IMG/VR virus record: IMGVR_UViG_3300049215_000481
Span: 78,857 to 142,856 of that record
DNA length: 64,000 nt
Strand: one strand, 5' to 3'
DNA from: a virus
Shown here: positions 1-64,000 of the stretch, one piece after another
Position numbering within the stretch: position 1 is the stretch's first letter
Layout: every line of letters begins with the position of its first letter
Translations under genes and position numbers: made by a program
Notes under the pieces: generated by a model
Databases searched by the model: none
What the model was told of the DNA's origin: nothing
What the model saw: only the letters and a program-made list of their open reading frames with translations

Positions 1-85
1 CCGCCTCCAGGGTCTCGATGCGTTCGAGCGAGTTCGTGAACTTCTTGTTGAGCACTTTCGCGTTCTTGCCGATTCCTGATCCCAT
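1..85 (-). CDS. partial hypothetical protein (runs off window)
   Basis: ATG at 85 preceded by AGGA; open frame MGSGIGKNAKVLNKKFTNSLERIETLEA to the window edge. Confidence 0.6.
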   Translation of the reverse strand, partial: MGSGIGKNAKVLNKKFTNSLERIETLEA

Positions 86-107
86 GTTCCTGCGAGGTTC
101 CTTTCAG

Positions 108-1022
108 TTACTGACGGTCGATGTCGCCAGCGACTGAGCTGGCCTTTGCTGCCGCCTGCGCGAGCCCGGCGAGAGCCGGCGCTGCTGTGGCGAGAATCGA
201 GAGGGAGCGCGAGGCGGCTGCTTCAGTCGCCTGCGAGATCGCGTGGCCCATCGGCATCGGAACCGCCCCTTGAGGAGCCTGACGGCGCTGTCTCTTGATC
301 CTCACCGTCTTGCCCTCTTGTCCGGGACGACGGTCTTCGACCTCGATGTACTCGTCCTCGGGTGGCGCGGGCGGCGCCTTCGGTGCTGGCTTCTGTGCTG
401 GCTTCGCCTTCGCCGGCTTGGGAGCCAGCTTGGTGGGCTTCGCCTCTTGCTTGGGAGCTGCTGCTGGCTTCGGCGTCGCGGCGGGCTTGACTGCCGGGCG
501 CACGGCCGGCGCAGGAGCCTGGGTGGGCCGCACGACTGCGGGAGCGGCGGCCTTCACCGGTGCGGCCGGAGCGGTGACTCGTGCCGGCGCGTCCTTCTCC
601 CGGACCTTGTTGACCAGGAACGACAGCTCCTGGTGACCGGAGAGGAGGGAGCGGATGAGTGCCACCTCTTCGTCGTTGAACTGCGCCTCCGTCTTCTGAG
701 CTGGCTCGCGGATGGAGAGCAGCACCTCCAGCCGCTCGCGGACGAACTTCCTGATCTCCCGCTCGACGATGCGGGCCGAATTGCCGCCGCCCGAGAAGAG
801 CGGTGCCTTCACCAGCTCGCGGTAGTGGGTCGCGACCTCCAGTCGCTTGTCCACGTCCCCGAGGTACTCGGTGTCGACCTCGTCGTCACTCTCAGTGTCG
901 GACGTGTACTCGTCCACCGCGGCCTCTGCTGCTGCCGCGGTGGCTGCCTCGGTCTCCGCCGTCGCGGGCTCCTCGGCGTTGTCGTCATCCCCACCAAACT
1001 CTTGTTCGAAGTCGAACGGCAT
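108..1022 (-). CDS. hypothetical protein, acidic N-terminus and Ala/Pro/Lys-rich linker
   Basis: 304 aa ORF with phage-typical codon use; ATTCGCTAT motif at 1041-1049 upstream. Confidence 0.75.
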   Translation of the reverse strand: MPFDFEQEFGGDDDNAEEPATAETEAATAAAAEAAVDEYTSDTESDDEVDTEYLGDVDKRLEVATHYRELVKAPLFSGGGNSARIVEREIRKFVRERLEVLLSIREPAQKTEAQFNDEEVALIRSLLSGHQELSFLVNKVREKDAPARVTAPAAPVKAAAPAVVRPTQAPAPAVRPAVKPAATPKPAAAPKQEAKPTKLAPKPAKAKPAQKPAPKAPPAPPEDEYIEVEDRRPGQEGKTVRIKRQRRQAPQGAVPMPMGHAISQATEAAASRSLSILATAAPALAGLAQAAAKASSVAGDIDRQ

Positions 1023-1049
1023 CTCGTTTGTGGGATGCGTATAGCGAAT

Positions 1050-2915
1050 CTACTTAATCGGGCAGGCCCCGCCTTCGCACTCAGTGCCCGACAAATCGAA
1101 GCCGCCGTTGTCTTCGTCCAACGAGATCGGAGAGATCTTCGCGGTGAACTGCTCGTACTGCTCCTTGGTGATGGCCTCCTTCGGAGCCTGCTTGAAGCCG
1201 TGGTCGTTCCAACAGAGGAACGAGATGGTCTTCAGGTGCTTCAGGTGCAGTGCAAGCCACGCCTTCAGCTCAGCGATCTCGTGCTTCCGGTAGTAGACCG
1301 TCACGGAGACCGCCTGGTCGGCCCAGTGTTTCTGGGCGAGGAGCAGGACGTCAAGCTGCTGCCAGGTCGTGAAGCCCTCGTCCGCAGTCGGGAGGTCGGC
1401 CGGGCACTCGATGTAGAAGTCCACCACCAGGGTGCCGTGGTCTAGCGTCCCGTCGAACTTCACGACGGGCTCCATGTAGTGGCCGGCTGCGCGGAGCTTC
1501 GGGATCGCGGGGTCGTTCGCGGCGAATCGAACGCGCTGGATCATGTAGCGCGCGAACCCGCAGTGGATGCCCTCACCCTGCACGTCGTACAGCTTCGAGA
1601 GCGTGCCCGACGGCTTCACGACGGTCGTGCGGATGCTCGGCGGGATGCCCAGCTCCTTCGAGTAGGAGATGTTCTCCTCCTGGATGGCGGCGTACGCCTG
1701 GTCCAGGACGGCCGGGTTGAAGAGGTCGGGCGCTTGCAGACAGCCCGTGATGCCGGTGCCGACGCGACGGTTGCGGCTGACGACCTCCTGGACCTCTGCG
1801 TGGTGGTAGTTCTCGCAGGTCACGCGCTTGCCCCAGCGGTGCATGAGGCGCGAGGACTCGAAGAACTCCTCGGGGCCGTTCATGTTGGGCAGCGCCTGCT
1901 CCTGGAGGTTGCACGGCTCCAGGTTCTCCAGCGTCGCCTCGGCGCACGGGTTCACCACCACGGCCGAGTCCTTCTTCAGCTCGCCCATGCGGCCGTACTT
2001 CCGCATGTTGGTGCGGTTCACGATGCCGAAGGGCTCGCCCTGGTGGTACGTCTCCCAAAAGAGCGGGTGGAGGTCGTCGACCTCGTCGGCGACGACGCTG
2101 AAGTTCGCGTTCGACCGCTGGCTCGGGATCGTCCCGAGGTCCCAGCGCTTCGCCTTGAGGAAGACCTTGTCCCACGGGTCGCCGATGATGATGAGCGCGG
2201 AGCGCCGCACGTTGCCGGCGACGACCATCTCTGCGATGAGGCAGAGCAGGTCCGCGGCGTCGATCGGCCGCATCGCCTTGCCCTCACGCGAGATGAGGAG
2301 AGCGCACAGCTTCTCGATGAACGTGACGAGGGGGCCGGGGCCCGAGGCCGTGCCGCCGAAGCCCTTGATCGGCTCGCCACTGCCGCGCACGCAGACGGTG
2401 CTGTACGAGAACGAACGCCCCGTGACGAAGAACGCTTCGAGGACTCGGCGGGTCAGCTCGACCCAGCCCTCGCGCGAGTCCGGCACGATGAACTCCGCAT
2501 CCTTCGTGGGCCGGTGGACGATCTTCACGTCCTTGCGGACGCGCGGCAGCTTCGAGGTGTACTGGTGCTCGACACTCATCCCGACGCCGCCGCCCAGCAT
2601 CAGGAGGTCCTGCGAGATGACGAAGTTCATCCAGTCGTCGGACGTCGTGCCCCAACAGTTGTTGAGGGCGACGCCGCCCAGCCGCTGATGGCCGGGGCTG
2701 CCGCTGTACCACCACCCTCGCCCGGCAGGGCCCGACTTGCGCTCGCCCAGGAAGTAGCGGAGGCGCTGAATCTCGCGCTCGCTGACGTTGAACCCGCGGA
2801 CGTTGCCCGCGATGGCTCGCTCGACGGTGTCATTCCAGTTCTCGGTGTGGCCGGTATCCTTTCGTGCGTAAGTGCGCTTGTAGACGACGGTTGCCAAATT
2901 GCTCCAGGGCTTCAT
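1050..2915 (-). CDS. nrdJ: class II (adenosylcobalamin-dependent) ribonucleotide reductase, monomeric type
   Basis: VYKRTYAR N-terminus, NPCAE catalytic motif, TTVKPSGT-like motif, C-terminal CEGGACP cysteine pair; true start MKPWS at 2915 overlaps the upstream stop (ATGA). Confidence 0.92.
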   Translation of the reverse strand: MKPWSNLATVVYKRTYARKDTGHTENWNDTVERAIAGNVRGFNVSEREIQRLRYFLGERKSGPAGRGWWYSGSPGHQRLGGVALNNCWGTTSDDWMNFVISQDLLMLGGGVGMSVEHQYTSKLPRVRKDVKIVHRPTKDAEFIVPDSREGWVELTRRVLEAFFVTGRSFSYSTVCVRGSGEPIKGFGGTASGPGPLVTFIEKLCALLISREGKAMRPIDAADLLCLIAEMVVAGNVRRSALIIIGDPWDKVFLKAKRWDLGTIPSQRSNANFSVVADEVDDLHPLFWETYHQGEPFGIVNRTNMRKYGRMGELKKDSAVVVNPCAEATLENLEPCNLQEQALPNMNGPEEFFESSRLMHRWGKRVTCENYHHAEVQEVVSRNRRVGTGITGCLQAPDLFNPAVLDQAYAAIQEENISYSKELGIPPSIRTTVVKPSGTLSKLYDVQGEGIHCGFARYMIQRVRFAANDPAIPKLRAAGHYMEPVVKFDGTLDHGTLVVDFYIECPADLPTADEGFTTWQQLDVLLLAQKHWADQAVSVTVYYRKHEIAELKAWLALHLKHLKTISFLCWNDHGFKQAPKEAITKEQYEQFTAKISPISLDEDNGGFDLSGTECEGGACPIK

Positions 2916-3472
2916 TGATCTGCGGTCTTCTCGGTGAGTTGTTGGGCCTTGCGTGCTTCGTAGTCTTCGAGGTAGGCGGTGACGGCCTGGAACTTCGGGA
3001 GCACGACCGTCACGGCAGGCGGATGGTCGAGGTATGCGGCGAGGTTCCGCAGGGTCTCCGCGTTGTCTCGGAGCAGGCCGAGCGCGCGGTTGCAGGTGTG
3101 ACAAAGCAAGCCCCGCACATGCGAAGCGCGCTCCCACGGTTCGCGCTTCTTGTCTTGCGGCTGATGCTTGTGATCGATGTTCAGCCGCTTGTTGTCCTTC
3201 GGCGGCCTTCCACACCCGGCGCACCCGCCCTTCTGCAGGGCGAGCATTTCTTCGTAGTCAGCCTCCGTGAGGCCGTACCAGGCGAAGCGTCCTTGGCGAG
3301 CGGCCTCGTTGTGCTCTGCACGCCACTTGGGTTCCTTGCGTCGCTCGCGTACGAACTGCTTCTGGTACTCCTTCTTGCAGACGCGGCACCATGAAGACTT
3401 TCCGTTCGTCTTCCGAGGGTCCGGACCAAAAGCTTTGAGAGGAAGATCCTTCGTACACTTGGTGCACAGCAT
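2912..3472 (-). CDS. free-standing HNH endonuclease (EndoVII-like)
   Basis: CxxC N-terminus, CAGC...IDHKH...VRGLLCHTCNRALGLLRDN. Confidence 0.9.
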   Translation of the reverse strand: MLCTKCTKDLPLKAFGPDPRKTNGKSSWCRVCKKEYQKQFVRERRKEPKWRAEHNEAARQGRFAWYGLTEADYEEMLALQKGGCAGCGRPPKDNKRLNIDHKHQPQDKKREPWERASHVRGLLCHTCNRALGLLRDNAETLRNLAAYLDHPPAVTVVLPKFQAVTAYLEDYEARKAQQLTEKTADQ

Positions 3473-3500
3473 CGGGCTGGCACCGAAGATTGAGACTCGG

Positions 3501-3757
3501 TCAGTCGATCTCGTGGACCTCGAAACTGTCGTTCGGACCGAGTGCGAGAGCGATCGGCTTGATCTTCAGTGCGTCGCTGAACTTCTGCTTCAGCGCGTCC
3601 GCGATCTTCGAGAGCGACCGGTGGTCATGTCGTCGGCCTTGAAGGCGAAGAAGATGATGCGCTGGCTGTCGTCGACCTCGATAGAGGTCTTCTCCGCCAC
3701 GCGGCCGTCTACGTTGTCGTCTTCCGGCTTGATGAGCCGGACTTCCAGCTTCCGCAT
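3501..3757 (-). pseudogene. small protein with an apparent 1-nt frameshift near 3615; paralog-like to the 3757-4021 gene
   Basis: MRKLEV...IIFFAFKADDMTTG continues in another frame as LSKIADALKQKFSDALKIKPIALALGPNDSFEVHEID*; span is 257 nt (3n+2). Confidence 0.55.
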
Positions 3758-4021
3758 CAGATCTGCGACGTGTCCGCGCTCGGACCGAGGACCAGCACCA
3801 CGCACCGCTTGTCCGCGGGCACGAGCTTGCGCAGCTTCTCCTTGATGCCGACCAGGTCCTTCGGCATGAGGGACGACCACGTGTCCGTGATGAAGAAGAG
3901 GAGCGCTTCGCCCTCGGGCAGGTCGCCCGTGAGCTGGACGTCCGCGTTCTCGGTGATGACGCCCACCGACTTGACGGGCAGCTCGCTGAGCGCCAGGGCC
4001 TTCAGTGCGATCTGGGGCATG
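3757..4021 (-). CDS. hypothetical protein
   Basis: MPQIALKAL...VLVLGPSADTSQI; starts next to the upstream stop and overlaps the downstream start; start coordinate approximate. Confidence 0.65.
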
Positions 4022-4324
4022 TTACTCGACCCCCGACTCGCCGGACGGCTTGCCCATCGCATCCAAGATCGAGCGCGCGTACGCGACGGCGAGCTTGTAG
4101 CGCTTCGTGCCCTCGCGGTACACACGCCCAGCCTCGCTGGCCTGCTCGCGCTTCGCAGCCAGGTCCTGGTCGTTCTTCTTCAGCTCCATGAGGGCTTCCT
4201 GGTCGAGCGTGAGCTTCGCGAGACGGTCGCGAATCTCCGGCTCCTTCATGTTCGCGATCGTGTCCTTGAAGTCGGAGTCGAGATCTGCGAACCGGTCCTT
4301 CTTCGTTCCCTTTTTTCCACGCAT
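4022..4324 (-). CDS. hypothetical helical protein
   Basis: MRGKKGTKKDRF...; AAGGAG SD and ATTCGCTAT motif at 4357-4365 upstream; start approximate. Confidence 0.7.
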   Translation of the reverse strand: MRGKKGTKKDRFADLDSDFKDTIANMKEPEIRDRLAKLTLDQEALMELKKNDQDLAAKREQASEAGRVYREGTKRYKLAVAYARSILDAMGKPSGESGVE

Positions 4325-4364
4325 GCACAGCTCCTTTTGTGAGTGACGGTGTTCGAATAGCGAA

Positions 4365-4685
4365 TCAATGGATGGTCTCGGCCGAGTCCCACAGGACCTC
4401 GGCCACACGCCCGGCGTCGCGGTACACGGCGACACGCAGCGGAGCGCGGAAGTGCCGCATTGACTCCTCAGCCAGGTGCTTGAGAGCGGCCCACACGTCT
4501 TCCAGGAAGACGATGTCGGCCTTCAGACCCGGCGCACCGATCTCCATCTTGTAGACGGCGCACTCAACCGGCGTCGTGAACAGCTTTAGGACCGACGCCT
4601 CGTTCTCGTCGCCCGGGTCGTAGAAGAACGTGTTCCCGAGCCGGAGCGCGTAGACTGTGACGGGCGCGGAGTCGAGCGGTGCCAC
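4365..4685 (-). CDS. hypothetical protein
   Basis: GTG start two nt after the upstream stop; VAPLDSAPVTVYALRLGNTFFYDP... Confidence 0.6.
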   Translation of the reverse strand: MAPLDSAPVTVYALRLGNTFFYDPGDENEASVLKLFTTPVECAVYKMEIGAPGLKADIVFLEDVWAALKHLAEESMRHFRAPLRVAVYRDAGRVAEVLWDSAETIH

Positions 4686-4687
4686 GA

Positions 4688-4963
4688 CTACTTCGCTGAT
4701 GCGACGGAGTAGTCCTGCCCCTCCACGACTTCCTGCACTTCGGTGTACGGCTTCGGGGTCAGCTCGTCGAAGGCACCCGGCGCGATGGCGCCGTGTCGCG
4801 AGAGATGCGACACGCACGCTTGTACGTAGGCGATGGTGCGCTTCTCGTCCTCGTCGAGGTCCCTGAGCATCCCCGGGAGCCGGCAGCGCCCCGGGAGGGC
4901 GATGAAGTTCTTGATCGCGTTGTCTTTGATCAGGACCAGGTCGCTGGGTGAGAACCGCTTCAT
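4688..4963 (-). CDS. hypothetical protein
   Basis: 91 aa ORF with an AATCGCTAT motif variant just upstream of the ATG. Confidence 0.65.
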   Translation of the reverse strand: MKRFSPSDLVLIKDNAIKNFIALPGRCRLPGMLRDLDEDEKRTIAYVQACVSHLSRHGAIAPGAFDELTPKPYTEVQEVVEGQDYSVASAK

Positions 4964-4982
4964 GGGAATCTGATAGCGATTG

Positions 4983-7127
4983 TCACGATGCGGCTAGCGT
5001 GCTCTCCGAGCCCTCGTAGTCGACGACGACCTTCTGCGTGAAGAGCCCCTGCGTCTCGCTCATGTGGTCGACCACGATGACAAGTCGATCCCGCGCGTAC
5101 ACCTGGAGGATCTCCAGGCAGCTCTCCTTCTCCACCGGCCCGAGTCCGTCGAACGACTCGTCCAGGATGAGCCACCCGGGGCAGCATCCAGAGCGGCGCG
5201 AGATGACGGCACCGACGGCAAGGTCCACGGCCAGCTCCACGGCCGACCTCATGCCGCCCGAGAGGCCGGCGTTGAGCGACGTCTCGTAGCCGTGGACTGT
5301 GACGACCGGACGGATCTCCTTCTTGATCGAGCCCTTGCCCGTGATCTTCTCGGACACGAAGCGCAGGGTGCAGTGGCGCGTGTTCGCGACCGACGCGAGG
5401 ATCTGGTTCGTCTCGTCGGAGATCTCCGCGAGCACCTCGTCGAAGATGGCGCCGAGGAAGCCTTCGCGCCCGATGAGGCCCAGGAAGTCTTTCTCGGTGG
5501 TGAGCTTCTTCTCCTGCTCACCCACCTTCGCCGCAGCAGCGTCCACCTGTTGCTGCAGCTTCTCGACCTGCGCGATCTTCGCTTCGAGTCGCGCGAAGGT
5601 GACGGACAGCTCCGTGCGCCTCGTCTCGCCTTGCTGCAGCTCGATGTTGACGGCCGAGGCAACCTCTTCGAGCTGGTTCGCCTCGACTCGCGCAGCTTCG
5701 AGGACCGTCGCACTGGCTGCCTTGGCGCGAGTCCGCACCTCGGTGTACGCCTGCGTGGCGCGGGCGATCTCCGCCTGGAGCTGCGCATCTCGCAGTGAGA
5801 GGTCCGCCTGCTCCTGCTGACGGACGGCGGCCACACGCGACTGTGCATCGGCCTGCGCCACCCGCAGCTTCTCGATGGTCGGGTTCGCTACGAACGGAGC
5901 GCGCAGGGGCGCCATCTCCGCGTTGAGCTGCTCAATCGCGGATGCCGCCTTCGTGCCCGCGTCGACGACCTTGTGGGCCGCTTCGATGTCCTTGATGAGC
6001 TTCGCCTTCTTGAGGTGCGCCTCGTCCCACAGGCGCTCGCACGTCGGGCACACGGACGCCGTGAGCTGGTCGAACTCACGGTTGAGGTCCTTCAGGTTCT
6101 TCTCCGCCTGCTGCCCGAGGGCCACGTCGACGCGCGCGCGGTCCATGAGCTTCTGCAGCTCGGCCAGCTTCTTCCGCGTCTCCTCCTGCTTCGCGCGGTC
6201 CTGCGCGAGGAGCCGATCGATGCGCCCCTGGCACTCGGCCACGAGGTCGTTGAAGCGCGTGATCTCGGGGTTCGGCTGGGGGACGATCTCGGTGTTCTGC
6301 AGCTCCACGAGCTTGGCGTTCGCCGCCGCGACATCATCAGCGAAGACCGCCTCGGCTGCCTTCGCGTCGACGCACGCCTTCTCGGCGATGGCCCTGATCT
6401 GGCTCTTGAGGCTGGCGAGCGTGTCGGAGCGCATCTGCTTCAGCCCCTGCAGTTCCTCCAGCTCGGCGTGGAGTCTGTCGAGGCCAGAGCGCAGCGAGTC
6501 CATGTCGGACCCGTTGAGCAGCTCAGCCAGTGCGCTCGCGTACGCGCCGTGCTCGGCCCTCGCCTTGTCGACGTCCTTCTCGTACGCGCTGACGTTCGTC
6601 GTCGCCTTCTCGATCGCTTCCTCGAACTTGGCGAGGTCGAGGATCTGGGTCAGGAACTCCTGCTTCTCGACGTTGGTCTGGTTGAGGAAGAGGCCCGGCT
6701 TGCCCTGACCTCGGTACGTCAGGATCTGCAACATCTCCCTCGTGACGCGCGGACCGCCGATGCGCTTGAGGACCTCGGCGCTCTTCTGCTTGGCGCTGCC
6801 GTCGAGCGCCTTGCCGTTGAGCTTGACGTCGTAGCTCTTGCCCTTGCTCACGGAGAGCAGGCCGTCGTCGCAGCTATACGTCGCTGACGCAGTCGCCGGC
6901 TCCTTCACACCCCACGTCTGCAGCTCAGTCGCGGGGGTGTCGCAGATGTCCTCGACGTAGCTCAGTGCTCGGAGGACGCTCGACTTGCCAGCACCAGAGC
7001 CGCCGCCGGTGTTCTTGTTCCTCCCGTGCAGGAGGAACAGACCCGTCTCCGGGAACTCGATGGTCGCCGGCTTCTTGAACGACTGGAACGGACCCAGGGT
7101 GAGTGACTTCAGACGCGCGTTCGGCAC
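4983..7127 (-). CDS. SbcC/Rad50/gp46-like SMC-family recombination ATPase
   Basis: Walker A GSGAGKSS, long coiled coil with central CPTC hook, LSGG signature, Walker B LILDE. Confidence 0.9.
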   Translation of the reverse strand: MPNARLKSLTLGPFQSFKKPATIEFPETGLFLLHGRNKNTGGGSGAGKSSVLRALSYVEDICDTPATELQTWGVKEPATASATYSCDDGLLSVSKGKSYDVKLNGKALDGSAKQKSAEVLKRIGGPRVTREMLQILTYRGQGKPGLFLNQTNVEKQEFLTQILDLAKFEEAIEKATTNVSAYEKDVDKARAEHGAYASALAELLNGSDMDSLRSGLDRLHAELEELQGLKQMRSDTLASLKSQIRAIAEKACVDAKAAEAVFADDVAAANAKLVELQNTEIVPQPNPEITRFNDLVAECQGRIDRLLAQDRAKQEETRKKLAELQKLMDRARVDVALGQQAEKNLKDLNREFDQLTASVCPTCERLWDEAHLKKAKLIKDIEAAHKVVDAGTKAASAIEQLNAEMAPLRAPFVANPTIEKLRVAQADAQSRVAAVRQQEQADLSLRDAQLQAEIARATQAYTEVRTRAKAASATVLEAARVEANQLEEVASAVNIELQQGETRRTELSVTFARLEAKIAQVEKLQQQVDAAAAKVGEQEKKLTTEKDFLGLIGREGFLGAIFDEVLAEISDETNQILASVANTRHCTLRFVSEKITGKGSIKKEIRPVVTVHGYETSLNAGLSGGMRSAVELAVDLAVGAVISRRSGCCPGWLILDESFDGLGPVEKESCLEILQVYARDRLVIVVDHMSETQGLFTQKVVVDYEGSESTLAAS

Positions 7128-7145
7128 CTGAGTCGAATAGCGAAT

Positions 7146-7397
7146 CTACCTGTTGCGCTTGGGGTCGGTCAGTGCGCGCTCGTGGTACAGACGCTCGGCG
7201 TCCGCCAGGCGCTCGACCGGCTTCGCCATCAAGCCGTTGTCGAGCTTTTCCAGCACCTGCGTCGACGGCGGATTAGGATCGCGCCACATGGTCGACTGGC
7301 ACTTCTCGCAGGCGACCGGCTGCGTCTGCTGCCCCGACGGCAGCATCTTGCGCTTGCGGTGCCCGCAGACCTTGCACTCGAATCGGTAGAACGGCAT
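7146..7397 (-). CDS. FmdB-like zinc-ribbon protein
   Basis: MPFYRFECKVCGH...CEKC pattern. Confidence 0.7.
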   Translation of the reverse strand: MPFYRFECKVCGHRKRKMLPSGQQTQPVACEKCQSTMWRDPNPPSTQVLEKLDNGLMAKPVERLADAERLYHERALTDPKRNR

Positions 7398-7579
7398 CAG
7401 TCGGTGAACGGCTTGTCCGTCTCTTCGGGTCCGCCGTCCGACCCGTCACCTGCGAGCTGGTCCTCGAACCACTCGCCCTCGGGCATGTTCTCCACCCGCT
7501 TGCGCGCCTTGTACAGCGCAAACGGGGGCAGGCCGACGGCGAACGCGAACATCACGATGAGAACGATCCCTACGAACAT
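7397..7579 (-). CDS. small single-pass membrane protein
   Basis: hydrophobic N-terminus, acidic tail; ATTCGCTAT at 7589-7597. Confidence 0.65.
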   Translation of the reverse strand: MFVGIVLIVMFAFAVGLPPFALYKARKRVENMPEGEWFEDQLAGDGSDGGPEETDKPFTD

Positions 7580-7596
7580 GGATGCCTGATAGCGAA

Positions 7597-8148
7597 TTAG
7601 GTGTTGGGGGCGGGCGGGTTCCAGGTGTTGTCGACGACGCCGTTCTCGTTCGGGCGGTCGTCCTGGGTCATGTTGGCGAAGTCGGCGACGCTGTGCTTCG
7701 GGCGCGCCCGGCGGTTCTGGTCGCGCACCTGGTAGCGGGCGAGCGAGGGCTGCTTGCGCTCCTGGCCTGGGAACGGGATGGCGCCGAAGTTGTGCACCTG
7801 CCCGTCACGGCGAAACGCCGGCTTCGCCACTGGCGGAGGCGGCACGATGTCCTTCGTGCTGATGGTCAGCTTCTCGCGCCGCAGCTCCTGCCCCTTCAGC
7901 CACTCGTACTTCAGGTCGACCTGGTCGTCGACCGTGAACGAGTTGTCCGGCTTGAGCTTCAGGGCCGCCCAGGCGAGCTTCGCATCGCCGTGACGGCAGG
8001 CCGGGCGGAAGAGACGGTGCGCGGCGAGGTTCTTCTGCTGATCGCTGTAGACGGGACGGCTCGCCAGGTACGACCCGTCGGTCTGCCGACGCATCGGCCG
8101 CTGCCGATGCTGGTTCTTCAGGATCTTCTTTGCGACGCGCTTCTTCAC
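7597..8148 (-). CDS. hypothetical basic protein
   Basis: GTG at 8148 overlaps the upstream TGA; VKKRVAKKILKNQ... Confidence 0.6.
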   Translation of the reverse strand: MKKRVAKKILKNQHRQRPMRRQTDGSYLASRPVYSDQQKNLAAHRLFRPACRHGDAKLAWAALKLKPDNSFTVDDQVDLKYEWLKGQELRREKLTISTKDIVPPPPVAKPAFRRDGQVHNFGAIPFPGQERKQPSLARYQVRDQNRRARPKHSVADFANMTQDDRPNENGVVDNTWNPPAPNT

Positions 8149-8639
8149 GTCGTCATCGCCTTCGCCAGCTCGCGGATGATCTTCGCGTCGGCAGCCGCCT
8201 GCGAATCGACCTCTTCCTTCGCGGCCTTGGCGTCGAGAGCGCTCATTTGTGCCGCCAGGTCCTTGAGCGCCTGGGAGTCCTTGTGCTCGGCAGGCTCGGG
8301 AGGCGACAGGTGCTCGGCAGCCTTGGCCACCTCGACGCTCGCCTTCGCAAGGACCGCCTTCACGTCGCCGCCCTTCTGCGCGGCGTCTCGCGCGTCGTAG
8401 AGGATCTGCTGGAGCAGGTCCTCGACCAGGCGCCCGTCCGGCAGCAGCCGCTTCTTCTCCTCGTCTGAGAGGGGTCGACCGACGACCACCGGTTGCCACC
8501 CACGGGGGCGCACGATATAGCGCGGCGACACGGTCGGAGCGAGCCGACCGTACATCTCCTTCGCCCACGTGAAGCGCGAGAACTTCGCCAGCAGGCGGAG
8601 CGCCCAGCCCCTCAGTCTTGCCTTCGTCTTCTTGAACAT
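8145..8639 (-). CDS. hypothetical protein
   Basis: MFKKTKARLRGWAL..., start 5 nt after the chaperonin stop. Confidence 0.6.
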   Translation of the reverse strand: MFKKTKARLRGWALRLLAKFSRFTWAKEMYGRLAPTVSPRYIVRPRGWQPVVVGRPLSDEEKKRLLPDGRLVEDLLQQILYDARDAAQKGGDVKAVLAKASVEVAKAAEHLSPPEPAEHKDSQALKDLAAQMSALDAKAAKEEVDSQAAADAKIIRELAKAMTT

Positions 8640-8644
8640 CGTCT

Positions 8645-10405
8645 TTACGGCCTCTCGTCCGCGGGGTTGCTGTTCGCGTCTCGGAGCCACGCTGCCGTGG
8701 CTTGCGCCTCGGAGCGCTCCAGCTCGTTGTCGCGCCGGAACACGACCGTGCCGCCCAGCGTGCCCAGGAGCGTCGCGATCGAGATGCTGTTCCGCACCGA
8801 CTCCAGCACCGCGGGTGTGCTGTCGAGGATGCCGTCGGCGTACGGGTCGACGTGCTTGTTGTTGAGGAAGTCGTAGACGACCGGCTTGCCGTCGCGGATG
8901 CCCTCCAAGATCGGGCCGAGGACCGCGCGGGCCTCCTTGTCGTCGACGATGCCCGAGTTCGAGAGGAGCCGGTTGAAGGGCTCCATGAACGCCGGACGCA
9001 GCACGGAGTCGATGATCTCGTCGTGGGGGAGGATGCTCAGCAGCTTCAGCAGCGTCCACGCGCCGCCGGGCAGGCAGCCGTGCTTGATGGCTCCGCGCAC
9101 GGCGCACACGGCGTCCTCCGCACGGTCACGCTTCTCCTTGCGTTCGCCGTTCGACGAGCCGATGACGTGCAGCTTCGCGATGCCGCCGGCCAGCTTGGCG
9201 ATGCGCTCACGGAGCTGGATGGCGTCCAGCTCCGCCTCGGCCGCCGAGAGCTGCTGTTCCAGCTCGGAGATGCGGATCTCCAGCAGGGTCTCGTCGGCGT
9301 AGCCGAGGACCGACGAGCGGAAGCGCCCGCCCTCGAACATCTCGACGCCGGGGCCCAGGTCCTCGATGCTCGCCTGGTCGATGGGTGCCGACAGCGGGTC
9401 GAGGATCTTCGCGCCCGTGATGGCCGACATGTCCTTCAGGAACTCCTGCTGGCCGTTCGGCATGATGCTCTGGGGCACGACGAGCGGGAACACGTTGATG
9501 GTGTCGTCCCGAAGGAAGTTCGCCGCGAGGTTCGCCAGCACCGTCTCGGAGAACCCGATCGCGCAGATGACGACGTTGCGGTTGTACTTCTTCGTCTCCC
9601 ACAGGTAGCCGACCTGCTCCATCAGGAGCTTGATCGACTGAATCTCCGTGATGCGCCCGTGGTAGAGGAGGAAGACCGGCTTCTCCATGACGACCCGCTG
9701 CGTGCCGGGGTCGTTGATGAACGCCGAGTAGAACTTGCCGCACGAGTCGTCGTAGCCGACCGGCACGGAGTAGCCGTCGATCTTCTCGACCTCGTAGCGA
9801 CTCGGGCCGCTCGTCTCGACGATCGTGACGTTGCCCTCGTCGCCGGTGATCTCGAAGCACTGCATGACGGCGTCCGCGAGGGCCGTGTCGCCGTTCGCCG
9901 ACACCTGCGCGACCGCGCGGAGGAGCTTCGCGTCCTCCGCGTTGTCGAAGTTCACCCGCCGCGAGAGCTGCTTGATGCCGGGCTCGATGTAGTCCCGGAA
10001 CATGCTCTCCAGGTGCCGCACGACCTTCTGCGGGCTCACCCGCTTCTTCGCGTTGCAGTACTCGTTGATGTACCGCACGATCGCCTCGGAGAGGATCGTC
10101 GCTGTCGTCGTGCCGTCACCGGCGTCCGAAGCCGTGCGGACCGCGGCGTCGCGCGCCGCTTCCATGATGCAGTGGGCGGCCGAGTCGTCGAAGCCCAGGC
10201 TCCGGAACACGGTGACGCCGTCCTTGGTCACGATGGGCGGGAGGTTGTGCTCGTAACGCTCGATGAGCACCGGCTGGCCGCCGGGCCCGAGCGTGCCGCC
10301 GACGATCTTCGAGATCGTCGACATCGTGTGCAGGATGGTGGAGTTGAGCGAGTCGCCCTTGACTGAGACGCTCTTCGCTACGCTCTTGACCTTGTGGTAA
10401 TCCAT
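8645..10405 (-). CDS. groEL: phage GroEL-like chaperonin
   Basis: TLGPGG, VTKDGVTV, GDGTTT ATP-binding motifs, ERIAKLAGG, PGG; no GGM tail; start MDYHKV at 10405. Confidence 0.92.
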   Translation of the reverse strand: MDYHKVKSVAKSVSVKGDSLNSTILHTMSTISKIVGGTLGPGGQPVLIERYEHNLPPIVTKDGVTVFRSLGFDDSAAHCIMEAARDAAVRTASDAGDGTTTATILSEAIVRYINEYCNAKKRVSPQKVVRHLESMFRDYIEPGIKQLSRRVNFDNAEDAKLLRAVAQVSANGDTALADAVMQCFEITGDEGNVTIVETSGPSRYEVEKIDGYSVPVGYDDSCGKFYSAFINDPGTQRVVMEKPVFLLYHGRITEIQSIKLLMEQVGYLWETKKYNRNVVICAIGFSETVLANLAANFLRDDTINVFPLVVPQSIMPNGQQEFLKDMSAITGAKILDPLSAPIDQASIEDLGPGVEMFEGGRFRSSVLGYADETLLEIRISELEQQLSAAEAELDAIQLRERIAKLAGGIAKLHVIGSSNGERKEKRDRAEDAVCAVRGAIKHGCLPGGAWTLLKLLSILPHDEIIDSVLRPAFMEPFNRLLSNSGIVDDKEARAVLGPILEGIRDGKPVVYDFLNNKHVDPYADGILDSTPAVLESVRNSISIATLLGTLGGTVVFRRDNELERSEAQATAAWLRDANSNPADERP

Positions 10406-10430
10406 CAAGAAGTGCGTATAGCGAATCTCC

Positions 10431-11957
10431 CTATGCCGGCTTCGCAGCCGGCTGGAGCTTCCCAGTCTCCGGAGGAGCGAGCAGGAAGAACGACTTCGCC
10501 CAGGTCGGCCTGTCGCGGATGTCTGTGAGCGGAAGCCACTTGGTGTCGGAGCCGGCGAGGCGCCCGACCGTGTAGAGCTTGCGGTACTGACCGCGCTTGA
10601 AGTACGTGACCATCGTGAACGAGGTGCGCGTCCCGCCGCCATCGCGAGACTTCAAGATACGGACGAAGGTCGGCTGGCCACCCTCACCTTCGGCCGCCTG
10701 CCTCAGACGCTGCAGCGGCACCTTCTCCTCGTCGACGCCGTTCGGCTGCCCGAGCGCCACGATCCAGGTCGCTGCCTTCGAGATGTCCGACGAGCCGTGG
10801 ATGTCGTCGATCGACGGCAGAAGCACGAGGTCGCGGCGCGGTCCCGTGTGCTTGCGGACGTGAGCCGCGAGGACGATCGGGCGGTCGATAGTCAGGTTGA
10901 CGTCGCGGATGCGCTGCACGATGTCCGAGAGGGCCTCGGTCTCGCTCTTCTTGTCGCCCTTGTCGATGTAGTGGAGGTGGTCGACGAGGATGATGTCGAC
11001 GTCCTTCGCCACCGCGAGGATGTCCCGCTCCAGCGTCTCGATCGTGTACCGGCTGTTGACCTTGTACGTGATGTTGATGTTCGCGAGGACCGCCTTCAGC
11101 TCCTCAGGCTTCGGCTCGAACAGCTTCAGGTCAGGACGTAGGCCACGACTCCACTCGACGTAGTCGATCGGCTTGCCGTTCGAGACGTTCGAGCCGTAGT
11201 AGTTCTCCTGGATCTTCGCGAACTGGAGGCGTGCCTCCATCTCGCCCTTCGCAGCTTCGAGTGCGAAGAGCTTCACCTTCTTGCCCATCGCGGCCATGTT
11301 CCAGGCCATCAGGGCCATGATCTGGGACTTGCCGACGCCGGTGCTGGCGGTGACGATCACGAGGTCGTCGGGCCGGATGCCGTACATCGGCTCGTCCAGG
11401 AACGAGAGGCCGGTGTACACGAGGCGCTCGGGTGTCGCCTCTCGTCGAGCGATCGAGATGTCGTACCAGTCCGCAGACGACTTGGCCATCGCGGTGAGGC
11501 CGTTGCTCGACATGTGGTCGAGCTTCCGCGAGAGGTTGTGCAGCTTCGCCACAGCCTCGTCCTGCATCTGCTTGTTCCAGACCGACTCCAGGTCGACCAT
11601 GCCGGTGAGGAACTCGGAGCCGACCCGGAGGTGCACGAGGTCGTCGAACACGGTCTCCAGACCCACGGTCTTCGCCTGTGTGAGGGCGAGGTCGAGTGTG
11701 CGGAGAGATGCCTGCGTGACCTTCGAGTCGGCACCTTCACCCTTCGCGAGAGCGATCTTCAGCTCTTCGAGAGTGGGGTGCCTGTGGAACTTCCGGGCGA
11801 ACTCGTCGAGGCGACCGAAGATGCGCTGCGTGTTGGGCTCGTCGAGCATCTCCGGCTTGTAGCCGAGGTGCACGGCTGCGTCGTAGACGCGCTGTTCGTT
11901 GACGAGGTGACCGAGGAGAGCGAGCTGCTGTTCAGGAGAGAATGAGACGGTGGGCAT
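10431..11957 (-). CDS. DnaB-like replicative helicase
   Basis: Walker A ASTGVGKS, ILVDHLH, GSSDI motif, ILKSRDG arginine finger. Confidence 0.88.
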   Translation of the reverse strand: MPTVSFSPEQQLALLGHLVNEQRVYDAAVHLGYKPEMLDEPNTQRIFGRLDEFARKFHRHPTLEELKIALAKGEGADSKVTQASLRTLDLALTQAKTVGLETVFDDLVHLRVGSEFLTGMVDLESVWNKQMQDEAVAKLHNLSRKLDHMSSNGLTAMAKSSADWYDISIARREATPERLVYTGLSFLDEPMYGIRPDDLVIVTASTGVGKSQIMALMAWNMAAMGKKVKLFALEAAKGEMEARLQFAKIQENYYGSNVSNGKPIDYVEWSRGLRPDLKLFEPKPEELKAVLANINITYKVNSRYTIETLERDILAVAKDVDIILVDHLHYIDKGDKKSETEALSDIVQRIRDVNLTIDRPIVLAAHVRKHTGPRRDLVLLPSIDDIHGSSDISKAATWIVALGQPNGVDEEKVPLQRLRQAAEGEGGQPTFVRILKSRDGGGTRTSFTMVTYFKRGQYRKLYTVGRLAGSDTKWLPLTDIRDRPTWAKSFFLLAPPETGKLQPAAKPA

Positions 11958-11968
11958 TGTTCCTTTGC

Positions 11969-12709
11969 TTATTCCGGCACCCAGGGGACGTACGTGTCAG
12001 GCGAGGTCGCTGTTTCGATCAGCTCCGTCTCCCACTTGCCGTCTCGGATGAAGTTCCGGAGGGCTCCCAGGAACTTCTTGCTCTCCGGGTCAGGGTCCAT
12101 GCTGATCCGGTTCAGCCTCAGCTCGACTGCCTGCTCCAGACGGTCGAGGTCGACTGGCTTCTCGCTGTAGCTCTTCAGGACGTCCTTGAAGTTCTCCCGG
12201 TTCTTCGGAACCTGGTGACTGTTCCAAGACAGCCACAGCGCCTTCAGGCGCCTCTCGGAGTCCCCGGCGTCCACCACACCAGGAGCTGCTCCACTCCCTT
12301 CCTCTCCTTTCCCTTCCTGGTCCAGATCCGTCGAGAGGTTCTCGCGAATCCTCGCGAGGGTCTCGCGAGGGTCTCGCGAAACGCGGGGAGGTGGCGGAAT
12401 GTTTGACTTTCCCGGGTGGTCGACCTTCTGGTGCTTCTCCCAACCGCAGATGTGAGCGTACTGCTGTCCGTTGACCTCGTAGAACCTCAGCAGTTCCAGT
12501 TCAGCGAGCCTCGAAATGGCCTCACGACAGGACTGCTCCTTGAACGCCCAGAGCGCCGCTCCGTCGATCTGCTCGACCTCGGCGCGGAAGTTCCCGTAGT
12601 CGTCCGCCAACAGGAACAGCGAGACGAAGACTCGCCACTCCAGGTGAGAGAGCCTCGCCGTCTTACCGTCGTCGAGGAGTTCTGGCTTGATGGTACGAAT
12701 GCGGCGCAC
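11969..12709 (-). CDS. phage replisome organiser / replication initiation protein
   Basis: RRIRTIKPE N-terminal motif, LFLLADDYG, HQKVDHP typical of phage replication initiators; next to DnaB. Confidence 0.75.
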   Translation of the reverse strand: MRRIRTIKPELLDDGKTARLSHLEWRVFVSLFLLADDYGNFRAEVEQIDGAALWAFKEQSCREAISRLAELELLRFYEVNGQQYAHICGWEKHQKVDHPGKSNIPPPPRVSRDPRETLARIRENLSTDLDQEGKGEEGSGAAPGVVDAGDSERRLKALWLSWNSHQVPKNRENFKDVLKSYSEKPVDLDRLEQAVELRLNRISMDPDPESKKFLGALRNFIRDGKWETELIETATSPDTYVPWVPE

Positions 12710-12996
12710 TAGATTGCCTCTCCCGTCGGGATGGCCGCTGCCTTCGCTCGACCGTGCATCACCGCAGCCAGCGCGCGCTCGGTCTGACCGCTGGCCAGCG
12801 TGACGTCGCTGTTGTTCGCGCGCTCCCACAGGATGTGCGCGTCGAGCAGCCCGAGCCCCGCCACGATGAGGTCGTCCGCCTTCACGGGGAAGCGACCGAG
12901 ATGAGGAGCCGCCTTCCACTTCTTCAACATCGCGGACAGCAGGCGGTGGGTGTCCGGAGTGAGTGCCGCACACGGCGGCGACTTCTTTTTGCTCAT
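12709..12996 (-). CDS. hypothetical protein
   Basis: MSKKKSPP... with an AATCGCTAT motif at 13007-13015 upstream; stop overlaps the downstream GTG. Confidence 0.6.
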   Translation of the reverse strand: MSKKKSPPCAALTPDTHRLLSAMLKKWKAAPHLGRFPVKADDLIVAGLGLLDAHILWERANNSDVTLASGQTERALAAVMHGRAKAAAIPTGEAI

Positions 12997-13006
12997 TGGA
13001 TGTCGT

Positions 13007-13057
13007 ATAGCGATTCCGCTCCATCGGCGATTAAGACCGGCGAACGACATTCGCTAT
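13007..13057. promoter_or_regulatory. divergent pair of motif A (ATTCGCTAT) putative promoters at the strand switch
   Basis: minus copy 13007-13015, plus copy 13049-13057. Other copies upstream of genes: 1041, 4357, 4973, 7137, 7589, 10418, 24642, 47573, 63818 (minus); 15919, 32555, 57803, 58059, 61707, 63858 (plus). Confidence 0.75.
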
Positions 13058-13067
13058 ACGCACTCGG

Positions 13068-14570
13068 ATGTTGGCCCTCCTAGCACCGACGGAACTCCGT
13101 CTCGGTGGATACGAGAAGAACCGCGCGCTCCTCGCTGAGACGCTGACGTACACCGACAAGCGGGTCGACTACGAGTACCGGAAGGCCAAGGCGAGCAAGG
13201 GCTGGTTCGTCCGGGTGCATGGCCAAGCCGCCTACGACGAGCGCATCGCAGCGCTCGAAGCAGAGCGCAAGAAGTCGCTGCTGTACGAGGACGCCGAGGG
13301 GCTGTGGACCCGGTCAGGAGTTCATCCGCTGCTGGCGCGCGTGTTCGACGACAAGCTCGTGCGCAGTTACGAGCTGCCGGCGCCGCGCGTGGTGCCGTGG
13401 GCGAAGATGCCCGAGCACCAAGACCGCTACTACCAGGTCGCCGCGCACGACGCGCTCCTGGCTGCCGCGCAGAACGGCCCCGCCTGCGTCGAGATCGGAA
13501 CCGGCCTCGGCAAGAGCCGCATCATCCGCAACCTCATCAAGTCCCTCGGCCTTCAGGCCGTCGTAATGGCGCCGTCGAAGAACATCGCGCAGCAGCTCTT
13601 CGACGACCTCACGCTCCACTTCGGCAGTGCGCGCGTCGGCTTCTTCGGCGACGGCAAGAAGCAGTACAGCAAGCTGATCACCGTCGCCATCGGCGCCTCG
13701 CTCACGCGCGTCGAGCCGGGCTCGCCGATCTGGGAGAAGCTCTCGCAGGCCCGCGTCTTCATCGCCGACGAGTCGCACCTCTGTCCTGCCGCGACGCTGG
13801 AGAAGGTGTGCTTCGGGCTGCAGGGCAGCGCGCCCTACCGGTTCTTCTTCTCAGGCACGCAGATGCGCAACGACGGGCTCGATCTCGTCCTCGACGGCAT
13901 CACCGGCCCGTGCGTATACAGCATGACCGTCCGCGAGGGCGTCGACCAGGGCTTCCTGAGCAAGCCGGTGTTCCGCACGGTGTGGATGGACTCGAAGGTA
14001 CTCGGCGCCTCCGGGCGCATCTACGACTCCGACGACGCCAACGACCTCACGCGAGCGCATGTCTTCTACAACCCGGACGTCAACGCGCGCGCCGCGGAGT
14101 TCGCGAACAAGTCGGTCAGCATGCTCGGCCGCCCGACCGTCATCCTCGTCGAGGAGATGGAGCAGTTCGGGCACCTCCTGCCGCTCCTCCGCTACGAGGC
14201 GCGCTTCGCCCACGGCGGCGTGACCAAGGAGAACAAGGACAAAATCCCGGAGCAGTACCACGACAGCGATCCCAAGGCGCTCGTGGCTGCGTTCAACCGG
14301 AACGAGTTCCCCATCCTCGTCGGCACGTCCTGCATCGTCACGGGCACCGACATCCAGGCCGCCCAGACGATCATCTTCCTCCGTGGCGGCAAGTCGGAGA
14401 TCGAGGTCAAGCAGGCCATCGGTCGCGGCACGCGGCTCTTCCCCGGCAAGAACGACTGCATCTTCCTCGACTTCGGCATCTCGAACGTCGAGACGCTCGA
14501 ACGGCACGCCAACGCGCGCATCAAGATTTTCGACGACGTCTACCCGTCACACCAGGAGCTGCGCCTGTAA
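13068..14570 (+). CDS. SF2 DExH helicase (UvsW-like)
   Basis: GTGLGKS, IADESH, FSGT, GTDI, QAIGRGTR motifs. Confidence 0.9.
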   Translation: MLALLAPTELRLGGYEKNRALLAETLTYTDKRVDYEYRKAKASKGWFVRVHGQAAYDERIAALEAERKKSLLYEDAEGLWTRSGVHPLLARVFDDKLVRSYELPAPRVVPWAKMPEHQDRYYQVAAHDALLAAAQNGPACVEIGTGLGKSRIIRNLIKSLGLQAVVMAPSKNIAQQLFDDLTLHFGSARVGFFGDGKKQYSKLITVAIGASLTRVEPGSPIWEKLSQARVFIADESHLCPAATLEKVCFGLQGSAPYRFFFSGTQMRNDGLDLVLDGITGPCVYSMTVREGVDQGFLSKPVFRTVWMDSKVLGASGRIYDSDDANDLTRAHVFYNPDVNARAAEFANKSVSMLGRPTVILVEEMEQFGHLLPLLRYEARFAHGGVTKENKDKIPEQYHDSDPKALVAAFNRNEFPILVGTSCIVTGTDIQAAQTIIFLRGGKSEIEVKQAIGRGTRLFPGKNDCIFLDFGISNVETLERHANARIKIFDDVYPSHQELRL

Positions 14571-14866
14571 TGCTGATCTTCGTCATCATTGGCTTCCTCG
14601 TCACTTGGGCCGCGCTGCTGTACTTCGCGCTCCGCAACGCAGGTACGGTCGCGAAGCGCCTCGACGAGGAGAGTGAGGGCACGCTGGTGCGCTCCCTGAA
14701 CCTCGCGATAGGGCCGCACAACCACCCTGACTCGTGCCGGGAGCTGGCCGCCCTGCGGAGGCTCGGCTGGGACATCTCCACCCGCGGCAACGCGCTGTCC
14801 GGCGAGATCACCATCGTCATGAAGCACCCGGAGCGCCTCGCCCGCGCCGCTCGATTCTCCCGATGA
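14570..14866 (+). CDS. small membrane-anchored protein
   Basis: MLIFVIIGFLVTWAALLYF; coupled by TAATG and ATGA overlaps. Confidence 0.6.
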   Translation: MLIFVIIGFLVTWAALLYFALRNAGTVAKRLDEESEGTLVRSLNLAIGPHNHPDSCRELAALRRLGWDISTRGNALSGEITIVMKHPERLARAARFSR

Positions 14867-15942
14867 TCTTCACCGACGACGCACACTTCAGGTACTTCGC
14901 GTCCTCGCTGGAGAGCGCCATCGCGAAGTACGGCGACATCGCCGACTTCGACGAGAAGCAGAAGGCGCAGGTCGAGGGGCTCATCGCCCTGGAGCACGAG
15001 TTCCGCGATACGCTCATCGCGCACCGCTGGGGTCGCGCGGTCTACGAGACGTTCGTCAAGTTCATCTGCGACGAGAAGCGCAACATCCTGGCCGCGCGGC
15101 CATACTTCCGCGAGAGGCAGGAGGTCTTCACCGCCGACATCTCAGAGGCCTTGAAGACTCGCAACGCCGAAGGGCTCTACCGCTTCTCGATCAACTACCA
15201 GTTCATCGCATTCGTGATGAAGGCGAGGCGTTGGGAGGCGGACAACATCGGCAGCACGATCGTCAGTCTGGCGCGGAAGATCGAGGCACTGCGCACTGAG
15301 CTGATCGAGATGAACATGCCGCTGGCCATCAGCCGCGCCCGCATCTTCTTCTCGCGCACGCCGTTGAGCCACCTCACGTACATGGACCTCATTCAGATCG
15401 CATCGGAGGGGCTCATGTCGGGCATCGACAAGTACTCCCCCGAAGACGGCGTGTTCTCGCGCGCGTTTCGCTCCACCGCCATCGGTCGCATGACGGGCAA
15501 CTTCATCGAGGAGTACTCGGAGACGCTGCTGCACTTCTACCCGGCCGACAAGCGCAAGCTCTACCGCGCGAACAAGGCCGTCGGCCGCCACGCTGGCGTG
15601 GTCGACTTCGAGCGACTGGCCACGCAGGTCAACGACGGAGCGAAGAAGGGGTGCAAGACCAACCCGAACGAGATCGCCGACCTCATGGCGGCTGCCAGCA
15701 CCGTCTCGGCCGACTCCAGCCCCAGTGACAACTTCGAGTCCGAGAGCGACTCCGGCGCCCCCCGCGTGCTGGCAGAGCGCTTCGCCGCTCCGGAGACGGA
15801 CCAGCCGGACGTTCGCTTCGAGCGCGACCACGACATGACCGTCCTCGCCAAGGCGCTCTCCTCACTCTCGCTCGTCGAGCAGAAATTGCTCCGCCTGAAG
15901 GGGCTCGGAGTCGAGAACTTTCGCTATATGGCTCCCGCATGA
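14863..15942 (+). CDS. phage sigma70-family RNA polymerase sigma factor (region 4 truncated)
   Basis: region 2: LIEMNMPLAISRA...DLIQIASEGLMSGIDKY; region 4.1-like LAKALSSLSLVEQKLLRL then ends. Confidence 0.82.
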   Translation: MIFTDDAHFRYFASSLESAIAKYGDIADFDEKQKAQVEGLIALEHEFRDTLIAHRWGRAVYETFVKFICDEKRNILAARPYFRERQEVFTADISEALKTRNAEGLYRFSINYQFIAFVMKARRWEADNIGSTIVSLARKIEALRTELIEMNMPLAISRARIFFSRTPLSHLTYMDLIQIASEGLMSGIDKYSPEDGVFSRAFRSTAIGRMTGNFIEEYSETLLHFYPADKRKLYRANKAVGRHAGVVDFERLATQVNDGAKKGCKTNPNEIADLMAAASTVSADSSPSDNFESESDSGAPRVLAERFAAPETDQPDVRFERDHDMTVLAKALSSLSLVEQKLLRLKGLGVENFRYMAPA

Positions 15943-16232
15943 TCGAAGGGTTCAACAACAACATCGCGTGTGCTCCGTTCGAGAAGAAGTCGGTCGAGAC
16001 TAAGGTGTCGAACGCCTTCGGGACCGTCGCCCAGAAGGTCACGCTGACCAAGCTCCGCGTGATCTACGGCAACGACAAGATCCCGGCTGGCGCCCTCATC
16101 TACGTGAAGGGCGACACCATGAAGCACGTCTGGGCCAATGAGGAGTTCGAGGTGGACGGCCAGACCGTCATCCTCGTGCCCCAAGCCAGCGTCTTCTTGG
16201 TCGACTTCCCACTGCCTCCCGCGAACGCCTAA
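15939..16232 (+). CDS. GroES-like co-chaperonin
   Basis: 97 aa beta-rich; N-terminal NNNIACAP, mobile-loop-like segment, VKGD, EVDGQTVILVP pattern; GroEL in the same window. Confidence 0.55.
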   Translation: MIEGFNNNIACAPFEKKSVETKVSNAFGTVAQKVTLTKLRVIYGNDKIPAGALIYVKGDTMKHVWANEEFEVDGQTVILVPQASVFLVDFPLPPANA

Positions 16233-16233
16233 C

Positions 16234-17205
16234 GTGAGGATTCTCAAGGTCGGCGACGTCCACGCGACGCCAGACGAGCTGGACGACTGCGAATGCCTCA
16301 TGGCGTTCGTGCTCGCCACGGCACTCGCGCTGAAGGTCGACTACGTCTGCCTGCTGGGCGACTCGTACCACACGCACAACATCATCCGCGTGGAGGTGCT
16401 CGCGTTCTGGCGCCGCTGGTTCGCGACGTTCAAGAGCCACGGCATCAAGGTCATCGGCTTGGTCGGCAACCACGACTACGGCGGCGAAGGCCTCTCCATC
16501 CACGCCATGATGGCGCACGAAGAGCAGATCGAGGTCGTCGACCGCCCGACGGTCAAGGAGGGCATGTTGTTCATGCCCTACTACTCTGACCGCGAGAAGT
16601 TCGTCGTCGACTGCTGCGCCGCCGCGCCGCTCACCAAGACACTCGTCTGTCACCAGACGTTCCAGGGTGGGAAGTACGAGAACGGCTTCTACGCCGAGGA
16701 CGGTGTCAACCCCGACCTCATCCCGCACACGTACATCCTGTCCGGCCACATCCACACGCCCCAGACGTTCGGCAAGGTCACCTACATCGGCGCGCCCAGG
16801 TGGCGCACGCTCAGCGACGCCAACATCGACCGAGCGATCTGGCTGTACACCTTCGCCGACGGCGAAGTGGTGGGTGCGGAGTCGTTCGATCTCGGCGATG
16901 TGTGCAGGCGGATCTACTACTTCGAGGACACCCCCGAGACTCCATTCCTGGGCACTGTCGACCCGCGGCACGACTACCGCATCGACGTCCGCGGGCCATC
17001 CGACTGGGTGACCGCTCGCAAGCAGTTCTACGGTTCCGGCGTCAACGTCCGGATATTCCGAACGGACCAGGCGGTCGTCAAGGTCCGTGAGTCAGAGGGC
17101 ATCGACAAGGCCTTCGTGAGCTTCATGGAGCGCTATCGGCCGAAGTTCGGGACGGACCCCCAGCTCCTGCAGTCGATGGCGAAGGAGAGGCTCGCGTATG
17201 TCTAG
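16234..17205 (+). CDS. SbcD/Mre11/gp47-like metallophosphoesterase nuclease
   Basis: GDVH, LLGD, GNHD, CHQ, SGHIH calcineurin-like motifs; partner SbcC-like gene at 4983-7127. Confidence 0.88.
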   Translation: MRILKVGDVHATPDELDDCECLMAFVLATALALKVDYVCLLGDSYHTHNIIRVEVLAFWRRWFATFKSHGIKVIGLVGNHDYGGEGLSIHAMMAHEEQIEVVDRPTVKEGMLFMPYYSDREKFVVDCCAAAPLTKTLVCHQTFQGGKYENGFYAEDGVNPDLIPHTYILSGHIHTPQTFGKVTYIGAPRWRTLSDANIDRAIWLYTFADGEVVGAESFDLGDVCRRIYYFEDTPETPFLGTVDPRHDYRIDVRGPSDWVTARKQFYGSGVNVRIFRTDQAVVKVRESEGIDKAFVSFMERYRPKFGTDPQLLQSMAKERLAYV

Positions 17206-17569
17206 CATGCAGCCCCCTGCAGACCCGGCGCACCAGCTCATGGTGCTCAAGGCCGCGACGAAGACGACCGGCATCGTCCACGAAGCCCAGATCTTCCAGC
17301 TCCGCATGTGGGGGCGCCTGTGCCTGCAGCACGTGGAGCCTCCAACCGTCCAGGTCCTGCCGCTCGACCGTGAAGTGATCTACCGGTCGCCAGCCACCCT
17401 GAAGGGGAAGGTCGCCAAGAAGACGATCGACGCCAGGCTCACGGCGCTCAACGACTCAGTGAAGTGGTTGCTGGGTGACGACTGGTCGCTCCTCGTTGAA
17501 GTGGCTGGAAACGCAATCTTTCCAGCTAGCACCAACGATGCCCCAAGACCTCGTACCAGTAAGCGATAA
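17198..17569 (+). CDS. hypothetical protein
   Basis: 123 aa ORF overlapping both neighbours. Confidence 0.6.
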   Translation: MSSMQPPADPAHQLMVLKAATKTTGIVHEAQIFQLRMWGRLCLQHVEPPTVQVLPLDREVIYRSPATLKGKVAKKTIDARLTALNDSVKWLLGDDWSLLVEVAGNAIFPASTNDAPRPRTSKR

Positions 17570-18179
17570 AGAACAACGCCTCGCCGAGGCGCTCGCCGCG
17601 CTCACGCCCAGAGAGCTGGACGCGTACAAGTACTTCGTCCGCACGAAGCAGACGGAGGTCGCCGACGCGACCGCGGAGGAGATGTACGCCTTCTTCGTGA
17701 AGGGCTCCACCTGCGACGAGATCCGTCGGCTGATGGTCGGCTTCTCCCTCGGTCAGATCGTCGGCGCCCGCGTGATGAAGGGGTGGGACGCACGCCTCGC
17801 TGCGTATCGCGAGTCGCTGGCCGTCGACATCCCTCAGCGCGCAGCGCAGACGCAGTTGGAGAGCGCCGACCTGCTCGCTGCGATGCTCTCCGCGACCAAC
17901 CGCCAGTGGTTGGACAAGCTGAAGCGTTACGTCGCCACGGGCGACGCAACCCTCATCGCCGACATCCCGCTGCCGAAGAACCTGAAGGACCTGGCGACCC
18001 TGACCGAGCTGTTCCTGAAGGCGACAGGACAGGACAAGAAGCGCGTCGAGGTCACCGGCACCGTGCGCCACGAGCACGCGAAAGCCCCTCTGTCCGCGAA
18101 GGAGGCCGCGAGCCTGCTGGACGAGCTGGACGAGGACGACGCTGTCGACGCCGAGTTCACAGAGGCGCCGCGTGGGTAA
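17538..18179 (+). CDS. putative terminase small subunit
   Basis: helical protein directly upstream of terL, with C-terminal KRVEVTGTVRHEH beta-strand pattern. Confidence 0.55.
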   Translation: MPQDLVPVSDKEQRLAEALAALTPRELDAYKYFVRTKQTEVADATAEEMYAFFVKGSTCDEIRRLMVGFSLGQIVGARVMKGWDARLAAYRESLAVDIPQRAAQTQLESADLLAAMLSATNRQWLDKLKRYVATGDATLIADIPLPKNLKDLATLTELFLKATGQDKKRVEVTGTVRHEHAKAPLSAKEAASLLDELDEDDAVDAEFTEAPRG

Positions 18180-20109
18180 GAAGTTGACGCCCGAGCAGCG
18201 CGAGCAGCACCTGCGTCGCGCCCTCTTCGTCCCGTGTGAGACGAAGGAGGCCCTCCACAAGTGGATTCGGCACTACCTCGGCCTGGATGTCCCGAACTGC
18301 ATCGTCGAGCCGACGAGTAACTCGTCGCCGATGGACATGATCTGGGAGATCTACGACAGCCTCCGTCGTGGTGGCTCCGAGGACATGAGCCGCGTTCTCT
18401 ACTACGCGTCTCGCGACTCCTTCAAGACGCTCGGCGCCGCGATCCTCGAAGTGCTGGCCGTCGTGCACCTGCGGCTCAGCGTCGCGCACATGGCCGCCAT
18501 CGAGGCGCAGTCCATCAAGTCGCAGATGTACGTCAAGGGCTTCTTCGGGAAGGCCTTCCTGCGCGAGTACATCGTTGGTGACAGCAAAGAGATCACGAAG
18601 TTCCAGCGGTACCTGAATAAGGTCACCGGGGAGAACCTCACGCTCGAACAGTACGAAGAACTGCCTGAGGGCGCGAAGGCGCAGTACACCGTCATCGAGA
18701 ACTACATCCGCATCGTCATCTGCACGATGGCCGGCGCCAACTCCGAGCACGTGCCGCTCCTGGTTGTGGACGAGGTCGACGTCGTTCGCGACCCCAAAGC
18801 CTACGAGCAGGCGAAGCTGATTCCCGCGCAGTGGGCGGGCACCCTCCCTGTCACCGTCCTCACGTCCACCCGCAAGTTCGCCTTCGGCATGGTCCAGAAG
18901 GAGATGGACGAGGAGTTCGGTCCCGACGGCGACCGGCGTCTCCACATCCGCCACTGGAACATTATCGACGTCACCGAATCGTGCGCCCCGACGCGCCACC
19001 TGCCCGAGCTGCCGAAGATCCCGATCTACGTTGACGAGGACCGGCTCCGTGCCATCTCCGAGGACCAGTACAAGCTGCTGCCCCCGGACGAGCTGCAGAA
19101 GTTCAGGAAGGAGGAGGGCTACCAGGGCTGCCTCAAGAACTGCCGCCTCTTCTCCGCGTGCCACGGCCGCCTCGCGACCGAGCAGAAGTCGAAGTCGCCG
19201 CTCCTCAAGTCGGTAGCCGACACCCTCAACAAGTTCCGAGGCCTCGGCAAGAACATCGAGATGGCCCAGGCGGAGCTGCTCTGCAAGAAGCCGTCGAAGA
19301 AGGGCCTCATCTACCCGAACCTCGACCGCTCCGTGCACCTGCTGACGCCGGCCCAGATGGCCGAGAAACTCACCGGCGACACGTTCCGGCCCGACTTCAC
19401 CAAGGCAGAGCTGATCGCGCTGATGCAGACGCGCGACGTGAAGTGGTACGCCGGCCAGGACTACGGCTGGACCCACAACTTCGCCGACGTCACCGGCGCG
19501 GTCGACGGAGCCCGCTGCTTCATCGTCAACGTCGTCTCGGCCCCGCAGCTCATGCCCGACCAGATTGTGCGCGCCGTCGACCATCTCAAGCGCTACGGCC
19601 GCGCCGTCTTCGGCGATCCCGAAGACCCGAAGATGGTGGCCATGCTGCGCGCCGCCGGCCACCGGATGCGCGCGTGGCACAAGGAGCCCGGCTCTGTCGT
19701 GGGCGGCATCAACGTCGTCCGCATGCGGCTGACGCCCACCATGGGCGAGCCCCTGCTCTTCTTCCTCGCGGGCGACCCGATGGTCGAGCTGCTCTTCAAG
19801 AGGATGAGCGAGTACCACTGGAAGCTCGACCCGACCGGCACACTCGTCGATGGCGAGCCGGACGAGGAGAACGACGACGAGTGCGATGCGCTCCGCTACC
19901 TGGTGATGAACGTCTTCGCCCCCAAGGGGAAGGTGAAGGCAGCCAAGGAGCCCGAGCACGCCCGGTCCCAGGAGACGCCTGCGGGCGTGTACACGCGCGA
20001 GAACCTCTTCTCGAAGATCTTGGAGGAGCGCGGGGTCGTCAGCGGTGGCGGAGAGAGCGCTGACCAGGCCATCGGACGCCGTGGCTCGGTCAAGTGGGAC
20101 ATGAGCTAG
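18172..20109 (+). CDS. terL: terminase large subunit
   Basis: Walker A variant ASRDSFKT, Walker B LLVVDEVD, nuclease GQDYG and DDECDALRY; upstream of portal. Confidence 0.88.
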   Translation: MGKKLTPEQREQHLRRALFVPCETKEALHKWIRHYLGLDVPNCIVEPTSNSSPMDMIWEIYDSLRRGGSEDMSRVLYYASRDSFKTLGAAILEVLAVVHLRLSVAHMAAIEAQSIKSQMYVKGFFGKAFLREYIVGDSKEITKFQRYLNKVTGENLTLEQYEELPEGAKAQYTVIENYIRIVICTMAGANSEHVPLLVVDEVDVVRDPKAYEQAKLIPAQWAGTLPVTVLTSTRKFAFGMVQKEMDEEFGPDGDRRLHIRHWNIIDVTESCAPTRHLPELPKIPIYVDEDRLRAISEDQYKLLPPDELQKFRKEEGYQGCLKNCRLFSACHGRLATEQKSKSPLLKSVADTLNKFRGLGKNIEMAQAELLCKKPSKKGLIYPNLDRSVHLLTPAQMAEKLTGDTFRPDFTKAELIALMQTRDVKWYAGQDYGWTHNFADVTGAVDGARCFIVNVVSAPQLMPDQIVRAVDHLKRYGRAVFGDPEDPKMVAMLRAAGHRMRAWHKEPGSVVGGINVVRMRLTPTMGEPLLFFLAGDPMVELLFKRMSEYHWKLDPTGTLVDGEPDEENDDECDALRYLVMNVFAPKGKVKAAKEPEHARSQETPAGVYTRENLFSKILEERGVVSGGGESADQAIGRRGSVKWDMS

Positions 20110-20128
20110 AGCCGCAATCTTTCGGCTC
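20109..20128 (+). promoter_or_regulatory. motif B (GCCGCAATCTT) putative late promoter, here inside a GAGCCG/CGGCTC inverted repeat
   Basis: full or partial copies upstream of structural and HNH genes: 24666, 29487, 34194, 35491, 40245, 42718, 44261, 47587, 49358, 50941, 51944, 53542, 57215, 60591, 60647, 62163, 62958, 63836 (plus); 3486, 29453 (minus). Confidence 0.75.
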
Positions 20129-20139
20129 AGGACCCCTGA

Positions 20140-21111
20140 ATGTCGGCTTTGACTCTCATCATCAAGGCGCTGTCGTTTGACGACGACGCGGTGAACAGCA
20201 ACCCCGCTCAGAAGGGGATCGATCGCGGCCGGACCCTGTCGGGGCTCACGGTCGAGAACGACGAAACCCTGAAGGTCATGGTCGACCCGGGCGCCAGCGT
20301 CACCGTCTTCGACGGATCGCGCACCCTCGGCCACGACAACACGACCGACCTGCAGCTCACGCTGAGCCCGCTCGACCCGAACCGCTACCGAGTCACCTGC
20401 ACGAGTGGCCCTTCGCCAGCATTCCGCACGAACCGCAACCTCGCCACGAGTGGGAAGAACGTCCAGTGGCAGGTCAACGCCAACCAGACGGCCACGCTCA
20501 CCATCACGGCCTACTCCCCGCCTTGGTCGGTCGGTGACACCCTGTTCGTACCCGGTGCCAGCACCGGCGACTCCCCGTCAGCGTTCAACGCGCTGAACGA
20601 GGGCTACTGGACGATCCTGGCCGCGAGCGGGAACCAGGCGACGCTCGCGCGCTTCCCCGGCGAGGTCTTCTCAGGCTTCACCGAGACGGTCACGTCACCG
20701 GACAACAACGCCCTGCAGGCCTTCTCGGCCGCGGGCGTCCAGGTCGGCGACACCATCGACATCAGCGCGGGCTTCTCCGTGACGGCGCAGCACTCCTACG
20801 ACGTCGTGGCTGTGAACCCCAACTGGGTCGAGTTCATCAGCACCGCGCCGCTCGGCGAGGAGGTCGCGCAGCCCGGCCAGGCAGGCTTCGTCATCTACGA
20901 CGCCGCCAAGCGCTTTCTCTACATCGAGACCGACCAGGAGGTCGTGGTCCAGGTGAACGGTGACACCGGCAACTACAACCGCGTGGAGCCGGTTCTGCCC
21001 GGCGACAAGAAGTTCGTCGGCCCCTATATGAAGTGGGGCCACGCCTGGAAGCTGGTGCTCGTGAGCCGCTCCACGGCGCGCGCCAACGTCACGGTCTGTG
21101 CGGCTGAATAA
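20140..21111 (+). CDS. putative virion structural protein (beta-rich)
   Basis: between terL and portal, motif B upstream, Thr/Val/Gly-rich. Confidence 0.55.
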   Translation: MSALTLIIKALSFDDDAVNSNPAQKGIDRGRTLSGLTVENDETLKVMVDPGASVTVFDGSRTLGHDNTTDLQLTLSPLDPNRYRVTCTSGPSPAFRTNRNLATSGKNVQWQVNANQTATLTITAYSPPWSVGDTLFVPGASTGDSPSAFNALNEGYWTILAASGNQATLARFPGEVFSGFTETVTSPDNNALQAFSAAGVQVGDTIDISAGFSVTAQHSYDVVAVNPNWVEFISTAPLGEEVAQPGQAGFVIYDAAKRFLYIETDQEVVVQVNGDTGNYNRVEPVLPGDKKFVGPYMKWGHAWKLVLVSRSTARANVTVCAAE

Positions 21112-23297
21112 TGGCCAAAGCGACGAAGGGTAGCGTCGGGGTCTCGTCCCTGGCGGCCAGCAACGGGTTCGCGGTGGCTTCCACCGCACCGCCCATCAAG
21201 AAGTCGTTCGTCATGATGGCGCCCGACATGCCGGAGCCGCGCCAAAAGGGCGGCGACGACGGGATGACGCTCTACAAGTCGATCGTCAACATCCTCAACG
21301 GTGGCCGCGAGGACTCCGTCGAGCGCCTGGCGTTCGAGACCGACCCGCAACTGGTCAACCAGTTCCAGTCCGTCTATCGCGCGAAGCTGCGCCTCGTCCC
21401 GGACGTCCTCCTGAAGAGGATCATGATCCAGGACGACCTCGTCGCGTCGATCGTCCGCGCGCGCGAGACGCAGATGTCCGCCTTCGGCCGCCCGCGGCCG
21501 GACAGGTTCTCCACGGGCTACGTCATCGAGCCCCGCGTCGGCATCGTCGACAAGATGACGCCCGAAGAGAAGCAGACCCTGGAGGTCCGCATCGAGGGCG
21601 CTGTCCGCAAGTTCGAGACGTGCGGCAGCAACGAGGGTCTCGACCGCGAGGACTTCATGTCGTTCTCGCAGTACCTGATGATGAGCGCCCGCAACGCGGT
21701 CGGTCTCGGTCGCATCGCGACGGAAATCATCTGGACCAAGACGGCCAGGGACTCGGAGGAGAAGAAGTTCCACTCCTTCCGCCCGACGGATGCCGGCACG
21801 ATCTACAAGGCGACCAAGCAGAAGCAGGCGGCAGAAGCAGTCCGCAAGCAGGCGCTCGCGATCCTCAAGCAGATCACGAACAAGAAGCTCATCGAGGAGA
21901 AGAAGTTCTTCGACGACGAGTACGCCTGGATTCAGGTCATCGACGGTCAGCCGCGCCAAGCGCTGAGGTCTGACGAGATGGCCGTCCACACCTTCTTCCC
22001 GGTGGCGGACGTCGAGCTGGACGGGTACCCGGTCACGCCGATCGACACGATGATGTCGGCGATCACGACCCACATCAACATCACCACGTCGAACCGGCTC
22101 TACTTCCAGAGCGGTCGCGCCACGCGCGGCATGCTGCTGTTCAAGTCGGACGACATCGACGAGCACGCGCTCGCCCGCATCAAGCAGCAGTTCAACGCGT
22201 CGATCAACAACGTCAACAACTCGTACCGAATGCCGGTCTTCGCAGTCGGCAGCGGCGACGAGATCACGTGGGAGCCCATCGACAACAGCTCCCGCGACAC
22301 CGAGTTCCAGTACCTGACGGACATGAACGCGCGCGTGATCTTGAGCGCGTTCCAGATGAGCCCAGACGAGCTGCCGGGCTGGTCCTACCTCAGCCGAGGC
22401 ACGAACAACCAGGCGCTGTCCGAGAGCAACAACGAGTACCGCCTGGAGGCCGCTCGCGACCTGGGCATCCGGCCGCTGCTCGCGAACTTCGAGGACTTCG
22501 TCAACTCGGTCCTCTTCCCGCTCATCGACCCGGACCTGGCGAAGATCTGCCGGCTCAAGTTCAAGGGTCTGGACGCGGACACCGAGGAGAAGGAGTCGGT
22601 CCGGCTGCAGCAGGACATGCCGGTCCACATGACCTACGACCAGGTTCTCCAGAAGGTGGAGAAGAAGCCGATCGGTCGCGCCATGGGTGGCGAGTTCCCG
22701 CTCAACCCGCAGTTCCAAGATGTCCTCGACAAGTACTTCACGGTCGGCCAGATCCTGGAGTTCTTCATGGGCGTCGAGGGCGCCTCGAAGGACCCCAAGC
22801 TCGCCTACTTCCGCGACCCGTTCTGGTTCCAGTACCAGCAGCTCCTCCTGCAGCAGCAGCAGCTCCAGATGCAGCAGCAGCAGGCGCAGATGCAGCAGGC
22901 GGCGGCTCAGCAGCAGGCCGCTGGTACCGGCGGTCCAGGCGCGGAGCAGGCCGAGGGCTCGGGTGTCGACGTCGAGGGTTCGCCCGGTGGTGGAGATGAC
23001 CAGCAGCCCGGCGGCAAGAAGGACAAGACGCCGTACGGCAGAGCTGACGACGATCAGCAGGCCCAGGCCCAGCAGAAGGCTGGCGCCGAGGCTTCTGCTG
23101 GCCAAGACCTAACTCGCTCGATCGACCAGGCCATCGCCATCCTGACGAAGAGCGAGAGTCACCTCCCGCTGTCGAAGCGCAAGCTGCTCGCGCAGAGCCG
23201 CAAGACGCTCGACCACTTCCGCATCGGCTTGGAGAACGACGCTCGCGAGGCGACGAAGGAGATCGTTGCCCTCGCCGAGAAGCACGTGAGGCCGTAG
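21111..23297 (+). CDS. portal protein
   Basis: GRATRGML, RMPV, DTEFQ, RVILSAFQMSPDELPG, GIRPLL portal-like motifs; position in the head module; Gln-rich C-terminal extension. Confidence 0.85.
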   Translation: MAKATKGSVGVSSLAASNGFAVASTAPPIKKSFVMMAPDMPEPRQKGGDDGMTLYKSIVNILNGGREDSVERLAFETDPQLVNQFQSVYRAKLRLVPDVLLKRIMIQDDLVASIVRARETQMSAFGRPRPDRFSTGYVIEPRVGIVDKMTPEEKQTLEVRIEGAVRKFETCGSNEGLDREDFMSFSQYLMMSARNAVGLGRIATEIIWTKTARDSEEKKFHSFRPTDAGTIYKATKQKQAAEAVRKQALAILKQITNKKLIEEKKFFDDEYAWIQVIDGQPRQALRSDEMAVHTFFPVADVELDGYPVTPIDTMMSAITTHINITTSNRLYFQSGRATRGMLLFKSDDIDEHALARIKQQFNASINNVNNSYRMPVFAVGSGDEITWEPIDNSSRDTEFQYLTDMNARVILSAFQMSPDELPGWSYLSRGTNNQALSESNNEYRLEAARDLGIRPLLANFEDFVNSVLFPLIDPDLAKICRLKFKGLDADTEEKESVRLQQDMPVHMTYDQVLQKVEKKPIGRAMGGEFPLNPQFQDVLDKYFTVGQILEFFMGVEGASKDPKLAYFRDPFWFQYQQLLLQQQQLQMQQQQAQMQQAAAQQQAAGTGGPGAEQAEGSGVDVEGSPGGGDDQQPGGKKDKTPYGRADDDQQAQAQQKAGAEASAGQDLTRSIDQAIAILTKSESHLPLSKRKLLAQSRKTLDHFRIGLENDAREATKEIVALAEKHVRP

Positions 23298-23298
23298 C

Positions 23299-24084
23299 TT
23301 GCCGGCTACGCTCTCACGGGGAGCGATCCGGGCGGTCAACGCGGCCGTCGATCGCGTCTTCGACAGGATCAAGGGCCGGGTCATCGGTCCCGACTTCATT
23401 CGCGCTCGCGGCGACAAGCAGATCTTCATCGGTCACAAGCCGGCGCTCTCCCTGCCCGGCATCTACCGCCAGGCGGCAGCAGAGGAAGGCTCACGCGCGG
23501 ACGAGACGATGGTGCACGGCCTCTCCAAGGTGGCCGAGAGCTACATCGACGCTCAGCGCGAGGCGACCAAAGCCCGCGTCCTGCGTTCGGTGAACGCGTG
23601 GCTCGCCGACAACAAAAAGGCCGACGTCCAGACGGTCCTGGGCGGCGAGCTGGCAGACGTCTGGGGCAAGGTGATGTCGGACGTCACCAAGATCATCGAC
23701 ACCGAGAGCACCGCGGCCCGCAACCTGGGCACTCTCGAAGGCATCACGAAGGTGTCGGCCGCCCACGACATCGCCGATCCGACCGTCTACTGGGTCACGG
23801 TGCGCGACACCGAGATGTGCGAGGAGTGCAAGCGCCTCCATCTCATCGACATCGACGGCCACACCATCCCGCGCGTCTGGAAGCTCAGCGAGGTGTCGTC
23901 GGGCTACCACAAGCGCGGCGACGAGCACCCGTGCACGTCCGGGCTGCACCCGCACTGCAGGTGCACGATCGGCAACCTGATGCCGGGCTACGGGTTCGAC
24001 GACACGGGCAATGTGAAGTTCATCAAGCTCGGCTGGGACGAGTACGCCCGCCAGCGCGGCTCAACGCCCGACGAAGACTCCTAG
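23299..24084 (+). CDS. head morphogenesis protein (Mu gpF / SPP1 gp7-like)
   Basis: follows portal; VRDTEMCEEC...GLHPHCRC motif. Confidence 0.75.
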   Translation: MPATLSRGAIRAVNAAVDRVFDRIKGRVIGPDFIRARGDKQIFIGHKPALSLPGIYRQAAAEEGSRADETMVHGLSKVAESYIDAQREATKARVLRSVNAWLADNKKADVQTVLGGELADVWGKVMSDVTKIIDTESTAARNLGTLEGITKVSAAHDIADPTVYWVTVRDTEMCEECKRLHLIDIDGHTIPRVWKLSEVSSGYHKRGDEHPCTSGLHPHCRCTIGNLMPGYGFDDTGNVKFIKLGWDEYARQRGSTPDEDS

Positions 24085-24324
24085 CTCGACCTGCTCCGGC
24101 GACGCCGCCAGCACGCCGAAGCCGAACGTCTTCTCGTCCGCCACGAGATCACGCAGCTTCCTCTTGACCGCCTCCAGGTGGGCCGTGTCGAGCTTGACGA
24201 CGATGGTCTCCGTCAGCTCCCACCCGCGGGGGAGCTTGTCACCGATGAAGGGCAGGATGTTCTTCCCGGCGAAGACCTTCTCGACCTCGGCTTCGTTGAA
24301 CAGGACGTACGGCTTCTTCGTCAC
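24061..24324 (-). CDS. hypothetical protein
   Basis: GTG start overlapping the upstream TGA; VTKKPYVLFNE... Confidence 0.55.
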   Translation of the reverse strand: MTKKPYVLFNEAEVEKVFAGKNILPFIGDKLPRGWELTETIVVKLDTAHLEAVKRKLRDLVADEKTFGFGVLAASPEQVELGVFVGR

Positions 24325-24632
24325 GCTGCAGCCTCCTCTTCGGTCTCTGACTCTGACCCCTTGGTCGCTTCGTACTTCTCTGCGCACTCCCCCTGGTGAA
24401 TCCGGACCAGCTTCCCGTGCCGGGTGTCGTGGAAGCCGTTCTCGAACCCCGGGACCCGCTTCCTGCACACGTAGCAGCGCGGCGCGTCGCCCTTCACATC
24501 TTCGCAGTCGCCGTGCGCGCACTCCTCGCGGCACGGGAAGGTGACCGGGCAGTTCCGGCAGTTCTGGCGGAACGGGTGTCGCGGGGACGCCTCCCACTCG
24601 TGGGGTCCTGTGCACGACGACCTACGGCTCAT
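24321..24632 (-). CDS. small Cys/His-rich protein
   Basis: several CxxC/CxxxC; ATTCGCTAT at 24642-24650 upstream. Confidence 0.6.
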   Translation of the reverse strand: MSRRSSCTGPHEWEASPRHPFRQNCRNCPVTFPCREECAHGDCEDVKGDAPRCYVCRKRVPGFENGFHDTRHGKLVRIHQGECAEKYEATKGSESETEEEAAA

Positions 24633-24682
24633 GTAGAGGACATAGCGAATCCGTCCCGATCGCCGCCCGCAATCTTGGGGAG

Positions 24683-27600
24683 GTGGCGAGCACCGGCATG
24701 ATCATCGACGGAGTCCTTGGCTCGGAAGCCATCGACTCCTCAGGCGAAATCCTCGACGTCGAGGGCGCCGACATCTCCGACGTCGACAAGGGCACCCTCC
24801 TCCTCAACTGGGAGCACGAGCCCGGCGAGAAGGGCGCCAACACCATCGTCGGCAAGGTCATCGCCGCCAAGAAGATCTTCGGGCCCGACGACTGCGAGAA
24901 CGACCGCCAGTACGCGTACTGGCAGAAGGTCAAGCTGCCGTTCATCTACGGCATCTGCCGCCTGTTCGACGGCGCCGGCCACGAGAACGCGAAGGCCATC
25001 GCGGCCATTATCCGCGACAACGCCGCCCACGGCGAGATGCTGGTGTGCCGGTTCAGCGTCGAGGGCTCGACGCTGGAGAAGGAGGGCAACCGCCTCAAGG
25101 CCTCGGTCATCAGGCGCGTCGCCGTCACGGTGAAGCCCTGCAACCGGACCGCGAATTCGGGCCTGATCGAGGACCCGAACGCGCCCGAGGGCTTCGAGAC
25201 GAACGTCGCGAAAGAGAAGACGTCCGACCTGCTCTCCCTGCAGGACGCCCACAAGAACGAGCTGGCCCACCCGCTCTACGAGCGCCTCGGCCGCTCCGAA
25301 GAGATCACGTGCAACCCGCTCGTCGACGGCGAGCTGGCGAAGGCCCTCACCCTCGGCGGCGGCGACGTCGCCCCGAGCGCGACCGCGGGCTTCGGCGCGC
25401 TCGTTCCGCAGAGCATCGGCAAGGGCACCGTCCTCGCCACGCTCCGGGACTACGGCTCGAAGAAGAAGTTCGACAAGACCGAGTTCCGCGCGTTCGCGAA
25501 GATGCGCCTGCCCGAGGCGAGCGACGAGTTCCTCGACCACTTCAGCGACATGGCCGAGGACTACCACGTCCGTCGCGCCCAGCTCGTGAAGAAGGAGGAG
25601 GCGGCCCCCGCTGCGAAGCAGCCGAAGGTGAAGGTCGCCAAGCCGGCCGCCCCAGCGGCGGCCAAGCCGGCCAAGGCCGCCAAGCCGAAGGAGCAGCCCG
25701 TCGACGAAGAGGATGCCGCGCCCATCAAGATCGCGAACGGCACCATCCGTGGCATCCCGACGCAGCCGCTCAAGATGCGCGGGTACAAGTTCGACGAGCA
25801 GAACGGCATTCTGCACACGCCCAAGGGTAGCTTCCCGCTCTACAACCCGGACAAGGGATTCGCGACGGTCGAGCACGCTGGTGCAAAGACTCCGTTCTAC
25901 AAGGACGGCAAGCTGCACGTCGCGCCGGGCACTGACATGTCTACGGTCCCGGCCAACACGCCGAACCCCGGCTTTCGCGAGATCTACAACTCGCAGCCCA
26001 TCGAGGACTTCCACAGCGGCAAGGTCATGCCGAACTGGATTCGTCTGCACGAGCTGACGAAGTCCGGCCAACTCCCCGACGAGGTCGTCATGCACTCGGC
26101 GATGTTCTCGATGATGTCGCCCAACACGCCCGTGCGCCCGCACGAGCTGATGTACTCGCACCTGGCGGACACGTTCGAGGACCTCGGCATCGACCCGCGC
26201 GACCCCGACTTCAAGCGCGCTCGCAAGCACTGGCTCGACAAGGACCAGGGCACGAACTACCCGCGTCTGGCCGGCGACTACTTCCGGAACCACGCGGACG
26301 CCCACCTGAGCAACGACTCCGAGGCCAAGGGGCGCAAGGCCGGCGAACTGATGTCGTTCATGCTCGGTCAGAACAAGTTCGACAACGTCCAGCAGTACCA
26401 CAAGCTCCACTCGACGCTCGTCGACATGGTGAAGCGCCACGGCGTCAACTCGCGTGCAGCCACTGCGGAGTTGATGGGACACAAGCACAAGCAGCAGCTC
26501 TTCAAGCAGAAGTACGGCGCTGCGAAGTCAGAGGCGAGGAAGGCCGGCTTCGCCGCTGGTCTGCGCGACCACAAGATAGACTACGTCACCGCGCAGGAGG
26601 CCGCGTACGGCAAGAAGATCGACGAGCGGCAGATCGCTGGCCTCCGCAAGCAGTGGCGGGCCGAGGCTGACAAGCTCGGCCTGAAGAACGACCTCTCGGA
26701 GCACGCGGAGAACGCTGCGAAGGCGAAGATGGGCGAGTACAAGGGCGTCACCGTGCCCGGTCTCGCGCCCAAGACGGGTCGCTTCACGTTTACGATGTTG
26801 GGCGGTGGCAACACCTTCGTCCCCGACACGCACATCATCCGGCACCTCTTCGGCATGGATGCCGACAAGGATGGCGACACGCTCGCCTACCTCAAGTCCG
26901 TGCTCTGGAACGCGAACAACCACCACGTCCTCGAAGGCATCGACCGGTGGTATGCGAAGAACCACCCAGCCGCGCAGACGATGCAGCAGCACCCCACGTG
27001 GGGTCGCCACTTCCAACAGGACCCCGAGCAAGCGAACTTCCCCGCGTTCTGGCGCCACTGGTGCTCGATCGCCGAGGACGAGCGTCGCCGCGGCATGGTC
27101 AACAAGTCGGCCAACGAGTTCTCCACGCACGAGCCGTTCTTCCTCAAGATGAACAGCATCCTCGACCGCCTGAAGAAGTCCGCGGTCACCGGCATCGACC
27201 ACGGGCTCCTCGCGCGCCTGCTCGTCCTGCACAGCCAGTACCACGAGCAGTTCGGCGAGATCCCGGCGCAGATGATGTACGTGCACCACATCGTGCCGCA
27301 CCTCCTGGAGATGGCGCAGTACCGCCAGCGGCACGACGACCTGCCCGACTTCGCGAAGCACCTCCGCGTGAACGCGCTGGAGATCGAGCTGCGCAAGGCT
27401 GCCTCGGACCTGCAGGCAGCGTCGCTCGCCGACCCGCAGATCCCGACCATCCACGGCGTGCACCTGAAGATCAACGGCCAGGAGCACCGCGCCGGCCGCT
27501 TCGCAATCGCCGACGGACACATCCACCACTTGGAGGACTACTACGGCCTCCTCAACGAGGTGCTGCCCGAGGGCAAGCTCACGCCCGCGAAGGTCGCGAC

Positions 27601-28648
27601 CATCCACGGCATGAAGATGTCGCCGTCGCTGCGCGTGGACGTCGAGCACGTCGGCCTCCCGAAGTACGACGAGGTCCCACAGGAGATCCCCGCGGCGCAG
27701 CCGCTGAAGCGGCCGATGCCGTCCGTCTTCCACTACCGCCGCGCAGGCATGGACCAAGACCACGTCCTGGAGGTGCGTCAAGGGCACTACCTGCTCGACG
27801 GTAACCGTTTGTCCTACCCGGAGGTCCAGTCGGTCGTCAGCAACCTCCGCGACGGCTCGGCGCAGATTCGCTATCCGAACAAGGAAGGCGCAATCGAGCA
27901 GATCCGGAAGATGGAGTCGCAGTTGCAAGACCTGATGAAGGCCGCGTCGGAAGAAGAGGGGCCGGAAATCGACGAGGACGCGATGCTGCAGCATGCACGC
28001 GCGGCCGAGGCGGCTGGACACCTGCCGAAGGGCTTCGCCCGCAACTACGCGCGCTCCCTCTACGAGGACCCGATGACCCCGGGCATGGGCAACAAGAAGG
28101 CGTGGCAGAACTTCGCCGAGAAAAAGAAGCCGGGCACCTACATCCAGATGGACGGGAACTCGTTCAAGGCCATCAACGACGCCTTCGGGCACCAAGGCGG
28201 CGACTCGGCCATCAAGGCGTTCGGAGCAGCCGCACGTTCAGCGATGGACGAAGCTGTCGGTCAGACGCACGGCAAGCTCTTCCGCAACGGCGGCGACGAG
28301 TTCATCGCGCACGTCCCGAGCCCCGAGCACGCGGCCAAGTTCTCGCGCCTGCTCAGTCAGAAGCTCCAGGCGATGCCCGCCATCGAAGGCAAGCACCAGC
28401 TCTCGATGGCATTCGGGTTTGGCCACACACCCGAGCACGCTGACAAGGCGCTCTATGCGGCTAAGGCGCAGAAGATCGATCCGGCTACAGGGAAGTCGCG
28501 CTGGCCGATTGGCCAGGTGCCGAATCTTGCCCACTCCCTGGTGCCTGGTCATGAGGGACCACTCCCTCTTCATGATCCGCAAGCGGCGGCTGTGCATGGG
28601 CTGCAAGATACGCCACAGCCCGCCGCAGCAGCTCAGCCGAATCTCTAA
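24683..28648 (+). CDS. prohead protease polyprotein: protease + HhH-GPD-like domain + GGDEF diguanylate cyclase
   Basis: N-terminal DSSGE, NWEH, FSVEG protease motifs; middle PGLAPKTG...VPDTHIIR; C-terminal DPMTPG...DGNSFKAINDAFGHQGGD...RNGGDEF...ADKALYAAK. Confidence 0.85.
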   Translation: MASTGMIIDGVLGSEAIDSSGEILDVEGADISDVDKGTLLLNWEHEPGEKGANTIVGKVIAAKKIFGPDDCENDRQYAYWQKVKLPFIYGICRLFDGAGHENAKAIAAIIRDNAAHGEMLVCRFSVEGSTLEKEGNRLKASVIRRVAVTVKPCNRTANSGLIEDPNAPEGFETNVAKEKTSDLLSLQDAHKNELAHPLYERLGRSEEITCNPLVDGELAKALTLGGGDVAPSATAGFGALVPQSIGKGTVLATLRDYGSKKKFDKTEFRAFAKMRLPEASDEFLDHFSDMAEDYHVRRAQLVKKEEAAPAAKQPKVKVAKPAAPAAAKPAKAAKPKEQPVDEEDAAPIKIANGTIRGIPTQPLKMRGYKFDEQNGILHTPKGSFPLYNPDKGFATVEHAGAKTPFYKDGKLHVAPGTDMSTVPANTPNPGFREIYNSQPIEDFHSGKVMPNWIRLHELTKSGQLPDEVVMHSAMFSMMSPNTPVRPHELMYSHLADTFEDLGIDPRDPDFKRARKHWLDKDQGTNYPRLAGDYFRNHADAHLSNDSEAKGRKAGELMSFMLGQNKFDNVQQYHKLHSTLVDMVKRHGVNSRAATAELMGHKHKQQLFKQKYGAAKSEARKAGFAAGLRDHKIDYVTAQEAAYGKKIDERQIAGLRKQWRAEADKLGLKNDLSEHAENAAKAKMGEYKGVTVPGLAPKTGRFTFTMLGGGNTFVPDTHIIRHLFGMDADKDGDTLAYLKSVLWNANNHHVLEGIDRWYAKNHPAAQTMQQHPTWGRHFQQDPEQANFPAFWRHWCSIAEDERRRGMVNKSANEFSTHEPFFLKMNSILDRLKKSAVTGIDHGLLARLLVLHSQYHEQFGEIPAQMMYVHHIVPHLLEMAQYRQRHDDLPDFAKHLRVNALEIELRKAASDLQAASLADPQIPTIHGVHLKINGQEHRAGRFAIADGHIHHLEDYYGLLNEVLPEGKLTPAKVATIHGMKMSPSLRVDVEHVGLPKYDEVPQEIPAAQPLKRPMPSVFHYRRAGMDQDHVLEVRQGHYLLDGNRLSYPEVQSVVSNLRDGSAQIRYPNKEGAIEQIRKMESQLQDLMKAASEEEGPEIDEDAMLQHARAAEAAGHLPKGFARNYARSLYEDPMTPGMGNKKAWQNFAEKKKPGTYIQMDGNSFKAINDAFGHQGGDSAIKAFGAAARSAMDEAVGQTHGKLFRNGGDEFIAHVPSPEHAAKFSRLLSQKLQAMPAIEGKHQLSMAFGFGHTPEHADKALYAAKAQKIDPATGKSRWPIGQVPNLAHSLVPGHEGPLPLHDPQAAAVHGLQDTPQPAAAAQPNL

Positions 28649-29090
28649 AGTGGCCGAGGCCGGCGTTGCACGGCTGGCACAGCAGGGCGCGGACCTGCCC
28701 CGTCTCGTGATCGTGGTCAACACTGAAGTATTTCCGCGTTGGCGGACCGCCACAGATCGCACACCCTCCGCCCTGGCTCGCGACCAGTGCATCGTAGTCG
28801 GCCAGCTCTAGACCGTAGAGGTGTCGGAGATGTCGGCGCCTGTTCCCGTTTGCATTGTCGCGCGTGACAGCCTTCCGTCGCTTTTCGGGATGGAGCGCAT
28901 TCCAGGTTGTGGCGTTGTCCTTGGTACAGCTCTTACACAGGCCGTAGAGGCCATAGAAGTGGGTGTCCAACGGCAGCGTCTTCTCGCACTGCCTGCAATT
29001 CCGCAGGTTACGTGCTCGAAGACAGCGCTGGCACCGCGCGGGCGTGTGCGCGCGGCTTGCGACGTACGGGCATCTGAAGTCGTTATTCAC
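28485..29090 (-). CDS. free-standing HNH endonuclease (EndoVII-like), 3' end antisense to the protease polyprotein
   Basis: CAICG...[27 protein letters not shown]. Confidence 0.85.
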   Translation of the reverse strand: MNNDFRCPYVASRAHTPARCQRCLRARNLRNCRQCEKTLPLDTHFYGLYGLCKSCTKDNATTWNALHPEKRRKAVTRDNANGNRRRHLRHLYGLELADYDALVASQGGGCAICGGPPTRKYFSVDHDHETGQVRALLCQPCNAGLGHFRDSAELLRRAVAYLAAHAQPPLADHEEGVVPHDQAPGSGQDSAPGQSASATSL

Positions 29091-29445
29091 ATGCTTTTAG
29101 ATTGCTACTCCGAGCGCGCCGCGCGGCCTTCGAGCACGTCTTGCACGTGCGGCGCCCCTCGTAGAACTCGATGAAGATCGGGAGCAGGGCGCCGCACGGA
29201 CCTCGACACTGGCGGAGTCCGGTCTCCTCGTTGCAGCGCGAGCAGATCTTGTTCTTGTCGAGTGGCCGGTTCCTCAGACACTGCGCACACACAGTGTCGT
29301 AGCGGCTGTCGTAGTACGCCTGCGACCTGCACTCCTTGCAGCGCGACTTCACCTCGCGCCTGCGGTCGGGCGCAGACTCTTCGTGAAACTCGCGGCGCGG
29401 TTTCGGCGTGGTGCAGCCGGCGCACACGTACAACTTCTCGTTCAC
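29083..29445 (-). CDS. multi-CxxC zinc-finger protein
   Basis: CAGC, CKEC, CAQC, CSRC, CRGPC, CKTC; motif B at 29453-29460. Confidence 0.65.
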   Translation of the reverse strand: MNEKLYVCAGCTTPKPRREFHEESAPDRRREVKSRCKECRSQAYYDSRYDTVCAQCLRNRPLDKNKICSRCNEETGLRQCRGPCGALLPIFIEFYEGRRTCKTCSKAARRARSSNLKACE

Positions 29446-29554
29446 GACGCAGAAGATTGCATTGCAGGATTTTTGTCTCGGTTACAGCCGCAATCTCCTA
29501 GGGGCATCGAGCGCGCAGTCGCTCCTTTCAAGTTCCCAACAGGAGATTCATTCA

Positions 29555-30010
29555 ATGTCCGCAAAGTCCCAGGCAATCGCTCACGAGCTGGCCGATGAGC
29601 TGAAGAAGCGTCTCTCGTCTCTCGCCCTCGTCGAGGGTCAGGACACCAACGGCGACGCCACGATCACGATCGGCACGGGCACCGCTGGTCAGAAGAACGT
29701 GTTCATCCGCGTGAAGGCGATCGACTGGCCGCTGGCGACGAACGTCATCGGTCTCGCTCAGCCGGTCTACACGCCCACGGTGATCCAGTTCGTCACCGAG
29801 AAGAACTACGAGGGCACCACGGACAACGTGCTCGACATCCTCGGCCCGGCGGAGCTGCTCCCGCTCATCGGCACGATCGTGGCCAAGGGCACGAACGTCG
29901 AGTGGTACCGCACGAACAACGGCACGGCTCCCACCGTCTCCGGCATCACGGGCGCCGCTGCGGCGACGTGGAAGGAGTCGCTGTACTGGGGCATGAAGGC
30001 GTCCCAGTAG
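29555..30010 (+). CDS. putative head structural protein
   Basis: AGGAG SD; first gene of the scaffold-capsid operon. Confidence 0.6.
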   Translation: MSAKSQAIAHELADELKKRLSSLALVEGQDTNGDATITIGTGTAGQKNVFIRVKAIDWPLATNVIGLAQPVYTPTVIQFVTEKNYEGTTDNVLDILGPAELLPLIGTIVAKGTNVEWYRTNNGTAPTVSGITGAAAATWKESLYWGMKASQ

Positions 30011-30055
30011 GCCCCAGCTCCGTCACTCAGTACGGCTGGAAGGAACACCTACACA

Positions 30056-30997
30056 ATGTCCACGAAAGACATCAACCTCGACACGCTGGTGTCCGAGGTC
30101 AAGAAGGAGCTGGAAGGGCTCCTCAAGGCGGAGGCCGACGTTCTGGCCAAGGCCCATCCCGGCGAGGACACTTCGGACGAGACCCCCGCGGACGAGTCCG
30201 CGACGGCCTCGGAGGCCAGCTCGCCGGCTGACGCGGGTCCTCCCGCTGACGACGCTTCGGCGTCCGCTGCGCCTCCGCCCTCGGGTGACGGCGACGCTGA
30301 CGACGCTCCCCCGGCGGATGCCTCGGGTTCGGCCCCGGCCGACGCGAGCGCCTCGGGCGATCCCGCGGCCGACGCGACCACGGACCACGACGCGCTCGTC
30401 GCCGAGTACAGCAAGCTCGACGCCGAGACGCTGAAGGCGCACTTCCTCGCGGCGAAGGAGGCCCTCATGGCCGCCCTCGGCGCGGACGCAGCCGGAGCGG
30501 CCGACGGCGCCCCCGCAGCTCCTCCCGCTCCGGCGGCGGACGCGGGCGCACCTCCTCCGGCAGCAGCGGCGGCGCCCCCGATGGACGCCGGCTCTCCTCC
30601 TCCCGACGCGCCCCCGGCGCTGAAGGGCGAGATGCCGGCCGACGGCAACGGTGAGAACCCGCTCGACGCGGTTCGCAAGGCCGAGGCCACGGTGAAGGAC
30701 GCCGAGATCGCCGCGCTCAAGAAGAAGGTCGCGGAGCAGGACGAGGCCCTCGGGAAGCTCGTCACGGCGATGAAGGTCGTCGTCGAAGCTCCGGCGCGCA
30801 AGACGGTGACGTCGCTCACCCAGATCAAGAAGAACGAGGGCGTCGACGTCACGTCGATGTCGCGCGACCAGGTTCGCGCCGCTCTCCGTCGCAAGGCGGA
30901 AGGGAAGCTCAGCAAGTCGGACCGCGAGCTGATCAACCAGTTCGCTCTGAACCTCATCACGGTCGAGAAGGTCGCCCACCTCCTCGAAAACAAGTAA
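30056..30997 (+). CDS. putative capsid scaffold protein
   Basis: acidic Ala/Pro-rich with coiled-coil segments, directly upstream of the major capsid gene. Confidence 0.65.
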   Translation: MSTKDINLDTLVSEVKKELEGLLKAEADVLAKAHPGEDTSDETPADESATASEASSPADAGPPADDASASAAPPPSGDGDADDAPPADASGSAPADASASGDPAADATTDHDALVAEYSKLDAETLKAHFLAAKEALMAALGADAAGAADGAPAAPPAPAADAGAPPPAAAAAPPMDAGSPPPDAPPALKGEMPADGNGENPLDAVRKAEATVKDAEIAALKKKVAEQDEALGKLVTAMKVVVEAPARKTVTSLTQIKKNEGVDVTSMSRDQVRAALRRKAEGKLSKSDRELINQFALNLITVEKVAHLLENK

Positions 30998-31064
30998 CCG
31001 GGGTTGACCCGGCAACCAGGGCAGCAACCCCACCAGATACGGAATCACTTAGGAGCCAAGGATC

Positions 31065-32468
31065 ATGAATCTCATCGAGCAAATCGGCGGCCTGGTCAAG
31101 GCACTCGAAGCCGGCAACTACGACGCGGCCCCCAGCCGCCTGCAGCAGGGCGCGGCCCTGCAGGTCGAGGACCTGTCCGACGTCATGCACAACGTGACGT
31201 TCGACCAGGACAAGATCAAGCTGCAGAAGATGCTGAAGGTCGAGAGCTGCAAGAGCCAGCTCGCGCAGTTCAACCGTCAGCTCAGCTACGGCATCATGGG
31301 CGGCGCCGCCGCCATGGAAGGCGGCATCGGTCAGGAGGAGACCTCGGATTACGTCCGTGTGACGGTTCCGATGGCGTACTACTCCGAGCTGCGCCGGGTC
31401 ACGCTCCAGGCCAACCTGGTCGAGACCGTGGACGGCGTGAAGGCGGAGGAGCGCGCGGCTTCGGACGCGGCGATCCACCTGGCGGCGAACATCGAGTTCG
31501 ACTGCTTCCGCGGCATGGCCGACTTCAGCAACGCGGGCGTGTTCGACGGCAACCCGCTGACGATCGCCGACCTCCCGAACATGCACGGTCTCGACCTGCA
31601 GGTTCGCCAGAGCGACAACCAGCGCAGCTCGCGCGACCTCATGTTCTCCGAGTTCGGCTCGGACGAGACGGTCGTGCTCTCGCAGGGCGGCGTCCTGACG
31701 CAGGAGACGGTCGAGGACGCGAGCGTCCGTTCGGCCCTCAACTGGGGTGAGGCGGAGAAGCTCATCATCGACCCGCGCTCGCTCAGCGCGTACAACAAGC
31801 TCGCGTTCGGCATCTCGCGCAACGTTCTCGCGGGCCAGCCGCTGGACGCGACGGGCGCCGACCTGCGCAAGCAGTGGGTGAGCGGCGGCACGGTCTCGAT
31901 CGAGGCGTCGCACTTCCTCCGCGGCAAGTACAAGCCCGCTCCGGCTCGCGCCAACGGCCCCCTGGCCCCGGCGTCGATCTCGCCGGCTTCGACCACGGAC
32001 GCGACGGCCCCCACGGCCTTCACCGCCGGCCAGGTGTACATCTACACCGCGACGAGCTGCAACGAGCTGGGCGAGAGCCTCCAGTGCGCGTCGCAGTCGG
32101 TGACGATCGGGACCACGGCCGACAAGGTCGTCGTGACGATCAACCACCCGGCGTCGGGCACGGTCCGCTTCTTCAACGTCTACCGCACGGTGGCGGGCGG
32201 CGCGGCCGGCACGCAGAAGTTCATCGGCCGCGTGGTCATCACGCCGGGCGCGAACTCGACGACGTTCACGGACCTCGGCAACAAGCTGCCCGGCTTCGTG
32301 ACGGGCTTCCTGATCGAGGGCGACACGATGATGCTCAAGGAGCTGGCGTCGTACTCGCGCGTGAAGCTGGCGGTCACCGACCTCAGCATGCCCGAGGCGC
32401 ACTTCCGCTTCTGCACCCTCGCGGTGACGGAGCCCCGCAAGAACGTCCTCATCGACAACCTGAAGTAG
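31065..32468 (+). CDS. major capsid protein (resembles SPO1/Twort-like MCPs)
   Basis: LVKALEAG...GAALQVEDL N-terminus, EETSDYVR, DAAIHLAANIEFDCFRG; AGGAG SD; followed by a terminator. Confidence 0.88.
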   Translation: MNLIEQIGGLVKALEAGNYDAAPSRLQQGAALQVEDLSDVMHNVTFDQDKIKLQKMLKVESCKSQLAQFNRQLSYGIMGGAAAMEGGIGQEETSDYVRVTVPMAYYSELRRVTLQANLVETVDGVKAEERAASDAAIHLAANIEFDCFRGMADFSNAGVFDGNPLTIADLPNMHGLDLQVRQSDNQRSSRDLMFSEFGSDETVVLSQGGVLTQETVEDASVRSALNWGEAEKLIIDPRSLSAYNKLAFGISRNVLAGQPLDATGADLRKQWVSGGTVSIEASHFLRGKYKPAPARANGPLAPASISPASTTDATAPTAFTAGQVYIYTATSCNELGESLQCASQSVTIGTTADKVVVTINHPASGTVRFFNVYRTVAGGAAGTQKFIGRVVITPGANSTTFTDLGNKLPGFVTGFLIEGDTMMLKELASYSRVKLAVTDLSMPEAHFRFCTLAVTEPRKNVLIDNLK

Positions 32469-32496
32469 TCCTTCAGGACACGCAGTAGGCACCTAG

Positions 32497-32531
32497 AAGG
32501 GCCTCCGGGAAACCGGGGGCCCTTTTCTTTT
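32497..32531 (+). terminator. intrinsic terminator after the major capsid gene
   Basis: AAGGGCCTCCGG-GAAA-CCGGGGGCCCTT followed by TTCTTTT. Confidence 0.85.
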
Positions 32532-32575
32532 GCGCAGCGAGTCGACGGGCGCTGATTCGCTATTGGTTCTTCAAG

Positions 32576-32878
32576 ATGGGCCAGAACCCGCTGCAAAAAC
32601 TCAACGAGAACCCCGACTTGGTCGAGAAGGTTCGCGCTGCCGGCATCGAGCTGGCGATGGCCGCCCCCGGCTTGGTCGACAACGACCCGTACCTCGCCTT
32701 CACCGCCCTGATGGTCGCGACCTGCCAGGTCGGAGCCATCGTCAACATGTCCTACGAGGACGTGGTCAAGCTCATCGGCGAGCAGTTCCAGTACGTCGTC
32801 CGCGAGCAGGCAGCACGCGAGGCCTCGAAGGACGGAGCGCCGGTGATGATGCTGCCGAAACCCCGCGAGGCAGCGTGA
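32576..32878 (+). CDS. hypothetical protein
   Basis: 100 aa; ATTCGCTAT at 32555-32563. Confidence 0.7.
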   Translation: MGQNPLQKLNENPDLVEKVRAAGIELAMAAPGLVDNDPYLAFTALMVATCQVGAIVNMSYEDVVKLIGEQFQYVVREQAAREASKDGAPVMMLPKPREAA

Positions 32879-33189
32879 GCCTGCTGCAGGTCGAAGTCAT
32901 GCGCGGAGAAGCGCTCGTAAGTGCACTCCAGGCTCTGCGCAGGTTCTTCGCCTGGCTGTTCCTCGGGCACATCTGCCCGCAGTGCAGGACGAACCGCACG
33001 GGCCACCGCGCAAAGACCTGGTGGAACGTCCTCTACGACGAGGAGCGGCTGCACGTCTGCAACGACTGCCAGCGCGAGAACAACCTCGCCTACTACCGCA
33101 AGAAGGACGCGCGTGAACGAGAGGCGCGCATCGAAGAGATGGCGGAAGCGATCCGCCGTGCACGATGCACAGGAGACCCCAGTAAGTGA
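32875..33189 (+). CDS. small protein with CxxC pairs
   Basis: GTGA overlap; CPQC and CNDC. Confidence 0.55.
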   Translation: MSLLQVEVMRGEALVSALQALRRFFAWLFLGHICPQCRTNRTGHRAKTWWNVLYDEERLHVCNDCQRENNLAYYRKKDAREREARIEEMAEAIRRARCTGDPSK

Positions 33190-33365
33190 GCAACCAGAAG
33201 AACGTGAAGAAGAGACTCGACGAGATCGCCGCCGCCATCAAGGCCGGCGCCAACCCGGAGAAGTTCAGCGCAGAGATGGACCGACTGCTCGGCACGGAGA
33301 TGACGGAGCGGGACCACGTCGCCGAGGCGACCTGGGAGCATGGGCGCGAGGCCAACCGTGAGTGA
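33186..33365 (+). CDS. small hypothetical protein (not in the ORF track)
   Basis: GTG AGC AAC...: MSNQKNVKKRLDEIAAAIKAGANPEKF...EANRE*, 59 aa. Confidence 0.55.
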   Translation: MSNQKNVKKRLDEIAAAIKAGANPEKFSAEMDRLLGTEMTERDHVAEATWEHGREANRE

Positions 33366-33705
33366 CGTGACCGAGCGCCTCGATAGGATGGAAGCGAAGC
33401 TCCGCGACATGCACACTGGAGGTCACGTCGACGACGAGACGTTCCACAAGGGCCTGCTCGTTCTCGCGTACGAGCACGTACTGCTCGGCGACGCCGAAGA
33501 GGCGAAGAGGTTGGTCGGAGGTGTCTCGGTCGAGTACGCGCAGAACACCTTGGCCAGGCATATGGGGGACGACCCGGCGTTCCACGCGACTGTAACGGCG
33601 CTGGCTCGCTTCCTCGACCCCATCATTCCAGAGGTTCAGGAAGACGAGCCAGAAGTAGCCGTCGTGCTGGTGCAGAAGGTCCAGGATCAGGGATTGAAGA
33701 ACTGA
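33358..33705 (+). CDS. hypothetical protein
   Basis: coding-like frame; start uncertain (33358, 33367 or a later ATG). Confidence 0.6.
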   Translation: MSDVTERLDRMEAKLRDMHTGGHVDDETFHKGLLVLAYEHVLLGDAEEAKRLVGGVSVEYAQNTLARHMGDDPAFHATVTALARFLDPIIPEVQEDEPEVAVVLVQKVQDQGLKN

Positions 33706-34076
33706 AGCTGGACTTTCCCGTCCGGCATGATCTCGATCATTCTGACACCTGCCGCCCGCATCGTTCGCTCGATGGAAGCCATGTCGATGGCTCCTGCTGG
33801 AACGATCTCCGGCGTAGGGAGCCTGATCGATACCTGCGGAGTTTCACCACGCAGCTTCGCCCTCGCGTCCTCGGCGGCGCGCTTCAAGATCTCCGCGACG
33901 AACGCGGTCCCTGGCGCGATGCCGTAGACCCCCTTGGCGTGCTGTCGTGCCTTCACGACTGTCTGTACGTCGTGCGCGAGAGCACGCTCTAGCGCCCACT
34001 GGTACAGCTCTTCCCGCCGTTCCTGCGGCGTGGAAGGTGGCGGATGAGTCCGCCGTGGTTCTGTTTCGTTCGCCAT
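33687..34076 (-). CDS. hypothetical protein
   Basis: 129 aa ORF divergent from the neck operon. Confidence 0.55.
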   Translation of the reverse strand: MANETEPRRTHPPPSTPQERREELYQWALERALAHDVQTVVKARQHAKGVYGIAPGTAFVAEILKRAAEDARAKLRGETPQVSIRLPTPEIVPAGAIDMASIERTMRAAGVRMIEIMPDGKVQLQFFNP

Positions 34077-34211
34077 CTTCTTGGTCCCCCCCCAACGGTT
34101 TTAGTTACGAAACCAATTCTTGCTGTAACGGGAGTGGCCGTCAAGACCTGGACGCGCGTTCAGTGGCGCGTACCAGGATGAACCAGGAACGGACGCAATC
34201 TTCTCGGGGCG

Positions 34212-34610
34212 ATGCTCCTTTCCTGCAGGTTCCTGAACGACGTCGGCAGCGTCAACAGCTTCGAGTACGTCAGCCAGGTCGAGATCTACGCCGGGGACAC
34301 CCAGACCCTGTACTTCCAGCTCATCGACGCGAGCCTGGACCGCCCGGAGCAAGGGTTTCAGCCGTCGGGCCGGCGCTACATGCCGGCCGCGGGCGCCTCC
34401 CTCGTCGTCACGCTCATGAACGTCGACGACGCGAAGAAGGTCGTGCGGACGGCGACTCAGCCGTACCCGCAGGACCCCTCGATCTGGTCGATCCCCATCC
34501 TGGCGACCGACCCTCTGCTCGGGTCCATCAACCTCAAGATGGTGCTGACAGAGGGGCCGAAGTCGCTCGGCTTCACCTCGCAGCCCGGCGCCCTCCTCCG
34601 GGTGCGGTAG
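34212..34610 (+). CDS. putative virion protein (Ig-like beta fold)
   Basis: motif B upstream; beta-rich; precedes the adaptor. Confidence 0.55.
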   Translation: MLLSCRFLNDVGSVNSFEYVSQVEIYAGDTQTLYFQLIDASLDRPEQGFQPSGRRYMPAAGASLVVTLMNVDDAKKVVRTATQPYPQDPSIWSIPILATDPLLGSINLKMVLTEGPKSLGFTSQPGALLRVR

Positions 34611-34613
34611 TCC

Positions 34614-35462
34614 ATGGCCGACTACACGAACAGCAAGGGCGGCCTCGGCGAGGTCTTCCCGATCGGGCAGGTCGCGGCCGACTGGGCGCGCACGGAGCCG
34701 CTCGTCACGCCGGAGAAGCTCGTCCAGCGTCACCTGTGGGGCCTCCCGCTCGTGAGCGGCATGAAGGACCCGATCACGGGCGTCGCCGCGCGCATCACGT
34801 CCGACATGCTCGTCGACTTCATCGACAAGGCGGCAGCGACCGCGGAGCTGGACACCGGACTGACCATCTTCCCGATGCAGATCGAGAAGAAGTTCGAGTG
34901 GTCGCTGAAGGACTACCAGTCGTACGGCTACTTCAAGATCCCCCACCGCCCCGTCGCCTCGATCGAGTCGATGACGGTGAACCTGTCCGACAACAGCGAC
35001 GTCTACAACGTGCCGCTGGAGTGGATCGAGACCGCGAACCTGCAGTGGGGCCAGCTCAACATCATCCCGCTGACGGTCGCGCTGATGGGCGGGAACAGCA
35101 CCGGCATCCCGACGACGGGCGGAGGCATGGCCTTCCTCTCGGCGTTCCAGGGGCGCATGAACTGGATTCCTGCCTTCTGGAAGATCCGGTACACGATCGG
35201 CTTCCCGCAGGGCGCTCTCCCGAAGATGGTGAACGAGCTGATCGGCGTCATCGCGGCGATGGACGTCCTCAGCCAGCTCGGCGCCACGTACGGCAAGTCG
35301 TCGGGCTCCTCGATGTCGATCGACGGCTTCTCGCAGAGCGTGAGCACGCCCGGCCCCGAGATCTTCAAGACACGCCTCGCGGACCTCGAAGCGAAGCGGC
35401 AGATGCTCGTCCGAAAGCTGAAGAATCTCTACAGTCTTCGTCTCTTCTCAGATAACGTCTGA
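34614..35462 (+). CDS. head-tail adaptor / neck protein
   Basis: follows the capsid module; YTIGFP, SMSIDGFSQSVST patterns of adaptor-type neck proteins. Confidence 0.65.
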   Translation: MADYTNSKGGLGEVFPIGQVAADWARTEPLVTPEKLVQRHLWGLPLVSGMKDPITGVAARITSDMLVDFIDKAAATAELDTGLTIFPMQIEKKFEWSLKDYQSYGYFKIPHRPVASIESMTVNLSDNSDVYNVPLEWIETANLQWGQLNIIPLTVALMGGNSTGIPTTGGGMAFLSAFQGRMNWIPAFWKIRYTIGFPQGALPKMVNELIGVIAAMDVLSQLGATYGKSSGSSMSIDGFSQSVSTPGPEIFKTRLADLEAKRQMLVRKLKNLYSLRLFSDNV

Positions 35463-35510
35463 CCTAGGTCGTTCGGTAACGTTTCAACGAGCCGCAATCT
35501 TCGATTCGCG

Positions 35511-36041
35511 ATGCGGCAGGTGTCCTTCCACTTCATGCACAAGAAGCGTCCGACCTCCCGCCACGCGCAGGAGGACAAGGACGGGTGGGTGCGGATGTAC
35601 CAGCAGGGGAAGAGCTATCGCGAGATCGCGGTAGCGTTCGACGTACCGTATCCGAGCGTCTTCTACTATGTCAGGAAGACCCTCGGCATCACTGACGGAC
35701 GGAAGCCCGGACGCAAGAAAAAGTACACGGATCTTTCTCCTCGCCAGGTCCAGCGCAACTGCCAGCTCAGGAACTCGTACGGCATCTCTCTCGACGAGTA
35801 CGCAGTATTGAAGGAGTCGCAGGGTGGCGTCTGCGCGATTTGCGAACTGCCGCCGAAGAACGGCAAGACGTCGACAAGTGCACTGCACGTAGATCACGAC
35901 CACGAGACTGGTCGAGTGCGTGGGCTGCTCTGTCAGAAGTGCAACCCAGCTCTCGGCCAGTTCAACGACGACCCAGACCTGCTGGAGCGTGCGGCCTCGT
36001 ACCTGCGCCTTCACCGTGAAGCTCAGAAGGTGGCTGCGTAG
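35511..36041 (+). CDS. HNH endonuclease (EndoVII-like) with N-terminal HTH
   Basis: [14 protein letters not shown] helix-turn-helix; CAIC...[20 protein letters not shown]. Confidence 0.88.
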
Positions 36042-38881
36042 TGGCTGAAGTCGCTCTGATCACCGCATACAACGGCCACGGCCAGCTCCTCTTCGGGAAG
36101 CGCAAGGACAACGGCCGCTGGACCCTCCCGGGCGGTCACTTCGAGGAGGGCGAGACTCCCGAGCAGGCGGCGCGCCGCGAGATGTTCGAGGAGACGGGTC
36201 TGCACGCGCAGACTCTCGTCCCGTTCGCCACGTTCACGAACCCGCAGGGCATCACACTGCACTGCTTCTCCGCGTTCGTCACCGGCGAGCCCCACAGCAA
36301 CTTCGACCCCGACGACGAGGTCGAGAAGTGGGAGTTCGTTGACATCGAGAACGGCATCCCGTCGAAGATCTGGGAGCACCTCCACGGTCCGCAGGACGAT
36401 CAGAACCTCGTCCGCCGCGTGTTCGAGGCTGAGGGCCTGTCGAAGGCCGAGGAGCCGCTGGCGAAGGCCAAGTGGCGCGTCAAGGACAGCGACGTCTACA
36501 CCACGTACGAGTTCCCCGACGAGGAGTCGGCGAAGGAGTACCGGAAGAAGGCGGGCAGCAAGTACGAAGACGACTGGAAGGGCATCGGCGTCTGTGAGGT
36601 GAAGGGGAAGCGCGTGGTCGCCCGCGCGTGGAGCGACTCTAACCTCGACGACTTCACGTCGCTCGCGGTGAAGATGGGAGGCAAGATCGTCGACGCCGAC
36701 GACATGGACGACCTCGTGTCGCCGGAGCGCTTCCGCGAGCTGGGGAAGGCCGAGGACGAGGTCGGCAGGCTCCTGGAGCATCCCTCGCCGCACGAGCGCA
36801 CGCTCGCGCTGAAGCTCAACACCGTCACGCCGCGCCACCTGCAGACGGCCTCGCTCGACCCGCACCCAGACGTGCACTCGCTCGCCATCGCGAACCCGCA
36901 GTTCGGGCACGCGGAGGCACACCACCTGATGTCGGCTTCTGCCGGCAGCGACGGGAAGTTCCCGCTCGTGCAGCAGCACGAGTTCCTGCGCCAGCACGAC
37001 CGCGTTCGGCCGTACCACCTCGTCTCGTTCGTGAACAACGCTCGCGCTCACGCCGCGGGCGACGACCTCGACCGCGCGCTGACCATCGCTGTCGGCCACC
37101 CCAGCCTGCCGCCTGTCATGGTGCGGTCTCTGTACCTCGACCCGCGCACCTCAGCGGCGCACCGCCTCGCCCTAGTGGGTCATATGAAGGCGCCTGTCGA
37201 CGTCCTGGAGCACGCCCTCCACACGGGCCTCATCGTCCCGTCGGCCGAGGCGACCTCACTCGCACAGGCTGCGGTCGCACACCCCTCCCTCCCCCACAGC
37301 TCCGTCGAGCACGTCGTCAAGATGGCCGGTGACCGAGGCGAGCCGCACGTCGTCGCCATCGCGACCCACGCTCTCAAGACGAACGCCACGTCGCCGGAGA
37401 TGAAGGAGCACCTCTTCACGCAGACGCTCCTGAAGCCGCGCTCCGCAGCCTCGCGCGCGCTCCTGAACGCGTTCCTGGAGGGGCCCTCGGCGAAGCCCGA
37501 GGACCGCCAGCGCGCTCTCGGGCAGTTGCTGAACAAGTCCGAGCCGCTCGCGAAGGCCGTCGCCCCGCAGCACTTCAGCTCCATCGTGAAGGCGCTCGAC
37601 CCCGAAGCTCACAAGCTCGTTGACCACAAGCCAGACCTGTCCGCGCACCCGCAGTCGCACGGCGCCGAGGTCCAGGCGTATCACCACAACGTCGTGAACA
37701 GCGCCCAGCGCGTTGGCGCGCACTCCAGCGGCAGCGCTGGCCTCGGCGGTGGCATCACGCGCAAGAAGGTGTTCCGCTACCAGGTCCCGGGTCAAACAGA
37801 GCCCGGCAAGGCCATGGTGAAGCCCTATCACGAGCGTGTCATCCAGCGCTGCAGCAAGTGGATGAAGTATCCGATCCAGGGCTGGGCCGAAATGACGACG
37901 CAGGCCCTCTTCCACGCAGGCGGCATCGGGCACCTCCACCAGAAGGTCCACGTCACAGAGCACAACATGGGTCCGGGGCACGAGCACGAGCCCGCCCTGG
38001 TCGTGCACCTCGCCCCGAATCACCTCGCGGTCACGGACGGCGGTCGGACCTACTACAAGCCCGAGCAACACGACCTGGACGTGCGGAAGATCGCGCTGAT
38101 GGACTTCCTTACGAACAACAACGACCGCCACGGTGGGAACTTGATGTTCAACGCCGACACCGGCGCACCGCTCGCGATCGACCACTCGCGGAACTTCCAG
38201 TACATCCGTCCGGCGCAGGACCGTTTGTCGCTGGACCGCACGCCCGACGGCGAGGACACGTTCAAGAACTACGCAACCGGTGCGCTCCACGGCATCGCCA
38301 GTCCGGTCACGGAGGATGTCCGCCGCAACTACGACTACGACAAGCCGGGTGACCGCCAGCGCGCCCTGTACGACGCGCAGCTCGACGGCATGCGGAAGTA
38401 CGCCCCGGCCTTCGAGTGGTGGGACGAGGCGGGTCCGAAGATCCGCCAGGAGTTCCACAAGCGCCTCGACCAGATCAAGGACCCGGAGGTGCGCGACCAC
38501 CTGAAGCGCAACTTCGATGCGCGCGCCGACTGGCTCGACGAGCGCGGGCATTTCGGCTTGGAGAACTACGGCGGCGACTGGTACCACGACGCCGTTCCGA
38601 TGTACAAACCGGACCAGCTCTCCGAGGCGGAGAAGGACGACCCCGAGGCCGTGGCCCGCTTCAACGAGCGTATCCGCGCGAAGCAGGACGCAGAGAAGAA
38701 GGCGCGCGCGGACAAGCGCAACGCGAAGAAGGCGTATCAGAACTGGCTCAACGAGAAGCCGCAGTACCCGCACCACATCATGAGCCTGCCTCGCGAGCAG
38801 ATCGACCAACACCCGGACTGGAAGAAGTACGTCGAAGCGTACGATCCGTGGCTCGCGCGACGGCCGGCGGAGGCAGCGTAA
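36041..38881 (+). CDS. multidomain protein: NUDIX hydrolase + HEAT-like repeats + HipA/PI3-PI4K-like kinase
   Basis: NUDIX box [24 protein letters not shown]; helical repeats; [13 protein letters not shown]...AIDHSRNF. Confidence 0.8.
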
Positions 38882-40225
38882 ATGCGCGTCGTAGTGACGG
38901 ACCACATGACCGACAAGTCCAAGCTCTACGAGGGCACGGACGACGTGATTGAGCAGCGCCTGCTGTTCGACTACCCGTGGCTGCGTCCGGAGGACGACTC
39001 AGATCGCGACCTGCACGCCACCCTGGAACATCTGGACGCCACAGGCGCCTATCAGGTCTTCGTCGAGGAGGAGCCGCTCACGAAGAGCAATCTTGAGCGC
39101 AAGGACCTCGCGAACCACCCCGTCATCGCGTCGATGCTCGGCTTCATCCCCACCTCCACGCCCGAGTTCCAGGCAGCACGCTGGATGTCCGGCGGGCGCG
39201 ACATCCCGATCGAAGCCGTTCGCCGCGCGCTCTACGACGAGGACGGGAACATTGAGCACGCTGCCCTGAAGGCCTACGGGTTCGAGATCAACGACACCAA
39301 CATCAAGGCTCTCCACGCGGTCCGCGGCATGGGCGACTTCTCCAAGTCGGAGGAGTTGGCCGCGACCGCTGGTTCTGTCATCGCGGCGCACGCCGAAGGT
39401 GAGGACGTCGCGCAGGCGCTCCGCCGCGCGTACAAGGACCAGTTCGTGCTCCCCGTCGCACTCGCCGGAAAGCACTCGAAGGGGTCGCTCGTCGCTCGCG
39501 ACGAGGCCACGCACTCGACCTGGCTCCTGAAGCCGGGCTCGGGGAAGGCCGGCGCTGCCGCCGGCAGCTCCCAAGACCCGTCCACGCAGAGCGCCCGCGA
39601 GGCTGCCTGGTACCACATCGCGAAGGAGTGGGGCCTTTGGAGCAGCTTCCCCCGCGCGGAGCTGATCCTCATCGACGGCCAGCAGTACGCCGCGCTCCAG
39701 CTCCTGCCGTGGAGCTACAAGACCGCCGAGAAGCGTCGCGTGTCGGAGCCGGGCATCGTCCGCAAGGTCCTGGCACCGTACCTGACCGACGGCGTGCTCC
39801 ACCAGTGGGCGATCATGGACTTCGTCCTCGGCAACCCCGACTCGCACGGCCAGAACGTCATGGTCGATGACGAGGGGGACGTGAAGCTCATCGACCACGG
39901 CTCGGCGTTCGCCGGTCCTGCCTTCGACCCCGCACACGACAACGACTCGTTCGTCCCCTACTACCTGCGCGCGTGGGCCCCGCGGCAGAACTTCAACGCC
40001 TTCACGACCGACGAGAAGCTCCGCTACATGCCGCGCGTGTCTGCGTCCACCGCCGCACGCATCAGCCAGTGGGTCCTGGGGCTCAACGCGGGCGCCGTCC
40101 AGGCGCTCTGCCACCGCTACGGCATCAACCCGGCCCCGACGCTCGACCGCCTCGCCCGGGTGAAGGCTGCGGTCGCCTCGGCACCGGCTGACGAGGCGAT
40201 CAACCGGCTCTGGGTCACGACGTAG
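38882..40225 (+). CDS. HipA/PI3-PI4K-like atypical kinase
   Basis: GKHSKG loop, WLLKP, REAA, DFVLGNPDSHGQN, LIDHGSAF. Confidence 0.8.
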   Translation: MRVVVTDHMTDKSKLYEGTDDVIEQRLLFDYPWLRPEDDSDRDLHATLEHLDATGAYQVFVEEEPLTKSNLERKDLANHPVIASMLGFIPTSTPEFQAARWMSGGRDIPIEAVRRALYDEDGNIEHAALKAYGFEINDTNIKALHAVRGMGDFSKSEELAATAGSVIAAHAEGEDVAQALRRAYKDQFVLPVALAGKHSKGSLVARDEATHSTWLLKPGSGKAGAAAGSSQDPSTQSAREAAWYHIAKEWGLWSSFPRAELILIDGQQYAALQLLPWSYKTAEKRRVSEPGIVRKVLAPYLTDGVLHQWAIMDFVLGNPDSHGQNVMVDDEGDVKLIDHGSAFAGPAFDPAHDNDSFVPYYLRAWAPRQNFNAFTTDEKLRYMPRVSASTAARISQWVLGLNAGAVQALCHRYGINPAPTLDRLARVKAAVASAPADEAINRLWVTT

Positions 40226-40261
40226 CCTGGGAGACAACACTCGGGCCGCAATCTTAGGCCC

Positions 40262-40579
40262 ATGCGAGCCCTGGCAGTTCTCCTCCTGGTCCTCGCGTCG
40301 TGTTCCAGCACGTTCGCGTACACCGGCCCCACCGCGCTGGACCCGTTCATCTCCGTCGACACCCGCGTGGTGCTCGACAGCGTCTCGAACCAGCACTTCC
40401 CCGCGTGGAAGCACACCGGGATCGCGTCCGTGACCAACCCCTCGAACAACGAGATGGCCGTGGACGTCTCGTGCGACGTAACTCTCATGCTCGGCGTGGT
40501 CCTACCGCCGCGCTCGGTGACCGAGTTCTACCTGAACCCGTCCGACCGCCTCTGCACGGTCAGCTACGCACGGTACTAG
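40262..40579 (+). CDS. putative lipoprotein / secreted small protein
   Basis: MRALAVLLLVLASC lipobox-like signal; motif B upstream. Confidence 0.6.
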   Translation: MRALAVLLLVLASCSSTFAYTGPTALDPFISVDTRVVLDSVSNQHFPAWKHTGIASVTNPSNNEMAVDVSCDVTLMLGVVLPPRSVTEFYLNPSDRLCTVSYARY

Positions 40580-40582
40580 GCC

Positions 40583-40813
40583 ATGGAGAGGAAGTGGGAC
40601 GAGGACGGCGAGCGCCACGAGGCGGTCACCGTAGTCGAACCCGTCGTCAACGGCGACTCTCTGACGCAGTTGATGCCGGAGACGTGTCTACTGTGTCAGC
40701 GTCGCGCGAAGATGGAGATCGTGCGCGGTGGAACGCTGCCCGACTACTGCTGCAACGGCGGCTCATGGGGCTGGTGCTTCGTCAGCCGCATCGCCTGGGC
40801 GCGCGTCGACTAG
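40583..40813 (+). CDS. small CxxC protein
   Basis: 76 aa, starts 3 nt after the previous stop. Confidence 0.45.
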   Translation: MERKWDEDGERHEAVTVVEPVVNGDSLTQLMPETCLLCQRRAKMEIVRGGTLPDYCCNGGSWGWCFVSRIAWARVD

Positions 40814-41049
40814 TGCTCCTGGTCAGCACGCTCGACCGCTCGCTGAGCCTCCTCGCGCGTCGCGAACTTGCCGACGAACACCTCAGGACCGCCCAGCTTG
40901 GGAATCCAGCCGTACCACTGCGGCGCCTCGGACTCGTAGACCTGTCGGAGGGCAACCTTCCCGTGTACGTCCCACTCGGGGAGGAGGTTCTGGGTGTACT
41001 CCGCCAGGTAGATGCCGGTGTTCTCGTGCCAGATCCACGTCTTCTTCAT
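40810..41049 (-). CDS. hypothetical protein
   Basis: 79 aa Trp-rich ORF, ATGA overlap with the upstream gene. Confidence 0.6.
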   Translation of the reverse strand: MKKTWIWHENTGIYLAEYTQNLLPEWDVHGKVALRQVYESEAPQWYGWIPKLGGPEVFVGKFATREEAQRAVERADQEH

Positions 41050-41183
41050 TCGTCGACCTCCTCGTCGTCGAACTCGCCGTCTTCGGCCTCTTCGACCTCC
41101 TCGTTGTCGTTCGCGACCTGATTGCGCTCGAACGTCTCCAGGTCGTCCTCGTAGACCTCAATCCCTTCGCACTCGTAGCACAT
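41046..41183 (-). CDS. tiny acidic protein (not in the ORF track)
   Basis: MCYECEGIEVYEDDLETFERNQVANDNEEVEEAEDGEFDDEEVDE*, coupled to both neighbours. Confidence 0.5.
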   Translation of the reverse strand: MCYECEGIEVYEDDLETFERNQVANDNEEVEEAEDGEFDDEEVDE

Positions 41184-41184
41184 T

Positions 41185-42627
41185 TTACGCGGCCTCCTTG
41201 GCCTTCTCGGCCTTCTTCGCTGCGCGCGCGGCCTTCTGCGCGGCCTTCTTCTCCGCCTTGGCGGCCTCCGCCTCGGCCGCCAGCTCGGACTCCACCTCGA
41301 CGCGCTTCGCGTTCGCGGCGGACCAGTCGTCCACGTTCGAGTCGCGCGCGGGCTTCACCAGCTCGATGGCCCAGCACCGCGTGAGAACGGTCTGCTTGAT
41401 GCCCGCGAAGCCCGGCTGCGCGTCGCGGGGGATGTAGACCTTGTGCTCCTTCACCGTACCGACGACGCGGTAGATGCTGCCGAGACTGAGGGCCTCCTTG
41501 GTCTTCCACGAGAACCGATTGCCCTGCTCGTCCTGCATCAGGTTGATGTGCGACGTGCCGTAGATCTCGTGGGTGAGGTCGACGACGCGGGTTACGACCA
41601 GCGTCCAAATGTCAGTCTTCTTGACCTCGCCCTGGAACTCGCTCTGCTGGGCCTTCTTGCGCTCCAGCTCCTTACCCATGAGGCGCTCTGAGAAGGCGAT
41701 GATCGAAGCGGTCAGCCCCGAGCCGCGCGCGTCAGTCGAGTTCCCCTCGATGATGAGGCGCAGGTTGTGCTCGTAGTCCGACAACTCCTTGTCCTCTTCC
41801 TCGGCTTTCTCGAAGTAGGCCTTCGCGAACTCCAGGGCGACGGTGGCGCGCGTGAGGTCGGCGGCCGTCAGCTCCGTGATGAACTTGCGCTTGTCCTCGG
41901 CGCGCGCCGTGAGGTACCCGAGCACCAGGTCGGCCGTCGACTGGACCGACGAGCCATCGAAGCGAGACTCGTTGATCGAGCGGGCCTTCGTGCGCGAGAG
42001 CCAGCCGTTCTCGCGGATGGACGCGGCCGTCGCGTGGAGGAACACCGCCAGCGACCAACCGAGCACGCCCCCACCCCAGCCGCCGCCGAGGCCGTCCTCG
42101 TCCTCGCCGACTGACTCGACGAACGCGCCCAGCAGCTCCGCCCAGCGCGCGATGACCTCGGGAGAGTCGTGGCCCGTGAAGTCGCGGAGGCAGTTGCGTC
42201 CGACCTGGAGCTGGCGGCCGTCCTCGTGCGCGACGACGTAGGTGTCCAGCCGGCGGCGCTCCGTCTTGCAGTGATTGCAGAACGGCTTGACGGCGCGGAG
42301 GTCCTTCTCGACCTTGATGGAGTCCGTGCAGGGGACGCGGTGGACGATGTTGCCCTTCTCCTCGTGCTGGAGAACGGCGACGAAGGTCCAGCCGGCGATC
42401 TTGGGCGACTGGCCAGATACCGTGACGACCTGGAAGTGCTTCGCCGGGACGGTGACCTCGCCGAGGGCGCCGATCACGGCCGGAACCACCTTCTCGCCCA
42501 CGACCTCGTAGGTCGGCGGGACGAGCTTCAGCTTCTTGGCCTTCTTCGCGAGCCGCTCGAACTCGCGGACGAACTCACCGAAGTGGGAGGTGCGGATTTC
42601 GAAGGTGACCAGCTCCGTCGTGCTCAT
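41185..42627 (-). CDS. hypothetical protein with zinc ribbon and C-terminal OB-fold-like region; probable early gene
   Basis: CNHC...RR..TY...QVGRNCL; C-terminal WKT...VGTVKEH...QTVLTRC. Confidence 0.7.
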   Translation of the reverse strand: MSTTELVTFEIRTSHFGEFVREFERLAKKAKKLKLVPPTYEVVGEKVVPAVIGALGEVTVPAKHFQVVTVSGQSPKIAGWTFVAVLQHEEKGNIVHRVPCTDSIKVEKDLRAVKPFCNHCKTERRRLDTYVVAHEDGRQLQVGRNCLRDFTGHDSPEVIARWAELLGAFVESVGEDEDGLGGGWGGGVLGWSLAVFLHATAASIRENGWLSRTKARSINESRFDGSSVQSTADLVLGYLTARAEDKRKFITELTAADLTRATVALEFAKAYFEKAEEEDKELSDYEHNLRLIIEGNSTDARGSGLTASIIAFSERLMGKELERKKAQQSEFQGEVKKTDIWTLVVTRVVDLTHEIYGTSHINLMQDEQGNRFSWKTKEALSLGSIYRVVGTVKEHKVYIPRDAQPGFAGIKQTVLTRCWAIELVKPARDSNVDDWSAANAKRVEVESELAAEAEAAKAEKKAAQKAARAAKKAEKAKEAA

Positions 42628-42634
42628 GGAAAGT

Positions 42635-42663
42635 ACGTTACAGGCGTTCCACCCATTTTACAA
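42635..42663 (-). promoter_or_regulatory. host sigma70-like promoter (TTGTAA-17-TAACGT)
   Basis: exact 17-nt spacer; -10 ends 7 nt before the ATG at 42627; AT-rich patch. Confidence 0.55.
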
Positions 42664-42742
42664 CCCCCGCACTTGCCCACCATGTGCGATAGGTGAACAG
42701 TGCGTCATCGCCTTCCAGCCGCAATCTTTCCACCTGGAACCG

Positions 42743-43033
42743 ATGAATATTACGAAAGAGCACATCGACTACAAGCGCCAGATCGGGACGCTGGACAACC
42801 GTCCGGTCATCGAGCTGGCCACCACCGGCGGCCTCCACCTGGTCGTGGTGGCGAAGGGTGACGGCGTCGAGACGCTCGGCGCGGGTCCCCACCGCGCGGT
42901 CGCGCGTCACATCGCGAAGAAGCTCCGCCCCGACCTGAAGATCACGGCGCTGGAGAAGTCGGACGACCTGCCGCTCTCCAGCTTCGCGCACATGGTCCCG
43001 CTCTGGGAACAGTTCACGAACCGTAACCGATAG
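42743..43033 (+). CDS. putative small virion protein
   Basis: MNITKEHIDYKRQIG...; motif B upstream; LEKS motif. Confidence 0.6.
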   Translation: MNITKEHIDYKRQIGTLDNRPVIELATTGGLHLVVVAKGDGVETLGAGPHRAVARHIAKKLRPDLKITALEKSDDLPLSSFAHMVPLWEQFTNRNR

Positions 43034-43042
43034 GAACGTTTC

Positions 43043-43450
43043 GTGGCCGAGACGAAGGAACAGGCAGCCGTCCGGATGCGAGAGTGGCGCCGGACTCATC
43101 CCCGCACCAATGCCATGCGGGTGGCAGCGCGTGAGAACGCGCGTCGATGGCGGAAGAACAACCCTGCCAAGGTGAAGATCCAGAACCGTCGCGACAACCT
43201 CAAGAAGAACTACGACCTCAGTACCGAGCAGTACGAGGCGATGATCGTCGCGCACGAAGGCAAGTGCCACGTCTGCAAGCAGCCTCCGACTGGACGCTGG
43301 AAGCGGCTCCACGTAGATCACGACCATAGTACCGGTGTGATTCGCGGCCTGCTGTGCAGCGGCTGCAATCTTGCCCTCGGCCACGTGAGAGACAACCCTC
43401 AGACTCTCCGCGACCTGGCCACGTACCTGGAGGCGAGCCGTGAACACTAA
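43043..43450 (+). CDS. HNH endonuclease (EndoVII-like)
   Basis: CHVC...LHVDHDHSTGVIRGLLCSGCN. Confidence 0.88.
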   Translation: MAETKEQAAVRMREWRRTHPRTNAMRVAARENARRWRKNNPAKVKIQNRRDNLKKNYDLSTEQYEAMIVAHEGKCHVCKQPPTGRWKRLHVDHDHSTGVIRGLLCSGCNLALGHVRDNPQTLRDLATYLEASREH

Positions 43451-44261
43451 GCCTGAAGGGAATGTAGCCCTCCAGTTCAGCTACATCACGACCAGTTTTG
43501 ACCCCGTGATGTTCGACGTCGCGATCCGCGCGAACGGCGTCAAGCTCGTGCACTACCGCGCGATGAAGTGCCCCGTCGGCATGGTCGACCGGTACGACAC
43601 GCGGCGCATCCACGAGGACCACGCCGGCTGCAGCAACGGCTTCCTGTACACGAAGGCGGGCACCATCACGTGCCTGTTCACCGGCAACGGCAACCGGCAG
43701 AACTCGTCCGACCTCGGCCTCCTCGACGACAGCACCGTCTCGGTCACCGCCCCGCGCTTCTACGACGACACCGAAGAGGACACGCAGGTCGCTCAGTACG
43801 ACCGCATGTACCTCGACGAGGAAGCGATCACTGTGCCGCACTGGCAGCTCGTCGAGACGCACGCCACCGGCCGCGACAAGCTCAGCTTCCCCGTCGTCGA
43901 GGTGATGGACATCGTCGACACGCACGGCAAGCGCTACAGCGTGAACGACTACAAGATCGAGAACGGGCAGATCGTCTGGGTGGGGGACCGCCCCGGCTTC
44001 GACGCCATCGCCAACAAGGGCGAGATCTACTCGATCCGCTACACGTACCGCCCCTACTGGTACGTCCAGCGCATCAACCATCAGGTCCGTGTCGCGCAGG
44101 TGGAGACGCCGCTCGCCCGCAAGCTCATCCGGATGCCCCAGGCCTTCACGCTCCAGCGCGAGTACGTCTTCGAGAAGGAAGAGAAGGACGACCAGGCGCC
44201 GGACCCGAACAGTCCGCGGCAGCACAAGGGTCCGCGCGACGGCTCGTACGGTCCCCGGTAG
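43440..44261 (+). CDS. neck / head-closure protein
   Basis: GVKLVHYRAMKCPVG...GFLY...YSIRYTYRPYWYV; neck-module context. Confidence 0.6.
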   Translation: MNTKPEGNVALQFSYITTSFDPVMFDVAIRANGVKLVHYRAMKCPVGMVDRYDTRRIHEDHAGCSNGFLYTKAGTITCLFTGNGNRQNSSDLGLLDDSTVSVTAPRFYDDTEEDTQVAQYDRMYLDEEAITVPHWQLVETHATGRDKLSFPVVEVMDIVDTHGKRYSVNDYKIENGQIVWVGDRPGFDAIANKGEIYSIRYTYRPYWYVQRINHQVRVAQVETPLARKLIRMPQAFTLQREYVFEKEEKDDQAPDPNSPRQHKGPRDGSYGPR

Positions 44262-44270
44262 CAATCTTTC

Positions 44271-45122
44271 GTGAGCACGCGCATGCATCCTCGGAAGCTA
44301 GCCTTTCTCACCGGCGTCCTCGGCTCAGACGGCGCTCTGGCACTCGCCAAAGCCAGTGAACGCTCCGAGGTGTTCGCTCACGCCATCGTTCCCCGCACCA
44401 TCCTCGCGTGGCTCGCCTCTGAGCCCGCCTACGAGGGGCCACTTCCGGGCGTCGGTGACACGTACATCGCGTTCACGAAGAACGAGTCCGCGTTCTCGGG
44501 CTCGGTCACCGTCGGCAAGGAGCTGTACCGGTTCGAGAACGAGACGGTCTTCCACGTCGCCGCCAGCATCGCCGTCGCGCTCGGCGTCGAGAAGGAGCGC
44601 ATCGACCCCGGCATGCGGAACGTCGACATCCAGCGCCTCGGCAAGACCATCGACCTCTTCGCGAAGACGAGGATGGTGAAGCGCGAGCTGAACAAGGCGT
44701 TCTGCCCGGGGTGCATCAGCAAGAAGGCGGAGCACGTCGAGTCGTGTACCAAGCGCAAGGAGCTGGAGAAGGGCCAGGAGGGCCCCGGGCTCACCGCGGC
44801 GCCGACGGCACCCGAAGCTCCGACGCCGCCCACGCCGGCCGGAGGCACGCCGCCCAAGAGCGCCACGGTGGTCAAGCCGCCCAAGCCTCCCGGTGCGAAG
44901 AGCGCCACCGTCAAGTTCACGCGCTCGGAGGCGACTCATCGCTGCGCCGCCTGCGGCATCGCGCAGTTCAAGAACGAGCGCATCCTCGGCTGCATGTGCC
45001 TGCGCGACCTGTGCAAGTCCGCGCGGGTGGTCGCGACGGACGCAGAGACGCTCACCGTCGAGTTCAAAGACCTCGACCGCGAGTCGCTCGTCACGATCTA
45101 CGAGGCCGTGGGGAGGAAGTAG
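44271..45122 (+). CDS. putative internal head protein with zinc-ribbon segments
   Basis: LAKAS, LNKAF, LEKGQ motifs; CPGC, CAAC. Confidence 0.6.
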   Translation: MSTRMHPRKLAFLTGVLGSDGALALAKASERSEVFAHAIVPRTILAWLASEPAYEGPLPGVGDTYIAFTKNESAFSGSVTVGKELYRFENETVFHVAASIAVALGVEKERIDPGMRNVDIQRLGKTIDLFAKTRMVKRELNKAFCPGCISKKAEHVESCTKRKELEKGQEGPGLTAAPTAPEAPTPPTPAGGTPPKSATVVKPPKPPGAKSATVKFTRSEATHRCAACGIAQFKNERILGCMCLRDLCKSARVVATDAETLTVEFKDLDRESLVTIYEAVGRK

Positions 45123-45521
45123 ATGGACCCGAAAGTTTTCCCGAAGTGGCTCGGCCGCTACAACATCGTCGACGCGGACCACGTCCACGATCTCGACACG
45201 CGCGCAGCGATCAACGAGTTCCACTTCAAGCTGCCCCGCCACGAGGCGGAAGCCAAGGCGCACAAGGACTACGTCCACGACCAGCTCGTCGAGGCGGCAG
45301 CACACCACCTCGTCGGCATGCAGGCCGCACGCGGCGCAGGTGACCGCGAGGCCGAGGCCAAACACGGGGCGATGTACAAGCTCACCGTGAAGGCGCTCGG
45401 CGGAGACCACGTCGGAGAGCCGCCGGAGGAGGTCGCCACGAAGGCGAAGAACACTCCGGCGACCGTCTACCGGTTCAAGGCGCACAAGGGCGACGCGTTC
45501 GCGCTGCCCACCGAGGAGTAG
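45123..45521 (+). CDS. putative virion protein
   Basis: 132 aa, His-rich, abuts the previous stop. Confidence 0.65.
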   Translation: MDPKVFPKWLGRYNIVDADHVHDLDTRAAINEFHFKLPRHEAEAKAHKDYVHDQLVEAAAHHLVGMQAARGAGDREAEAKHGAMYKLTVKALGGDHVGEPPEEVATKAKNTPATVYRFKAHKGDAFALPTEE

Positions 45522-46748
45522 CTACTCGTAGATCCGGACGGCGACGCCGACCGGGAAGCACGGCTTCTTGTCTTCGGTCCACTCGAAGAACTTGACCGTG
45601 AGCAGCTTGCCGATCAGCTTGTCGCCGAGTCGCAGGAACTCCGCGCGGTCCTCGAAGTTCCCGGGGGCGCAGCAGTCGAACTCCTTACCTTCGTCCGTCT
45701 TGCACGTGAAGACTTCGTCCGTCTTGCACGTGAAGACGGCCAAGCCCTCGAACTTCCCGCGGCCCTCGCCTACGGCGACGATGGGAAACTCGCGCTCGAT
45801 GAAGGACTTCACCTTCATCAGGCCCGACGACCGCTTCCCTGCCTCGTACTCTCCGTACGGGTCGCGCAGAATGCCGCCCTCGTAGCCCTCGCCGACCCAC
45901 TTCTTCTCGATCGCCCGAGCTTCGCTCTCGCTTGCGACCGAGATCGTCTCGACCCGATGGATGTGGTCGTGCGTCAGGCCGATGATGTTCGTGAAGATCT
46001 CGTCCAGCTCTCCGCGTCTGACGCGCCATGGACGCTTCAGGTTGGCGAAGTCACTGTTGACGGGCAGGTCGTAGACGAAGTGCCCGAGCTGCTCGAAGTC
46101 CGGCTTGGTCTTCTCCTTCCGGACGTAGCCGGAGATCTTCTGCAGCGACCAGCCGTGGCGATAGATCTCGCCGTCGAGCGTGAATCTGCCGGGGACGTCG
46201 CGGAACGCGGCCTCGTACGCTGCCTGGATGTGAGGCACGCCGAGGATGCGCTTTCGCTTCCGGCTCCAGAGGCTGACCTTGCCGTCGACCACCTCGACGA
46301 TGCAGCGCACGCCGTTGAACTTGCGCTGGTAGTCGTAGGGCCAGGTGCGCTTCTTCTCGGGGACGTCCTCCAGCGATTTGGCGAGCATCGGGAAGATGCC
46401 GCCCTCGGCATCATCCTCGCCGGCTTCAGCGCGCTCGCGCTCGACGACGTAGCCGTTGCGCTCCTTCTTCTTGCGCCACAGAGCCTCAGCTTCGAGGCAG
46501 GCCTGCTGGTAGGCGTCCGTTTCGTTCTTCTTGCCCAGGTTCTTTCCTTGGCGGACTACATCCTCGCCCGTCTGAAGCTTCCCGTCGACCTGGCCATGTT
46601 CGGTGTGGATGATCCCAGCCAGTTGGGGGTCGCCCGGTTCGTGAAGATCCTTTTGGAAGCACTTCTCGACCCAGATGCGCCACTGCTGGAGCGCCCCAGA
46701 GCTGGACCGCTTGTACAGCGTCGGAAACATCATCATCTCGGGCATCAC
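45522..46748 (-). CDS. lig: ATP-dependent DNA ligase
   Basis: KFNG motif I, LDGEIY, FVYDL, EGGILR, KRS...KVK, OB domain LTVKFFE. Confidence 0.92.
   Translation of the reverse strand: MMPEMMMFPTLYKRSSSGALQQWRIWVEKCFQKDLHEPGDPQLAGIIHTEHGQVDGKLQTGEDVVRQGKNLGKKNETDAYQQACLEAEALWRKKKERNGYVVERERAEAGEDDAEGGIFPMLAKSLEDVPEKKRTWPYDYQRKFNGVRCIVEVVDGKVSLWSRKRKRILGVPHIQAAYEAAFRDVPGRFTLDGEIYRHGWSLQKISGYVRKEKTKPDFEQLGHFVYDLPVNSDFANLKRPWRVRRGELDEIFTNIIGLTHDHIHRVETISVASESEARAIEKKWVGEGYEGGILRDPYGEYEAGKRSSGLMKVKSFIEREFPIVAVGEGRGKFEGLAVFTCKTDEVFTCKTDEGKEFDCCAPGNFEDRAEFLRLGDKLIGKLLTVKFFEWTEDKKPCFPVGVAVRIYE
45689..45736. repeat. perfect 24-nt tandem duplication inside the ligase (VFTCKTDE x2)
   Basis: CTTCGTCCGTCTTGCACGTGAAGA repeated twice. 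Confidence 0.95.
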
Positions 46749-47563
46749 GCGGCCCTCCGCAGCACGGCGCCGTACACGTCGTGCATCATCTCGCGCGCGT
46801 CGGTGTACAGCTCGTCCAGCGAGCCGTCGTTCTTGATGATGCCGTGGAAGAAGTGGCGCGGGATGCCGCCCAGCTCGGCTTCGCTGCGGTGGTTCTTCAT
46901 CCCGCCCGCTTCGACCGCCTTCGCGTTGGCGTTCGGCCGAACGATCAGGACGGGGAAGCCGCCCACCATGGCCACGCTGATCACCTCGTTGCGGAAGCGC
47001 CCGTCGGTGATGATGGCGAAGTCGTAGCCCGGGAACTCGTCGTTCTGGACGAGGCCCTGGTCACGGTCGTAGGTCCAGCCGCCGCTCAGGAGCTTCTGCG
47101 CGGTCCGGATCGCGTGCTGCGACCACATCTCCTTGTTGACGTGGCGACCGAACTCGGTCCCGAGCGTCTGGAGGACGTAGCGAGGTGAGAGCGCCTCGCC
47201 CTTGTCGAGCTTCTCGCGCTGGACGAACTGTTGGTACCAGTAGATCGCGCGCGCCATGACGTCCGGCGTGCAGGCGCCCGGCAGGATCTCGTTCATGTAG
47301 CTGGTGAAGAGGTTGCTCAGGAGGACTTGAGACGCCTGGCGCTCGGGCAGCAGCGTGCCGACGTCCACGGCGTTGCGGAAGTCGCTCGGCCCCCAGAGCT
47401 GCTGGTCGCTGAAGCCGAACAGGCGCTTCACCAGGCTCTTCATCGGGTCCGCCTGGGCAACGCAGACCCCGTTGTAGTTCTCGGCGATGTAGGAGGCGAC
47501 GGTGTCCTTCCCAGACCCGGCTTGCCCGGCCAGGAGAATCAGGGGCGTGGCAACTTGTGACAT
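46745..47563 (-). CDS. deoxynucleoside monophosphate kinase
   Basis: AGQAGSGKDT P-loop, ADPMK, PRYVLQTLGTEFGR, ITDGRFRNE, HRSE. Confidence 0.9.
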   Translation of the reverse strand: MSQVATPLILLAGQAGSGKDTVASYIAENYNGVCVAQADPMKSLVKRLFGFSDQQLWGPSDFRNAVDVGTLLPERQASQVLLSNLFTSYMNEILPGACTPDVMARAIYWYQQFVQREKLDKGEALSPRYVLQTLGTEFGRHVNKEMWSQHAIRTAQKLLSGGWTYDRDQGLVQNDEFPGYDFAIITDGRFRNEVISVAMVGGFPVLIVRPNANAKAVEAGGMKNHRSEAELGGIPRHFFHGIIKNDGSLDELYTDAREMMHDVYGAVLRRAA

Positions 47564-47605
47564 GTAGGCCTAATAGCGAATGTCCTGCCGCAATCTTGTG
47601 GGGGC

Positions 47606-48148
47606 ATGGAGTCCGCCTCACGTCTCTCGCGCTATCGGAAGAGGAAGCGCATTGCACTGCAGTCCCTGAAGACGGGGCCGTGTGTCGACTGCGGACGGAC
47701 CCTTCCGCCTGAATGTATGGATTTCGACCACCTATCCGGCGCCGAGAAGGACACAGACGTGTCCAGATTGGTCAAGTACGCTTCGATGTCGAAGGTCGCT
47801 GACGAAATCGCCAAGTGTGAATTGGTATGCGTCCTGTGCCACCGCAACAGGACGTATCACCGCGCCAAGGCAGTGACCCCCGACAGTCGCTTCGGTCGGT
47901 ACTACGTCAAAAAGCGGACGTTCGTGTGGGCTGTCAAGAACGTGCCCTGCGCTCACTGTGGGATGCGCTACCAACCTTGGCAGATGGACCTAGACCACCG
48001 CGATCCGGCGTCAAAGGTAGCTTGTCGCTCGACAAGGGCGGCAGGTGTCTTGAGCATGAGCCTGGCGCGTCTGCGTGCGGAGCTGCCCAAGCTCGAAGTT
48101 CTGTGCGCAGCTTGTCATCGGACCAAGACCTTCAGAGTGGTGAACTAA
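47606..48148 (+). CDS. HNH endonuclease with two tandem HNH-like units
   Basis: CVDC..DFDH..CELVCVLCH and CAHC..DLDH..VLCAACH. Confidence 0.82.
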   Translation: MESASRLSRYRKRKRIALQSLKTGPCVDCGRTLPPECMDFDHLSGAEKDTDVSRLVKYASMSKVADEIAKCELVCVLCHRNRTYHRAKAVTPDSRFGRYYVKKRTFVWAVKNVPCAHCGMRYQPWQMDLDHRDPASKVACRSTRAAGVLSMSLARLRAELPKLEVLCAACHRTKTFRVVN

Positions 48149-48151
48149 GCA

Positions 48152-49339
48152 ATGGATTGTTTCATTTCGTGGGACGGCGACCACATCGGTCGCCAGGTTG
48201 GTCTCGCCGTACTCGGCGACGACGTAGGCGAGGTGCGCCGCGTCGACCAGGCCATCAACTCTGGCAACGAGCTGTGGCGCTCGTTCTGCCTCCAGGTCGG
48301 CGGCAGCGTCGTCGAGATCGGTGGCGACGAGGGGCGCATCCAGATCGGAGCCGACCACCTCGCAGAGGTTCCCGACATCGCCCGCCGGTACGCGGAGCTG
48401 GTTGGTGCCACCGTCTCCGTCGGCGTCGGCATGAAAATGAGCGAGAGCGCCAAGGCCCTGCTCGTGGCGAAGCTCCGCGGCGGCAACCAGACGGTCCTCT
48501 GGGACCCGGACATGCAGGCCGAGATCGACAAGGCCACCTCCCACCCCAAGACGGAGCAGGAGAAGATCGCCGACGAGTACCTCGGCAAGGCTGACCAGCC
48601 CGGCATCGCCGGCACGACCGACAAGGACCAGCACGCCGGCTTCACCGGCGCCCAGCGGGGCGCGAAGGGGACGCAGGGCGACCACGAAGAGGGCGCCCAG
48701 GCTGAGAAGTCGATCGAGGACGCGCAAGACGCAGCCCCGCCGCCGCCCGAGGGTACGCACGCCGCCGAGGACTTCGAGAAGCAGCTCCACGACATGGCGG
48801 CTGCACAGGGCAAGAAGGACGACGCCGACAACCAGCAGCAGGCTTCGCAGGCCGACCAGGTCAAGCGCCGCGTCGCTGAGGTCCTGCTCGCGGTGCGCCA
48901 GCAGATGCCCGTCCTGCAGCAGCTCCAGACGTCGGCGCCCGACACGTTCGCCGCCATCATGGGGCTCGTCCAAGGCGTCATCGAGCTGGGCCGCTCGGTC
49001 TCGCCGGCCGCCCCCGCACAGCCTCCGGCCGACCGCGAGCCAAGCCATGTTCAGGCCGCCCTCTCGACCGTCCAGAAGGAGGAGATGGACGCCAGCCCGG
49101 CCACGAAGGTGGGCGAGCTGGACAAGGCCAACCTCGGCGCGAACGTCGCCGCTTCGGGCCACCACCTCCACCTCCCGGTCGGCTCCGTGCTCGACGGCAA
49201 GGTGAAGGTCGCGCACGCCGACGGCACGCAGGGCTGGAAAGAGGTCCGGGCCGGCATGGTCCAAGGCAAGGAGCCGGGTGCGCCCCTACTTGGGGCCGTG
49301 TCCCATCCGGTCAGCTCTAGACAGCCCGGCGCGAAGTAG
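48152..49339 (+). CDS. mCpol (minimal CRISPR polymerase / Cas10-palm-like cyclic nucleotide synthase) domain fused to a low-complexity virion-type tail
   Basis: N-terminal ~117 aa: ISWDGDHIGR...GGSVVEIGGDEG...TVSVGVG...ESAKALLVAKLRGGN; LGKA and LDKA motifs downstream. Confidence 0.75.
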   Translation: MDCFISWDGDHIGRQVGLAVLGDDVGEVRRVDQAINSGNELWRSFCLQVGGSVVEIGGDEGRIQIGADHLAEVPDIARRYAELVGATVSVGVGMKMSESAKALLVAKLRGGNQTVLWDPDMQAEIDKATSHPKTEQEKIADEYLGKADQPGIAGTTDKDQHAGFTGAQRGAKGTQGDHEEGAQAEKSIEDAQDAAPPPPEGTHAAEDFEKQLHDMAAAQGKKDDADNQQQASQADQVKRRVAEVLLAVRQQMPVLQQLQTSAPDTFAAIMGLVQGVIELGRSVSPAAPAQPPADREPSHVQAALSTVQKEEMDASPATKVGELDKANLGANVAASGHHLHLPVGSVLDGKVKVAHADGTQGWKEVRAGMVQGKEPGAPLLGAVSHPVSSRQPGAK

Positions 49340-49370
49340 TTGCTCTTCGTAGAGCAACAATCTTTAGAGC

Positions 49371-49817
49371 ATGCCCGCTCCTGTTCCCGTCATCGACGGG
49401 AAGCGCCGATGCTCAAGGTGTACGTTCCCGAAACCGGTCGAGGACTTCAACAGCTACATCCGCAGGGGTGTGACGGTGTATCTGTGGTGCAAACCGTGCC
49501 AACGCTCGTATGTTCGAGGCCGTCCAAAGACCGAGGCCGCACTCGCGCTTCTCGATCAGAAGAAGCGACTTGTCGACGAGCTGAAGCGCAAGCCGTGCGC
49601 AGACTGTGAACGGACCTTTCCTTCCGTGGCGATGGACTTCGATCACATCCGTGGCACCAAGAAGGCGAACATCGCCCAGATGATGAAGCAGTCGTACAGC
49701 CTCGAAGCTATTCTTGACGAAATCGCGAAGTGCGAACTCGTCTGCGCGAACTGCCATCGTGTACGCACCGCCCTCCGGGGGCGTGTTTCGAAGGGTGGTG
49801 CGCCATCCTTTTCGTAA
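49371..49817 (+). CDS. HNH endonuclease
   Basis: CSRC, CKPC, CADC..MDFDH..CELVCANCH. Confidence 0.85.
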   Translation: MPAPVPVIDGKRRCSRCTFPKPVEDFNSYIRRGVTVYLWCKPCQRSYVRGRPKTEAALALLDQKKRLVDELKRKPCADCERTFPSVAMDFDHIRGTKKANIAQMMKQSYSLEAILDEIAKCELVCANCHRVRTALRGRVSKGGAPSFS

Positions 49818-49846
49818 ACATCGACGTCGGTGACCTCGCCGACCTG

Positions 49847-50623
49847 ATGAATGTCGACGAGGCAATCAAGGGCGCAACAGAATGTGCCGCTCGCGACCTC
49901 GCCGAGATGACGAAGCGCAAGGCCGAGGAGCTGGCAGCGACCAAGCTCCACACGCGCCGCGAGATGTTCGTCAAGGGTCTGAAGGTCCAGGCTGTCAACG
50001 AGGACACGTGGATGGTGTCGCTCGACGCCAAGGTCCGGTGGATCGACGACGGCATGACCTCGCACAACATGCTGGACCAGCTCCTGGCGAGCCCGAAGGC
50101 GAAGCGTGCAGCAGACGGCTCGAAGTACGTCGTCATCCCGTTCGACCACAGCCCCGGCAAGGGCAGCACCGGCGCGACGCCGGCTCAGCAGGACCTCATC
50201 ACGACCATCAAGTCGGAGATGAAGAAGCGCGGCATCCCGTTCGGCAAGATCGAGACGGACGCCGCGGGTCAGGCGAAGCTAGGACGACTCCACTCCTTCG
50301 ACATCGAGACGGCCCCGATCAAAAGCTCGCACGGGCCCGGCCAAGGCAAGGGGCCGCTCGGAGCGGTCAAGCAGGGGCCGACCGGCATCCCGCTACTGCA
50401 GGGCGTGACCGTCTACCAGAGCAAGGACAGCAAGGGGAAGGTCAAGCGGCACGTCATGACGTTCCGAGTGGCGTCCTCGAAGCACGCTGGCCAGGGCCGC
50501 TGGGAGCACCCGGGCAACCAGGCCGTCAACATCATGGAAGACGCCGCTCAGTGGGCGCGCGAGACGTGGGAGAAGGAAGTGGCTCCCGCTCTCGTCGACA
50601 AGATGATGATGGAGATCGGCTAG
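49847..50623 (+). CDS. putative neck / tail-completion protein
   Basis: neck-module position; YVVIPF, VMTFRVASS; the native start appears displaced by the HNH insertion. Confidence 0.6.
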   Translation: MNVDEAIKGATECAARDLAEMTKRKAEELAATKLHTRREMFVKGLKVQAVNEDTWMVSLDAKVRWIDDGMTSHNMLDQLLASPKAKRAADGSKYVVIPFDHSPGKGSTGATPAQQDLITTIKSEMKKRGIPFGKIETDAAGQAKLGRLHSFDIETAPIKSSHGPGQGKGPLGAVKQGPTGIPLLQGVTVYQSKDSKGKVKRHVMTFRVASSKHAGQGRWEHPGNQAVNIMEDAAQWARETWEKEVAPALVDKMMMEIG

Positions 50624-50919
50624 TCCTCTTCGCGGAGGGCTTCGACCGTCGACAGCAGAACGTCCACGAAGTCCGCGACGCTGATCTTGTCCGCGGGGTG
50701 CGCGCGGTTGAAGCGCTTCGCCGACGTCACCAGCGCCTCGACGACCTCGCCCACGGTGTTGCGAATCCAGTCGATCCGGTAGTGCTCGACCTCGACGCCG
50801 GCTGAGATCTGCGCGCCGAGGTGCTTGCGAAGAGCGATCCCCGTCTTCAGGCGCTGGTCCTCGAACTTGATGGTCCGAAGGATCGTGCTGACGGCGAACT
50901 CGATTACCGCGTCGGGCAT
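50620..50919 (-). CDS. hypothetical protein
   Basis: MPDAVIEF...; convergent with the neck gene; start uncertain. Confidence 0.5.
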   Translation of the reverse strand: MPDAVIEFAVSTILRTIKFEDQRLKTGIALRKHLGAQISAGVEVEHYRIDWIRNTVGEVVEALVTSAKRFNRAHPADKISVADFVDVLLSTVEALREED

Positions 50920-50964
50920 GCCCCAAAGAGATTGCGACGGCCCGCAATCTTCACCGATGCGGAA

Positions 50965-51939
50965 ATGAGCGAAGTCCTCGGCATTGTCCAATCAGACACC
51001 CTCATCCGGCTCGCCCTCATCGAGGGCATGGCGCGGATGCGCGAGAACCCCGCGTTGGTGGACCACGTCTTCGCAGGCATGCGAGGCGACCCGCTCCTCA
51101 ACCCGCTCAAGGTCGCTGACGAGATCGAGAACGCGAAGCAGTGGTTCCTGAAGACGGAGGTCCCGGTCTTCATGAGCTACCGGGTCGACGAGGTGACCTT
51201 CCCCGCGGTCACCATCTCACTGCAGGAGTCGAGTGAGGTCGAGGTGACCCACGGCGACGTCCACTACGTGCCCGTCGAGCAGGTCGCGAGTGACTGGCCC
51301 GTTCTCTGCGGACCCTTCAATCCGATCAAGTGGCTCCCTTCCTCGGGGATGATGGTCCTGCCGGCGAGCGCCATCCAGAACATCACGCTCGGCGCCGGCA
51401 TGGTGCTCTTCGACAGCGCCGGCCGCCAGTACCCGATCTTGGAGGTCCTGGACGACGACACGATCGCGTTGCAGCCAGGCCTGTCGGTCGACTTCAACAA
51501 CTCGACCATCAGGACCGCCCAGCCCAGGAAGATCCAGCACGTCGAGAGCGCGAGCTACCGCGAGACGTACCAGGTCGGTTGCCACGTCGACGGAGAGCCC
51601 TGGCGACTCACGTACCTGCACTCGATCGTCAAGTACATCCTGCTCAAGTACAAGCAAGACCTCCTCGAAGCGCGCGGCTTCGAGCGCAGCACCCTCGCGT
51701 CGACCGACTTCTCGCGCAATTCGCAGTTCGACGCAGAGATCGTGTTCAGCCGCTGGATCAACGTCACCGGCTACGTTCGCCAGTCCTGGGACAAGGGCGC
51801 CTACGACGCCATCTCATCCGTCGACACGAAGACGATCGTGGAGGTCGAGACGTCCGACGAGGACGAGTCGGACGACGAGGACCTCGTCGAGTTCCTCTCC
51901 GACGACACCAACCCGACCTGGGTCGCGGACGACGAATAA
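50965..51939 (+). CDS. putative tail terminator / sheath stabiliser
   Basis: PAVTISLQESSE, YQVGCH, LHSIVKYILL, F.R.INVTG; upstream of the sheath gene; motif B. Confidence 0.55.
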   Translation: MSEVLGIVQSDTLIRLALIEGMARMRENPALVDHVFAGMRGDPLLNPLKVADEIENAKQWFLKTEVPVFMSYRVDEVTFPAVTISLQESSEVEVTHGDVHYVPVEQVASDWPVLCGPFNPIKWLPSSGMMVLPASAIQNITLGAGMVLFDSAGRQYPILEVLDDDTIALQPGLSVDFNNSTIRTAQPRKIQHVESASYRETYQVGCHVDGEPWRLTYLHSIVKYILLKYKQDLLEARGFERSTLASTDFSRNSQFDAEIVFSRWINVTGYVRQSWDKGAYDAISSVDTKTIVEVETSDEDESDDEDLVEFLSDDTNPTWVADDE

Positions 51940-51960
51940 GCCGCCCGCAATCTTCTCGGC

Positions 51961-53445
51961 ATGTCCGGCACGCCCGAAGGTGCAGACACGCACCTGTACA
52001 AGGCCCCTCCTCCCGAGGTCGCTGACCACCCTCTGTTCCACGGTGGCCAGACCGTCGGGATGATGACGGCCGAGGCGCCGCGCTTCTCGTCTGAACAGGG
52101 CGGCAACGAAGCCCTCGAATCGCACTTCAAGCAGATGGGCCTCAAGTACGAGCCCACGCACGGGTCGTACGGCGGGCCCGAGCACTCGTACCTCGTCTAC
52201 AACCCGACGCGCGAGCAGATGTACAAGCTCGGCCAGAAGTTCGGGCAAGAGGCCGTCATCTACTCGCAGGACGGCCGCCACGAGCTGCTGTACACGCGCG
52301 GCGACAACGCCGGCAAGTACCACCCGAGCCTGCCCCTGCTCCGCTACAGCAAGGAGCAGCCGGACGACTACTACACGCACATCCCGCAGCGCGGGTACGT
52401 GACGCTCCACTTCGACTTCGACCACCCGCAGGACTCGCCGGTCAAGAACAACATCCCGCTGGCGCAGCAGACGCCGACCGGCGACAAGCCGCTCAACAAG
52501 CGTGAGATCCGCGAGCACCTGCTCATCGCGCTCCGCAAGAGCATGGGCGGCTCGAAGCACCCGCACTCGTACCCGTGGCACGAGGGACACACGGGTCACC
52601 ACCAGCACTCGGTGGGTGGCGGTGTCCTCCTCGACAGCAGCAAGTACCAGGGGCTGTTCCGGTTGGCCAAGAAGGACGAGTCCGCTCTCACTCCCACGGT
52701 CCCGCACAACAACCCCCAGGCCGCCGGTGCCGGCGTCGCCACGTACGCGAAGTACGCAGCGCCCCACGGGACCATCGACAAGGCGAAGCCCTCGAACCTG
52801 AAGTTCTACCCGATGGCGGGCACCAAACCTGTCGTCGACAAGCTCGTCAAGGACAACGGCTTCCAGGTCTACTACGCGGGCGGCAAGCACGGGAAGGCCG
52901 ACCTCGCCGGCAAGAACTACAACACCGGCCACCTGATGATCTGGGACCCGAGCGCGGGTTCCGGCGGTGACTTCAGCGAGGCCGACTACACCGACAACTG
53001 GCGCAAGACGCACGAGCTGGCGCACGCACTCACGTACCCGCAGCTCAACCAGATCTACGGAGAGGGCCGCCGCATGGGCGGACTCGGCAAGCAGCGCACC
53101 GCCCGAGAGGCGAAGCGCGCCGTGCACTGGGAGTGGCTCGCAGCCCACAAGCAGCGCGAACTCGCCGCGCAGGCCGGCGTGCACATCTCGGACGAGGACT
53201 TCCACCGCAAGCTGAACACCGTCATGCACGACGCGGTTCACCGCGCGGTGACCGGCAAGTTCACGGAGCCCTCGGACGAGGGGTTCGTCCCGCACCCGCA
53301 CAAGGTGCCACTGGAGACCGCACTCGGACTCGTGGATGAGGCCGCACGTGGGATGGGCCTGCACTCAGACCACGACGTCATCCGGAAGTTCTCGCGCGAC
53401 CTCCTCTTCGCTCTGAAGGACGTCCTCCAGAAGAACGCTCGCTGA
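51961..53445 (+). CDS. multidomain protein: DUF3293-like domain + HExxH zinc metallopeptidase-like domain
   Basis: MTAEAP..GNEAL...GSYGGPEHSYLV..LGQKFGQEAVIY; THELAH with downstream HWEW; LYKA, LRKS, LAKK linkers. Confidence 0.65.
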   Translation: MSGTPEGADTHLYKAPPPEVADHPLFHGGQTVGMMTAEAPRFSSEQGGNEALESHFKQMGLKYEPTHGSYGGPEHSYLVYNPTREQMYKLGQKFGQEAVIYSQDGRHELLYTRGDNAGKYHPSLPLLRYSKEQPDDYYTHIPQRGYVTLHFDFDHPQDSPVKNNIPLAQQTPTGDKPLNKREIREHLLIALRKSMGGSKHPHSYPWHEGHTGHHQHSVGGGVLLDSSKYQGLFRLAKKDESALTPTVPHNNPQAAGAGVATYAKYAAPHGTIDKAKPSNLKFYPMAGTKPVVDKLVKDNGFQVYYAGGKHGKADLAGKNYNTGHLMIWDPSAGSGGDFSEADYTDNWRKTHELAHALTYPQLNQIYGEGRRMGGLGKQRTAREAKRAVHWEWLAAHKQRELAAQAGVHISDEDFHRKLNTVMHDAVHRAVTGKFTEPSDEGFVPHPHKVPLETALGLVDEAARGMGLHSDHDVIRKFSRDLLFALKDVLQKNAR

Positions 53446-53576
53446 TTTTGGCGCGCCGTAGTTGGGGCGCGTTCACGGCAACGCCAGGCACGAAGCCGCG
53501 TTCCGACTGCGCGTCACAGCGTTTTGGCGCGTTCCCAACCTGAATCTTTCAACCACCTGAACGGAGCTTACATCCA

Positions 53577-54608
53577 GTGTCTCAGACCCCCACCACTCGC
53601 AAGGAAATCGCCGCGACCCTCGCCAAGGGCCTTCGCGGAGCGCTCGACAGCTACGCCGAGGACCTCCGCACTCTTCGCGCGCGCGAGCTGCAGAAGAACA
53701 TGGACGCCGGCACTGGCGGCCAGGGCGACGTCCCGCTCGCGATGAGCGAGCAGTGCATGTGCAAGGGCGATGGTGCCCACGAGACGTGCAGCGGCTGCGG
53801 CAAGTCGATCGTGTCGCTCGCGCACAACACGAGCGGCAAGTGCGGCTCGTGCAACCGCAAGCCGCCGGCCAAGACGCCGGAGCCGTACGACAAGCGCTTC
53901 GCCAAGCCCGTCAAGAAGACGGTCGAGGACCCGACGAAGCTGCTCTTCGAGACGAAGGAGCCGAAGCCGCTCCACCCCAGCGACAAGAAGCCGATCAAGA
54001 AGGACGAGAAGACCGTCGGCGAGGCGAAGACCGCGCCCGACGCGCGCCGCCCCGGCTCGAAGCTCCCCGAGGACGCGAAGCCGGCGCAGGCCGCTGACGC
54101 TCCTGGCTCGGGCGGTCTCAAGAAGACCGCGATGCCCGGCGCGAAGATCCCGAAGGTGCCGGGCACGCCCGGCAAGCAGCCGGTCGGTCAGGGCGGCGGC
54201 GACTCGCCCGGCCGGACCTCGGTCGCTCAGGCCAACGCCGAGATCGGCAAGATGAAGTCGATCGCGTCGAGCCCGACGGCGATGCCGACGGGTGCGCCGG
54301 TCGTCGGCGCACCCGCCCCGAAGCCCGCAGCTCCCGCGGCGGCAGCTCCGGCACCGGCCGGCAAGCTGCCCGGCCCGCTCCAGGGCGTCCGCGACAGCAT
54401 GAACCTCGGCCACGACATGAAGGCCGGCGGCGTGGGCTGGCTGCAGCGCCTCGTCGCGAGCCGCAAGCCGGCCGTCGCAGCGCCTCCCGCCCCGGGCGGC
54501 GGCAGCGCGTTCGGCCCCACCTCGAAGCGCGCCACGGGCATCGCCACCAGCCACGCCGCTCTCGCTCGCAGCGAGAAGACCCCTTCGAAGACGGCCGCGA
54601 AGAAGTAG
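53577..54608 (+). CDS. putative internal head protein, Pro/Lys/Ala-rich with zinc ribbon
   Basis: LAKG, LQKN, LKKT motifs; CSGC/CGSC. Confidence 0.65.
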   Translation: MSQTPTTRKEIAATLAKGLRGALDSYAEDLRTLRARELQKNMDAGTGGQGDVPLAMSEQCMCKGDGAHETCSGCGKSIVSLAHNTSGKCGSCNRKPPAKTPEPYDKRFAKPVKKTVEDPTKLLFETKEPKPLHPSDKKPIKKDEKTVGEAKTAPDARRPGSKLPEDAKPAQAADAPGSGGLKKTAMPGAKIPKVPGTPGKQPVGQGGGDSPGRTSVAQANAEIGKMKSIASSPTAMPTGAPVVGAPAPKPAAPAAAAPAPAGKLPGPLQGVRDSMNLGHDMKAGGVGWLQRLVASRKPAVAAPPAPGGGSAFGPTSKRATGIATSHAALARSEKTPSKTAAKK

Positions 54609-54655
54609 CGGCCCGCTTCACTCAACAACTTTCGATCACTCGGAGAACTTAGAAA

Positions 54656-57157
54656 ATGGCTCAGTCGTACGTTACGGACGCAGGCGCGCTCATCATCCCG
54701 AGCAGCAGCGTCACCTACTCGGTCGCTCAGTCCAACAGCGGGCTCGGCACCACGGGCGTGCTCTTCCTCGTCGGTGAGGCGGACATGGGCCCGGACTTCA
54801 CGCAGGAGTCCGACATCGGCCTCAACGCGTTCGGCCCCGACCAGATGGCGGACGTCCTCGCGAAGTACGGCAGTGGTCCGCTCGTGGACGCGTTCCGCGG
54901 CGCCAACCCGGCGGCGAACGACCCGCAGATCCTCGGCACGTTCTTCCGCGCGATCCTGGTGAAGACGAACCCCTCGGGCAAGGCCTCGGCCACGCTCGCG
55001 AAGTTCGATGCTTCGCCGTACACGACGCTGCAGGACCAGACGTTCGGCAAGCTCGGCAACCTCATCAACTACCAGGTCACGGCGAAGCAGTCCGAGACCG
55101 TGCCGACGACCGGCAAGTTCGCCTGCCTCCTCCCGATCGCCTCGACGAACGTGTCGGTGCGCGTGAACGGCGGCTCGGCGACGGCCATCACGGTCGGTGC
55201 GCTGCAGACGCCGACGGCGACCGCGGCGGCGTTCGACGCCGTGCCCGGCATCGACGTGAGCGGCGGCGCGTCCGTCGCCCTGATCGGTGGCGTCACCGGC
55301 ACGCTCGCGCTGACGGTGGTCTCGGGCAACCGCGTCCAGATCGACCGCTCGGTCGCGTTCGACGCCCTCCCCTCGATCGGCGACACGCTGTTCATCCCGG
55401 CGGCCTCGGTGCTCGCCTCGGTGCACGCGAACAACGCCGGCTCGTACGTCGTCACGGGCGTCTCGACGAGCCAGATCCTGGCGACCAAGGTGCTCGACGT
55501 GACGGGCGCGCCCAACGCGCTGACGCCTCCCACGAACCAGGCCGCCATCAACATCGCCTCGACCTCGGTCGACCTCGACGCCTACACGGCCGTCGAGATC
55601 CACGCGGTCACGTCCACGAACCCGATCGACGGCTTCGGCAAGAGCATCGAGATCGCGGAGCTGACGTCCGGGACGGGCGTGCTCACCAGCATGGTGGCCG
55701 TCCTCTCCAACGGCGTCCCCGTGACGCCGACGTGGTTCTCGAAGAACAACGCTCCCAAGCTGATCACCTCGGCGACGGAGTACATCGCGCAGCTCAACGA
55801 CGCGCGCCAGGTCGACAACATCAGCGAGAGCATCTCGGCCGGCGGCGCCATCGCGCTGCAGCTCGGCTACCTGGGCACGACGGCGCAGGCTGTGGTGACG
55901 GCCACGACCATGACCATCACGGTCACGGGCGGCACCGGCTCGTCGCCGGCAGCGATCAAGCTGGCGGACTTCCCGACGATCTCGGACCTCGCGACGTACA
56001 TCGCCAGCCTGCCGGGCTTCACGGCCTCGCCGGGCACCGCGGTCCTCGGCTCGCAGCCGTCGACCTCGCTCGACCAGGGCACGTTCAACATCTGCTCGAC
56101 GTTCGGCGGCGCTCCCGGTCGCATCAAGCAGGACGCGTACAAGTTCAACAAGGCCGTCGCCGAGAACTCGGCGCTCGTGCAGCTCAGCGCTTGTGCTCCG
56201 GCGGGCCTCCCGGCCCCGACGACCTCGATCGCGTACCTCGCGGGCGGCACGCGCGGCGCGACCACGGACGCGATCTACACGGCGGCGATGAACGCGCTGG
56301 CGCTCGCGCGCGGCAACTTCCTCGTCCCCCTGTTCTCGCGCGACGCGACGGGTGACATCGCCGACGGTCTGACCGACACGTCGTCGACATACACCATCGC
56401 GGGCATCCACTCGGCCTCGCGGGCCCACGTGCTCAAGATGTCGACGCTGAAGGCGGGCCGCAACCGCCAGGCGTTCCTGTCGATCCGCGACACGTTCGAG
56501 GTCTGCAAGGCCACCGCGGCGAACCTCGCCTCGTTCCGCTGCTCCTGCGCGTTCCAGGACGCGAAGGACCTCGGCGCGAACGGCGTGCAGCAGTTCCAGC
56601 CGTGGATGGCGGCCGTCAAGGCGGCAGGCATCCAGGCCGCGGGCTTCTACCGCCCGATGTTCCGCAAGGGCGTCGCCATCTCCGGCGTCGTGCAGGCGGC
56701 CGGCGACTTCAACGACCAGGACGACTCGCAGATGGAGGACGCGCTCCTCGCGGGTCTGCTCCCGGTCCGTCGCGACGAGACCGGCGGCTTCTACTTCGTC
56801 AGCGACCAGACGACGTACGGCAAGGACAACAACTTCGTCTACAACTCGATCCAGGCCGTCTACGTCGCCGACACGATCGCCCTCACGCTCAAGCAGCAGA
56901 TGGAGCGCGCGTTCGTCGGCCAATCGGTCGCCGACATCAGCGCTTCGCTCGCACTGAGCACGCTGGAGTCGATCATGGACGACCTCCGTCGGCTCAAGCT
57001 GATCTCTCCGTCGGACGACGCGCCCAGCGGCTTCCGCAACGCGAAGATCCAGATCAAGGGCACCGCGATGGTCGTGAGCATCGAGGTGAAGCTGGCCGGC
57101 GCGATCTACTTCGTGCCCATCTCGTTCCAGATCACGCAGGTGCAGCAGTCGGCGTAA
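54656..57157 (+). CDS. tail sheath protein
   Basis: 833 aa; GEADMGP, YGSGPL, LAGG, C-terminal DQTTY...SIQ...AIYFVPISF sheath patterns; directly before the tube gene. Confidence 0.88.
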   Translation: MAQSYVTDAGALIIPSSSVTYSVAQSNSGLGTTGVLFLVGEADMGPDFTQESDIGLNAFGPDQMADVLAKYGSGPLVDAFRGANPAANDPQILGTFFRAILVKTNPSGKASATLAKFDASPYTTLQDQTFGKLGNLINYQVTAKQSETVPTTGKFACLLPIASTNVSVRVNGGSATAITVGALQTPTATAAAFDAVPGIDVSGGASVALIGGVTGTLALTVVSGNRVQIDRSVAFDALPSIGDTLFIPAASVLASVHANNAGSYVVTGVSTSQILATKVLDVTGAPNALTPPTNQAAINIASTSVDLDAYTAVEIHAVTSTNPIDGFGKSIEIAELTSGTGVLTSMVAVLSNGVPVTPTWFSKNNAPKLITSATEYIAQLNDARQVDNISESISAGGAIALQLGYLGTTAQAVVTATTMTITVTGGTGSSPAAIKLADFPTISDLATYIASLPGFTASPGTAVLGSQPSTSLDQGTFNICSTFGGAPGRIKQDAYKFNKAVAENSALVQLSACAPAGLPAPTTSIAYLAGGTRGATTDAIYTAAMNALALARGNFLVPLFSRDATGDIADGLTDTSSTYTIAGIHSASRAHVLKMSTLKAGRNRQAFLSIRDTFEVCKATAANLASFRCSCAFQDAKDLGANGVQQFQPWMAAVKAAGIQAAGFYRPMFRKGVAISGVVQAAGDFNDQDDSQMEDALLAGLLPVRRDETGGFYFVSDQTTYGKDNNFVYNSIQAVYVADTIALTLKQQMERAFVGQSVADISASLALSTLESIMDDLRRLKLISPSDDAPSGFRNAKIQIKGTAMVVSIEVKLAGAIYFVPISFQITQVQQSA

Positions 57158-57165
57158 GTCGACAC

Positions 57166-57207
57166 GGCCGGGGCCACTCAGTGTGAGCCCCGGCCTCTTC
57201 TTTTCTT
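57166..57207 (+). terminator. intrinsic terminator-like hairpin after the sheath gene
   Basis: GGCCGGGGC/GCCCCGGCC stem followed by TCTTCTTTTCTT. Confidence 0.65.
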
Positions 57208-57231
57208 AGCGACTCAATCTTAGAGGATGAA

Positions 57232-57732
57232 ATGGCAGCTCCCCTGAATCCCCCGAAGGTGATGAGTGGTGCGCGAGCGAAGCTCGGCATCGTCGACAAG
57301 GCCACCGGCCAACCTCGCATCATCGGCCTCTTCAACTCGGTCAGCTACGGCCTGACCTACGACACGCAGCCGGCGTACATCCTCGGCCGCTTCAGCCCCG
57401 CCGAGATCGACTACACGGCGGCGAACGAGGTCAACATCCAGTGCTCGGGCTTCCGAGTCATCGGCCACGGCGCTCACCGCGAGGCGAGCGTGCCGAAGCT
57501 GCAGGACCTGCTGCTGCACGAGTACATCGAGCTGACGATCATCGACCGCCAGCGCGAGGCTCTCGGTCAGGACGCCCGCATCGCCAAGTTCCGCAACGTC
57601 CGCCCCACCGGGTACTCGACGGGCATGAACGCCCGCAACCTGTCGGAGCTGACCGTCAACTTCGTCGGCATCATGGTCGACGACGAGGACACCACCAACA
57701 CCGAGGGCCCGCTCGCGACCGCGCTTCCGTAG
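57232..57732 (+). CDS. tail tube protein
   Basis: 166 aa after the sheath; ILGRFSPAEIDY..V.IQCSGFRV. Confidence 0.8.
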   Translation: MAAPLNPPKVMSGARAKLGIVDKATGQPRIIGLFNSVSYGLTYDTQPAYILGRFSPAEIDYTAANEVNIQCSGFRVIGHGAHREASVPKLQDLLLHEYIELTIIDRQREALGQDARIAKFRNVRPTGYSTGMNARNLSELTVNFVGIMVDDEDTTNTEGPLATALP

Positions 57733-57758
57733 CGCCCATCGGTTCGCGCCCTTCCCCC

Positions 57759-57796
57759 AAGGCCCACTGGCTTCGCGCCGGTGGGCCTTTTTATTT
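57759..57796 (+). terminator. intrinsic terminator after the tail tube gene
   Basis: AAGGCCCACTGG...CCGGTGGGCCTT followed by TTTATTT. Confidence 0.85.
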
Positions 57797-57820
57797 GGCC
57801 AGATTCGCTATCAGGCCCCC

Positions 57821-58054
57821 ATGTTCACGCTCTTCGTCGTCTACGTGGTGGGCCTCCTGGTGGCTGCCTTCGCACTGGGTGTCGCGTCCGGCATCTCGCA
57901 CCAGCACGGCGGCGCCTCTCCGGAGCGACTGCTCGCGTCGTTGGGCGAAAACGCCGGCAACTCCGTCTGCTTCCTGCTCCTGTGGCCGGTAGTGGCCGTG
58001 GCGCTGCTCTCCTTCTGGATTGAGCACCTCTACGTGACGCGCAACGACACGTAG
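57821..58054 (+). CDS. small two-TM membrane protein
   Basis: two hydrophobic segments; motif A at 57803. Confidence 0.65.
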   Translation: MFTLFVVYVVGLLVAAFALGVASGISHQHGGASPERLLASLGENAGNSVCFLLLWPVVAVALLSFWIEHLYVTRNDT

Positions 58055-58088
58055 CGACATTCGCTATCCGCTCTCTGGAGGTCAGACG

Positions 58089-58529
58089 ATGTCCCAGGTC
58101 AGCGACGCCCGCGCCACGTTCATCGAGATGTTCTTGGACTCGGTGGTCTCGAAGCACCCCGAGCTGGGCGGTGACGACAAGCGCGCCGGGCTGCGCTACC
58201 TGGCCCAGACGGTTGCCGACTCAGTGCGCGCCACGGGCCGCGCGAAGACTTGCGACGAACTGGTCTCCTTCCTGACGCAGGTGCTCCAGGTGGACGCCGA
58301 CAAGGCGTCGGACGAGATCACCAAGGAGACCATCGAGAAGTTCCGCGCCGACCCACGCGTCGCGTTCCGCGTCACCCTGCTGACCGCGTACCACCAGGCC
58401 ATCGCGCAGGTCACGGAGTTCGGTCGCCGCGAGATCGTCGAGGCGCCATCGGCCGCCCCGCACGTCGTGGAGGACCAGGAAGAGGAGGCCGACCCTCCCT
58501 TCACTTCGCCGGTCGTGGGCAAGGCGTGA
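58089..58529 (+). CDS. hypothetical protein
   Basis: GGAGG SD; motif A at 58059. Confidence 0.7.
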   Translation: MSQVSDARATFIEMFLDSVVSKHPELGGDDKRAGLRYLAQTVADSVRATGRAKTCDELVSFLTQVLQVDADKASDEITKETIEKFRADPRVAFRVTLLTAYHQAIAQVTEFGRREIVEAPSAAPHVVEDQEEEADPPFTSPVVGKA

Positions 58530-58789
58530 GGGCGCTCCTCGCAGCCTTCCTGAAGTACTTCCTGGTCGCGCTGGGCGGCTGGGGCTGGGAGGGCGTCTTC
58601 GTCTGGCTGCGCTTCCAGTGGTACACGCGCGTCGCCCTGCCGTCACCCCCGACGCTCCCGCTGCGCACTGTCCACGGAGTCGTCTTCTACGACGTCGCCG
58701 ACTGGGAGCGCGACAAGAAGGCCGCGCACCCCGTTCGCTTCTTCCTGACCGTCACGCTGCCGCGCGCCCTGAGGAGGGCTGCATCATGA
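58526..58789 (+). CDS. small membrane-associated protein
   Basis: GTGA and ATGA coupling; hydrophobic N-terminus. Confidence 0.55.
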   Translation: MRALLAAFLKYFLVALGGWGWEGVFVWLRFQWYTRVALPSPPTLPLRTVHGVVFYDVADWERDKKAAHPVRFFLTVTLPRALRRAAS

Positions 58790-59226
58790 AGAACTACAAA
58801 GATTTGCCCGAGGCTCCGTACCAGCTCGTCTCGCAGGCGTCCGAGGCTGCGCTCCTTCGCTCCATCGTCGACGCCCGCCTCGTCAACCGCCACGACTTCG
58901 TCTTCGTCGTCGACACCAGCGAGGACGATCTCACGCCGGAGGACCTCGCGCAGCTCGCCGAGTGGGCAGGCACGTCTCGCGACCTGGTGTTCATCAGTGC
59001 GCTCGACGACACCTCGGTCCTCGTCGAGATCACGAACTCCCGCTTCCGTTTCGACGGTGCGTTCCCTCCGCAGGCGTCTACCGACACCGTCGTCGACGAA
59101 GTTCCGCTGGGCCCTCCGGTCGTGTGCACCCTGGACCCGCGCAACCTCCCTGGCGTGAGGGACGTGGACAGTGAGTGGGCCGTCTTCGCTGACTTCCTCC
59201 GTCACGTGCGAGTCACGGAGGAGTAG
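58786..59226 (+). CDS. hypothetical protein
   Basis: GGAGG SD; alpha/beta pattern FVFVVDTS...LVFIS. Confidence 0.6.
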   Translation: MKNYKDLPEAPYQLVSQASEAALLRSIVDARLVNRHDFVFVVDTSEDDLTPEDLAQLAEWAGTSRDLVFISALDDTSVLVEITNSRFRFDGAFPPQASTDTVVDEVPLGPPVVCTLDPRNLPGVRDVDSEWAVFADFLRHVRVTEE

Positions 59227-59229
59227 AGC

Positions 59230-59544
59230 GTGCCGAACCTCATCACGGGCGCGCCGCCCTTCTTCCAGTGCTCACGGTGCAAGGACGGGGTCGTCTCCAC
59301 TGAGTGCAGCGACGGGCGCTTCTTCGAGCACCCGGGTACGCCGGGCGTGTGGACCAACCTCCCTCCCGACCTCCCGCTCCAGCGGTGCAACGAGTGCCGC
59401 TACGTCTTCATGTCGCCCGAGAGAAGGGACGAGGTCCTCGCCCTCGTGCAGAGCATGCTCGCGGAGCACGCCACGATGATCAACCTGCTGGCTGCCAAGT
59501 ACCAGCTTGACATCGCGGAGAACAGGGAGCGCATCACCGAATGA
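59230..59544 (+). CDS. YgiT/MqsA-type zinc-finger-like protein
   Basis: CSRC...CNECRYVFMSPE pattern without an HTH. Confidence 0.5.
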   Translation: MPNLITGAPPFFQCSRCKDGVVSTECSDGRFFEHPGTPGVWTNLPPDLPLQRCNECRYVFMSPERRDEVLALVQSMLAEHATMINLLAAKYQLDIAENRERITE

Positions 59545-60155
59545 AGCGCTTGCTGCTCCTCCTCGCTCTCGTCGCCTGCAACCCCGACGTGCCGCCGTAC
59601 TACCTGCACAACTACCAGAACGAGTTCCCAGGCCAGTACCACTACGACGTGCACCCCAACGCCACGACGCCGGAAGGCATCCGCGTCGACACGTCCGGCC
59701 TGACGTTCGACCTCGCTCTCATCGACGTCCAGACGGACCAGGTGGAGCAGTGCCTCGCTCAGCAGTACGGCACGCCGCCTGTCCTGCCGCCCGATCTCAT
59801 CGCCGTATCGGACTGCGATGAGAGCACCTTCCCACTCCCGCTCCGCCGCCAGGACCTCGTTGTCAAGGTCGCCGCCGACTGGCAGCTCGACTGCGCTGGC
59901 ACCGAGCAGGTTCTGCCGGCGCCAGCGCCAGAGGCGCTCTGCGACTGGAAAGTCCAGCAGGGGCTCATCCCAGCCTGCGCGACACCGTCCGGCTGCCACT
60001 GGCGGGCCGGGATCGAGGACAACCGCTTCATCGTCGTCCCCCCGAGCGCCTACCTGTACAAGGACCCGCTCATCCGCATGAGCACCGGCTGCAACAACCC
60101 GTGGGCCGGCACCCTCTCCACCTGCGCGCACCCGACGGTGCCCCAGCTCCCATGA
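59541..60155 (+). CDS. putative lipoprotein, Cys-rich
   Basis: MKRLLLLLALVAC lipobox. Confidence 0.7.
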   Translation: MKRLLLLLALVACNPDVPPYYLHNYQNEFPGQYHYDVHPNATTPEGIRVDTSGLTFDLALIDVQTDQVEQCLAQQYGTPPVLPPDLIAVSDCDESTFPLPLRRQDLVVKVAADWQLDCAGTEQVLPAPAPEALCDWKVQQGLIPACATPSGCHWRAGIEDNRFIVVPPSAYLYKDPLIRMSTGCNNPWAGTLSTCAHPTVPQLP

Positions 60156-60565
60156 GCCTGGACATGTTCGGCGACTACATCGAGGCCCCGGTCGTGTACC
60201 CGCGCCTCGTCATCGTGACTCGCGCCAGGTACTCCTGCTACGTCTGCGCCGCTGCGTGCGACACGCGCGTGGAGGGCGCCAGGGACAACACCTACGCGTG
60301 CTGCTACCGGTGCGCCACCAAGGTCATCGACATCGACATCCCAGAGGGCGCGCTCCTGCCGACCGTGGAAGAGCCGACGCACCTGATGAAGGCCAAGCTC
60401 GACCGGTTCAAGGAGTAGTTCGCCGCGGAGATCGAGAAGCAGAACGCCGGGAGCACCGTCAGCGCCCTGGCGATCCCGAGTCTACGCGACGTTCGGACGA
60501 TCCCGCCCTTCGTCTACAAGCCCCACCTACCCATCGACAGGCGCATCTACATCGACGGCCTGTAG
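60152..60565 (+). pseudogene. Cys-rich small protein with an internal in-frame TAG at 60416-60418
   Basis: frame continues past TAG as FAAEIEKQNAG...YIDGL* with coding-like codons. Confidence 0.5.
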
Positions 60566-60684
60566 CGATATTTTGGCTCGCCGGGGGTCCCAATCTTTCC
60601 AGGGACCCGTCGGAGCTTTTGCGTGAGACTTCGGTCGGTGACGGGTCGCAATCTTCTCGGCACCTCAGGAGCACGCTCGCAATC

Positions 60685-60921
60685 ATGCCCCTCGGAATCA
60701 TCGGCAAAATCGTAGCACCCCTCGCTGTCATGACCATCGGCGGGTCTGTCACGATGGCGATCTCCCTGAACTCGCGCGTCTCTGCGCAGGAGGCGAAGCA
60801 GGTCGACCAGGCCGCGCACGTCGAGCACATCGAGAAGCGCCTGGACGCCGTCGACGACCACATGAACCAAGCCCTGCAGAGCTTGGGCCGGATCGAAGGC
60901 GAGCTGAACAGTTCGAAGTAG
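60685..60921 (+). CDS. holin/XhlA-like TM plus coiled-coil protein
   Basis: N-terminal TM then IEKRLDAVDD...LGRIEG coiled coil. Confidence 0.55.
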   Translation: MPLGIIGKIVAPLAVMTIGGSVTMAISLNSRVSAQEAKQVDQAAHVEHIEKRLDAVDDHMNQALQSLGRIEGELNSSK

Positions 60922-60924
60922 TCC

Positions 60925-61227
60925 ATGGCCCTCACTCACAACGACGGCGGCTATAAGTCCCGCAAGTGGGTGGGCCTGTGCATCTGCATCGTCACCATCT
61001 TCCTGGCCGGCAAGTTCATCGCCGCCGCCGCCCTCGCTGAGGTCGTGTTCGGCATCGTGTCGGTCTACGGCGTCTTCTGCGGCGCCAACGTCGGCCGCGA
61101 CTGGGCCGCGATGAAGAACGGCGCGACCATCGCGCCGCCGCCGACGAACATCAAGGACGTCGTGAAGGACGTCGTGAAGGCTGCCAAGGAAGCCAAGGAC
61201 CCCAAGGGGGAAGAGGAAGGTTCGTGA
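60925..61227 (+). CDS. holin-like two-TM protein
   Basis: YKSRKW followed by two TM segments and a charged C-terminus. Confidence 0.6.
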   Translation: MALTHNDGGYKSRKWVGLCICIVTIFLAGKFIAAAALAEVVFGIVSVYGVFCGANVGRDWAAMKNGATIAPPPTNIKDVVKDVVKAAKEAKDPKGEEEGS

Positions 61228-61706
61228 TGCCCCACGCTGTGATGCTCGCCCTGTTCGTCGCGTTCTGCTTCCTCGCGCTGCTGCTGATCCTCTTCTGCCT
61301 CATCACCCCGGCGGTCTACGACCACGCCAAGCCGAAGACGAAGAAGAAGGTCGTCGAGCTGACGTGCGATGGATGGCTCGCGAGGAAGATGGCCGACAAC
61401 AACTGGGCCGCATTCACTCTCCCGCTGCCGTTCGTCGTGCTGATCTTCTACTGGGTCTCCGACTCGGCATCGTCGCAGGTCGACCAGCTCGTCCGCGTCC
61501 ACGAGTTCGTGCACGTGCACCAGGACGAAGGCAACGTGTGCTTCCTGGTGAGCTGGGTGAAGTACGGGTACGAGCTGGTGCGCCAGCGGCTGCAGACGCG
61601 GTCGTGGATGCAGGCCTACGTGCACAACAGGTACGAGGCCCAGGCGTACGAAGTCGAAGATCGCGTGTGGTCCGGCGAGGACCCGCGGCCCGACTGGGCG
61701 ATGTAG
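61224..61706 (+). CDS. membrane-anchored HExxH metallopeptidase-like protein
   Basis: N-terminal TM; VRVHEFVHVHQ...Y..N.YEAQAY zincin pattern. Confidence 0.6.
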   Translation: MMPHAVMLALFVAFCFLALLLILFCLITPAVYDHAKPKTKKKVVELTCDGWLARKMADNNWAAFTLPLPFVVLIFYWVSDSASSQVDQLVRVHEFVHVHQDEGNVCFLVSWVKYGYELVRQRLQTRSWMQAYVHNRYEAQAYEVEDRVWSGEDPRPDWAM

Positions 61707-61866
61707 ATTCGCTATACGCATTCCAAAGAATTTGTCTCGGACCGAGACGTAATCTCTTCGCCGTTCCCATGAAGCGCACCGCCAACATGACCGAGTTCAA
61801 GAGCCTGGTCGGCTCCTCGGGACAGGTGCGCCCACGTCGCCCACGCTTGCATCAACGCCAGCGTCA

Positions 61867-61945
61867 GGGCTCTGTCCTGCGCCTTTACCCCTAAGGGGTA
61901 AAGAAGACGCACAGGGGCGCGCCACAGCGCCCACCGACAGAGTCC
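61867..61945 (+). ncRNA. candidate structured RNA (three-way junction) upstream of the tRNA cluster
   Basis: outer stem GGGCTCTGT/ACAGAGTCC, inner CTTTACCCC-TAA-GGGGTAAAG, CCTG.GC/GC.CAGG, GGCGC/GCGCC; strand not determined directly. Confidence 0.4.
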
Positions 61946-61967
61946 TCGTACCTAGTGGTACACGCAC

Positions 61968-62050
61968 GCGAGCGTGGCGGAATGGTAGACGCGCCGGTCT
62001 CAGAAACCGGTCCCCGGAAGGGGGTGGGAGTTCGAGTCTCCCCGCTCGTA
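61968..62050 (+). tRNA. tRNA-Leu(CAG)
   Basis: acceptor GCGAGCG/CGCTCGT, anticodon arm CCGGT-CTCAGAA-ACCGG, long variable arm, TTCGAGT T-loop; CCA not encoded. Confidence 0.9.
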
Positions 62051-62061
62051 CGAAGAACCAC

Positions 62062-62132
62062 CTGGGTGTGGGTCAAAGGCGGATCACTCGACCCGGAACC
62101 GAGCCATGCGAGTTCGACTCTCGCCACCCAGA
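62062..62132 (+). tRNA. tRNA-Pro(CGG), atypical anticodon loop
   Basis: acceptor CTGGGTG/CACCCAG with A73; loop CCCGGAA (C33, A37); T arm GCGAG-TTCGACT-CTCGC. Confidence 0.65.
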
Positions 62133-62176
62133 CTGCCGGTTCGGACTCGTGCTTGGTGAGTCCGAATCTTCTCAGC

Positions 62177-62620
62177 ATGGAAACCAAGCACTGCAAAGGA
62201 TGTGACGACGACAAGCCGATTGAAGAGTTTCGCTTCCAGCCCAGCAAGGGTAGACGCCTCGCAAGGTGTACGGCCTGCAAGAGGGCGTACGACAACACAT
62301 GGCACAAGGACCACGCTGACCTGGATAGGAAGTTGACCCTGGCGAAGGAACGCAACCGAAAGACTGCGCAGGCGGTGGCCGAATACCTCCAGAGCCACCC
62401 CTGCGTCGACTGCGGTGAAGACGACATTGTGGTCCTGGACTTCGACCATCTGAGAGACAAGGACGACAACGTCGCGGGGTTGATTTCACGCCGGTGCTCG
62501 CTCCAGAGAATCATGCGTGAAATCGCGAAGTGCGTCGTGCGCTGCGCGAATTGCCACCGCAGGAAGACAGCCAACGAAGGAGGCTGGTTCAAGGTCACGT
62601 TTCAAAGTTCGGGCGAGTAG
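62177..62620 (+). CDS. HNH endonuclease within the tRNA cluster
   Basis: CKGC, CTAC, CVDCG..LDFDH..CVVRCANCH. Confidence 0.85.
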   Translation: METKHCKGCDDDKPIEEFRFQPSKGRRLARCTACKRAYDNTWHKDHADLDRKLTLAKERNRKTAQAVAEYLQSHPCVDCGEDDIVVLDFDHLRDKDDNVAGLISRRCSLQRIMREIAKCVVRCANCHRRKTANEGGWFKVTFQSSGE

Positions 62621-62698
62621 ACGTGTAGGGGGCACGGACTGGCTGTAAACCAGTTGTCCTTCGGGGCCCCGATGGCTCAACTCCATCCTCTCCCACCA
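62611..62698 (+). tRNA. tRNA-Tyr(GTA), degenerate D and T loops
   Basis: ACTGG-CTGTAAA-CCAGT, long variable arm, T-loop CTCAACT, encoded CCA; 5' end overlaps the HNH stop codon. Confidence 0.65.
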
Positions 62699-62699
62699 A

Positions 62700-62773
62700 T
62701 GCCTTGTCGTCTAGCGGCAGGACACCCGGCTCTGAACCGGGGAACGATCGTTCGAATCGATCCGAGGCAACCA
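62700..62773 (+). tRNA. tRNA-Gln(CTG)
   Basis: acceptor TGCCTTG/CGAGGCA, CCCGG-CTCTGAA-CCGGG, TTCGAAT, CCA. Confidence 0.92.
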
Positions 62774-62774
62774 T

Positions 62775-62847
62775 CTCTCCGTGGCGGAATTGGACACCGC
62801 ACGGCCCTGCGAAGGCCGAGGTCCAGGTTCGACTCCTGGCGGAGGGA
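62775..62847 (+). tRNA. tRNA-Arg(GCG)
   Basis: acceptor CTCTCCG/CGGAGGG, CGGCC-CTGCGAA-GGCCG, CCAGG-TTCGACT-CCTGG. Confidence 0.85.
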
Positions 62848-62851
62848 CTAC

Positions 62852-62926
62852 CCCCCAGTCGTCTAAAGGCAGGACCGCGGGCCTTGAAATCGCTTTGTGC
62901 TGGTTCGAGTCCAGCTCGCGGAACCA
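62852..62926 (+). tRNA. degenerate (pseudo) tRNA-Gln(TTG)
   Basis: Gln-type D arm and intact T arm plus CCA, but three acceptor mismatches and loop CCTTGAA (C33). Confidence 0.5.
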
Positions 62927-62974
62927 GCTACTAATACTGCTCAACGTGGGGGAAAGTCGCAATCTTCTAAGCAC

Positions 62975-63685
62975 ATGGAGCTTGCGGTAGGAACGAAGAG
63001 CGGGAAGTGGACACTGCAGTCGCGAATCGTCGGCACGAAGCGCGGGCAGGTGAGATGGCTGTGTGTCTGCGAATGCGGCACAATCAGGGGCGTTCAGCAG
63101 CGATACCTTTTGAGTGGTAGGTCGACGTCGTGTGGGGACTGCGGACTGCTCGGCAAAAGGTTCGGCGCCTTGACCGTTGATGTGAAGGCGCCGGGTGGGT
63201 GGCTGTGCGTGTGCGACTGCGGCGGGCGGAAGGTCGCCACGACTACGAACTTGACGTTCGGCCACACGACGTCGTGCGGATGCGCTCGCCGTCGTGGCTG
63301 GGCAGGACCCATCTCGGGCTCACAGTTCTACAAGATGAAGAGGAATGCGCAGACGCGCGGCATCGTCTTCGACGTCGACATCACCTACGTTGCGTTCCTG
63401 TGGGGCGTTCACGGTGGCCGCTGCTCCCTATCTGGAGTGCCGATCGCGCTTCCAGAACGCACCGGAGGCGCTCACACGGCATCTCTAGACAGGATCGACA
63501 GCTCCCTCGGTTACGTGCAAGGGAATCTGCAGTGGGTCCACAAGGATGTACAGCGCATGAAGATGGATTTAGAGCAGGACCGCTTCGTCGAGCTGTGCCG
63601 CCTGATCGCCACTTCTGCGCCCGCCCGCGATGATGCTCGTGGCGGCCTCGTCGTAGAACCGGTGGCCGCCCCAGCGGCGGCATAG
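62975..63685 (+). CDS. HNH-type endonuclease with N-terminal W.C.C.CG repeats
   Basis: two WLCVC(E/D)CG...SCG repeats; SLDRIDSSLGYVQGNLQWV. Confidence 0.75.
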   Translation: MELAVGTKSGKWTLQSRIVGTKRGQVRWLCVCECGTIRGVQQRYLLSGRSTSCGDCGLLGKRFGALTVDVKAPGGWLCVCDCGGRKVATTTNLTFGHTTSCGCARRRGWAGPISGSQFYKMKRNAQTRGIVFDVDITYVAFLWGVHGGRCSLSGVPIALPERTGGAHTASLDRIDSSLGYVQGNLQWVHKDVQRMKMDLEQDRFVELCRLIATSAPARDDARGGLVVEPVAAPAAA

Positions 63686-63808
63686 ATGTCCGGATAGCCA
63701 GGCCAGGAACAAGCCGTAGCACCGTCCGCAGAACGCGATGTCCCACTCCCGGTAGAGATGTCCGGTTGCGGGATGGTACGGCCCGCAGCACGCGAAGCAG
63801 CTCGGCAT
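63569..63808 (-). CDS. small Cys-rich protein
   Basis: 79 aa; motif A at 63818-63826 upstream. Confidence 0.55.
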   Translation of the reverse strand: MPSCFACCGPYHPATGHLYREWDIAFCGRCYGLFLAWLSGHLCRRWGGHRFYDEAATSIIAGGRRSGDQAAQLDEAVLL

Positions 63809-64000
63809 GCAGTCCTGATAGCGAATGCAGTCTAGGCCGCAATCTATGTAAGGCCACTTTCGCTATGTGATTCATTGGAAGGGCAGGTTGACATGACGCG
63901 AGCCAGGTCGTTGGTGCTGTTCGTGATGGTGCTTCTCTCCTCTCACGTGGCCTCGGCCCAGGACGCAGGGGTGCCCACACTTCCAGCGACCGTCATCGAG

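Follow-up and report, generated by a model that had tools for sequence, protein, structure and literature searches.

Genes and protein domains of the portal-to-sheath region

The 64,000-nt window analysed here comes from a phage with a genome of ~169 kb related to Myxococcus phage Mx1 (OR576727.2), its nearest sequenced relative; the two have syntenic head genes, show 57% identity in their major capsid protein (MCP), and differ in GC content (65% vs 55% in Mx1). All features given with coordinates below lie on the plus strand. The portal protein (728 aa, 21111–23297; Pfam Phage_portal) is followed by a MuF-like head protein (261 aa, 23299–24084) with weak matches to Phage_Mu_F and phrog_2662 and 44% identity to the Mx1 protein adjoining the portal. 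Next come a 1321-aa polyprotein that begins with the prohead protease, a scaffold-like protein (313 aa, 30056–30997) situated between protease and MCP as in Bacillus phage SP-10, and the MCP itself (467 aa, 31065–32468; phrog_752, E 3e-42).

The N-terminal 165 residues of the polyprotein (24683–25177; His45, Ser125) are modeled by AF2 with pLDDT above 90 as an assemblin (capsid protease) fold. All top Foldseek matches of this model are herpesvirus assemblins plus T4 gp21, at low TM-scores of 0.3–0.5, and the domain has no match to any Pfam or PDB sequence family. The His and Ser are invariant in 49 relatives, and the domain shows a local match to the procapsid protease of SP-10 around F-S-[IV]-E-G. 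Candidate sites follow: LAK↓A (K220), LVK↓K (K303), LTK↓S (K460), LKK↓S (K832), LRK↓A (K905) and LMK↓A (K1086), the arrow marking the putative scission point. At 25334–25420, the K220 site, found in 62 of 105 relatives, leads into a copy of the N-arm seen in the MCP (ALTLGGGDVAPS...), where a conserved x-x-A-G-x4-A-P-S-x-L-T matches the MCP N-terminus. Residues ~345–832 (25715–27178) comprise a β-rich subdomain and, interrupted by helical inserts, an HhH-GPD (Ogg-like) glycosylase/lyase-like domain (pLDDT 91.3). The HhH-like domain of the original prediction was confirmed as an HhH-GPD fold by VIA-align, with 3n0u_A as the top match (Z 14.7, rmsd 3.1 Å, 207/209 aligned) ahead of ~20 further HhH-GPD glycosylases. 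The glycosylase-like Lys (K697 in APKTG) and Asp (D715 in VPDTH) are conserved, and the profile alignment to the Lys/Asp motif of 3fhf_A gave an E value of 1.7. Beyond this domain, K905 (27389–27400) has the form [ED]-L-[RK]-K with A/S/N/T/D as the next residue in ~95 of 108 relatives, with a conserved amphipathic helix before it and variable sequence directly after. K1086 (27932–27943), conserved as L-[ML]-K↓[ASGND], stands before an acidic linker and a GGDEF diguanylate-cyclase-type domain (27968–28552; Pfam GGDEF, 54.9 bits at a cutoff of 23.8) whose motif is intact (nt 28289–28303). The C-terminal cargo of such protease polyproteins varies among GGDEF, kinase, PBECR5, DUF5661 or none, and for 49 of 80 GGDEF domains a site is located no more than 30 residues upstream.

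Further enzymes are encoded downstream of the MCP. A 946-aa protein (36041–38881) consists of a NUDIX domain, a domain of unknown function, helical repeats and a PI3-PI4/HipA-like kinase (Pfam NUDIX and PI3_PI4_kinase), and carries five sites against 0.78 expected (K135, K142, K236, K499 and K505; LSK↓A, LAK↓A, LGK↓A, LNK↓S and LAK↓A). Its family, with 89 relatives, holds 206 sites vs 72 expected, flanking the NUDIX and kinase domains. A second PI3-PI4/HipA-like kinase (447 aa, 38882–40225) has weak Pfam matches and 42% identity to an Mx1 'kinase'; its single strict site, LTK↓S (K68), compares with 0.36 expected and thus says little for the motif in this protein. All motifs quoted in the original prediction are present in the proteins named; FSKS of the second kinase does not conform to LxK. 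A 283-aa Cys-containing protein with no assigned function (44271–45122) has three sites vs 0.25 expected (LAK↓A at K27, LNK↓A, and LCK↓S at K249), and its Mx1 homologue has four vs 0.33, with N- and C-terminal sites at matching places.

The mCpol protein (48152–49339) is composed of an mCpol domain (residues 1–117; Pfam 40.1 bits vs cutoff 26.4), an acidic, Q-rich linker and a conserved 60-aa C-terminal domain, with sites LGK↓A (K146) and LDK↓A (K325). Across 116 relatives, 195 sites were counted vs 45.5 expected; a site lies within 40 residues past the mCpol domain in 79 of 108, mostly at 20–40, and [LV]xK↓[ASGD] recurs ~12 residues ahead of the C-terminal domain. The Mx1 homologue contains no strict LxK[AS] site. 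Finally, a 494-aa protein (51961–53445; Pfam DUF3293) includes an HExxH domain (HELAH, nt 53011–53025), which bears out the 'peptidase' proposed earlier, as Pfam matches do the GGDEF, NUDIX, mCpol, DUF3293, portal and two PI3/4-kinase-like assignments. It carries LYK↓A (K14), LRK↓S (K193) and LAK↓K (K237), and many library alignments begin at residues 197–203 or 242–251, just past the latter two. The top 150 relatives of this family hold 454 sites vs 121.6 expected. Mx1 likewise encodes NUDIX, kinase, mCpol-like and DUF3293-like proteins beside a 1239-aa 'putative prohead protease', with its NUDIX domain in the middle of a 1479-aa protein; its genome announcement does not discuss these enzyme proteins (PMC10720576).

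Structural and cargo genes are preceded by a common upstream signal, motif B, which occurs 14 times vs 1.07 expected, always on the plus strand and 6–18 nt ahead of the gene start. One copy, with one mismatch, lies directly 5′ of the polyprotein start (24666–24676); the NUDIX-kinase gene is in an operon behind the copy at 35491, the mCpol gene follows an HNH gene and the copy at 47587, and the DUF3293-HExxH gene has one at 51944. The region, described earlier as a head/neck module, is not purely structural: it contains three HNH genes and an interposed ligase/dNMP-kinase pair, which lies on the opposite strand and has motif A instead. Motif A also occurs inside the polyprotein gene, ahead of GGDEF. 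Since the Mx1 cyclase is a separate gene, this internal motif makes a free, unpackaged cyclase possible.

Distribution and position of the LxK[AS] motif

Expected motif counts were obtained from per-protein shuffles, and the head set was defined as the 23 genes that run from portal to sheath on the plus strand, with the other 138 genes for comparison. Genome-wide, LxK[AS] was observed 55 times vs 30.6 expected, and the whole of this excess falls in the head set (26 vs 6.7, ~4-fold; Poisson P = 1.2e-8), the other 138 genes showing none (29 vs 23.2). The enrichment in head-module proteins that had been predicted is therefore present. In a scan of ~24,000 three-residue patterns, L.KS and L.KA were the top nontrivial motifs with at least five copies in the head set and were unremarkable outside it. 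The residue after LxK is A or S in 26 of 60 head-set cases vs 29 of 165 elsewhere (Fisher P = 1.7e-4), and the sites often have Glu/Asp at P4–P5 and at P2′.

Among the structural proteins, the portal has three LxK↓S sites vs 0.57 expected (K56, nt 21270–21281; K345; K680, nt 23142–23153), and the scaffold has three (LLK↓A, LAK↓A and LSK↓S) vs 0.57, whereas the MuF-like protein contains no LxK[AS]. The MCP site is LVK↓A at K12 (nt 31092–31103), within an L-x-K-A-[LM]-E-A-G sequence invariant in Mx1, SP-10 and SPO1 gp6.1. In the alignment, L-x-K↓ALEAG corresponds to V-V-K24↓S25 in a Staphylococcus phage MCP (5lii), whose deposited mature chain (9row, 439 aa) begins at S25. Counts in other phages run in parallel. 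Mx1 has 27 LxK[AS] vs 7.3 expected (control genes, 13 vs 9.4). Two distant metagenomic relatives, designated L005 and L006, hold 22 vs 5.0 in their portal, protease, scaffold and MCP and fewer than expected (1 vs 6.1) in 43 other genes, and they keep the N- and C-terminal portal sites (L[VF]K↓SILNVL and LTK↓SE.QLP). Four SP-10 head proteins have 11 vs 1.35, and 17 other SP-10 proteins have 2 vs ~3.6. Scaffold homologues in all four of these phages have 3–4 sites each. The original claim of a shared cleavage motif is thus supported by its occurrence in MCP, scaffold, portal and protease, by its conserved position in more than 100 relatives and presence in Mx1 and SP-10, and by the alignment of the MCP site with a known mature N-terminus; LxK followed by A or S is very probably the cut signal of the head-maturation protease.

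The family-wide excess is 3- to 4-fold in four protein families. Even among proteins that differ in domain order, the NUDIX, kinase, GGDEF, mCpol and HExxH domains have flanking sites, and in hundreds of relatives the motif brackets these domains in shuffled form. Within the polyprotein, the prediction that sites mark domain boundaries mostly holds: K303, K905 and K1086 fall at conserved-to-variable transitions (94th–98th percentile), K220 in the low-confidence tail behind the protease core, and K832 four residues ahead of a pLDDT dip. The exceptions are K460, within the glycosylase fold, and K1116, within the GGDEF region; some motif matches are therefore not domain junctions. The pooled conservation-drop test, on polyprotein sites only, gave P = 0.075.

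Proposed packaging and processing of the enzymes and competing explanations

We consider it probable, though well short of certain, that LxK↓(A/S) is a capsid-maturation motif through which the protease also cuts co-packaged, ejected enzyme polyproteins. The enzyme, a putative His/Ser assemblin, would have been inherited with an SPO1/SP-10-type head module and would also trim the MCP (removing a 12-residue propeptide), scaffold and portal. The polyprotein would present, in order, protease, K220, capsid N-arm copy, Ogg-like HhH-GPD domain, two small domains and GGDEF, with a conserved site before or after each domain. The protease has to be incorporated into the prohead, so that fused domains would enter with it and be cut apart inside. 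The occurrence of the motif at domain junctions, together with the structural-gene upstream signal, makes the NUDIX-kinase, mCpol, DUF3293-HExxH and 283-aa proteins most likely prohead cargo, likewise to be cut into free enzymes; head packaging of the first three and of the second kinase is a good inference. Being too large to exit a closed shell, the freed enzymes would be ejected with the DNA, and might then rewire host signaling as the original prediction has it.

Processed domains might serve the virion rather than act on the host: they could form an internal core or a mass that binds DNA (the glycosylase-like domain holding DNA, GGDEF dimerizing), extend the scaffold, or help to eject the DNA. 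The glycosylase-like domain is indeed the most conserved polyprotein part in all 108 relatives, GGDEF-less ones included, and giant phages have large internal protein masses of largely undefined composition (PMC10052503). We nevertheless find this unlikely, given that catalytic residues are retained (GGDEF, the NUDIX box, kinase D-x-H-x-x-N, mCpol GGDE and glycosylase Lys/Asp) and that relatives' cargo domains are shuffled or replaced by toxin-like ART-PolyVal, PBECR5 and GNAT modules, as in conflict effectors. Quite unlikely, too, is a prohead protease confined to MCP, scaffold, portal and itself, with the free-standing enzymes either cut in the cytoplasm and unpackaged or cut at similar sites by another peptidase, such as the HExxH domain in the DUF3293 protein, in the role of a polyvalent-protein metallopeptidase. 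That domain is kept in 151 of 151 matches and recurs in very large multidomain proteins, and a search for a capsid-targeting element in the cargo unfused to the protease (NUDIX-kinase, mCpol, DUF3293-HExxH and second kinase) found none. Metallopeptidase-mediated self-processing of polyvalent proteins has been proposed by Iyer et al. 2017 (PMC5512222). Against this, the enzyme-protein motif is indistinguishable from that of MCP, scaffold and portal, acidic P2′ included; SP-10 head proteins carry the motif in a 19-kb locus without an annotated polyvalent protein; and a second protease of the same specificity is less parsimonious.

It is very unlikely that LxK[AS] goes uncut in the enzyme proteins, serving as a conserved linker element or helix cap, or as a tag for docking by which protease or scaffold recruits the intact protein. 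Several sites do terminate conserved amphipathic helices (as before K905), Leu, Lys and Ala favor helices, and conservation alone does not distinguish cutting from binding. Yet non-head proteins show no excess and fall below expectation in two relatives, maturation does take place at the homologous MCP site, and control patterns (K.L[AS], L..K[AS] and L.R[AS]) are mostly not comparably enriched, reaching mostly ~1–1.5-fold and in some cases up to 2–2.7-fold in the four families. A compositional artifact of many Lys/Ala/Leu-rich proteins has next to no probability: although the motif was picked after the proteins had been viewed and short motifs are common, the head-set excess survives the ~24,000-pattern scan (corrected P ~3e-4) and recurs in four further phages and in four protein families.

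Relation to known packaging and effector systems

Herelleviridae (SPO1, SP-10 and Staphylococcus phage phi812/K) have the same order of portal, prohead protease, scaffold and MCP, a homologous MCP (phrog_752; 26% identity to that of SP-10) and the same N-terminal L/V-x-K↓A/S-x-E/Q-x-G site. Their protease, however, is a stand-alone protein of ~250 aa rather than the N-terminus of a 1321-aa polyprotein, and only neck genes lie between MCP and sheath, where motif-bearing enzyme polyproteins are interspersed here. T4 gp21 trims head proteins as well as the internal proteins IPI-III and Alt. With phiKZ gp175 and SPN3US gp245, it likewise exemplifies one prohead protease acting through one short motif on capsid, scaffold, portal and internal or ejected head proteins, the internal ones entering the host once processed. 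Cleavage by those proteases follows Glu (A-X-E in SPN3US; PMC10052503) and mostly removes N-terminal propeptides, whereas here the cut would follow Lys, the motif lies between enzyme domains, the cargo comprises nucleotide-signal and DNA-repair-type enzymes, and the protease itself is cargo-fused.

Polyvalent proteins of phages and conjugative elements, described by Iyer, Burroughs, Anand, de Souza and Aravind in 2017 (PMC5512222), are likewise multidomain, shuffled effectors with genes next to virion genes, and their packaging and processing are predicted; GGDEF, kinases, GNAT, NUDIX, ART-PolyVal and PBECR5 are among the domains in common with the relatives here. In that paper, assemblin-like peptidases are rare and always C-terminal, unlike the N-terminal prohead protease of this phage, no cleavage motif common to capsid proteins and cargo is described, and the portion available to us contains no mention of mCpol or HhH-GPD domains. 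The N-terminal 117 residues of the mCpol protein, GGDE included, match the Pfam family of Panoptes mCpol (OptS), a constitutive producer of an inhibitory cyclic dinucleotide (PMC12657230). Panoptes has a 2TM-beta effector, but no effector gene adjoins mCpol here; it is phage-encoded behind a structural-gene signal and continues into a motif-bearing linker and the 60-aa C-terminal domain. The system is of a known kind, that of T4/phiKZ internal proteins and polyvalent proteins, and the arrangement suggests, short of proof, that the phage packs signaling and DNA-repair-type enzymes into its head and sets them free as individual pieces.

Gene order and upstream signals in the head/neck region

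The source genome is a single 169,280-bp contig (65% GC), of which the window spans bases 78857-142856 and for which a codon-model gene call gave 161 genes. Its closest sequenced relative is Myxococcus phage Mx1 (OR576727.2, 169.6 kb), with 57% identity in the MCP, and the Bacillus phages SP-10 and Goe26 (Herelleviridae) are distant MCP relatives. Megablast of the region against phage records returned no DNA match, and the MCP as sole query in a single-protein search of IMG/VR retrieved one locus (L004).

Plus-strand genes begin with the terminase, assigned by synteny with Mx1, and continue through a 323-aa protein, the portal (21111-23297), a MuF-like protein, the 1321-aa protease polyprotein (24683-28648), a 200-aa protein (29408-30010), the scaffold (30056-30997) and the MCP (31065-32468), followed by neck genes. 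The order from portal to MCP is common to Mx1, SP-10 and two distant metagenomic relatives, L005 and L006. The small protein between protease and scaffold is conserved in Mx1, L005 and L006; here it has neither a family match nor an LxK site. Its counterpart in relatives has ~150 aa, and the 200-aa ORF (29408-30010, plus strand) probably has a later start; as called, it contains a motif B-like copy at 29487. Downstream, an EndoVII/HNH endonuclease gene (35511-36041, +), placed right after a copy of motif B, directly precedes the NUDIX-kinase (36041-38881, +) and a second kinase (38882-40225, +), after which come further neck/virion genes. Another EndoVII/HNH gene (43043-43450, +) stands ahead of a virion protein gene, ~300 nt past a motif B copy, and the gene for a 283-aa protein occupies 44271-45122 (+). 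A third (47606-48148, +), again right after motif B, is directly ahead of the mCpol protein (48152-49339, +), which is followed by neck genes, the DUF3293 protein (51961-53445, +), a 343-aa protein (+) and the sheath (54656-57157, +). These three endonuclease genes look like homing-endonuclease insertions at operon starts. Because a DNA ligase and a dNMP kinase are encoded on the minus strand in its middle, the region is best described as a head/neck module with insertions and not as purely structural.

Two short upstream signals distinguish these genes. Motif B (GCCGCAATCTT) occurs in 14 copies against 1.07 expected, all on the plus strand. The genes that have it 6-18 nt in front of their start are the one just ahead of the portal gene, the polyprotein gene, a neck gene and the DUF3293 gene, and it stands at the same distance from the HNH/NUDIX-kinase/kinase and HNH/mCpol runs. 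The enzyme genes therefore bear the signal of the structural genes. Motif A (ATTCGCTAT) is found ~10 nt before the starts of nonstructural genes, among them the minus-strand ligase/dNMP-kinase pair. One perfect copy of motif A also lies inside the polyprotein gene (27866-27874, +), ~100 nt before the GGDEF part, and the next in-frame ATG (M1077) is 36 nt downstream. Since the cyclase of Mx1 is a separate gene, this internal copy may mark an internal start from which some GGDEF protein could be made free.

A Leu-x-Lys motif in head and enzyme proteins

The original prediction rested on a recurring LxK motif, and all motifs that it quoted were found in the proteins named. When expected counts were derived by shuffling the residues within each protein, LxK[AS] (Leu-x-Lys followed by Ala or Ser) was observed 55 times genome-wide versus 30.6 expected. 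The excess is confined to the head set, defined as the portal-to-sheath stretch with its 23 genes on the plus strand (L.KA 15 versus 4.4; L.KS 11 versus 2.3; Poisson P = 1.2e-8), whereas the other 138 proteins contain 29 versus 23.2 (P = 0.14). In a scan of ~24,000 three-residue patterns, with a Gln run set aside in the ranking, L.KS and L.KA were the top head-set motifs among those present in more than a few copies; outside the head set they rank in the thousands. Because the motif comes out on top of this unbiased scan, the signal survives correction for its post hoc choice. The residue after LxK is Ala or Ser in 26/60 cases in the head set versus 29/165 elsewhere (P = 1.7e-4).

Structural and enzyme proteins both contribute. 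Observed and expected counts are 3 and 0.57 in the portal, with the same values in the scaffold, 5 and 1.21 in the polyprotein, 5 and 0.78 in the NUDIX-kinase, 3 and 0.25 in the 283-aa protein, 2 and 0.26 in the mCpol protein, and 2 and 0.40 in the DUF3293 protein. The second kinase had also been named as a carrier; its site is present, but one copy against 0.36 expected is not informative.

The pattern recurs in related phages. Twenty annotated portal-to-sheath genes of Mx1 contain 27 sites versus 7.3 expected (z 7.5), compared with 13 versus 9.4 in 66 control genes at 41-91 kb. L005 (an NCBI assembly) and L006 (a JGI metagenome), each ~170 kb with 37-39% polyprotein identity, carry respectively 2 and 2 sites in the portal, 4 and 4 in the polyprotein, 4 and 3 in the scaffold, and 1 and 2 in the MCP; their head proteins together hold 22 versus 5.0 expected, and 43 other genes hold 1 versus 6.1. 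Even in SP-10, the portal, procapsid protease, scaffold-position protein and MCP contain 11 sites versus 1.35 expected, and 17 other genes contain 2 versus ~3.6. Replication in Mx1, L005, L006 and SP-10 implies that the motif is a property of SPO1-type head modules that predates the Mx1-like clade. Control patterns (K.L[AS], [AS]K.L, L.R[AS] and L..K[AS]) mostly reach ~1-1.5-fold in the protein families; higher values were obtained for F.K[AS] (~2-fold in the protease family), L.E[AS] (2.0-fold in the protease family, 1.06-fold in the NUDIX family) and M.K[AS] (2.7-fold in the NUDIX family).

Deposited structures bear on the reading of the motif as a cleavage site. This phage, Mx1 and SP-10 all have L-x-K-A-[LM]-E-A-G, without variation, at the MCP N-terminus, and SPO1 gp6.1 (PDB 9vel) has the segment as well. 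The site aligns with V-V-K24-S25 of a Staphylococcus phage MCP (PDB 5lii, 463 aa). The same protein is a 439-aa chain in PDB 9row, in which residue 6 corresponds to full-length residue 30, and the chain therefore begins at S25, right after the aligned Lys. For the maturation of SPO1/Twort-like MCPs at a Lys/Ser site, cited as known in the original prediction, the evidence here is these deposited chain boundaries instead of a paper; a literature search turned up no study in which the N-terminus of an SPO1-type MCP had been sequenced. A paper on Felix O1 was set aside as evidence on MCP processing, as that phage has a different protease and no processing. Across 1179 sites in four families, the consensus has Glu/Asp at P4-P5, Leu at P3, Lys at P1 and Ala (71%) or Ser at P1′, with Glu/Asp at P2′ and Pro/Asp/Glu at P3′-P4′ in its downstream half.

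The protease polyprotein and the other enzyme proteins

Residues 1-165 of the polyprotein fold with pLDDT >90 (AF2). The best Foldseek matches of this domain in the PDB are all herpesvirus assemblins, followed by T4 gp21 (5jbl), with a best E of 6e-4 and probability of 0.99. The modeled N-terminal domain is accordingly assigned an assemblin-type fold: TM-scores are low (0.3-0.5), yet no competing fold appeared. At the sequence level, neither the query nor any of 49 relatives gave a match to Pfam peptidase families such as S77, S78 or S21, or to any other Pfam family, and searching the PDB with a profile matched no sequence family. His45 and Ser125 are invariant in the 49 relatives and, by analogy, would be the catalytic residues; Ser125 lies within F-S-[IV]-E-G, a segment that matches the SP-10 procapsid protease. 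The position of the gene between portal and scaffold/MCP is that of prohead proteases. A word search retrieved 108 polyprotein relatives (longest contig, 201 kb), most with a C-terminal GGDEF domain and others with a C-terminal PI3/PI4-type kinase, an added PBECR5 or DUF5661 domain, or no recognized cargo domain.

The first putative cut, after K220, is LxK[AS] in 62/105 relatives, and the conserved sequence downstream of it (x-x-A-G-x4-A-P-S-x-L-T) copies the N-arm of the MCP. The copy can be recognized in Mx1 and SP-10 too. Among the aligned relatives listed, nearly all have it right after the putative first cut, as does the SP-10 protease, and it is present in no protein of this genome other than the protease polyprotein. 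It spans 25343-25420 (+) here and residues 234-270 of the Mx1 product (L001:13002-16721), and is of the type K/A-L-E-A-G-N-Y-D-A-A-P-S, where the slash marks the putative cut. It may dock the protease at the places where the capsid N-arm binds or may serve as an extended substrate mimic.

Placement of the sites at domain boundaries, as originally claimed for the polyprotein, holds in part. Changes from conserved to variable sequence coincide with K303 (LVK/K here; LxK[AS] in just 14/99 relatives), K905 ([ED]-L-[RK]-K followed by A/S/N/T/D in ~95/108) and K1086 (L-[ML]-K and then a small or acidic residue, with an acidic linker and GGDEF downstream), and K832 (LKK/S) lies 4 residues ahead of a pLDDT dip. 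In contrast, K460 (LTK/S) falls within a folded domain and K1116 (LPK/G) within the GGDEF region, and a pooled conservation-drop test of boundaries in the polyprotein alone was not significant (P = 0.075).

Between these sites, residues ~345-905 form a confidently predicted fold (pLDDT 91.3, pTM 0.82) that was resolved only by VIA-align. Pfam gave no match, Foldseek against the PDB and AFDB clusters returned only noise, and a protein-atlas feature search gave sub-threshold HhH-GPD hints. In the all-against-representatives search, the best VIA-align match was the Thermotoga 8-oxoguanine glycosylase Tm1821 (3n0u_A; Z 14.7, rmsd 3.1 Å, 207/209 residues), and 21 of the next 22 rows were HhH-GPD glycosylases or queuine-salvage enzymes. 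The hidden HhH-GPD domain that had been proposed is thus recovered in the model at fold level. In APKTG the Lys is shared by at least 90% of relatives, and the Asp of VPDTH is invariant; a family profile aligns G-L-A-P-K...V-P-D-T-H weakly (E 1.7) to G-I-G-Y-K...I-I-D-R-H of Ogg 3fhf_A. The predicted diguanylate-cyclase (GGDEF) domain scores 54.9 bits in Pfam (cutoff 23.8) with N-G-G-D-E-F intact at residues 1202-1207.

Sites also accompany domains in the remaining enzyme proteins. The NUDIX-kinase family (89 relatives) combines NUDIX, kinase, GNAT, ART-PolyVal, histidine phosphatase (His_Phos_1) and DUF3626 domains in varying order and contains 206 LxK[AS] versus 72 expected. In 39/69 cases the first 30 residues past the NUDIX domain contain a site; a site lies 7-9 residues upstream of an internal NUDIX in 8/21 and precedes the kinase domain at a fixed offset in 47/70. 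The mCpol domain (Pfam 40.1 bits, cutoff 26.4; GGDE present) belongs to a family of 116 relatives, some with extra GNAT, ParB-like or DUF5661 domains, with 195 sites versus 45.5 expected. In 79/108 of these proteins a site lies no more than 40 residues past the mCpol domain, mostly at 20-40, and [LV]-x-K/[ASGD] is found ~12 residues ahead of a conserved 60-aa C-terminal domain (H-H-L-x-L-P-V-G-S...N-G-K; 49140-49336, +). This domain ends 113/117 mCpol-family proteins, whatever precedes it, and could be a head-targeting or anchoring piece.

For the DUF3293 protein, the top 150 relatives contain 454 sites versus 121.6 expected, and many library alignments start at 197-203 or 242-251, just past K193 and K237. 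Its C-terminal half is a widespread domain in which HExxH is kept in 151/151 matches; no Pfam match was found at E <0.01. This zinc-peptidase-like domain (52550-53400, +) recurs at varied positions in 807 library proteins, the longest of 2933 aa. Across relatives, the cargo-type domains combined in these ways comprise NUDIX, kinase, GNAT, ART-PolyVal, His_Phos_1, DUF3626, PBECR5, DUF5661, mCpol, ParB-like and GGDEF.

Proposed packaging, known systems and implications

Prohead proteases must be built into the prohead, and given this gene structure, domains fused to the protease would enter too. A motif common to the MCP, scaffold, portal and the junctions between enzyme domains would in turn point to the same protease acting in the same place: one enzyme would cut all of them, for which co-location would be needed. 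The HExxH domain may be a second processing enzyme. For the unfused cargo, a search for a shared targeting element that covered the mCpol C-terminal domain and the MCP N-arm copy found none: the former is limited to the mCpol protein and its Mx1 homologue, the latter to the protease polyprotein. Since folded domains of 15-60 kDa cannot exit a closed shell, the enzyme domains would be expected to pass out together with the DNA, on the model of T4, P22, T7 and SPN3US (PMC10052503).

Several known systems share parts of this arrangement. The Herelleviridae head module has the same protease specificity, but its protease is stand-alone, whereas here it is fused into the polyprotein. In the internal and ejection proteins of T4, phiKZ and SPN3US, as here, a motif is common to the MCP, scaffold and portal and to internal-type proteins, the counterpart of the cargo proteins in this genome; across the five phages analyzed, LxK[AS] is enriched in head and cargo proteins and nowhere else. 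Those systems cut after Glu (L/I-x-E or A/S/G-x-E) instead of Lys at P1 and mainly remove N-terminal propeptides, with the same processing logic as proposed here. Polyvalent proteins (Iyer et al. 2017) likewise bring several unrelated enzyme domains together in a single chain, in arrangements that vary between orthologues, and are encoded among late/virion genes, as are those found here from portal to sheath behind motif B. In that study (PMC5512222), packaging is predicted as well, the effector repertoire is the same, a motif common to capsid and cargo is not reported, and an assemblin-like peptidase is rare and always C-terminal, unlike the N-terminal peptidase of this phage and its aligned relatives (~98% column occupancy). 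Panoptes systems share the mCpol domain; their adjacent 2TM-beta/CARF-TM effector is absent here, where mCpol is flanked by the HNH gene upstream and a neck-region gene without an effector-type match downstream. The Mx1 genome announcement does not discuss the enzyme/polyprotein products (PMC10720576), and a literature search found neither papers on Mx1-like enzyme polyproteins nor proteomic data on virions of Mx1-like phages.

As a whole, the original interpretation of packaged, protease-released effector polyproteins is partly supported. Its furthest extension, which we consider unlikely, is that Mx1-like heads come preloaded with second-messenger enzymes (the predicted GGDEF cyclase, mCpol, and NUDIX hydrolase with kinases) and a DNA glycosylase, set free by the head protease, and that host immune signaling is thereby jammed at DNA entry, before phage gene expression. 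For example, the product of a virion-delivered mCpol could keep Panoptes-type effectors off while the phage disables CBASS/type III CRISPR signals.

Besides the dNMP kinase gene of this phage (within 45522-47563, −), there are thymidylate-synthase-like and dUTPase genes in Mx1 (L001:21191-22887). SPO1 and SP-10 DNA carries a modified base. Together, the nucleotide genes, the SPO1-type head and the candidate packaged glycosylase-like domain raise the question of a modified base in Mx1-like phages.

Mx1 grows on Myxococcus xanthus DK1050, which makes these ideas directly testable. If the packaging model were true, LxK/[AS] with an MCP-like context could become a search rule for packaged effectors in uncultured phages. 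In that case the candidates for anti-defense factors acting at time zero would include an mCpol, the first from a phage to be noted in this setting. A DNA glycosylase-like domain traveling with the protease would be a new architecture, and the internal-protein idea of T4 and phiKZ would extend to Lys-specific SPO1-type proteases and nucleotide-signaling enzymes. More broadly, a widespread clade of ~150-200-kb soil phages, with >100 relatives per family in metagenomes, would rely on its capsid protease both to address and to cut an exchangeable set of enzymes.

Follow-up and report, generated by a model that had tools for sequence, protein, structure and literature searches.

Genomic context of the polyprotein gene

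The DNA analyzed here, referred to as the window, is a stretch of 64,000 nucleotides (positions 78,857 to 142,856) from the viral record IMGVR_UViG_3300049215_000481. Judging from its sequence, the source is a virus with a large, 169-kb genome that is distantly related to Myxococcus phage Mx1, and we classify it as an Mx1-like myophage of about 169 kb. A search of phages for near-identical DNA gave no match and a peptide-pattern scan of viral contigs gave no relative; the relatives discussed below came from protein searches, not from these DNA or peptide-pattern searches.

The gene of interest is an open reading frame on the plus strand (24683-28648) that encodes a polyprotein of 1321 residues, has about 108 homologs, and exhibits a GC3 of 0.91. 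Its GTG start is at 24683, with an alternative ATG start at 24698. The gene is placed between those for the portal protein (21111-23297, +; PF04860 at 44.8 bits, with matches to portal PHROGs) and the major capsid protein (MCP; 31065-32468, +; phrog_752, E 3e-42), an order that is also present in Mx1 and in seven related contigs. An acidic, Ala/Pro-rich protein encoded at 30056-30997 (+) is probably the scaffold, given its position preceding the MCP in all relatives. The same window carries a gene for an mCpol-domain protein (48152-49339; PF18182, E 5.6e-10), and a NUDIX-kinase protein is encoded in its virion module.

Predicted protease and glycosylase-fold domains

The N-terminal domain of the polyprotein (residues 1-165; 24683-25177, +) is predicted to adopt the fold of herpesvirus assemblins and of the T4 prohead protease gp21. 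In an AF2 model of residues 1-235, block-mean pLDDT values across residues 1-170 are mostly above 90 (81-97). The best structural match found with VIA-align is T4 gp21 (5jbl_A; Z 10.5, rmsd 2.5, 124 of 165 residues aligned), and the next 35 rows are herpesvirus assemblin or protease entries with Z of 5.7-9.3, compared with 4.9 or less for unrelated folds. Likewise, the top 50 Foldseek matches comprise 49 herpesvirus assemblins and T4 gp21. All 40 aligned sequences have His45 (24815-24817) and Ser125 (25055-25057), and at least 90% of them have His100. The N-terminal region matches no Pfam, PHROG, or NCBIfam family, and its sequence profile has no significant match in the PDB. Membership among the gp21/assemblin-type prohead proteases is thus assigned from the modeled fold and the gene context rather than from a curated sequence family.

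Downstream of the protease, residues 426-816 (25958-27130, +) form a modeled domain (AF2, pLDDT 88) with an HhH-GPD DNA-glycosylase fold and helical insertions. This fold was revealed only by an exhaustive VIA-align search; Foldseek with the middle-region model gave nothing significant, and the sequence profile of the region had no significant match in the PDB. The model aligns with 3n0u_A at Z 14.8 over 207 of 209 residues, and the first 22 VIA-align ranks are taken exclusively by HhH-GPD enzymes or by the related DUF2419 fold of queuine salvage. HhH-GPD DNA glycosylases have a Lys in the helix-hairpin-helix that is followed by an Asp about 18-20 residues downstream. Here, PGLAPKTG...VPDTH (26762-26842) supplies an invariant Lys697 and, 18 residues further on, an invariant Asp715. 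The fold, the Lys, and the Asp of an HhH-GPD glycosylase are therefore all present in this glycosylase-like domain. Two small beta-rich domains follow (residues 906-1075; 27398-27907, +), with strands at model residues 571-712.

An earlier note on this DNA had described a GGDEF diguanylate cyclase fused to the prohead protease. The two domains do lie on the same chain, and the gp21 resemblance noted above supports the identity of the protease. What that description omits are the approximately 900 residues between them, among which is the HhH-GPD-fold domain.

A GGDEF domain with a conserved active site

The GGDEF domain occupies residues 1129-1264 (28067-28474, +), as delineated by Pfam, profile searches, and residue conservation. 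In the frame of the polyprotein, positions 28067-28472 encode residues 1129-1263, DPMTPGMGNKKAW...ADKALYAAKAQ. The PF00990 match covers residues 1138-1264 (E 1.2e-14; 54.9 bits, where the gathering score is 23.8), and TIGR00254 scores 37.8 against a threshold of 37.4. With 59.2 bits in the genome-wide scan, this is the sole GGDEF domain in the 169-kb record. When the family profile was compared with the PDB, 47 sequences matched with a best E of 4.3e-13, and 45 of these are named as diguanylate cyclases or GGDEF-domain proteins.

Homologs of the domain with 28-83% identity number 83, and in these the catalytic residues are 89-100% conserved. The metal-binding D1157 (28151-28153, in MDGNSFK) and the guanine-binding N1165 (28175-28177, in INDAFGHQGGD) are each present in 82 of 83. 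The second guanine-binding residue, D1174 (28202-28204), is kept in 74 and is Asn in 7, with no Ser variant. This region aligns with DLDRFKHINDSLGHPIGD of 5m3c. The signature itself consists of R1201-N followed by GGDEF at 1203-1207 (28289-28303), where the Arg is found in 82/83, the two Gly residues in 81/83 and 83/83, the Asp in 83/83, and the Glu in 81/83. The closing ADKALYAAK helix is also present, and K1261 and K1264 are retained in 82/83. As no catalytic or guanine-binding residue is missing, the domain is apparently a working one. A pseudo-GGDEF domain or a Cas10/mCpol-type palm was considered and rejected, given this conservation and PDB matches that are almost exclusively to diguanylate cyclases or GGDEF proteins.

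These results bear out most of what the earlier note had read from the sequence, including an intact-looking domain at this location with all of the listed motifs. Relaxed selection on the catalytic residues, which was named as a possible refutation, did not materialize, as 74-83 of 83 homologs keep them. The allosteric I-site, RxxD, is located five residues before GGDEF in many but not all members of the family. As the note had observed, QTHG (residues 1194-1197; 28262-28273) takes its place here, and 71/83 homologs have Gly at the fourth position, which indicates that the I-site is missing across the clade. A Pfam scan of the polyprotein also agreed that no PAS, GAF, REC, or other known sensory domain is recognizable. 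To call the cyclase unregulated, however, is an over-reading, because a clade-specific leader precedes the domain and a conserved C-terminal tail, IGQVPNLAHSLVPGHEGPLPLHD (28508-28576, +; consensus PNLAHSLVPGxEGP), follows it. The tail is present only in GGDEF-bearing homologs. We rejected the possibility that it serves as a capsid-targeting peptide because PNLAHSLVPG is missing from polyproteins that end in other modules.

Synthesis of c-di-GMP requires a GGDEF homodimer to join two GTP molecules. A two-copy structure prediction with GTP and Mg gave a score of 0.35 (mark 0.42), which counts neither for nor against dimerization.

Perhaps the nucleotide made by the domain is another one, or the product is aimed at defense systems instead of host c-di-GMP physiology and acts, with the phage mCpol, as a decoy or competitor against CBASS, type III CRISPR, or Panoptes-like guards. 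The mCpol and NUDIX-kinase proteins encoded in the same window are in keeping with this idea. Moreover, the authors who described Panoptes, which guards a cyclic-nucleotide pool, anticipate counter-measures by phages (PMC12657218), and interference with host nucleotide signaling by GGDEF domains of polyvalent proteins has been proposed (Iyer et al. 2017, PMC5512222). However, the guanine-specifying N1165 (82/83) and D1174 (74/83) are kept, and the PDB profile matches are nearly all canonical c-di-GMP synthases. The change to Ser that is reportedly found in cGAMP-making Hypr GGDEFs does not occur among the 83 homologs. In addition, we know of no defense system that is silenced by c-di-GMP. We consider this explanation quite unlikely.

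Even less probable, in our estimation, is a purely structural or regulatory role in head assembly, wherein GTP or c-di-GMP bound by the domain would organize the prohead core or set the timing of protease activation, and signaling in the host would play no part. The location of the domain in a core-forming polyprotein would suit such a role, as would a leader and tail that have no counterpart in cellular cyclases. However, a role of this type does not need 89-100% conservation of every catalytic, metal-binding, and base-specifying residue, nor does it sit well with the freedom with which the domain is split from the polyprotein, as described below.

Fused and split forms among homologs

The earlier note had proposed a search for other protease-GGDEF fusions, and many were found: 83 of the 108 homologous polyproteins carry this GGDEF domain. 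The domain also occurs outside the polyprotein. Among the best 150 representatives of the clade, 40 include the protease, 69 consist of beta-rich domain and GGDEF (median length 411, or about 410 residues), and 31 consist of GGDEF only. The beta-rich domains thus accompany GGDEF in most split forms. In unfused relatives, GGDEF is encoded by the next gene or genes in all five cases sampled, and in Mx1 it is in the next gene but one after the protease gene. Such alternation between fused and split forms is expected if the fused form is cut anyway.

At the place occupied by GGDEF, sister polyproteins carry PBECR5 nuclease, DUF5661, or HipA/PI3K-like kinase modules. These are typical domains of injected effectors.

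Candidate cleavage sites at domain joints

Hydrophobic-x-Lys islands (L/I-x-K) are conserved at the domain joints of the polyprotein, inside linkers that are otherwise variable. The first, LAK↓A (25334-25345, +; the arrow denotes the candidate cut), follows the protease domain, with K220 present in 45/45 sequences and L218 in 30/45. The segment after it resembles the N-terminus of the MCP (similarity to MCP residues 8-24, E 0.003). A second, LVK↓K (25583-25594, +; L301 in 38/45, K303 in 40/45), stands out as conserved against its variable surroundings and opens a variable linker rich in Ala, Pro, and Lys (residues 301-350). A third, LRK↓A (27389-27400, +; L903 in 45/45, K905 in 44/45), follows the helical region, and in Mx1 the gene of 150 residues starts about 12 residues beyond the corresponding position.

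The leader of the GGDEF domain (27902-27943, +) includes two further candidates, IRK↓M at K1076 and LMK↓A at K1086. The LMKA site had been singled out in the earlier note and is plausible, as L1084 and K1086 are present in 29 and 28 of about 35 ungapped sequences, respectively. However, the [ILV]-x-K motif at K1076, located 10 residues upstream, is better conserved (44/45). The separate cyclase gene of Mx1 begins at this leader and retains LEDLKK↓M. Moreover, the stand-alone cyclases of Mx1 and of a second relative (L007) have short N-terminal leaders of 16 and 13 residues that end in L-K-K, and split forms retain SLAK↓A, ALSK↓S, or DLQK↓S about 110-125 residues before GGDEF.

Similar motifs are present in neighboring head proteins. 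The MCP begins MNLIEQIGGLVK↓ALEAG... and carries LVK↓A, as in the candidate sites of the polyprotein, and LLK↓A and LAK↓A are located close to the N-terminus of the probable scaffold protein. In a set of head and cargo proteins that was chosen after seeing the data, L-x-K-A occurs 15 times versus 3.3 expected, compared with 4 versus 6.3 elsewhere in the window. This enrichment, along with the conservation of the islands, is compatible with their use as protease cut sites.

The locus could also be explained by a cyclase that acts late in the producing cell. The polyprotein or split protein would build up alongside the remaining late head proteins and produce c-di-GMP in the cytoplasm before or during assembly, which could, for example, stop motility, delay development of the host, or prevent superinfection via effects on pili or exopolysaccharide. 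The protease fusion would in that case reflect nothing more than co-expression. The gene is indeed located in the late head operon, its active site is conserved, and lack of the I-site makes high output possible. Furthermore, other phage strategies for raising host c-di-GMP are known, such as the activation of the host cyclase YfiN by YIP peptides (PMC8085984). This proposal does not account for a clade-wide association with one specific gene, that of the protease, for the candidate cut sites and leader that are conserved before GGDEF, or for the nuclease and kinase effector modules located at the same place in sister polyproteins. We regard it as unlikely, albeit the strongest competitor among those considered.

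A possible route for the cyclase into the host

The reading we favor, to which we assign a probability of roughly 50%, is that the gene encodes a self-cut head-assembly polyprotein that delivers a packaged GGDEF cyclase to raise host c-di-GMP. On this view, the phage head probably contains the cyclase, which may then enter the host by injection. The gp21/assemblin-type protease domain would take the polyprotein into the prohead and, during maturation, would cut at the hydrophobic-x-Lys sites of the domain joints. One of the pieces released, about 235-245 residues long and beginning behind K1076 or K1086, would contain GGDEF and function as a guanine-specific diguanylate cyclase lacking the product-inhibition site. 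As cargo, this fragment would remain in the head once the latter is filled, leave it together with the DNA on ejection, and, early in infection, dimerize and convert host GTP to c-di-GMP. The host might thereby be pushed to a high-c-di-GMP state with changed motility, pili, exopolysaccharide, or development. Profile scans found no EAL or PilZ genes in the 169-kb genome, and so any c-di-GMP product would act on host receptors.

Several considerations temper this proposal. As a rule, prohead proteases and their fragments have been expelled by the time DNA is packaged, and for this reason it has to be assumed that the GGDEF piece is retained. On their own, GGDEF domains often show little activity unless a partner brings about dimerization. 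Also weighing against delivery, only tens of cyclase molecules would be supplied per virion. Our literature searches found no paper on a virion-packaged or protease-fused cyclase, and for Mx1 they found neither a proteome of the virion nor a cleavage map or an enzyme assay.

A more specific version of the proposal, which we offer tentatively, is that Mx1-like phages inject a feedback-insensitive cyclase such that host c-di-GMP rises within minutes, before phage gene expression, and that a set of cargo enzymes (the glycosylase-like domain, kinases, NUDIX, and mCpol) is freed at hydrophobic-x-Lys sites. In bacteria, c-di-GMP controls motility, pili, and exopolysaccharide, and in myxobacteria it also controls development. 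These surface structures and behaviors are the ones on which phages depend. If the proposal is correct, a cyclase built into the virion resets the c-di-GMP switch of the host before any phage gene is expressed. To our knowledge, host takeover by a virion-delivered cyclase has not been demonstrated so far, and no second-messenger synthase would have been shown to be delivered by a virion before this one. The clade includes the cultured phage Mx1, whose host is genetically tractable, and thus the idea is directly testable. Together, the conserved candidate cut motif and the ease with which fused and split forms interchange provide a rule for predicting the head-cargo enzymes of these phages.

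Comparison with known systems

Among the closest known systems is that of Mx1 (OR576727.2), whose genome announcement is without functional data. Its head module has the same gene order, and the two phages share 35-38% identity across protease, glycosylase-like region, and GGDEF. The Mx1 cyclase likewise has an intact GGDEF and an L-K-K leader. The main difference is that Mx1 uses three abutting genes of 1239, 150, and 243 residues ('putative prohead protease' WNM70322.1, hypothetical WNM70323.1, and 'nucleotide cyclase' WNM70324.1) rather than one chain of 1321 residues.

Compared with canonical GGDEF cyclases (PF00990; PleD 1w25, WspR 3bre, and DgcZ 3tvk), the phage domain aligns at the metal Asp, the guanine Asn/Asp, Arg-x-GGDEF, and the AD-x-ALY-x-AK helix. 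It differs in having no RxxD I-site and no REC, PAS, GAF, or CZB partner, and in its clade-specific leader and tail, its location in a phage capsid operon, and its fusion to a protease.

The internal proteins and Alt of phage T4 are prohead cargo whose capsid-targeting sequence is removed by the gp21 protease and that are injected with the DNA. The short leaders (13-16 residues) of Mx1-type stand-alone cyclases, which end in the candidate motif, resemble such a capsid-targeting sequence. However, the motif here is hydrophobic-x-Lys rather than the Leu/Ile-x-Glu of T4, and the putative cargo is covalently joined to the protease itself.

Phage polyvalent proteins, described computationally by Iyer, Burroughs, Anand, de Souza, and Aravind in 2017 (PMC5512222), combine several unrelated enzymatic domains in one polypeptide that is predicted to be delivered on invasion, and GGDEF is listed as an occasional component. 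The polyprotein resembles these in linking a protease, an HhH-GPD fold, and GGDEF on one chain associated with virion genes, and its sisters carry PBECR-type nuclease modules. GGDEF in polyvalent proteins was thus already known; the combination of protease, HhH-GPD, and GGDEF and its conservation in the clade are absent from that work. Finally, the YIPs (PMC8085984) are small phage peptides that raise host c-di-GMP by activating YfiN, whereas the phage examined here encodes the cyclase itself rather than a peptide that acts on a host enzyme.

Catalytic residues of the GGDEF domain

The GGDEF region at window positions 28067-28472 translates to residues 1129-1263 (DPMTPG through ADKALYAAKAQ) of a 1321-residue polyprotein, whose ORF occupies positions 24683-28648 of the plus strand (GC3 0.91). 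The Pfam GGDEF family matches residues 1138-1264 (E = 1.2e-14; 54.9 bits, cut-off 23.8), NCBIfam matches are restricted to diguanylate-cyclase or GGDEF-containing phosphodiesterase models, and a 45-homolog profile matches 47 PDB sequences (best 4.3e-13), of which 45 carry the name of a diguanylate cyclase or a GGDEF-domain protein. All motifs listed in the earlier note were recovered, namely D1157 in MDGNSFK, N1165 and D1174 in INDAFGHQGGD, R1201-N-GGDEF (1203-1207), and the ADKALYAAK helix. The I-site, an RxxD motif for product feedback inhibition, is absent as that note had said, and its four positions read QTHG. These results confirm what the note observed.

A whole-protein search yielded 108 homologs, and conservation was counted over the 83 that have this GGDEF at their C-terminal end. 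D1157, N1165, R1201, K1261, and K1264 are each conserved in 82, H1170 in 79, and D1174 in 74 (Asn in seven), with G1203, G1204, D1205, and E1206 conserved in 81, 83, 83, and 81, respectively. The I-site is missing clade-wide, its fourth position being Gly in 71 of the 83. The earlier note had judged the catalytic domain intact-looking and had named relaxed selection on its catalytic residues as counter-evidence; because these residues are conserved across the 83 homologs, no such relaxation is seen. It is to this conservation that the rival idea of a structural role for GGDEF must answer. Dimer prediction gave neither support nor opposition to dimerisation. Judged from sequence, the domain is very probably a competent catalyst. 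It is followed by a clade-specific tail, PNLAHSLVPGxEGP, which was ruled out as a general targeting tail since it is present only in GGDEF-bearing proteins.

Prohead protease and genomic setting

The N-terminal region of the polyprotein has no match in any sequence library tried. Residues 1-235 were modeled with AF2 from 40 homologs, giving block-mean pLDDT values mostly above 90 (81-97) over residues 1-170. With this model, the top 50 Foldseek hits are 49 herpesvirus assemblins and one T4 gp21. VIA-align ranks T4 gp21 first (5jbl_A; Z 10.5, rmsd 2.5 over 124 residues) and places 35 assemblin entries next, with unrelated folds at Z ≤ 4.9. His45 and Ser125 are invariant in 40 sequences. Thus, the modeled fold, the conservation, and the genomic position all favor the claim that GGDEF is fused to the prohead protease.

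The ORF is placed in the head module, where its neighbors are genes for the large terminase (18172-20109), the portal (21111-23297), a weakly matched MuF-like protein (23299-24084), a probable scaffold (30056-30997), and the major capsid protein (31065-32468). This gene order is identical in Myxococcus phage Mx1 and seven related metagenomic contigs (136-177 kb). Mx1 (169,621 bp) is the sole named relative of the 169,280-bp virus record, with protein identity of about 36% and a GC content of 55.5% versus 65% here. The start codon of the polyprotein is ambiguous between GTG 24683 and ATG 24698, which follow GGAGG at distances of 1 and 16 bases, respectively (24675-24700); the upstream GTG is favored because homologs begin with MSTGM or MATGM. 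A convergent minus-strand gene for an endonuclease VII/HNH-type homing endonuclease (28485-29090; PF02945, 83.6 bits) overlaps the last 164 bases of the ORF. At two loci from related contigs, L007 and L010, the GGDEF gene is overlapped tail to tail in the same way, which makes this a recurrent insertion site.

Segments between the protease and GGDEF

About 900 residues separate the two domains, in the order conserved segment, Ala/Pro/Lys-rich linker, small beta domain, large helical domain, and two small beta domains. The conserved segment starts LAK↓ALTLGGGDVAPS... (family consensus L-x-K-A-L-x-A-G...A-A-P-S-x-L-x-G-G-A-A-L), and its start (25334-25420) resembles the capsid protein N-terminus, GGLVK↓ALEAGNYDAAPSRLQQGAAL (31092-31175). 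One possible reason for this resemblance is an extended protease site common to both proteins; another is an anchor to the capsid lattice.

The large helical domain (25958-27130, plus strand; residues 426-816) has an HhH-GPD DNA-glycosylase fold with large helical insertions. The Thermotoga Ogg enzyme 3n0u_A ranks first in the VIA-wide search (Z 14.8; 207 of 209 residues aligned), and rows 1-22 consist entirely of glycosylases from this superfamily and representatives of the related queuine-salvage fold. This fold assignment, together with the invariant Lys697 and Asp715 spaced 18 residues apart (PGLAPKTG...VPDTH), lends support to a separate early note on the helical domain. In Mx1 (positions 16154-17850 of its locus, L001), the capsid gene is followed immediately, within the head module, by genes for thymidylate synthase and dNMP kinase. 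These genes are a hint that phages of this group may have modified DNA, and such DNA might be related to the glycosylase-like domain.

Candidate cut sites and split forms

Conserved hydrophobic-x-Lys islands stand within otherwise variable linkers. These candidate cut sites are K220 (45/45), L301/K303 (38 and 40 of 45), L903/K905 (45 and 44 of 45), K1076 (44/45), and L1084/K1086 (about 29 and 28 of 35 ungapped). The capsid protein begins MNLIEQIGGLVK↓A, and both LLK↓A and LAK↓A are found close to the N-terminus of the scaffold. L-x-K-A occurs 15 times in eight head or cargo proteins (3.3 expected) and four times in the window's other genes (6.3 expected), with a P value that is indicative only because the eight-protein set was chosen after inspection.

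L-x-K-A/S also lies at domain joints in other virion-module proteins (36041-38881, 38882-40225, 44271-45122, 48152-49339, and 51961-53445), among them a NUDIX plus PI3K/HipA-like kinase protein, a second kinase-like protein, and an mCpol-domain protein (PF18182, E = 5.6e-10). These motifs suggest a wider protease-addressed cargo set. Under a rival explanation, GGDEF would make another product or serve an anti-defence role together with the phage's mCpol gene.

An exhaustive search with residues 1087-1321 set the GGDEF clade clearly apart from the general superfamily (139 cluster representatives at E ≤ 1e-30, 294 at 1e-10, and 5249 at 1e-3). Among the 150 best representatives, 40 have the protease on the same chain, 69 comprise only beta domains and GGDEF (median length 411), and 31 are GGDEF alone (median 236). 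For each of the five unfused polyproteins whose contigs were read, GGDEF is encoded by the gene or genes that come next. At L005, L007, L009, L010, and Mx1, where the polyprotein lacks GGDEF, the domain is in a gene of 243-429 residues that stands directly next or next but one; Mx1 divides the unit among three abutting genes. Short leaders of 16 and 13 residues, ending L-K-K and aligned to the earlier note's LMK↓A at L1084/K1086, open the stand-alone cyclases of Mx1 and L007, respectively. In split forms, SLAK↓A, ALSK↓S, or DLQK↓S is retained some 110-125 residues ahead of GGDEF. Sister polyproteins bear PBECR5 nuclease, DUF5661, or HipA/PI3K-like kinase modules, at times plus GGDEF; some terminate in the kinase, and P0023 carries kinase and GGDEF together. 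Such recurrent fusion and fission at a single locus would be expected if cleavage of the fused product yields the same pieces.

Proposed route of the cyclase

We propose that the polyprotein enters the prohead along with its own protease, which is likely, and is cut at hydrophobic-x-Lys sites, with cleavage at or near K1076/K1086 being somewhat probable. The resulting GGDEF fragment of about 235-245 residues would stay as head cargo and then be injected, although its ejection with an early role is a tentative step, put slightly below even odds. A rival explanation is that the cyclase acts late, in the producing cell. If injected, GGDEF would make c-di-GMP free of product inhibition, with host receptors as the expected targets, given that the genome contains neither an EAL nor a PilZ gene. 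We give the whole chain a probability of roughly 0.5, and its later steps are those that we infer.

Comparison with known systems

In T4, gp21 removes a capsid-targeting leader from cargo. Cyclases of the Mx1 and L007 type resemble this scheme in their leaders, but the candidate motif here has Lys where T4 has Glu. GenBank labels the Mx1 genes 'putative prohead protease' and 'nucleotide cyclase' with no comment attached. Our literature search found no paper on a virion-packaged or protease-fused cyclase. Phage YIP peptides act indirectly to increase c-di-GMP in the host (PMC8085984). Phage-borne GGDEF in polyvalent proteins is already known: the study that described these proteins, Iyer et al. 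2017 (PMC5512222), listed GGDEF among their occasional components and suggested that host nucleotide signalling is interfered with. According to that study, assemblin-like peptidases are always C-terminal in polyvalent proteins, whereas the protease here is N-terminal.

Follow-up and report, generated by a model that had tools for sequence, protein, structure and literature searches.

An mCpol domain heads a conserved structural-module protein of a large Mx1-like myophage

What use does a phage have for an mCpol domain lodged among the genes that build its particle? Every mCpol enzyme characterised so far is the synthase half of a bacterial Panoptes guard system (papers of 2025-2026). Here one is found on the virus side, embedded in a particle-building module and joined to conserved domains that are not enzymatic. 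The protein concerned, P0001, is encoded by a large, lytic-type myophage of the Mx1 kind (Myxococcus phage Mx1), whose 169-kb genome (IMG/VR record IMGVR_UViG_3300049215_000481) is rated 100% complete by CheckV; all coordinates given here refer to the window, i.e. the whole 64,000-nt stretch of this record that was analysed. The initial annotation had described a free-standing ("solo") minimal cyclase followed by a low-complexity tail with LxK sites. The solo enzyme is refuted, mCpol being the N-terminal domain of a conserved multi-domain protein of the structural module, and what had been taken for a low-complexity tail holds two conserved domains (aa 204-283 and 340-395). The LxK sites themselves stand, two of them being near-invariant and located in disordered linkers. 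In P0001, the mCpol head is followed by two conserved domains, one helical and the other, at the C-terminus, beta-rich:

48152..49339, + strand: mCpol-headed structural-module protein P0001, 395 aa (ORF, family, and synteny in 20 loci).
48152..48511, + strand: mCpol palm domain, aa 1-120, with catalytic D8/D10 and D59/E60 (Pfam, profile, Foldseek).
48575..48592, + strand: conserved site 1, E142-Y-L144-G-K146-A147, candidate protease cleavage site (family conservation).
48761..49000, + strand: conserved helical domain, aa 204-283, three helices (pLDDT 83-95).
49115..49129, + strand: conserved site 2, E322-L323-D-K325-A326, candidate protease cleavage site (within a disordered linker).
49160..49336, + strand: conserved beta-rich C-terminal domain, aa 337-395 (family alignment).

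Although PHROGs and PADLOC assign no family to P0001, its head matches the Pfam mCpol model PF18182 over aa 4-115 (E 5.6e-10, 40.1 bits for a cut-off of 26.4, profile positions 1-112 of 114), and the locus scores 43.4 bits in a six-frame search of the genome. The NCBIfam model NF033576 gives 24.7 bits (E 2.8e-5), under its curated cut-off of 40, and by this score P0001 is a divergent mCpol member. The mCpol motifs read W-D8-G-D10-H-I-G-R, G57-G-D59-E60-G, S89-V-G-V-G93 and A100-K-A-L-L-V-A-K-L-R-G-G-N, and the family profile retrieves the solved OptS/mCpol chains 9nwn and 9mnr/9pd0 (E ~1e-11). The AlphaFold model reaches a pLDDT of 94-98 across aa 1-130, and Foldseek superposes it on 9pd0, 9mnr and 9nwn with TM scores of 0.86-0.88 and an rmsd of 1.3-1.6 A over ~115 residues. 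In the Klebsiella enzyme KpOptS (PDB 9MNR, 9PD0), the catalytic residues are Asp6 and Asp57 (PMC12657218). Both align with aspartates of P0001, D8 and D59, and D10 and E60 are also aligned acidic residues. The ORF and its mCpol N-terminus are thus confirmed by Pfam, fold and motifs; the PF18182 score and the OptS superposition (TM up to 0.88, both catalytic aspartates present) likewise support the initial view that the phage encodes an mCpol whose active site is intact and, judging from these residues, apparently catalytically competent.

P0001 is also predicted to form a homodimer, scoring 0.71 in a test in which the best control scored 0.00 and whose mark was passed by 21 of 30 true homodimers and by none of 23 single chains, although this pass could stem from model memory of OptS structures. 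The predicted interface takes in residues 54-58, beside the GGDE turn. P0001 thus has in common with Panoptes OptS/mCpol (KpOptS 9MNR and 9PD0; mCpol 9NWN) a minimal palm fold of the Cas10/GGDEF type and the same catalytic aspartate pair, with a dimer predicted. It differs in being only 23-24% identical, in carrying this fold as the N-terminal domain of a 395-aa protein (OptS is a protein of ~120 aa), and in being phage-encoded inside a structural module, with neither an OptE nor a CARF-TM partner.

Beyond the head, disorder is limited to aa 150-180 and ~290-336 in the AlphaFold model. According to the family alignment, H213, A216, D223, L245, P253 and P263 are conserved in the helical domain, while the C-terminal domain follows the pattern H-L-x-L-P-V-G-S ... 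W-K ... S-H-P-V-S-S-R-x-P, in which P342 and W362 are invariant and G344, G368, S388 and P392 nearly so. We modelled the C-terminal half separately (mean pLDDT 73): a VIA-align search against 48,161 PDB chains returned just generic helical matches (Z<=7) and BFVD returned one uncharacterised phage protein with no informative fold, so that no known capsid-targeting, portal-binding or neck fold was matched in these two collections. The L-x-K sites are short islands in linkers that are otherwise variable and disordered. Site 1 lies at the end of helix 135-147, directly ahead of a disordered linker in the model, and is better conserved (L144 in 106 and K146 in 108 of 110 members) than catalytic D8 (91 of 104). 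At site 2, where pLDDT falls below 50, K325 is found in 100 of 110 members and position 323 is L, V or M in 92 of them.

How widespread is this architecture? The family comprises 117 word-indexed full-length relatives and at least 816 sequence clusters at E<=1e-3, with divergence reaching down to 28% identity, and its members belong to large uncultured phages and to Mx1 only. A tblastn search of P0001 against 50,697 phage records recovered Mx1 as the sole match, and megablast of 20 kb against the phage collection recovered nothing. All four acidic residues (D8, D10, D59 and E60) are kept in 199 of 217 members (92%); the other 18 differ at one or more of these positions, D59 being lost in about ten. 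Every member with a degenerate active site (Mx1, P0116, P0117, P0229 and others) retains the helical and C-terminal domains, which suggests that catalysis may be dispensable for the conserved core function. Between these two domains, 18 of 45 long members carry an inserted GNAT domain, and DUF5661 or ParB_N is inserted in others; taken together, the additional domains in relatives are GNAT (one or two), ParB_N, DUF5661 or DUF3293, whereas the present copy has mCpol alone. We also considered swapping of N-terminal heads, with the C-terminal part as an anchor for other enzymes, and rejected it, an mCpol-derived head being present in every match to a C-terminal query. Some of these heads are degenerate.

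The Mx1 homologue, WNM70340.1, sits at the orthologous position, the tail sheath following five genes downstream, and shares the L-x-K of site 1 as well as both conserved domains behind the head. It is 27% identical to P0001, has no flanking HNH genes and has lost D8, D59 and E60 (S-I-D and L-G-A-V-G replace D-G-D and G-G-D-E-G), so that the Mx1 copy is probably inactive. In the literature searched, the family appears in a single supplementary-table row, in which the Mx1 protein is entered as 'mCpol+?' (PMC12657218, Supplementary Table 3). The escape of Mx1 from the CBASS-CRISPR island of M. xanthus (PMC11506125) was considered as support for a counter-defence role and dismissed, because the Mx1 copy is without catalytic residues.

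The immediate surroundings of the gene in the present genome are as follows:

47587-47597, + strand: late-type motif GCCGCAATCTT (exact motif, carried by the upstream HNH gene).
47606..48148, + strand: upstream HNH homing-endonuclease gene (PHROG HNH families, E 1e-37).
49371..49817, + strand: second HNH gene, downstream of the mCpol gene (PHROG HNH, E 5.5e-28).
49805..50623, + strand: downstream partner g136, ~270 aa, phrog_16819 (PHROG E 4.9e-15).

Both neighbours are HNH genes, as had been noted from the start, but they are incidental insertions peculiar to this genome, missing from all 20 related loci (19 from IMG/VR plus Mx1). Their GC3 is 0.71-0.72 (0.72 for the upstream gene) versus 0.88-0.96 in the comparison, and no Rfam match to a group I intron was obtained at E<=1 in 47400-50100. 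The upstream gene ends 3 nt ahead of the mCpol start codon. The second one sits within the first codons of the neck gene g136: relatives begin this gene with M-[FL]-x-[IV]-N-[IV]-D, and here the HNH cassette splits M-L-F-V (49340-49351) from I-L-F-V-N-I-D (49805 onward). Apart from these cassettes, the gene order g130 (virion structural protein), g131, g132, mCpol, g136, g137, sheath, tube is conserved, the mCpol gene holding a fixed place between the head genes and the tail sheath in all 20 loci. g136 always comes next and, in relatives, starts directly past the mCpol stop codon; phmmer searches with g130, g136 and g137 against PDB sequences found nothing. The motif GCCGCAATCTT precedes the HNH-mCpol unit and other structural genes alike. 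The location of P0001 among late structural genes in these 20 loci is that of polyvalent and virion-cargo proteins.

Is P0001 then itself carried in the particle? Two features of the head module bear on this question:

24683..28648, + strand: head-module polyprotein of 1321 aa with a C-terminal GGDEF cyclase domain (Pfam GGDEF).
31092..31103, + strand: L10-V-K12-A13 at the N-terminus of the major capsid protein (the L-x-K motif, as in P0001).

The gene of the major capsid protein (31065-32468; phrog_752, E 3e-42) opens with the same motif as the P0001 sites, and L-x-K-[A/T] is found at this N-terminus in nine of nine relatives, one of them at 29% identity. The polyprotein, whose GGDEF match is strong (E 1.2e-14, 59.2 bits), carries four [ED]-L-x-K-[AS] sites, at positions 217, 457, 902 and 1083, and its Mx1 counterpart is annotated as a putative prohead protease plus a separate nucleotide cyclase. 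Across the proteome, [EDG]-L-x-K-[AGSD] occurs 25 times versus 11.4 +/- 3.2 expected, and 11 of the 25 occurrences fall in five head-module proteins; the motif is short and the enrichment modest. A strict scan of the long family members for [EDGQ]-hydrophobic-x-K-[AGSD] did not place a site at every boundary of the inserted domains. The motif common to P0001 and the capsid N-terminus, of the kind expected in prohead-protease substrates, together with its enrichment in the head module, suggests that P0001 is processed by the prohead protease and packaged in the virion, cleavage being predicted from these motifs.

Prohead-protease-processed head cargo includes the internal proteins and Alt of T4, cut at L/I-x-E sites, and the inner-body proteins of phiKZ, cut at S/A/G-x-E sites. 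P0001 likewise has short, conserved cleavage-type motifs at its domain boundaries, in common with the N-terminus of the major capsid protein, but its motif is L-x-K, its gene lies in the neck and not the head module, and its cleavage is a prediction. Large proteins bearing GGDEF, NUDIX and kinase domains, two of them kinase-like, are encoded in the same module and, with the domains inserted in relatives of P0001, give it a cargo-like architecture that matches the concept of polyvalent virion proteins. These virion-delivered proteins are encoded by late genes, carry unrelated enzymatic domains on linkers and are predicted to accompany the DNA and to act at entry; for their GGDEF domains, interference with nucleotide signalling in the host has been explicitly suggested (Iyer, Burroughs, Anand, de Souza and Aravind 2017, PMC5512222). 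The present module is similarly late-encoded, with GGDEF, GNAT, ParB-like, NUDIX and kinase domains. P0001 differs in being small (395 aa), with one enzymatic domain here, no MuF or portal fusion and helical and C-terminal domains of its own, and mCpol is not among the polyvalent-protein domains reported in that study.

Four other explanations have to be weighed. As mCpol genes are otherwise known from defence operons only, P0001 might belong to a phage-borne Panoptes-like defence or superinfection-exclusion system, with its effector elsewhere in the genome, an eventuality for which the initial annotation had allowed. The absence of an adjacent effector is confirmed (the gene is bordered by HNH genes and a neck gene), and the S-2TMbeta/Cap15 receptor, SAVED and two CARF models (PF18153, PF18145, PF09002, PF09651) have no match in the whole 169-kb genome; the lack of a recognisable cognate effector, nearby or genome-wide, argues against such a system. 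The 2-TM proteins of the phage, either lysis-cassette-like or unassigned, were set aside as effectors: the sole one combining two N-terminal TM helices with a sizeable soluble domain adjoins an SLT transglycosylase and matches a cupin-type PHROG. P0001 has neither the operon partner of Panoptes (2 TM plus an S-2TMbeta or CARF sensor) nor a location in a cellular defence island. The family is, moreover, absent from 185,579 cellular genomes (pattern scan with a tight family alignment) and thus not prophage-borne, and this explanation is largely refuted and highly improbable. Alternatively, P0001 could be a cytoplasmic, unpackaged counter-defence cyclase without any structural role, which would resupply the inhibitory nucleotide of Panoptes or flood the cell with decoys. 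The intact active site and the genome without an effector match would fit, Myxococcota do carry both type I (mCpol + S-2TMbeta) and type II (mCpol + dCARF-TM) Panoptes (PMC12657218, Supplementary Table 3), and we found no published phage answer to Panoptes except sponge loss in the literature searched. However, the gene holds a fixed place in the neck module, in translational abutment to a neck gene, and its product carries conserved non-enzymatic domains and L-x-K sites that would be superfluous in a soluble cyclase; a late, unpackaged enzyme would presumably come after an early sponge has tripped Panoptes, and the present phage matches no Tad2-like or 2_5_RNA_ligase2 (2H) model of a signal depleter. 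Catalytically dead members also persist (~8% of the family, including cultured Mx1), and we regard this possibility as unlikely.

The same dead members, which lost acidic residues and kept the rest, favour instead a role in particle structure or assembly (neck, head completion or scaffold-like), with the mCpol fold acting as a module for dimerisation or nucleotide binding and with cyclase activity incidental or vestigial. Such a role would agree with the strictly conserved position among head-to-tail joining genes, the confident homodimer prediction, and the conservation of the L-x-K sites and of the two domains behind the head, which exceeds that of D8. It remains unlikely in our view, since retention of the four acidic residues in 92% of members, with the GGDE turn and the SxGxG loop, over such deep divergence can hardly be accounted for unless catalysis is under selection, and the GNAT and ParB_N inserts of relatives point to an effector-type protein. 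Finally, P0001 and the GGDEF polyprotein might together emit a host-takeover signal that rewires ordinary second-messenger physiology and not immunity; in myxobacteria this might concern, for instance, motility, exopolysaccharide or development under the control of c-di-GMP or c-di-AMP. The presence in one module of two distinct palm cyclases, together with a NUDIX domain and a pair of kinase-like proteins, is compatible with this idea, and cyclic-nucleotide production by invading elements is a general theme in Iyer et al. 2017 (PMC5512222). But no receptor or target is identifiable, every characterised mCpol enzyme acts in immunity, and the sequence holds nothing that separates this reading from an immune one, so that we consider it quite improbable.

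The explanation that we favour, and to which we give an even chance as a whole, is that P0001 is a late protein, conserved in the structural module of large Mx1-like myophages, which combines a competent mCpol cyclase with a helical and a small C-terminal domain and would be packaged and act at infection. The mCpol gene would be co-expressed with the neck and tail genes. The mCpol heads would dimerise and, as the OptS and Cas10 palms do, make a cyclic di- or oligonucleotide by condensing NTPs (probably ATP). The prohead protease would cut P0001 after K146 and K325, at the two L-x-K sites; the presence of this motif at the opening of the major capsid protein implies that P0001 would be loaded into the head. 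The enzyme would then be delivered with the DNA, or at least be present in the first minutes of the next infection, and its product would disturb either host cyclic-nucleotide immunity (Panoptes, CBASS, type III CRISPR) or host physiology. In a narrower and unlikely version, the prohead protease frees the mCpol domain from a packaged precursor and the injected enzyme at once makes the nucleotide that keeps the Panoptes effector off, such as 2',3'-c-di-AMP or cA3, which would hold OptE or CARF-TM in the off state.

Counter-defence by synthesis, as initially proposed, is plausible, and the phage may produce its own immune-type nucleotide and perhaps even inject it. Should the injected mCpol hold Panoptes effectors off, the phage could deplete CBASS or type III signals without tripping the Panoptes guard, and this would be the first anti-Panoptes counter-defence as well as the first one to synthesise an immune nucleotide, instead of destroying or sequestering it. 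If P0001 is packaged and cut at its L-x-K sites, then it would belong, with the GGDEF, NUDIX and kinase proteins of the module, to a new set of protease-released virion cargo enzymes. If it is active, then phages themselves make immune-type cyclic nucleotides, synthesis would join degrading and sponging as a means of counter-defence, and the family would offer a direct answer to how phages escape Panoptes while keeping their sponges.

The initial annotation had assigned an mCpol domain to the 395-residue product of the ORF at 48152-49339 (+), and several independent comparisons support this assignment. The Pfam model (PF18182) matches residues 4-115 with 40.1 bits, above its gathering score of 26.4; the stricter NCBIfam mCpol model yields 24.7 bits, under its cut-off of 40. 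A profile of 23 family members retrieves the solved OptS/mCpol chains 9nwn and 9mnr/9pd0 (E about 1e-11), OptS being the mCpol synthase of the bacterial Panoptes defence, and aligns D8 and D59 with Asp6 and Asp57, which form the OptS active site (PMC12657218). In an AlphaFold model computed from 110 sequences, residues 1-130 reach pLDDT values of 94-98, and the top PDB matches are three OptS/mCpol entries (TM 0.86-0.88, rmsd 1.3-1.6 A), followed further down by GGDEF domains, class III cyclases and Cas10. Residues 1-147 scored 0.71 in a homodimer test (best control: 0.00), a level attained in calibration by 21 of 30 solved homodimers and by none of 23 single chains; this pass may in part be due to OptS structures that the model already knew. 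Residues 54-58, next to the GGDE turn, are part of the predicted interface. Both flanking genes encode HNH endonucleases, and the core observation is therefore correct.

The remaining 275 residues, previously described as a low-complexity tail, in fact hold conserved three-helix and beta-rich domains. A word-indexed search identified 117 full-length relatives that are 28-62% identical and come from contigs as long as 200 kb, and an exhaustive search with residues 1-125 returned 816 clusters at E<=1e-3. The best 150 of these are all proteins of 135-1297 aa, and in every case but one the mCpol domain begins no more than about 40 residues into the chain. Alignments reveal a fixed domain order: mCpol, a K-I-x-D-E-Y-L-x-K-A segment, a disordered linker, the three-helix domain (aa 204-283), a variable region, E-L-D-K-A, and the beta-rich domain (aa 337-395). 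In longer relatives, the variable region accommodates inserts, namely a single or double GNAT acetyltransferase domain (in 18 of 45 long members), DUF5661, ParB_N or DUF3293. A structural search with the C-terminal half gave no informative match.

The window (GC about 65%) spans bases 78857-142856 of the IMG/VR virus record, which measures 169,280 bp and is rated 100% complete. Of 50,697 deposited phage genomes, only that of Myxococcus phage Mx1 (169,621 bp) is related to it. PHROG and Pfam scans place the mCpol gene within a single long structural block:

18172-20109, large terminase (PHROG/Pfam)
21111-23297, portal (PHROG/Pfam)
listed after the portal, MuF-like ORF, weak match (PHROG/Pfam)
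24683-28648, 1321-aa polyprotein (PHROG/Pfam)
31065-32468, major capsid protein, MCP (PHROG/Pfam)
36041-40225, 946-aa protein, NUDIX at its N-terminus (E 1.6e-20) plus PI3/PI4-kinase-like segment, followed by a 447-aa kinase-like protein
43440-44261, 'virion structural protein' (PHROG/Pfam)
48152-49339 (+), mCpol protein
54656-57157, tail sheath (PHROG/Pfam)

Nineteen IMG/VR loci and Mx1 share one gene order: virion structural protein, two small genes, mCpol protein, then proteins of about 280 aa and about 330 aa (the latter ending like a tail terminator), sheath and tube. In compact relatives, the MCP gene is just four genes 5' of the mCpol gene. Rather than a solo cyclase, as initially proposed, the gene is a multi-domain one built into the head-to-tail module. 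The block also contains an ATP-dependent DNA ligase and a dNMP kinase (45522-47563, minus strand), located directly 5' of the mCpol gene in many relatives, not all. Between neck genes and sheath, a 494-aa protein (51961-53445) shows an N-terminal DUF3293 (E 5.6e-6), which recurs as an insert of one long mCpol-family member, and a weak SAM-lyase-family match.

Neither HNH gene is present in any relative, and their GC3 is 0.71-0.72 vs 0.88-0.96 for neighbouring genes. In relatives, the downstream gene opens with M-[FL]-x-[IV]-N-[IV]-D right at the mCpol stop codon; here, the second HNH cassette splits the first codons of this neck gene, with M-L-F-V after the mCpol stop and I-L-F-V-N-I-D after the HNH stop (49340-49851). 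Both HNH genes are incidental homing-endonuclease insertions. Rfam finds no intron in 47400-50100 (E<=1), and the neck gene may be expressed from a GTG at 49730, from an ATG at 49847, or via splicing. An exact GCCGCAATCTT lies just 5' of the HNH-mCpol unit. This motif precedes many structural genes in the window (5 exact copies; 32 with up to 2 mismatches vs 16.2 expected), mostly on the + strand and a few bases ahead of gene starts (e.g. 20111, 35491, 40245, 42718, 47587).

The mCpol protein contains two L-x-K motifs, L144-G-K146 (site 1) and L323-D-K325 (site 2), which edge on or fall inside segments with pLDDT <50. L144, K146 and K325 are conserved in 106, 108 and 100 of 110 members, respectively, whereas the catalytic D8 is less conserved (91/104). 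Residues 10-13 of the MCP likewise read L-x-K-[A/T], and each of the nine relatives examined has this motif at the equivalent position, one of them at an identity of only 29%. The pattern [EDG]-L-x-K-[AGSD] occurs 25 times in 182 predicted proteins (11.4 +/- 3.2 in shuffles). Five head-module proteins account for 11 of these occurrences, with four in the 1321-aa polyprotein, three in a 283-aa protein, two in the NUDIX protein and one each in the MCP and the mCpol protein. The polyprotein ends in a second palm cyclase, a GGDEF domain (aa 1138-1264; Pfam E 1.2e-14) with an [ED]-L-x-K-A site ahead of it at residue 1083; in Mx1, the counterpart of the polyprotein carries the annotation 'putative prohead protease', and the cyclase has a gene of its own ('nucleotide cyclase'). 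We infer that the L-x-K motifs are maturation-protease cleavage sites, which would put the mCpol protein inside the prohead. The first 30-50 MCP residues, just past L-x-K, have additional weak matches (E 7e-13 to 5e-4; loci L006, L007, L009 and L012) within ORFs of 339 to 1473 aa in related phages, some a few kb from the MCP gene; they may constitute a shared capsid-targeting or scaffold-contact segment.

Is catalysis required? D8, D10, D/E59 and D/E60 are all kept in 199 of the 217 members whose N-terminus is complete, a retention across deep divergence that argues for selection on catalysis. At least one of the four positions is changed in the remaining 18 (about ten lack D59). In the Mx1 protein (WNM70340.1, L001:8001-9404), the only cultured homologue and outside this set, S-I-D replaces D-G-D and L-G-A-V-G replaces G-G-D-E-G. 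The altered members, P0116, P0117 and P0229 among them, and the Mx1 protein all retain the helical and C-terminal domains, and all except P0229 retain site 1. The family may thus have a conserved role that does not need catalysis, the cyclase being a usually retained addition. A structural protein with a vestigial cyclase seems rather unlikely. With its degenerate active site, Mx1 suits localisation rather than activity studies, and its reported insensitivity to the M. xanthus CBASS-CRISPR island (PMC11506125) cannot be credited to mCpol.

A phage-borne defence system is very unlikely, as models for the S-2TMbeta/Cap15 receptor, SAVED and CARF (two models) have no match across the 169,280-bp genome, extending the initial report of no effector, and no family member was found in 185,579 cellular genomes. 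The sole protein with two N-terminal TM helices plus a sizeable soluble domain (246 aa; G000:C1:146400-147696 of the whole record, locus L032, outside the window) was rejected as a 2TM effector: it adjoins a 148-aa SLT transglycosylase in a lysis-cassette-like arrangement, matches a cupin-type PHROG and has no nucleotide-sensor domain. Counter-defence by synthesis had been the original proposal; as a purely cytoplasmic activity it is unlikely, if marginally less so than a vestigial cyclase. Tad2-like and 2H-phosphoesterase genes were not found in the phage, which, for these families, slightly weakens a scenario in which the enzyme replaces what the phage's own sponge removes. A physiological takeover signal appears improbable.

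Phage-encoded mCpol is discussed neither in the two Nature articles that describe Panoptes nor in the type II paper or a 2026 review. In Supplementary Table 3 of PMC12657218 the Mx1 protein appears, uncommented, as 'mCpol+?'; the table also shows Panoptes of both types, I and II, in Myxococcota (Archangium, Corallococcus, Nannocystis). Iyer et al. 2017 (PMC5512222) described virion-delivered polyvalent proteins with GGDEF, GNAT, kinase, NUDIX-associated and ParB-like domains, and proposed that a cyclase brought in this way could disturb the nucleotide signalling of the host; mCpol is not one of the domains they list. Architecturally, the gene represents a new variant of the mCpol family that is specific to phages and lies in the head-to-tail module. 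We consider it about evenly probable that its product is made late, is probably processed by a protease and associates with the virion, and that its dimeric mCpol head makes a cyclic nucleotide acting on host signalling.
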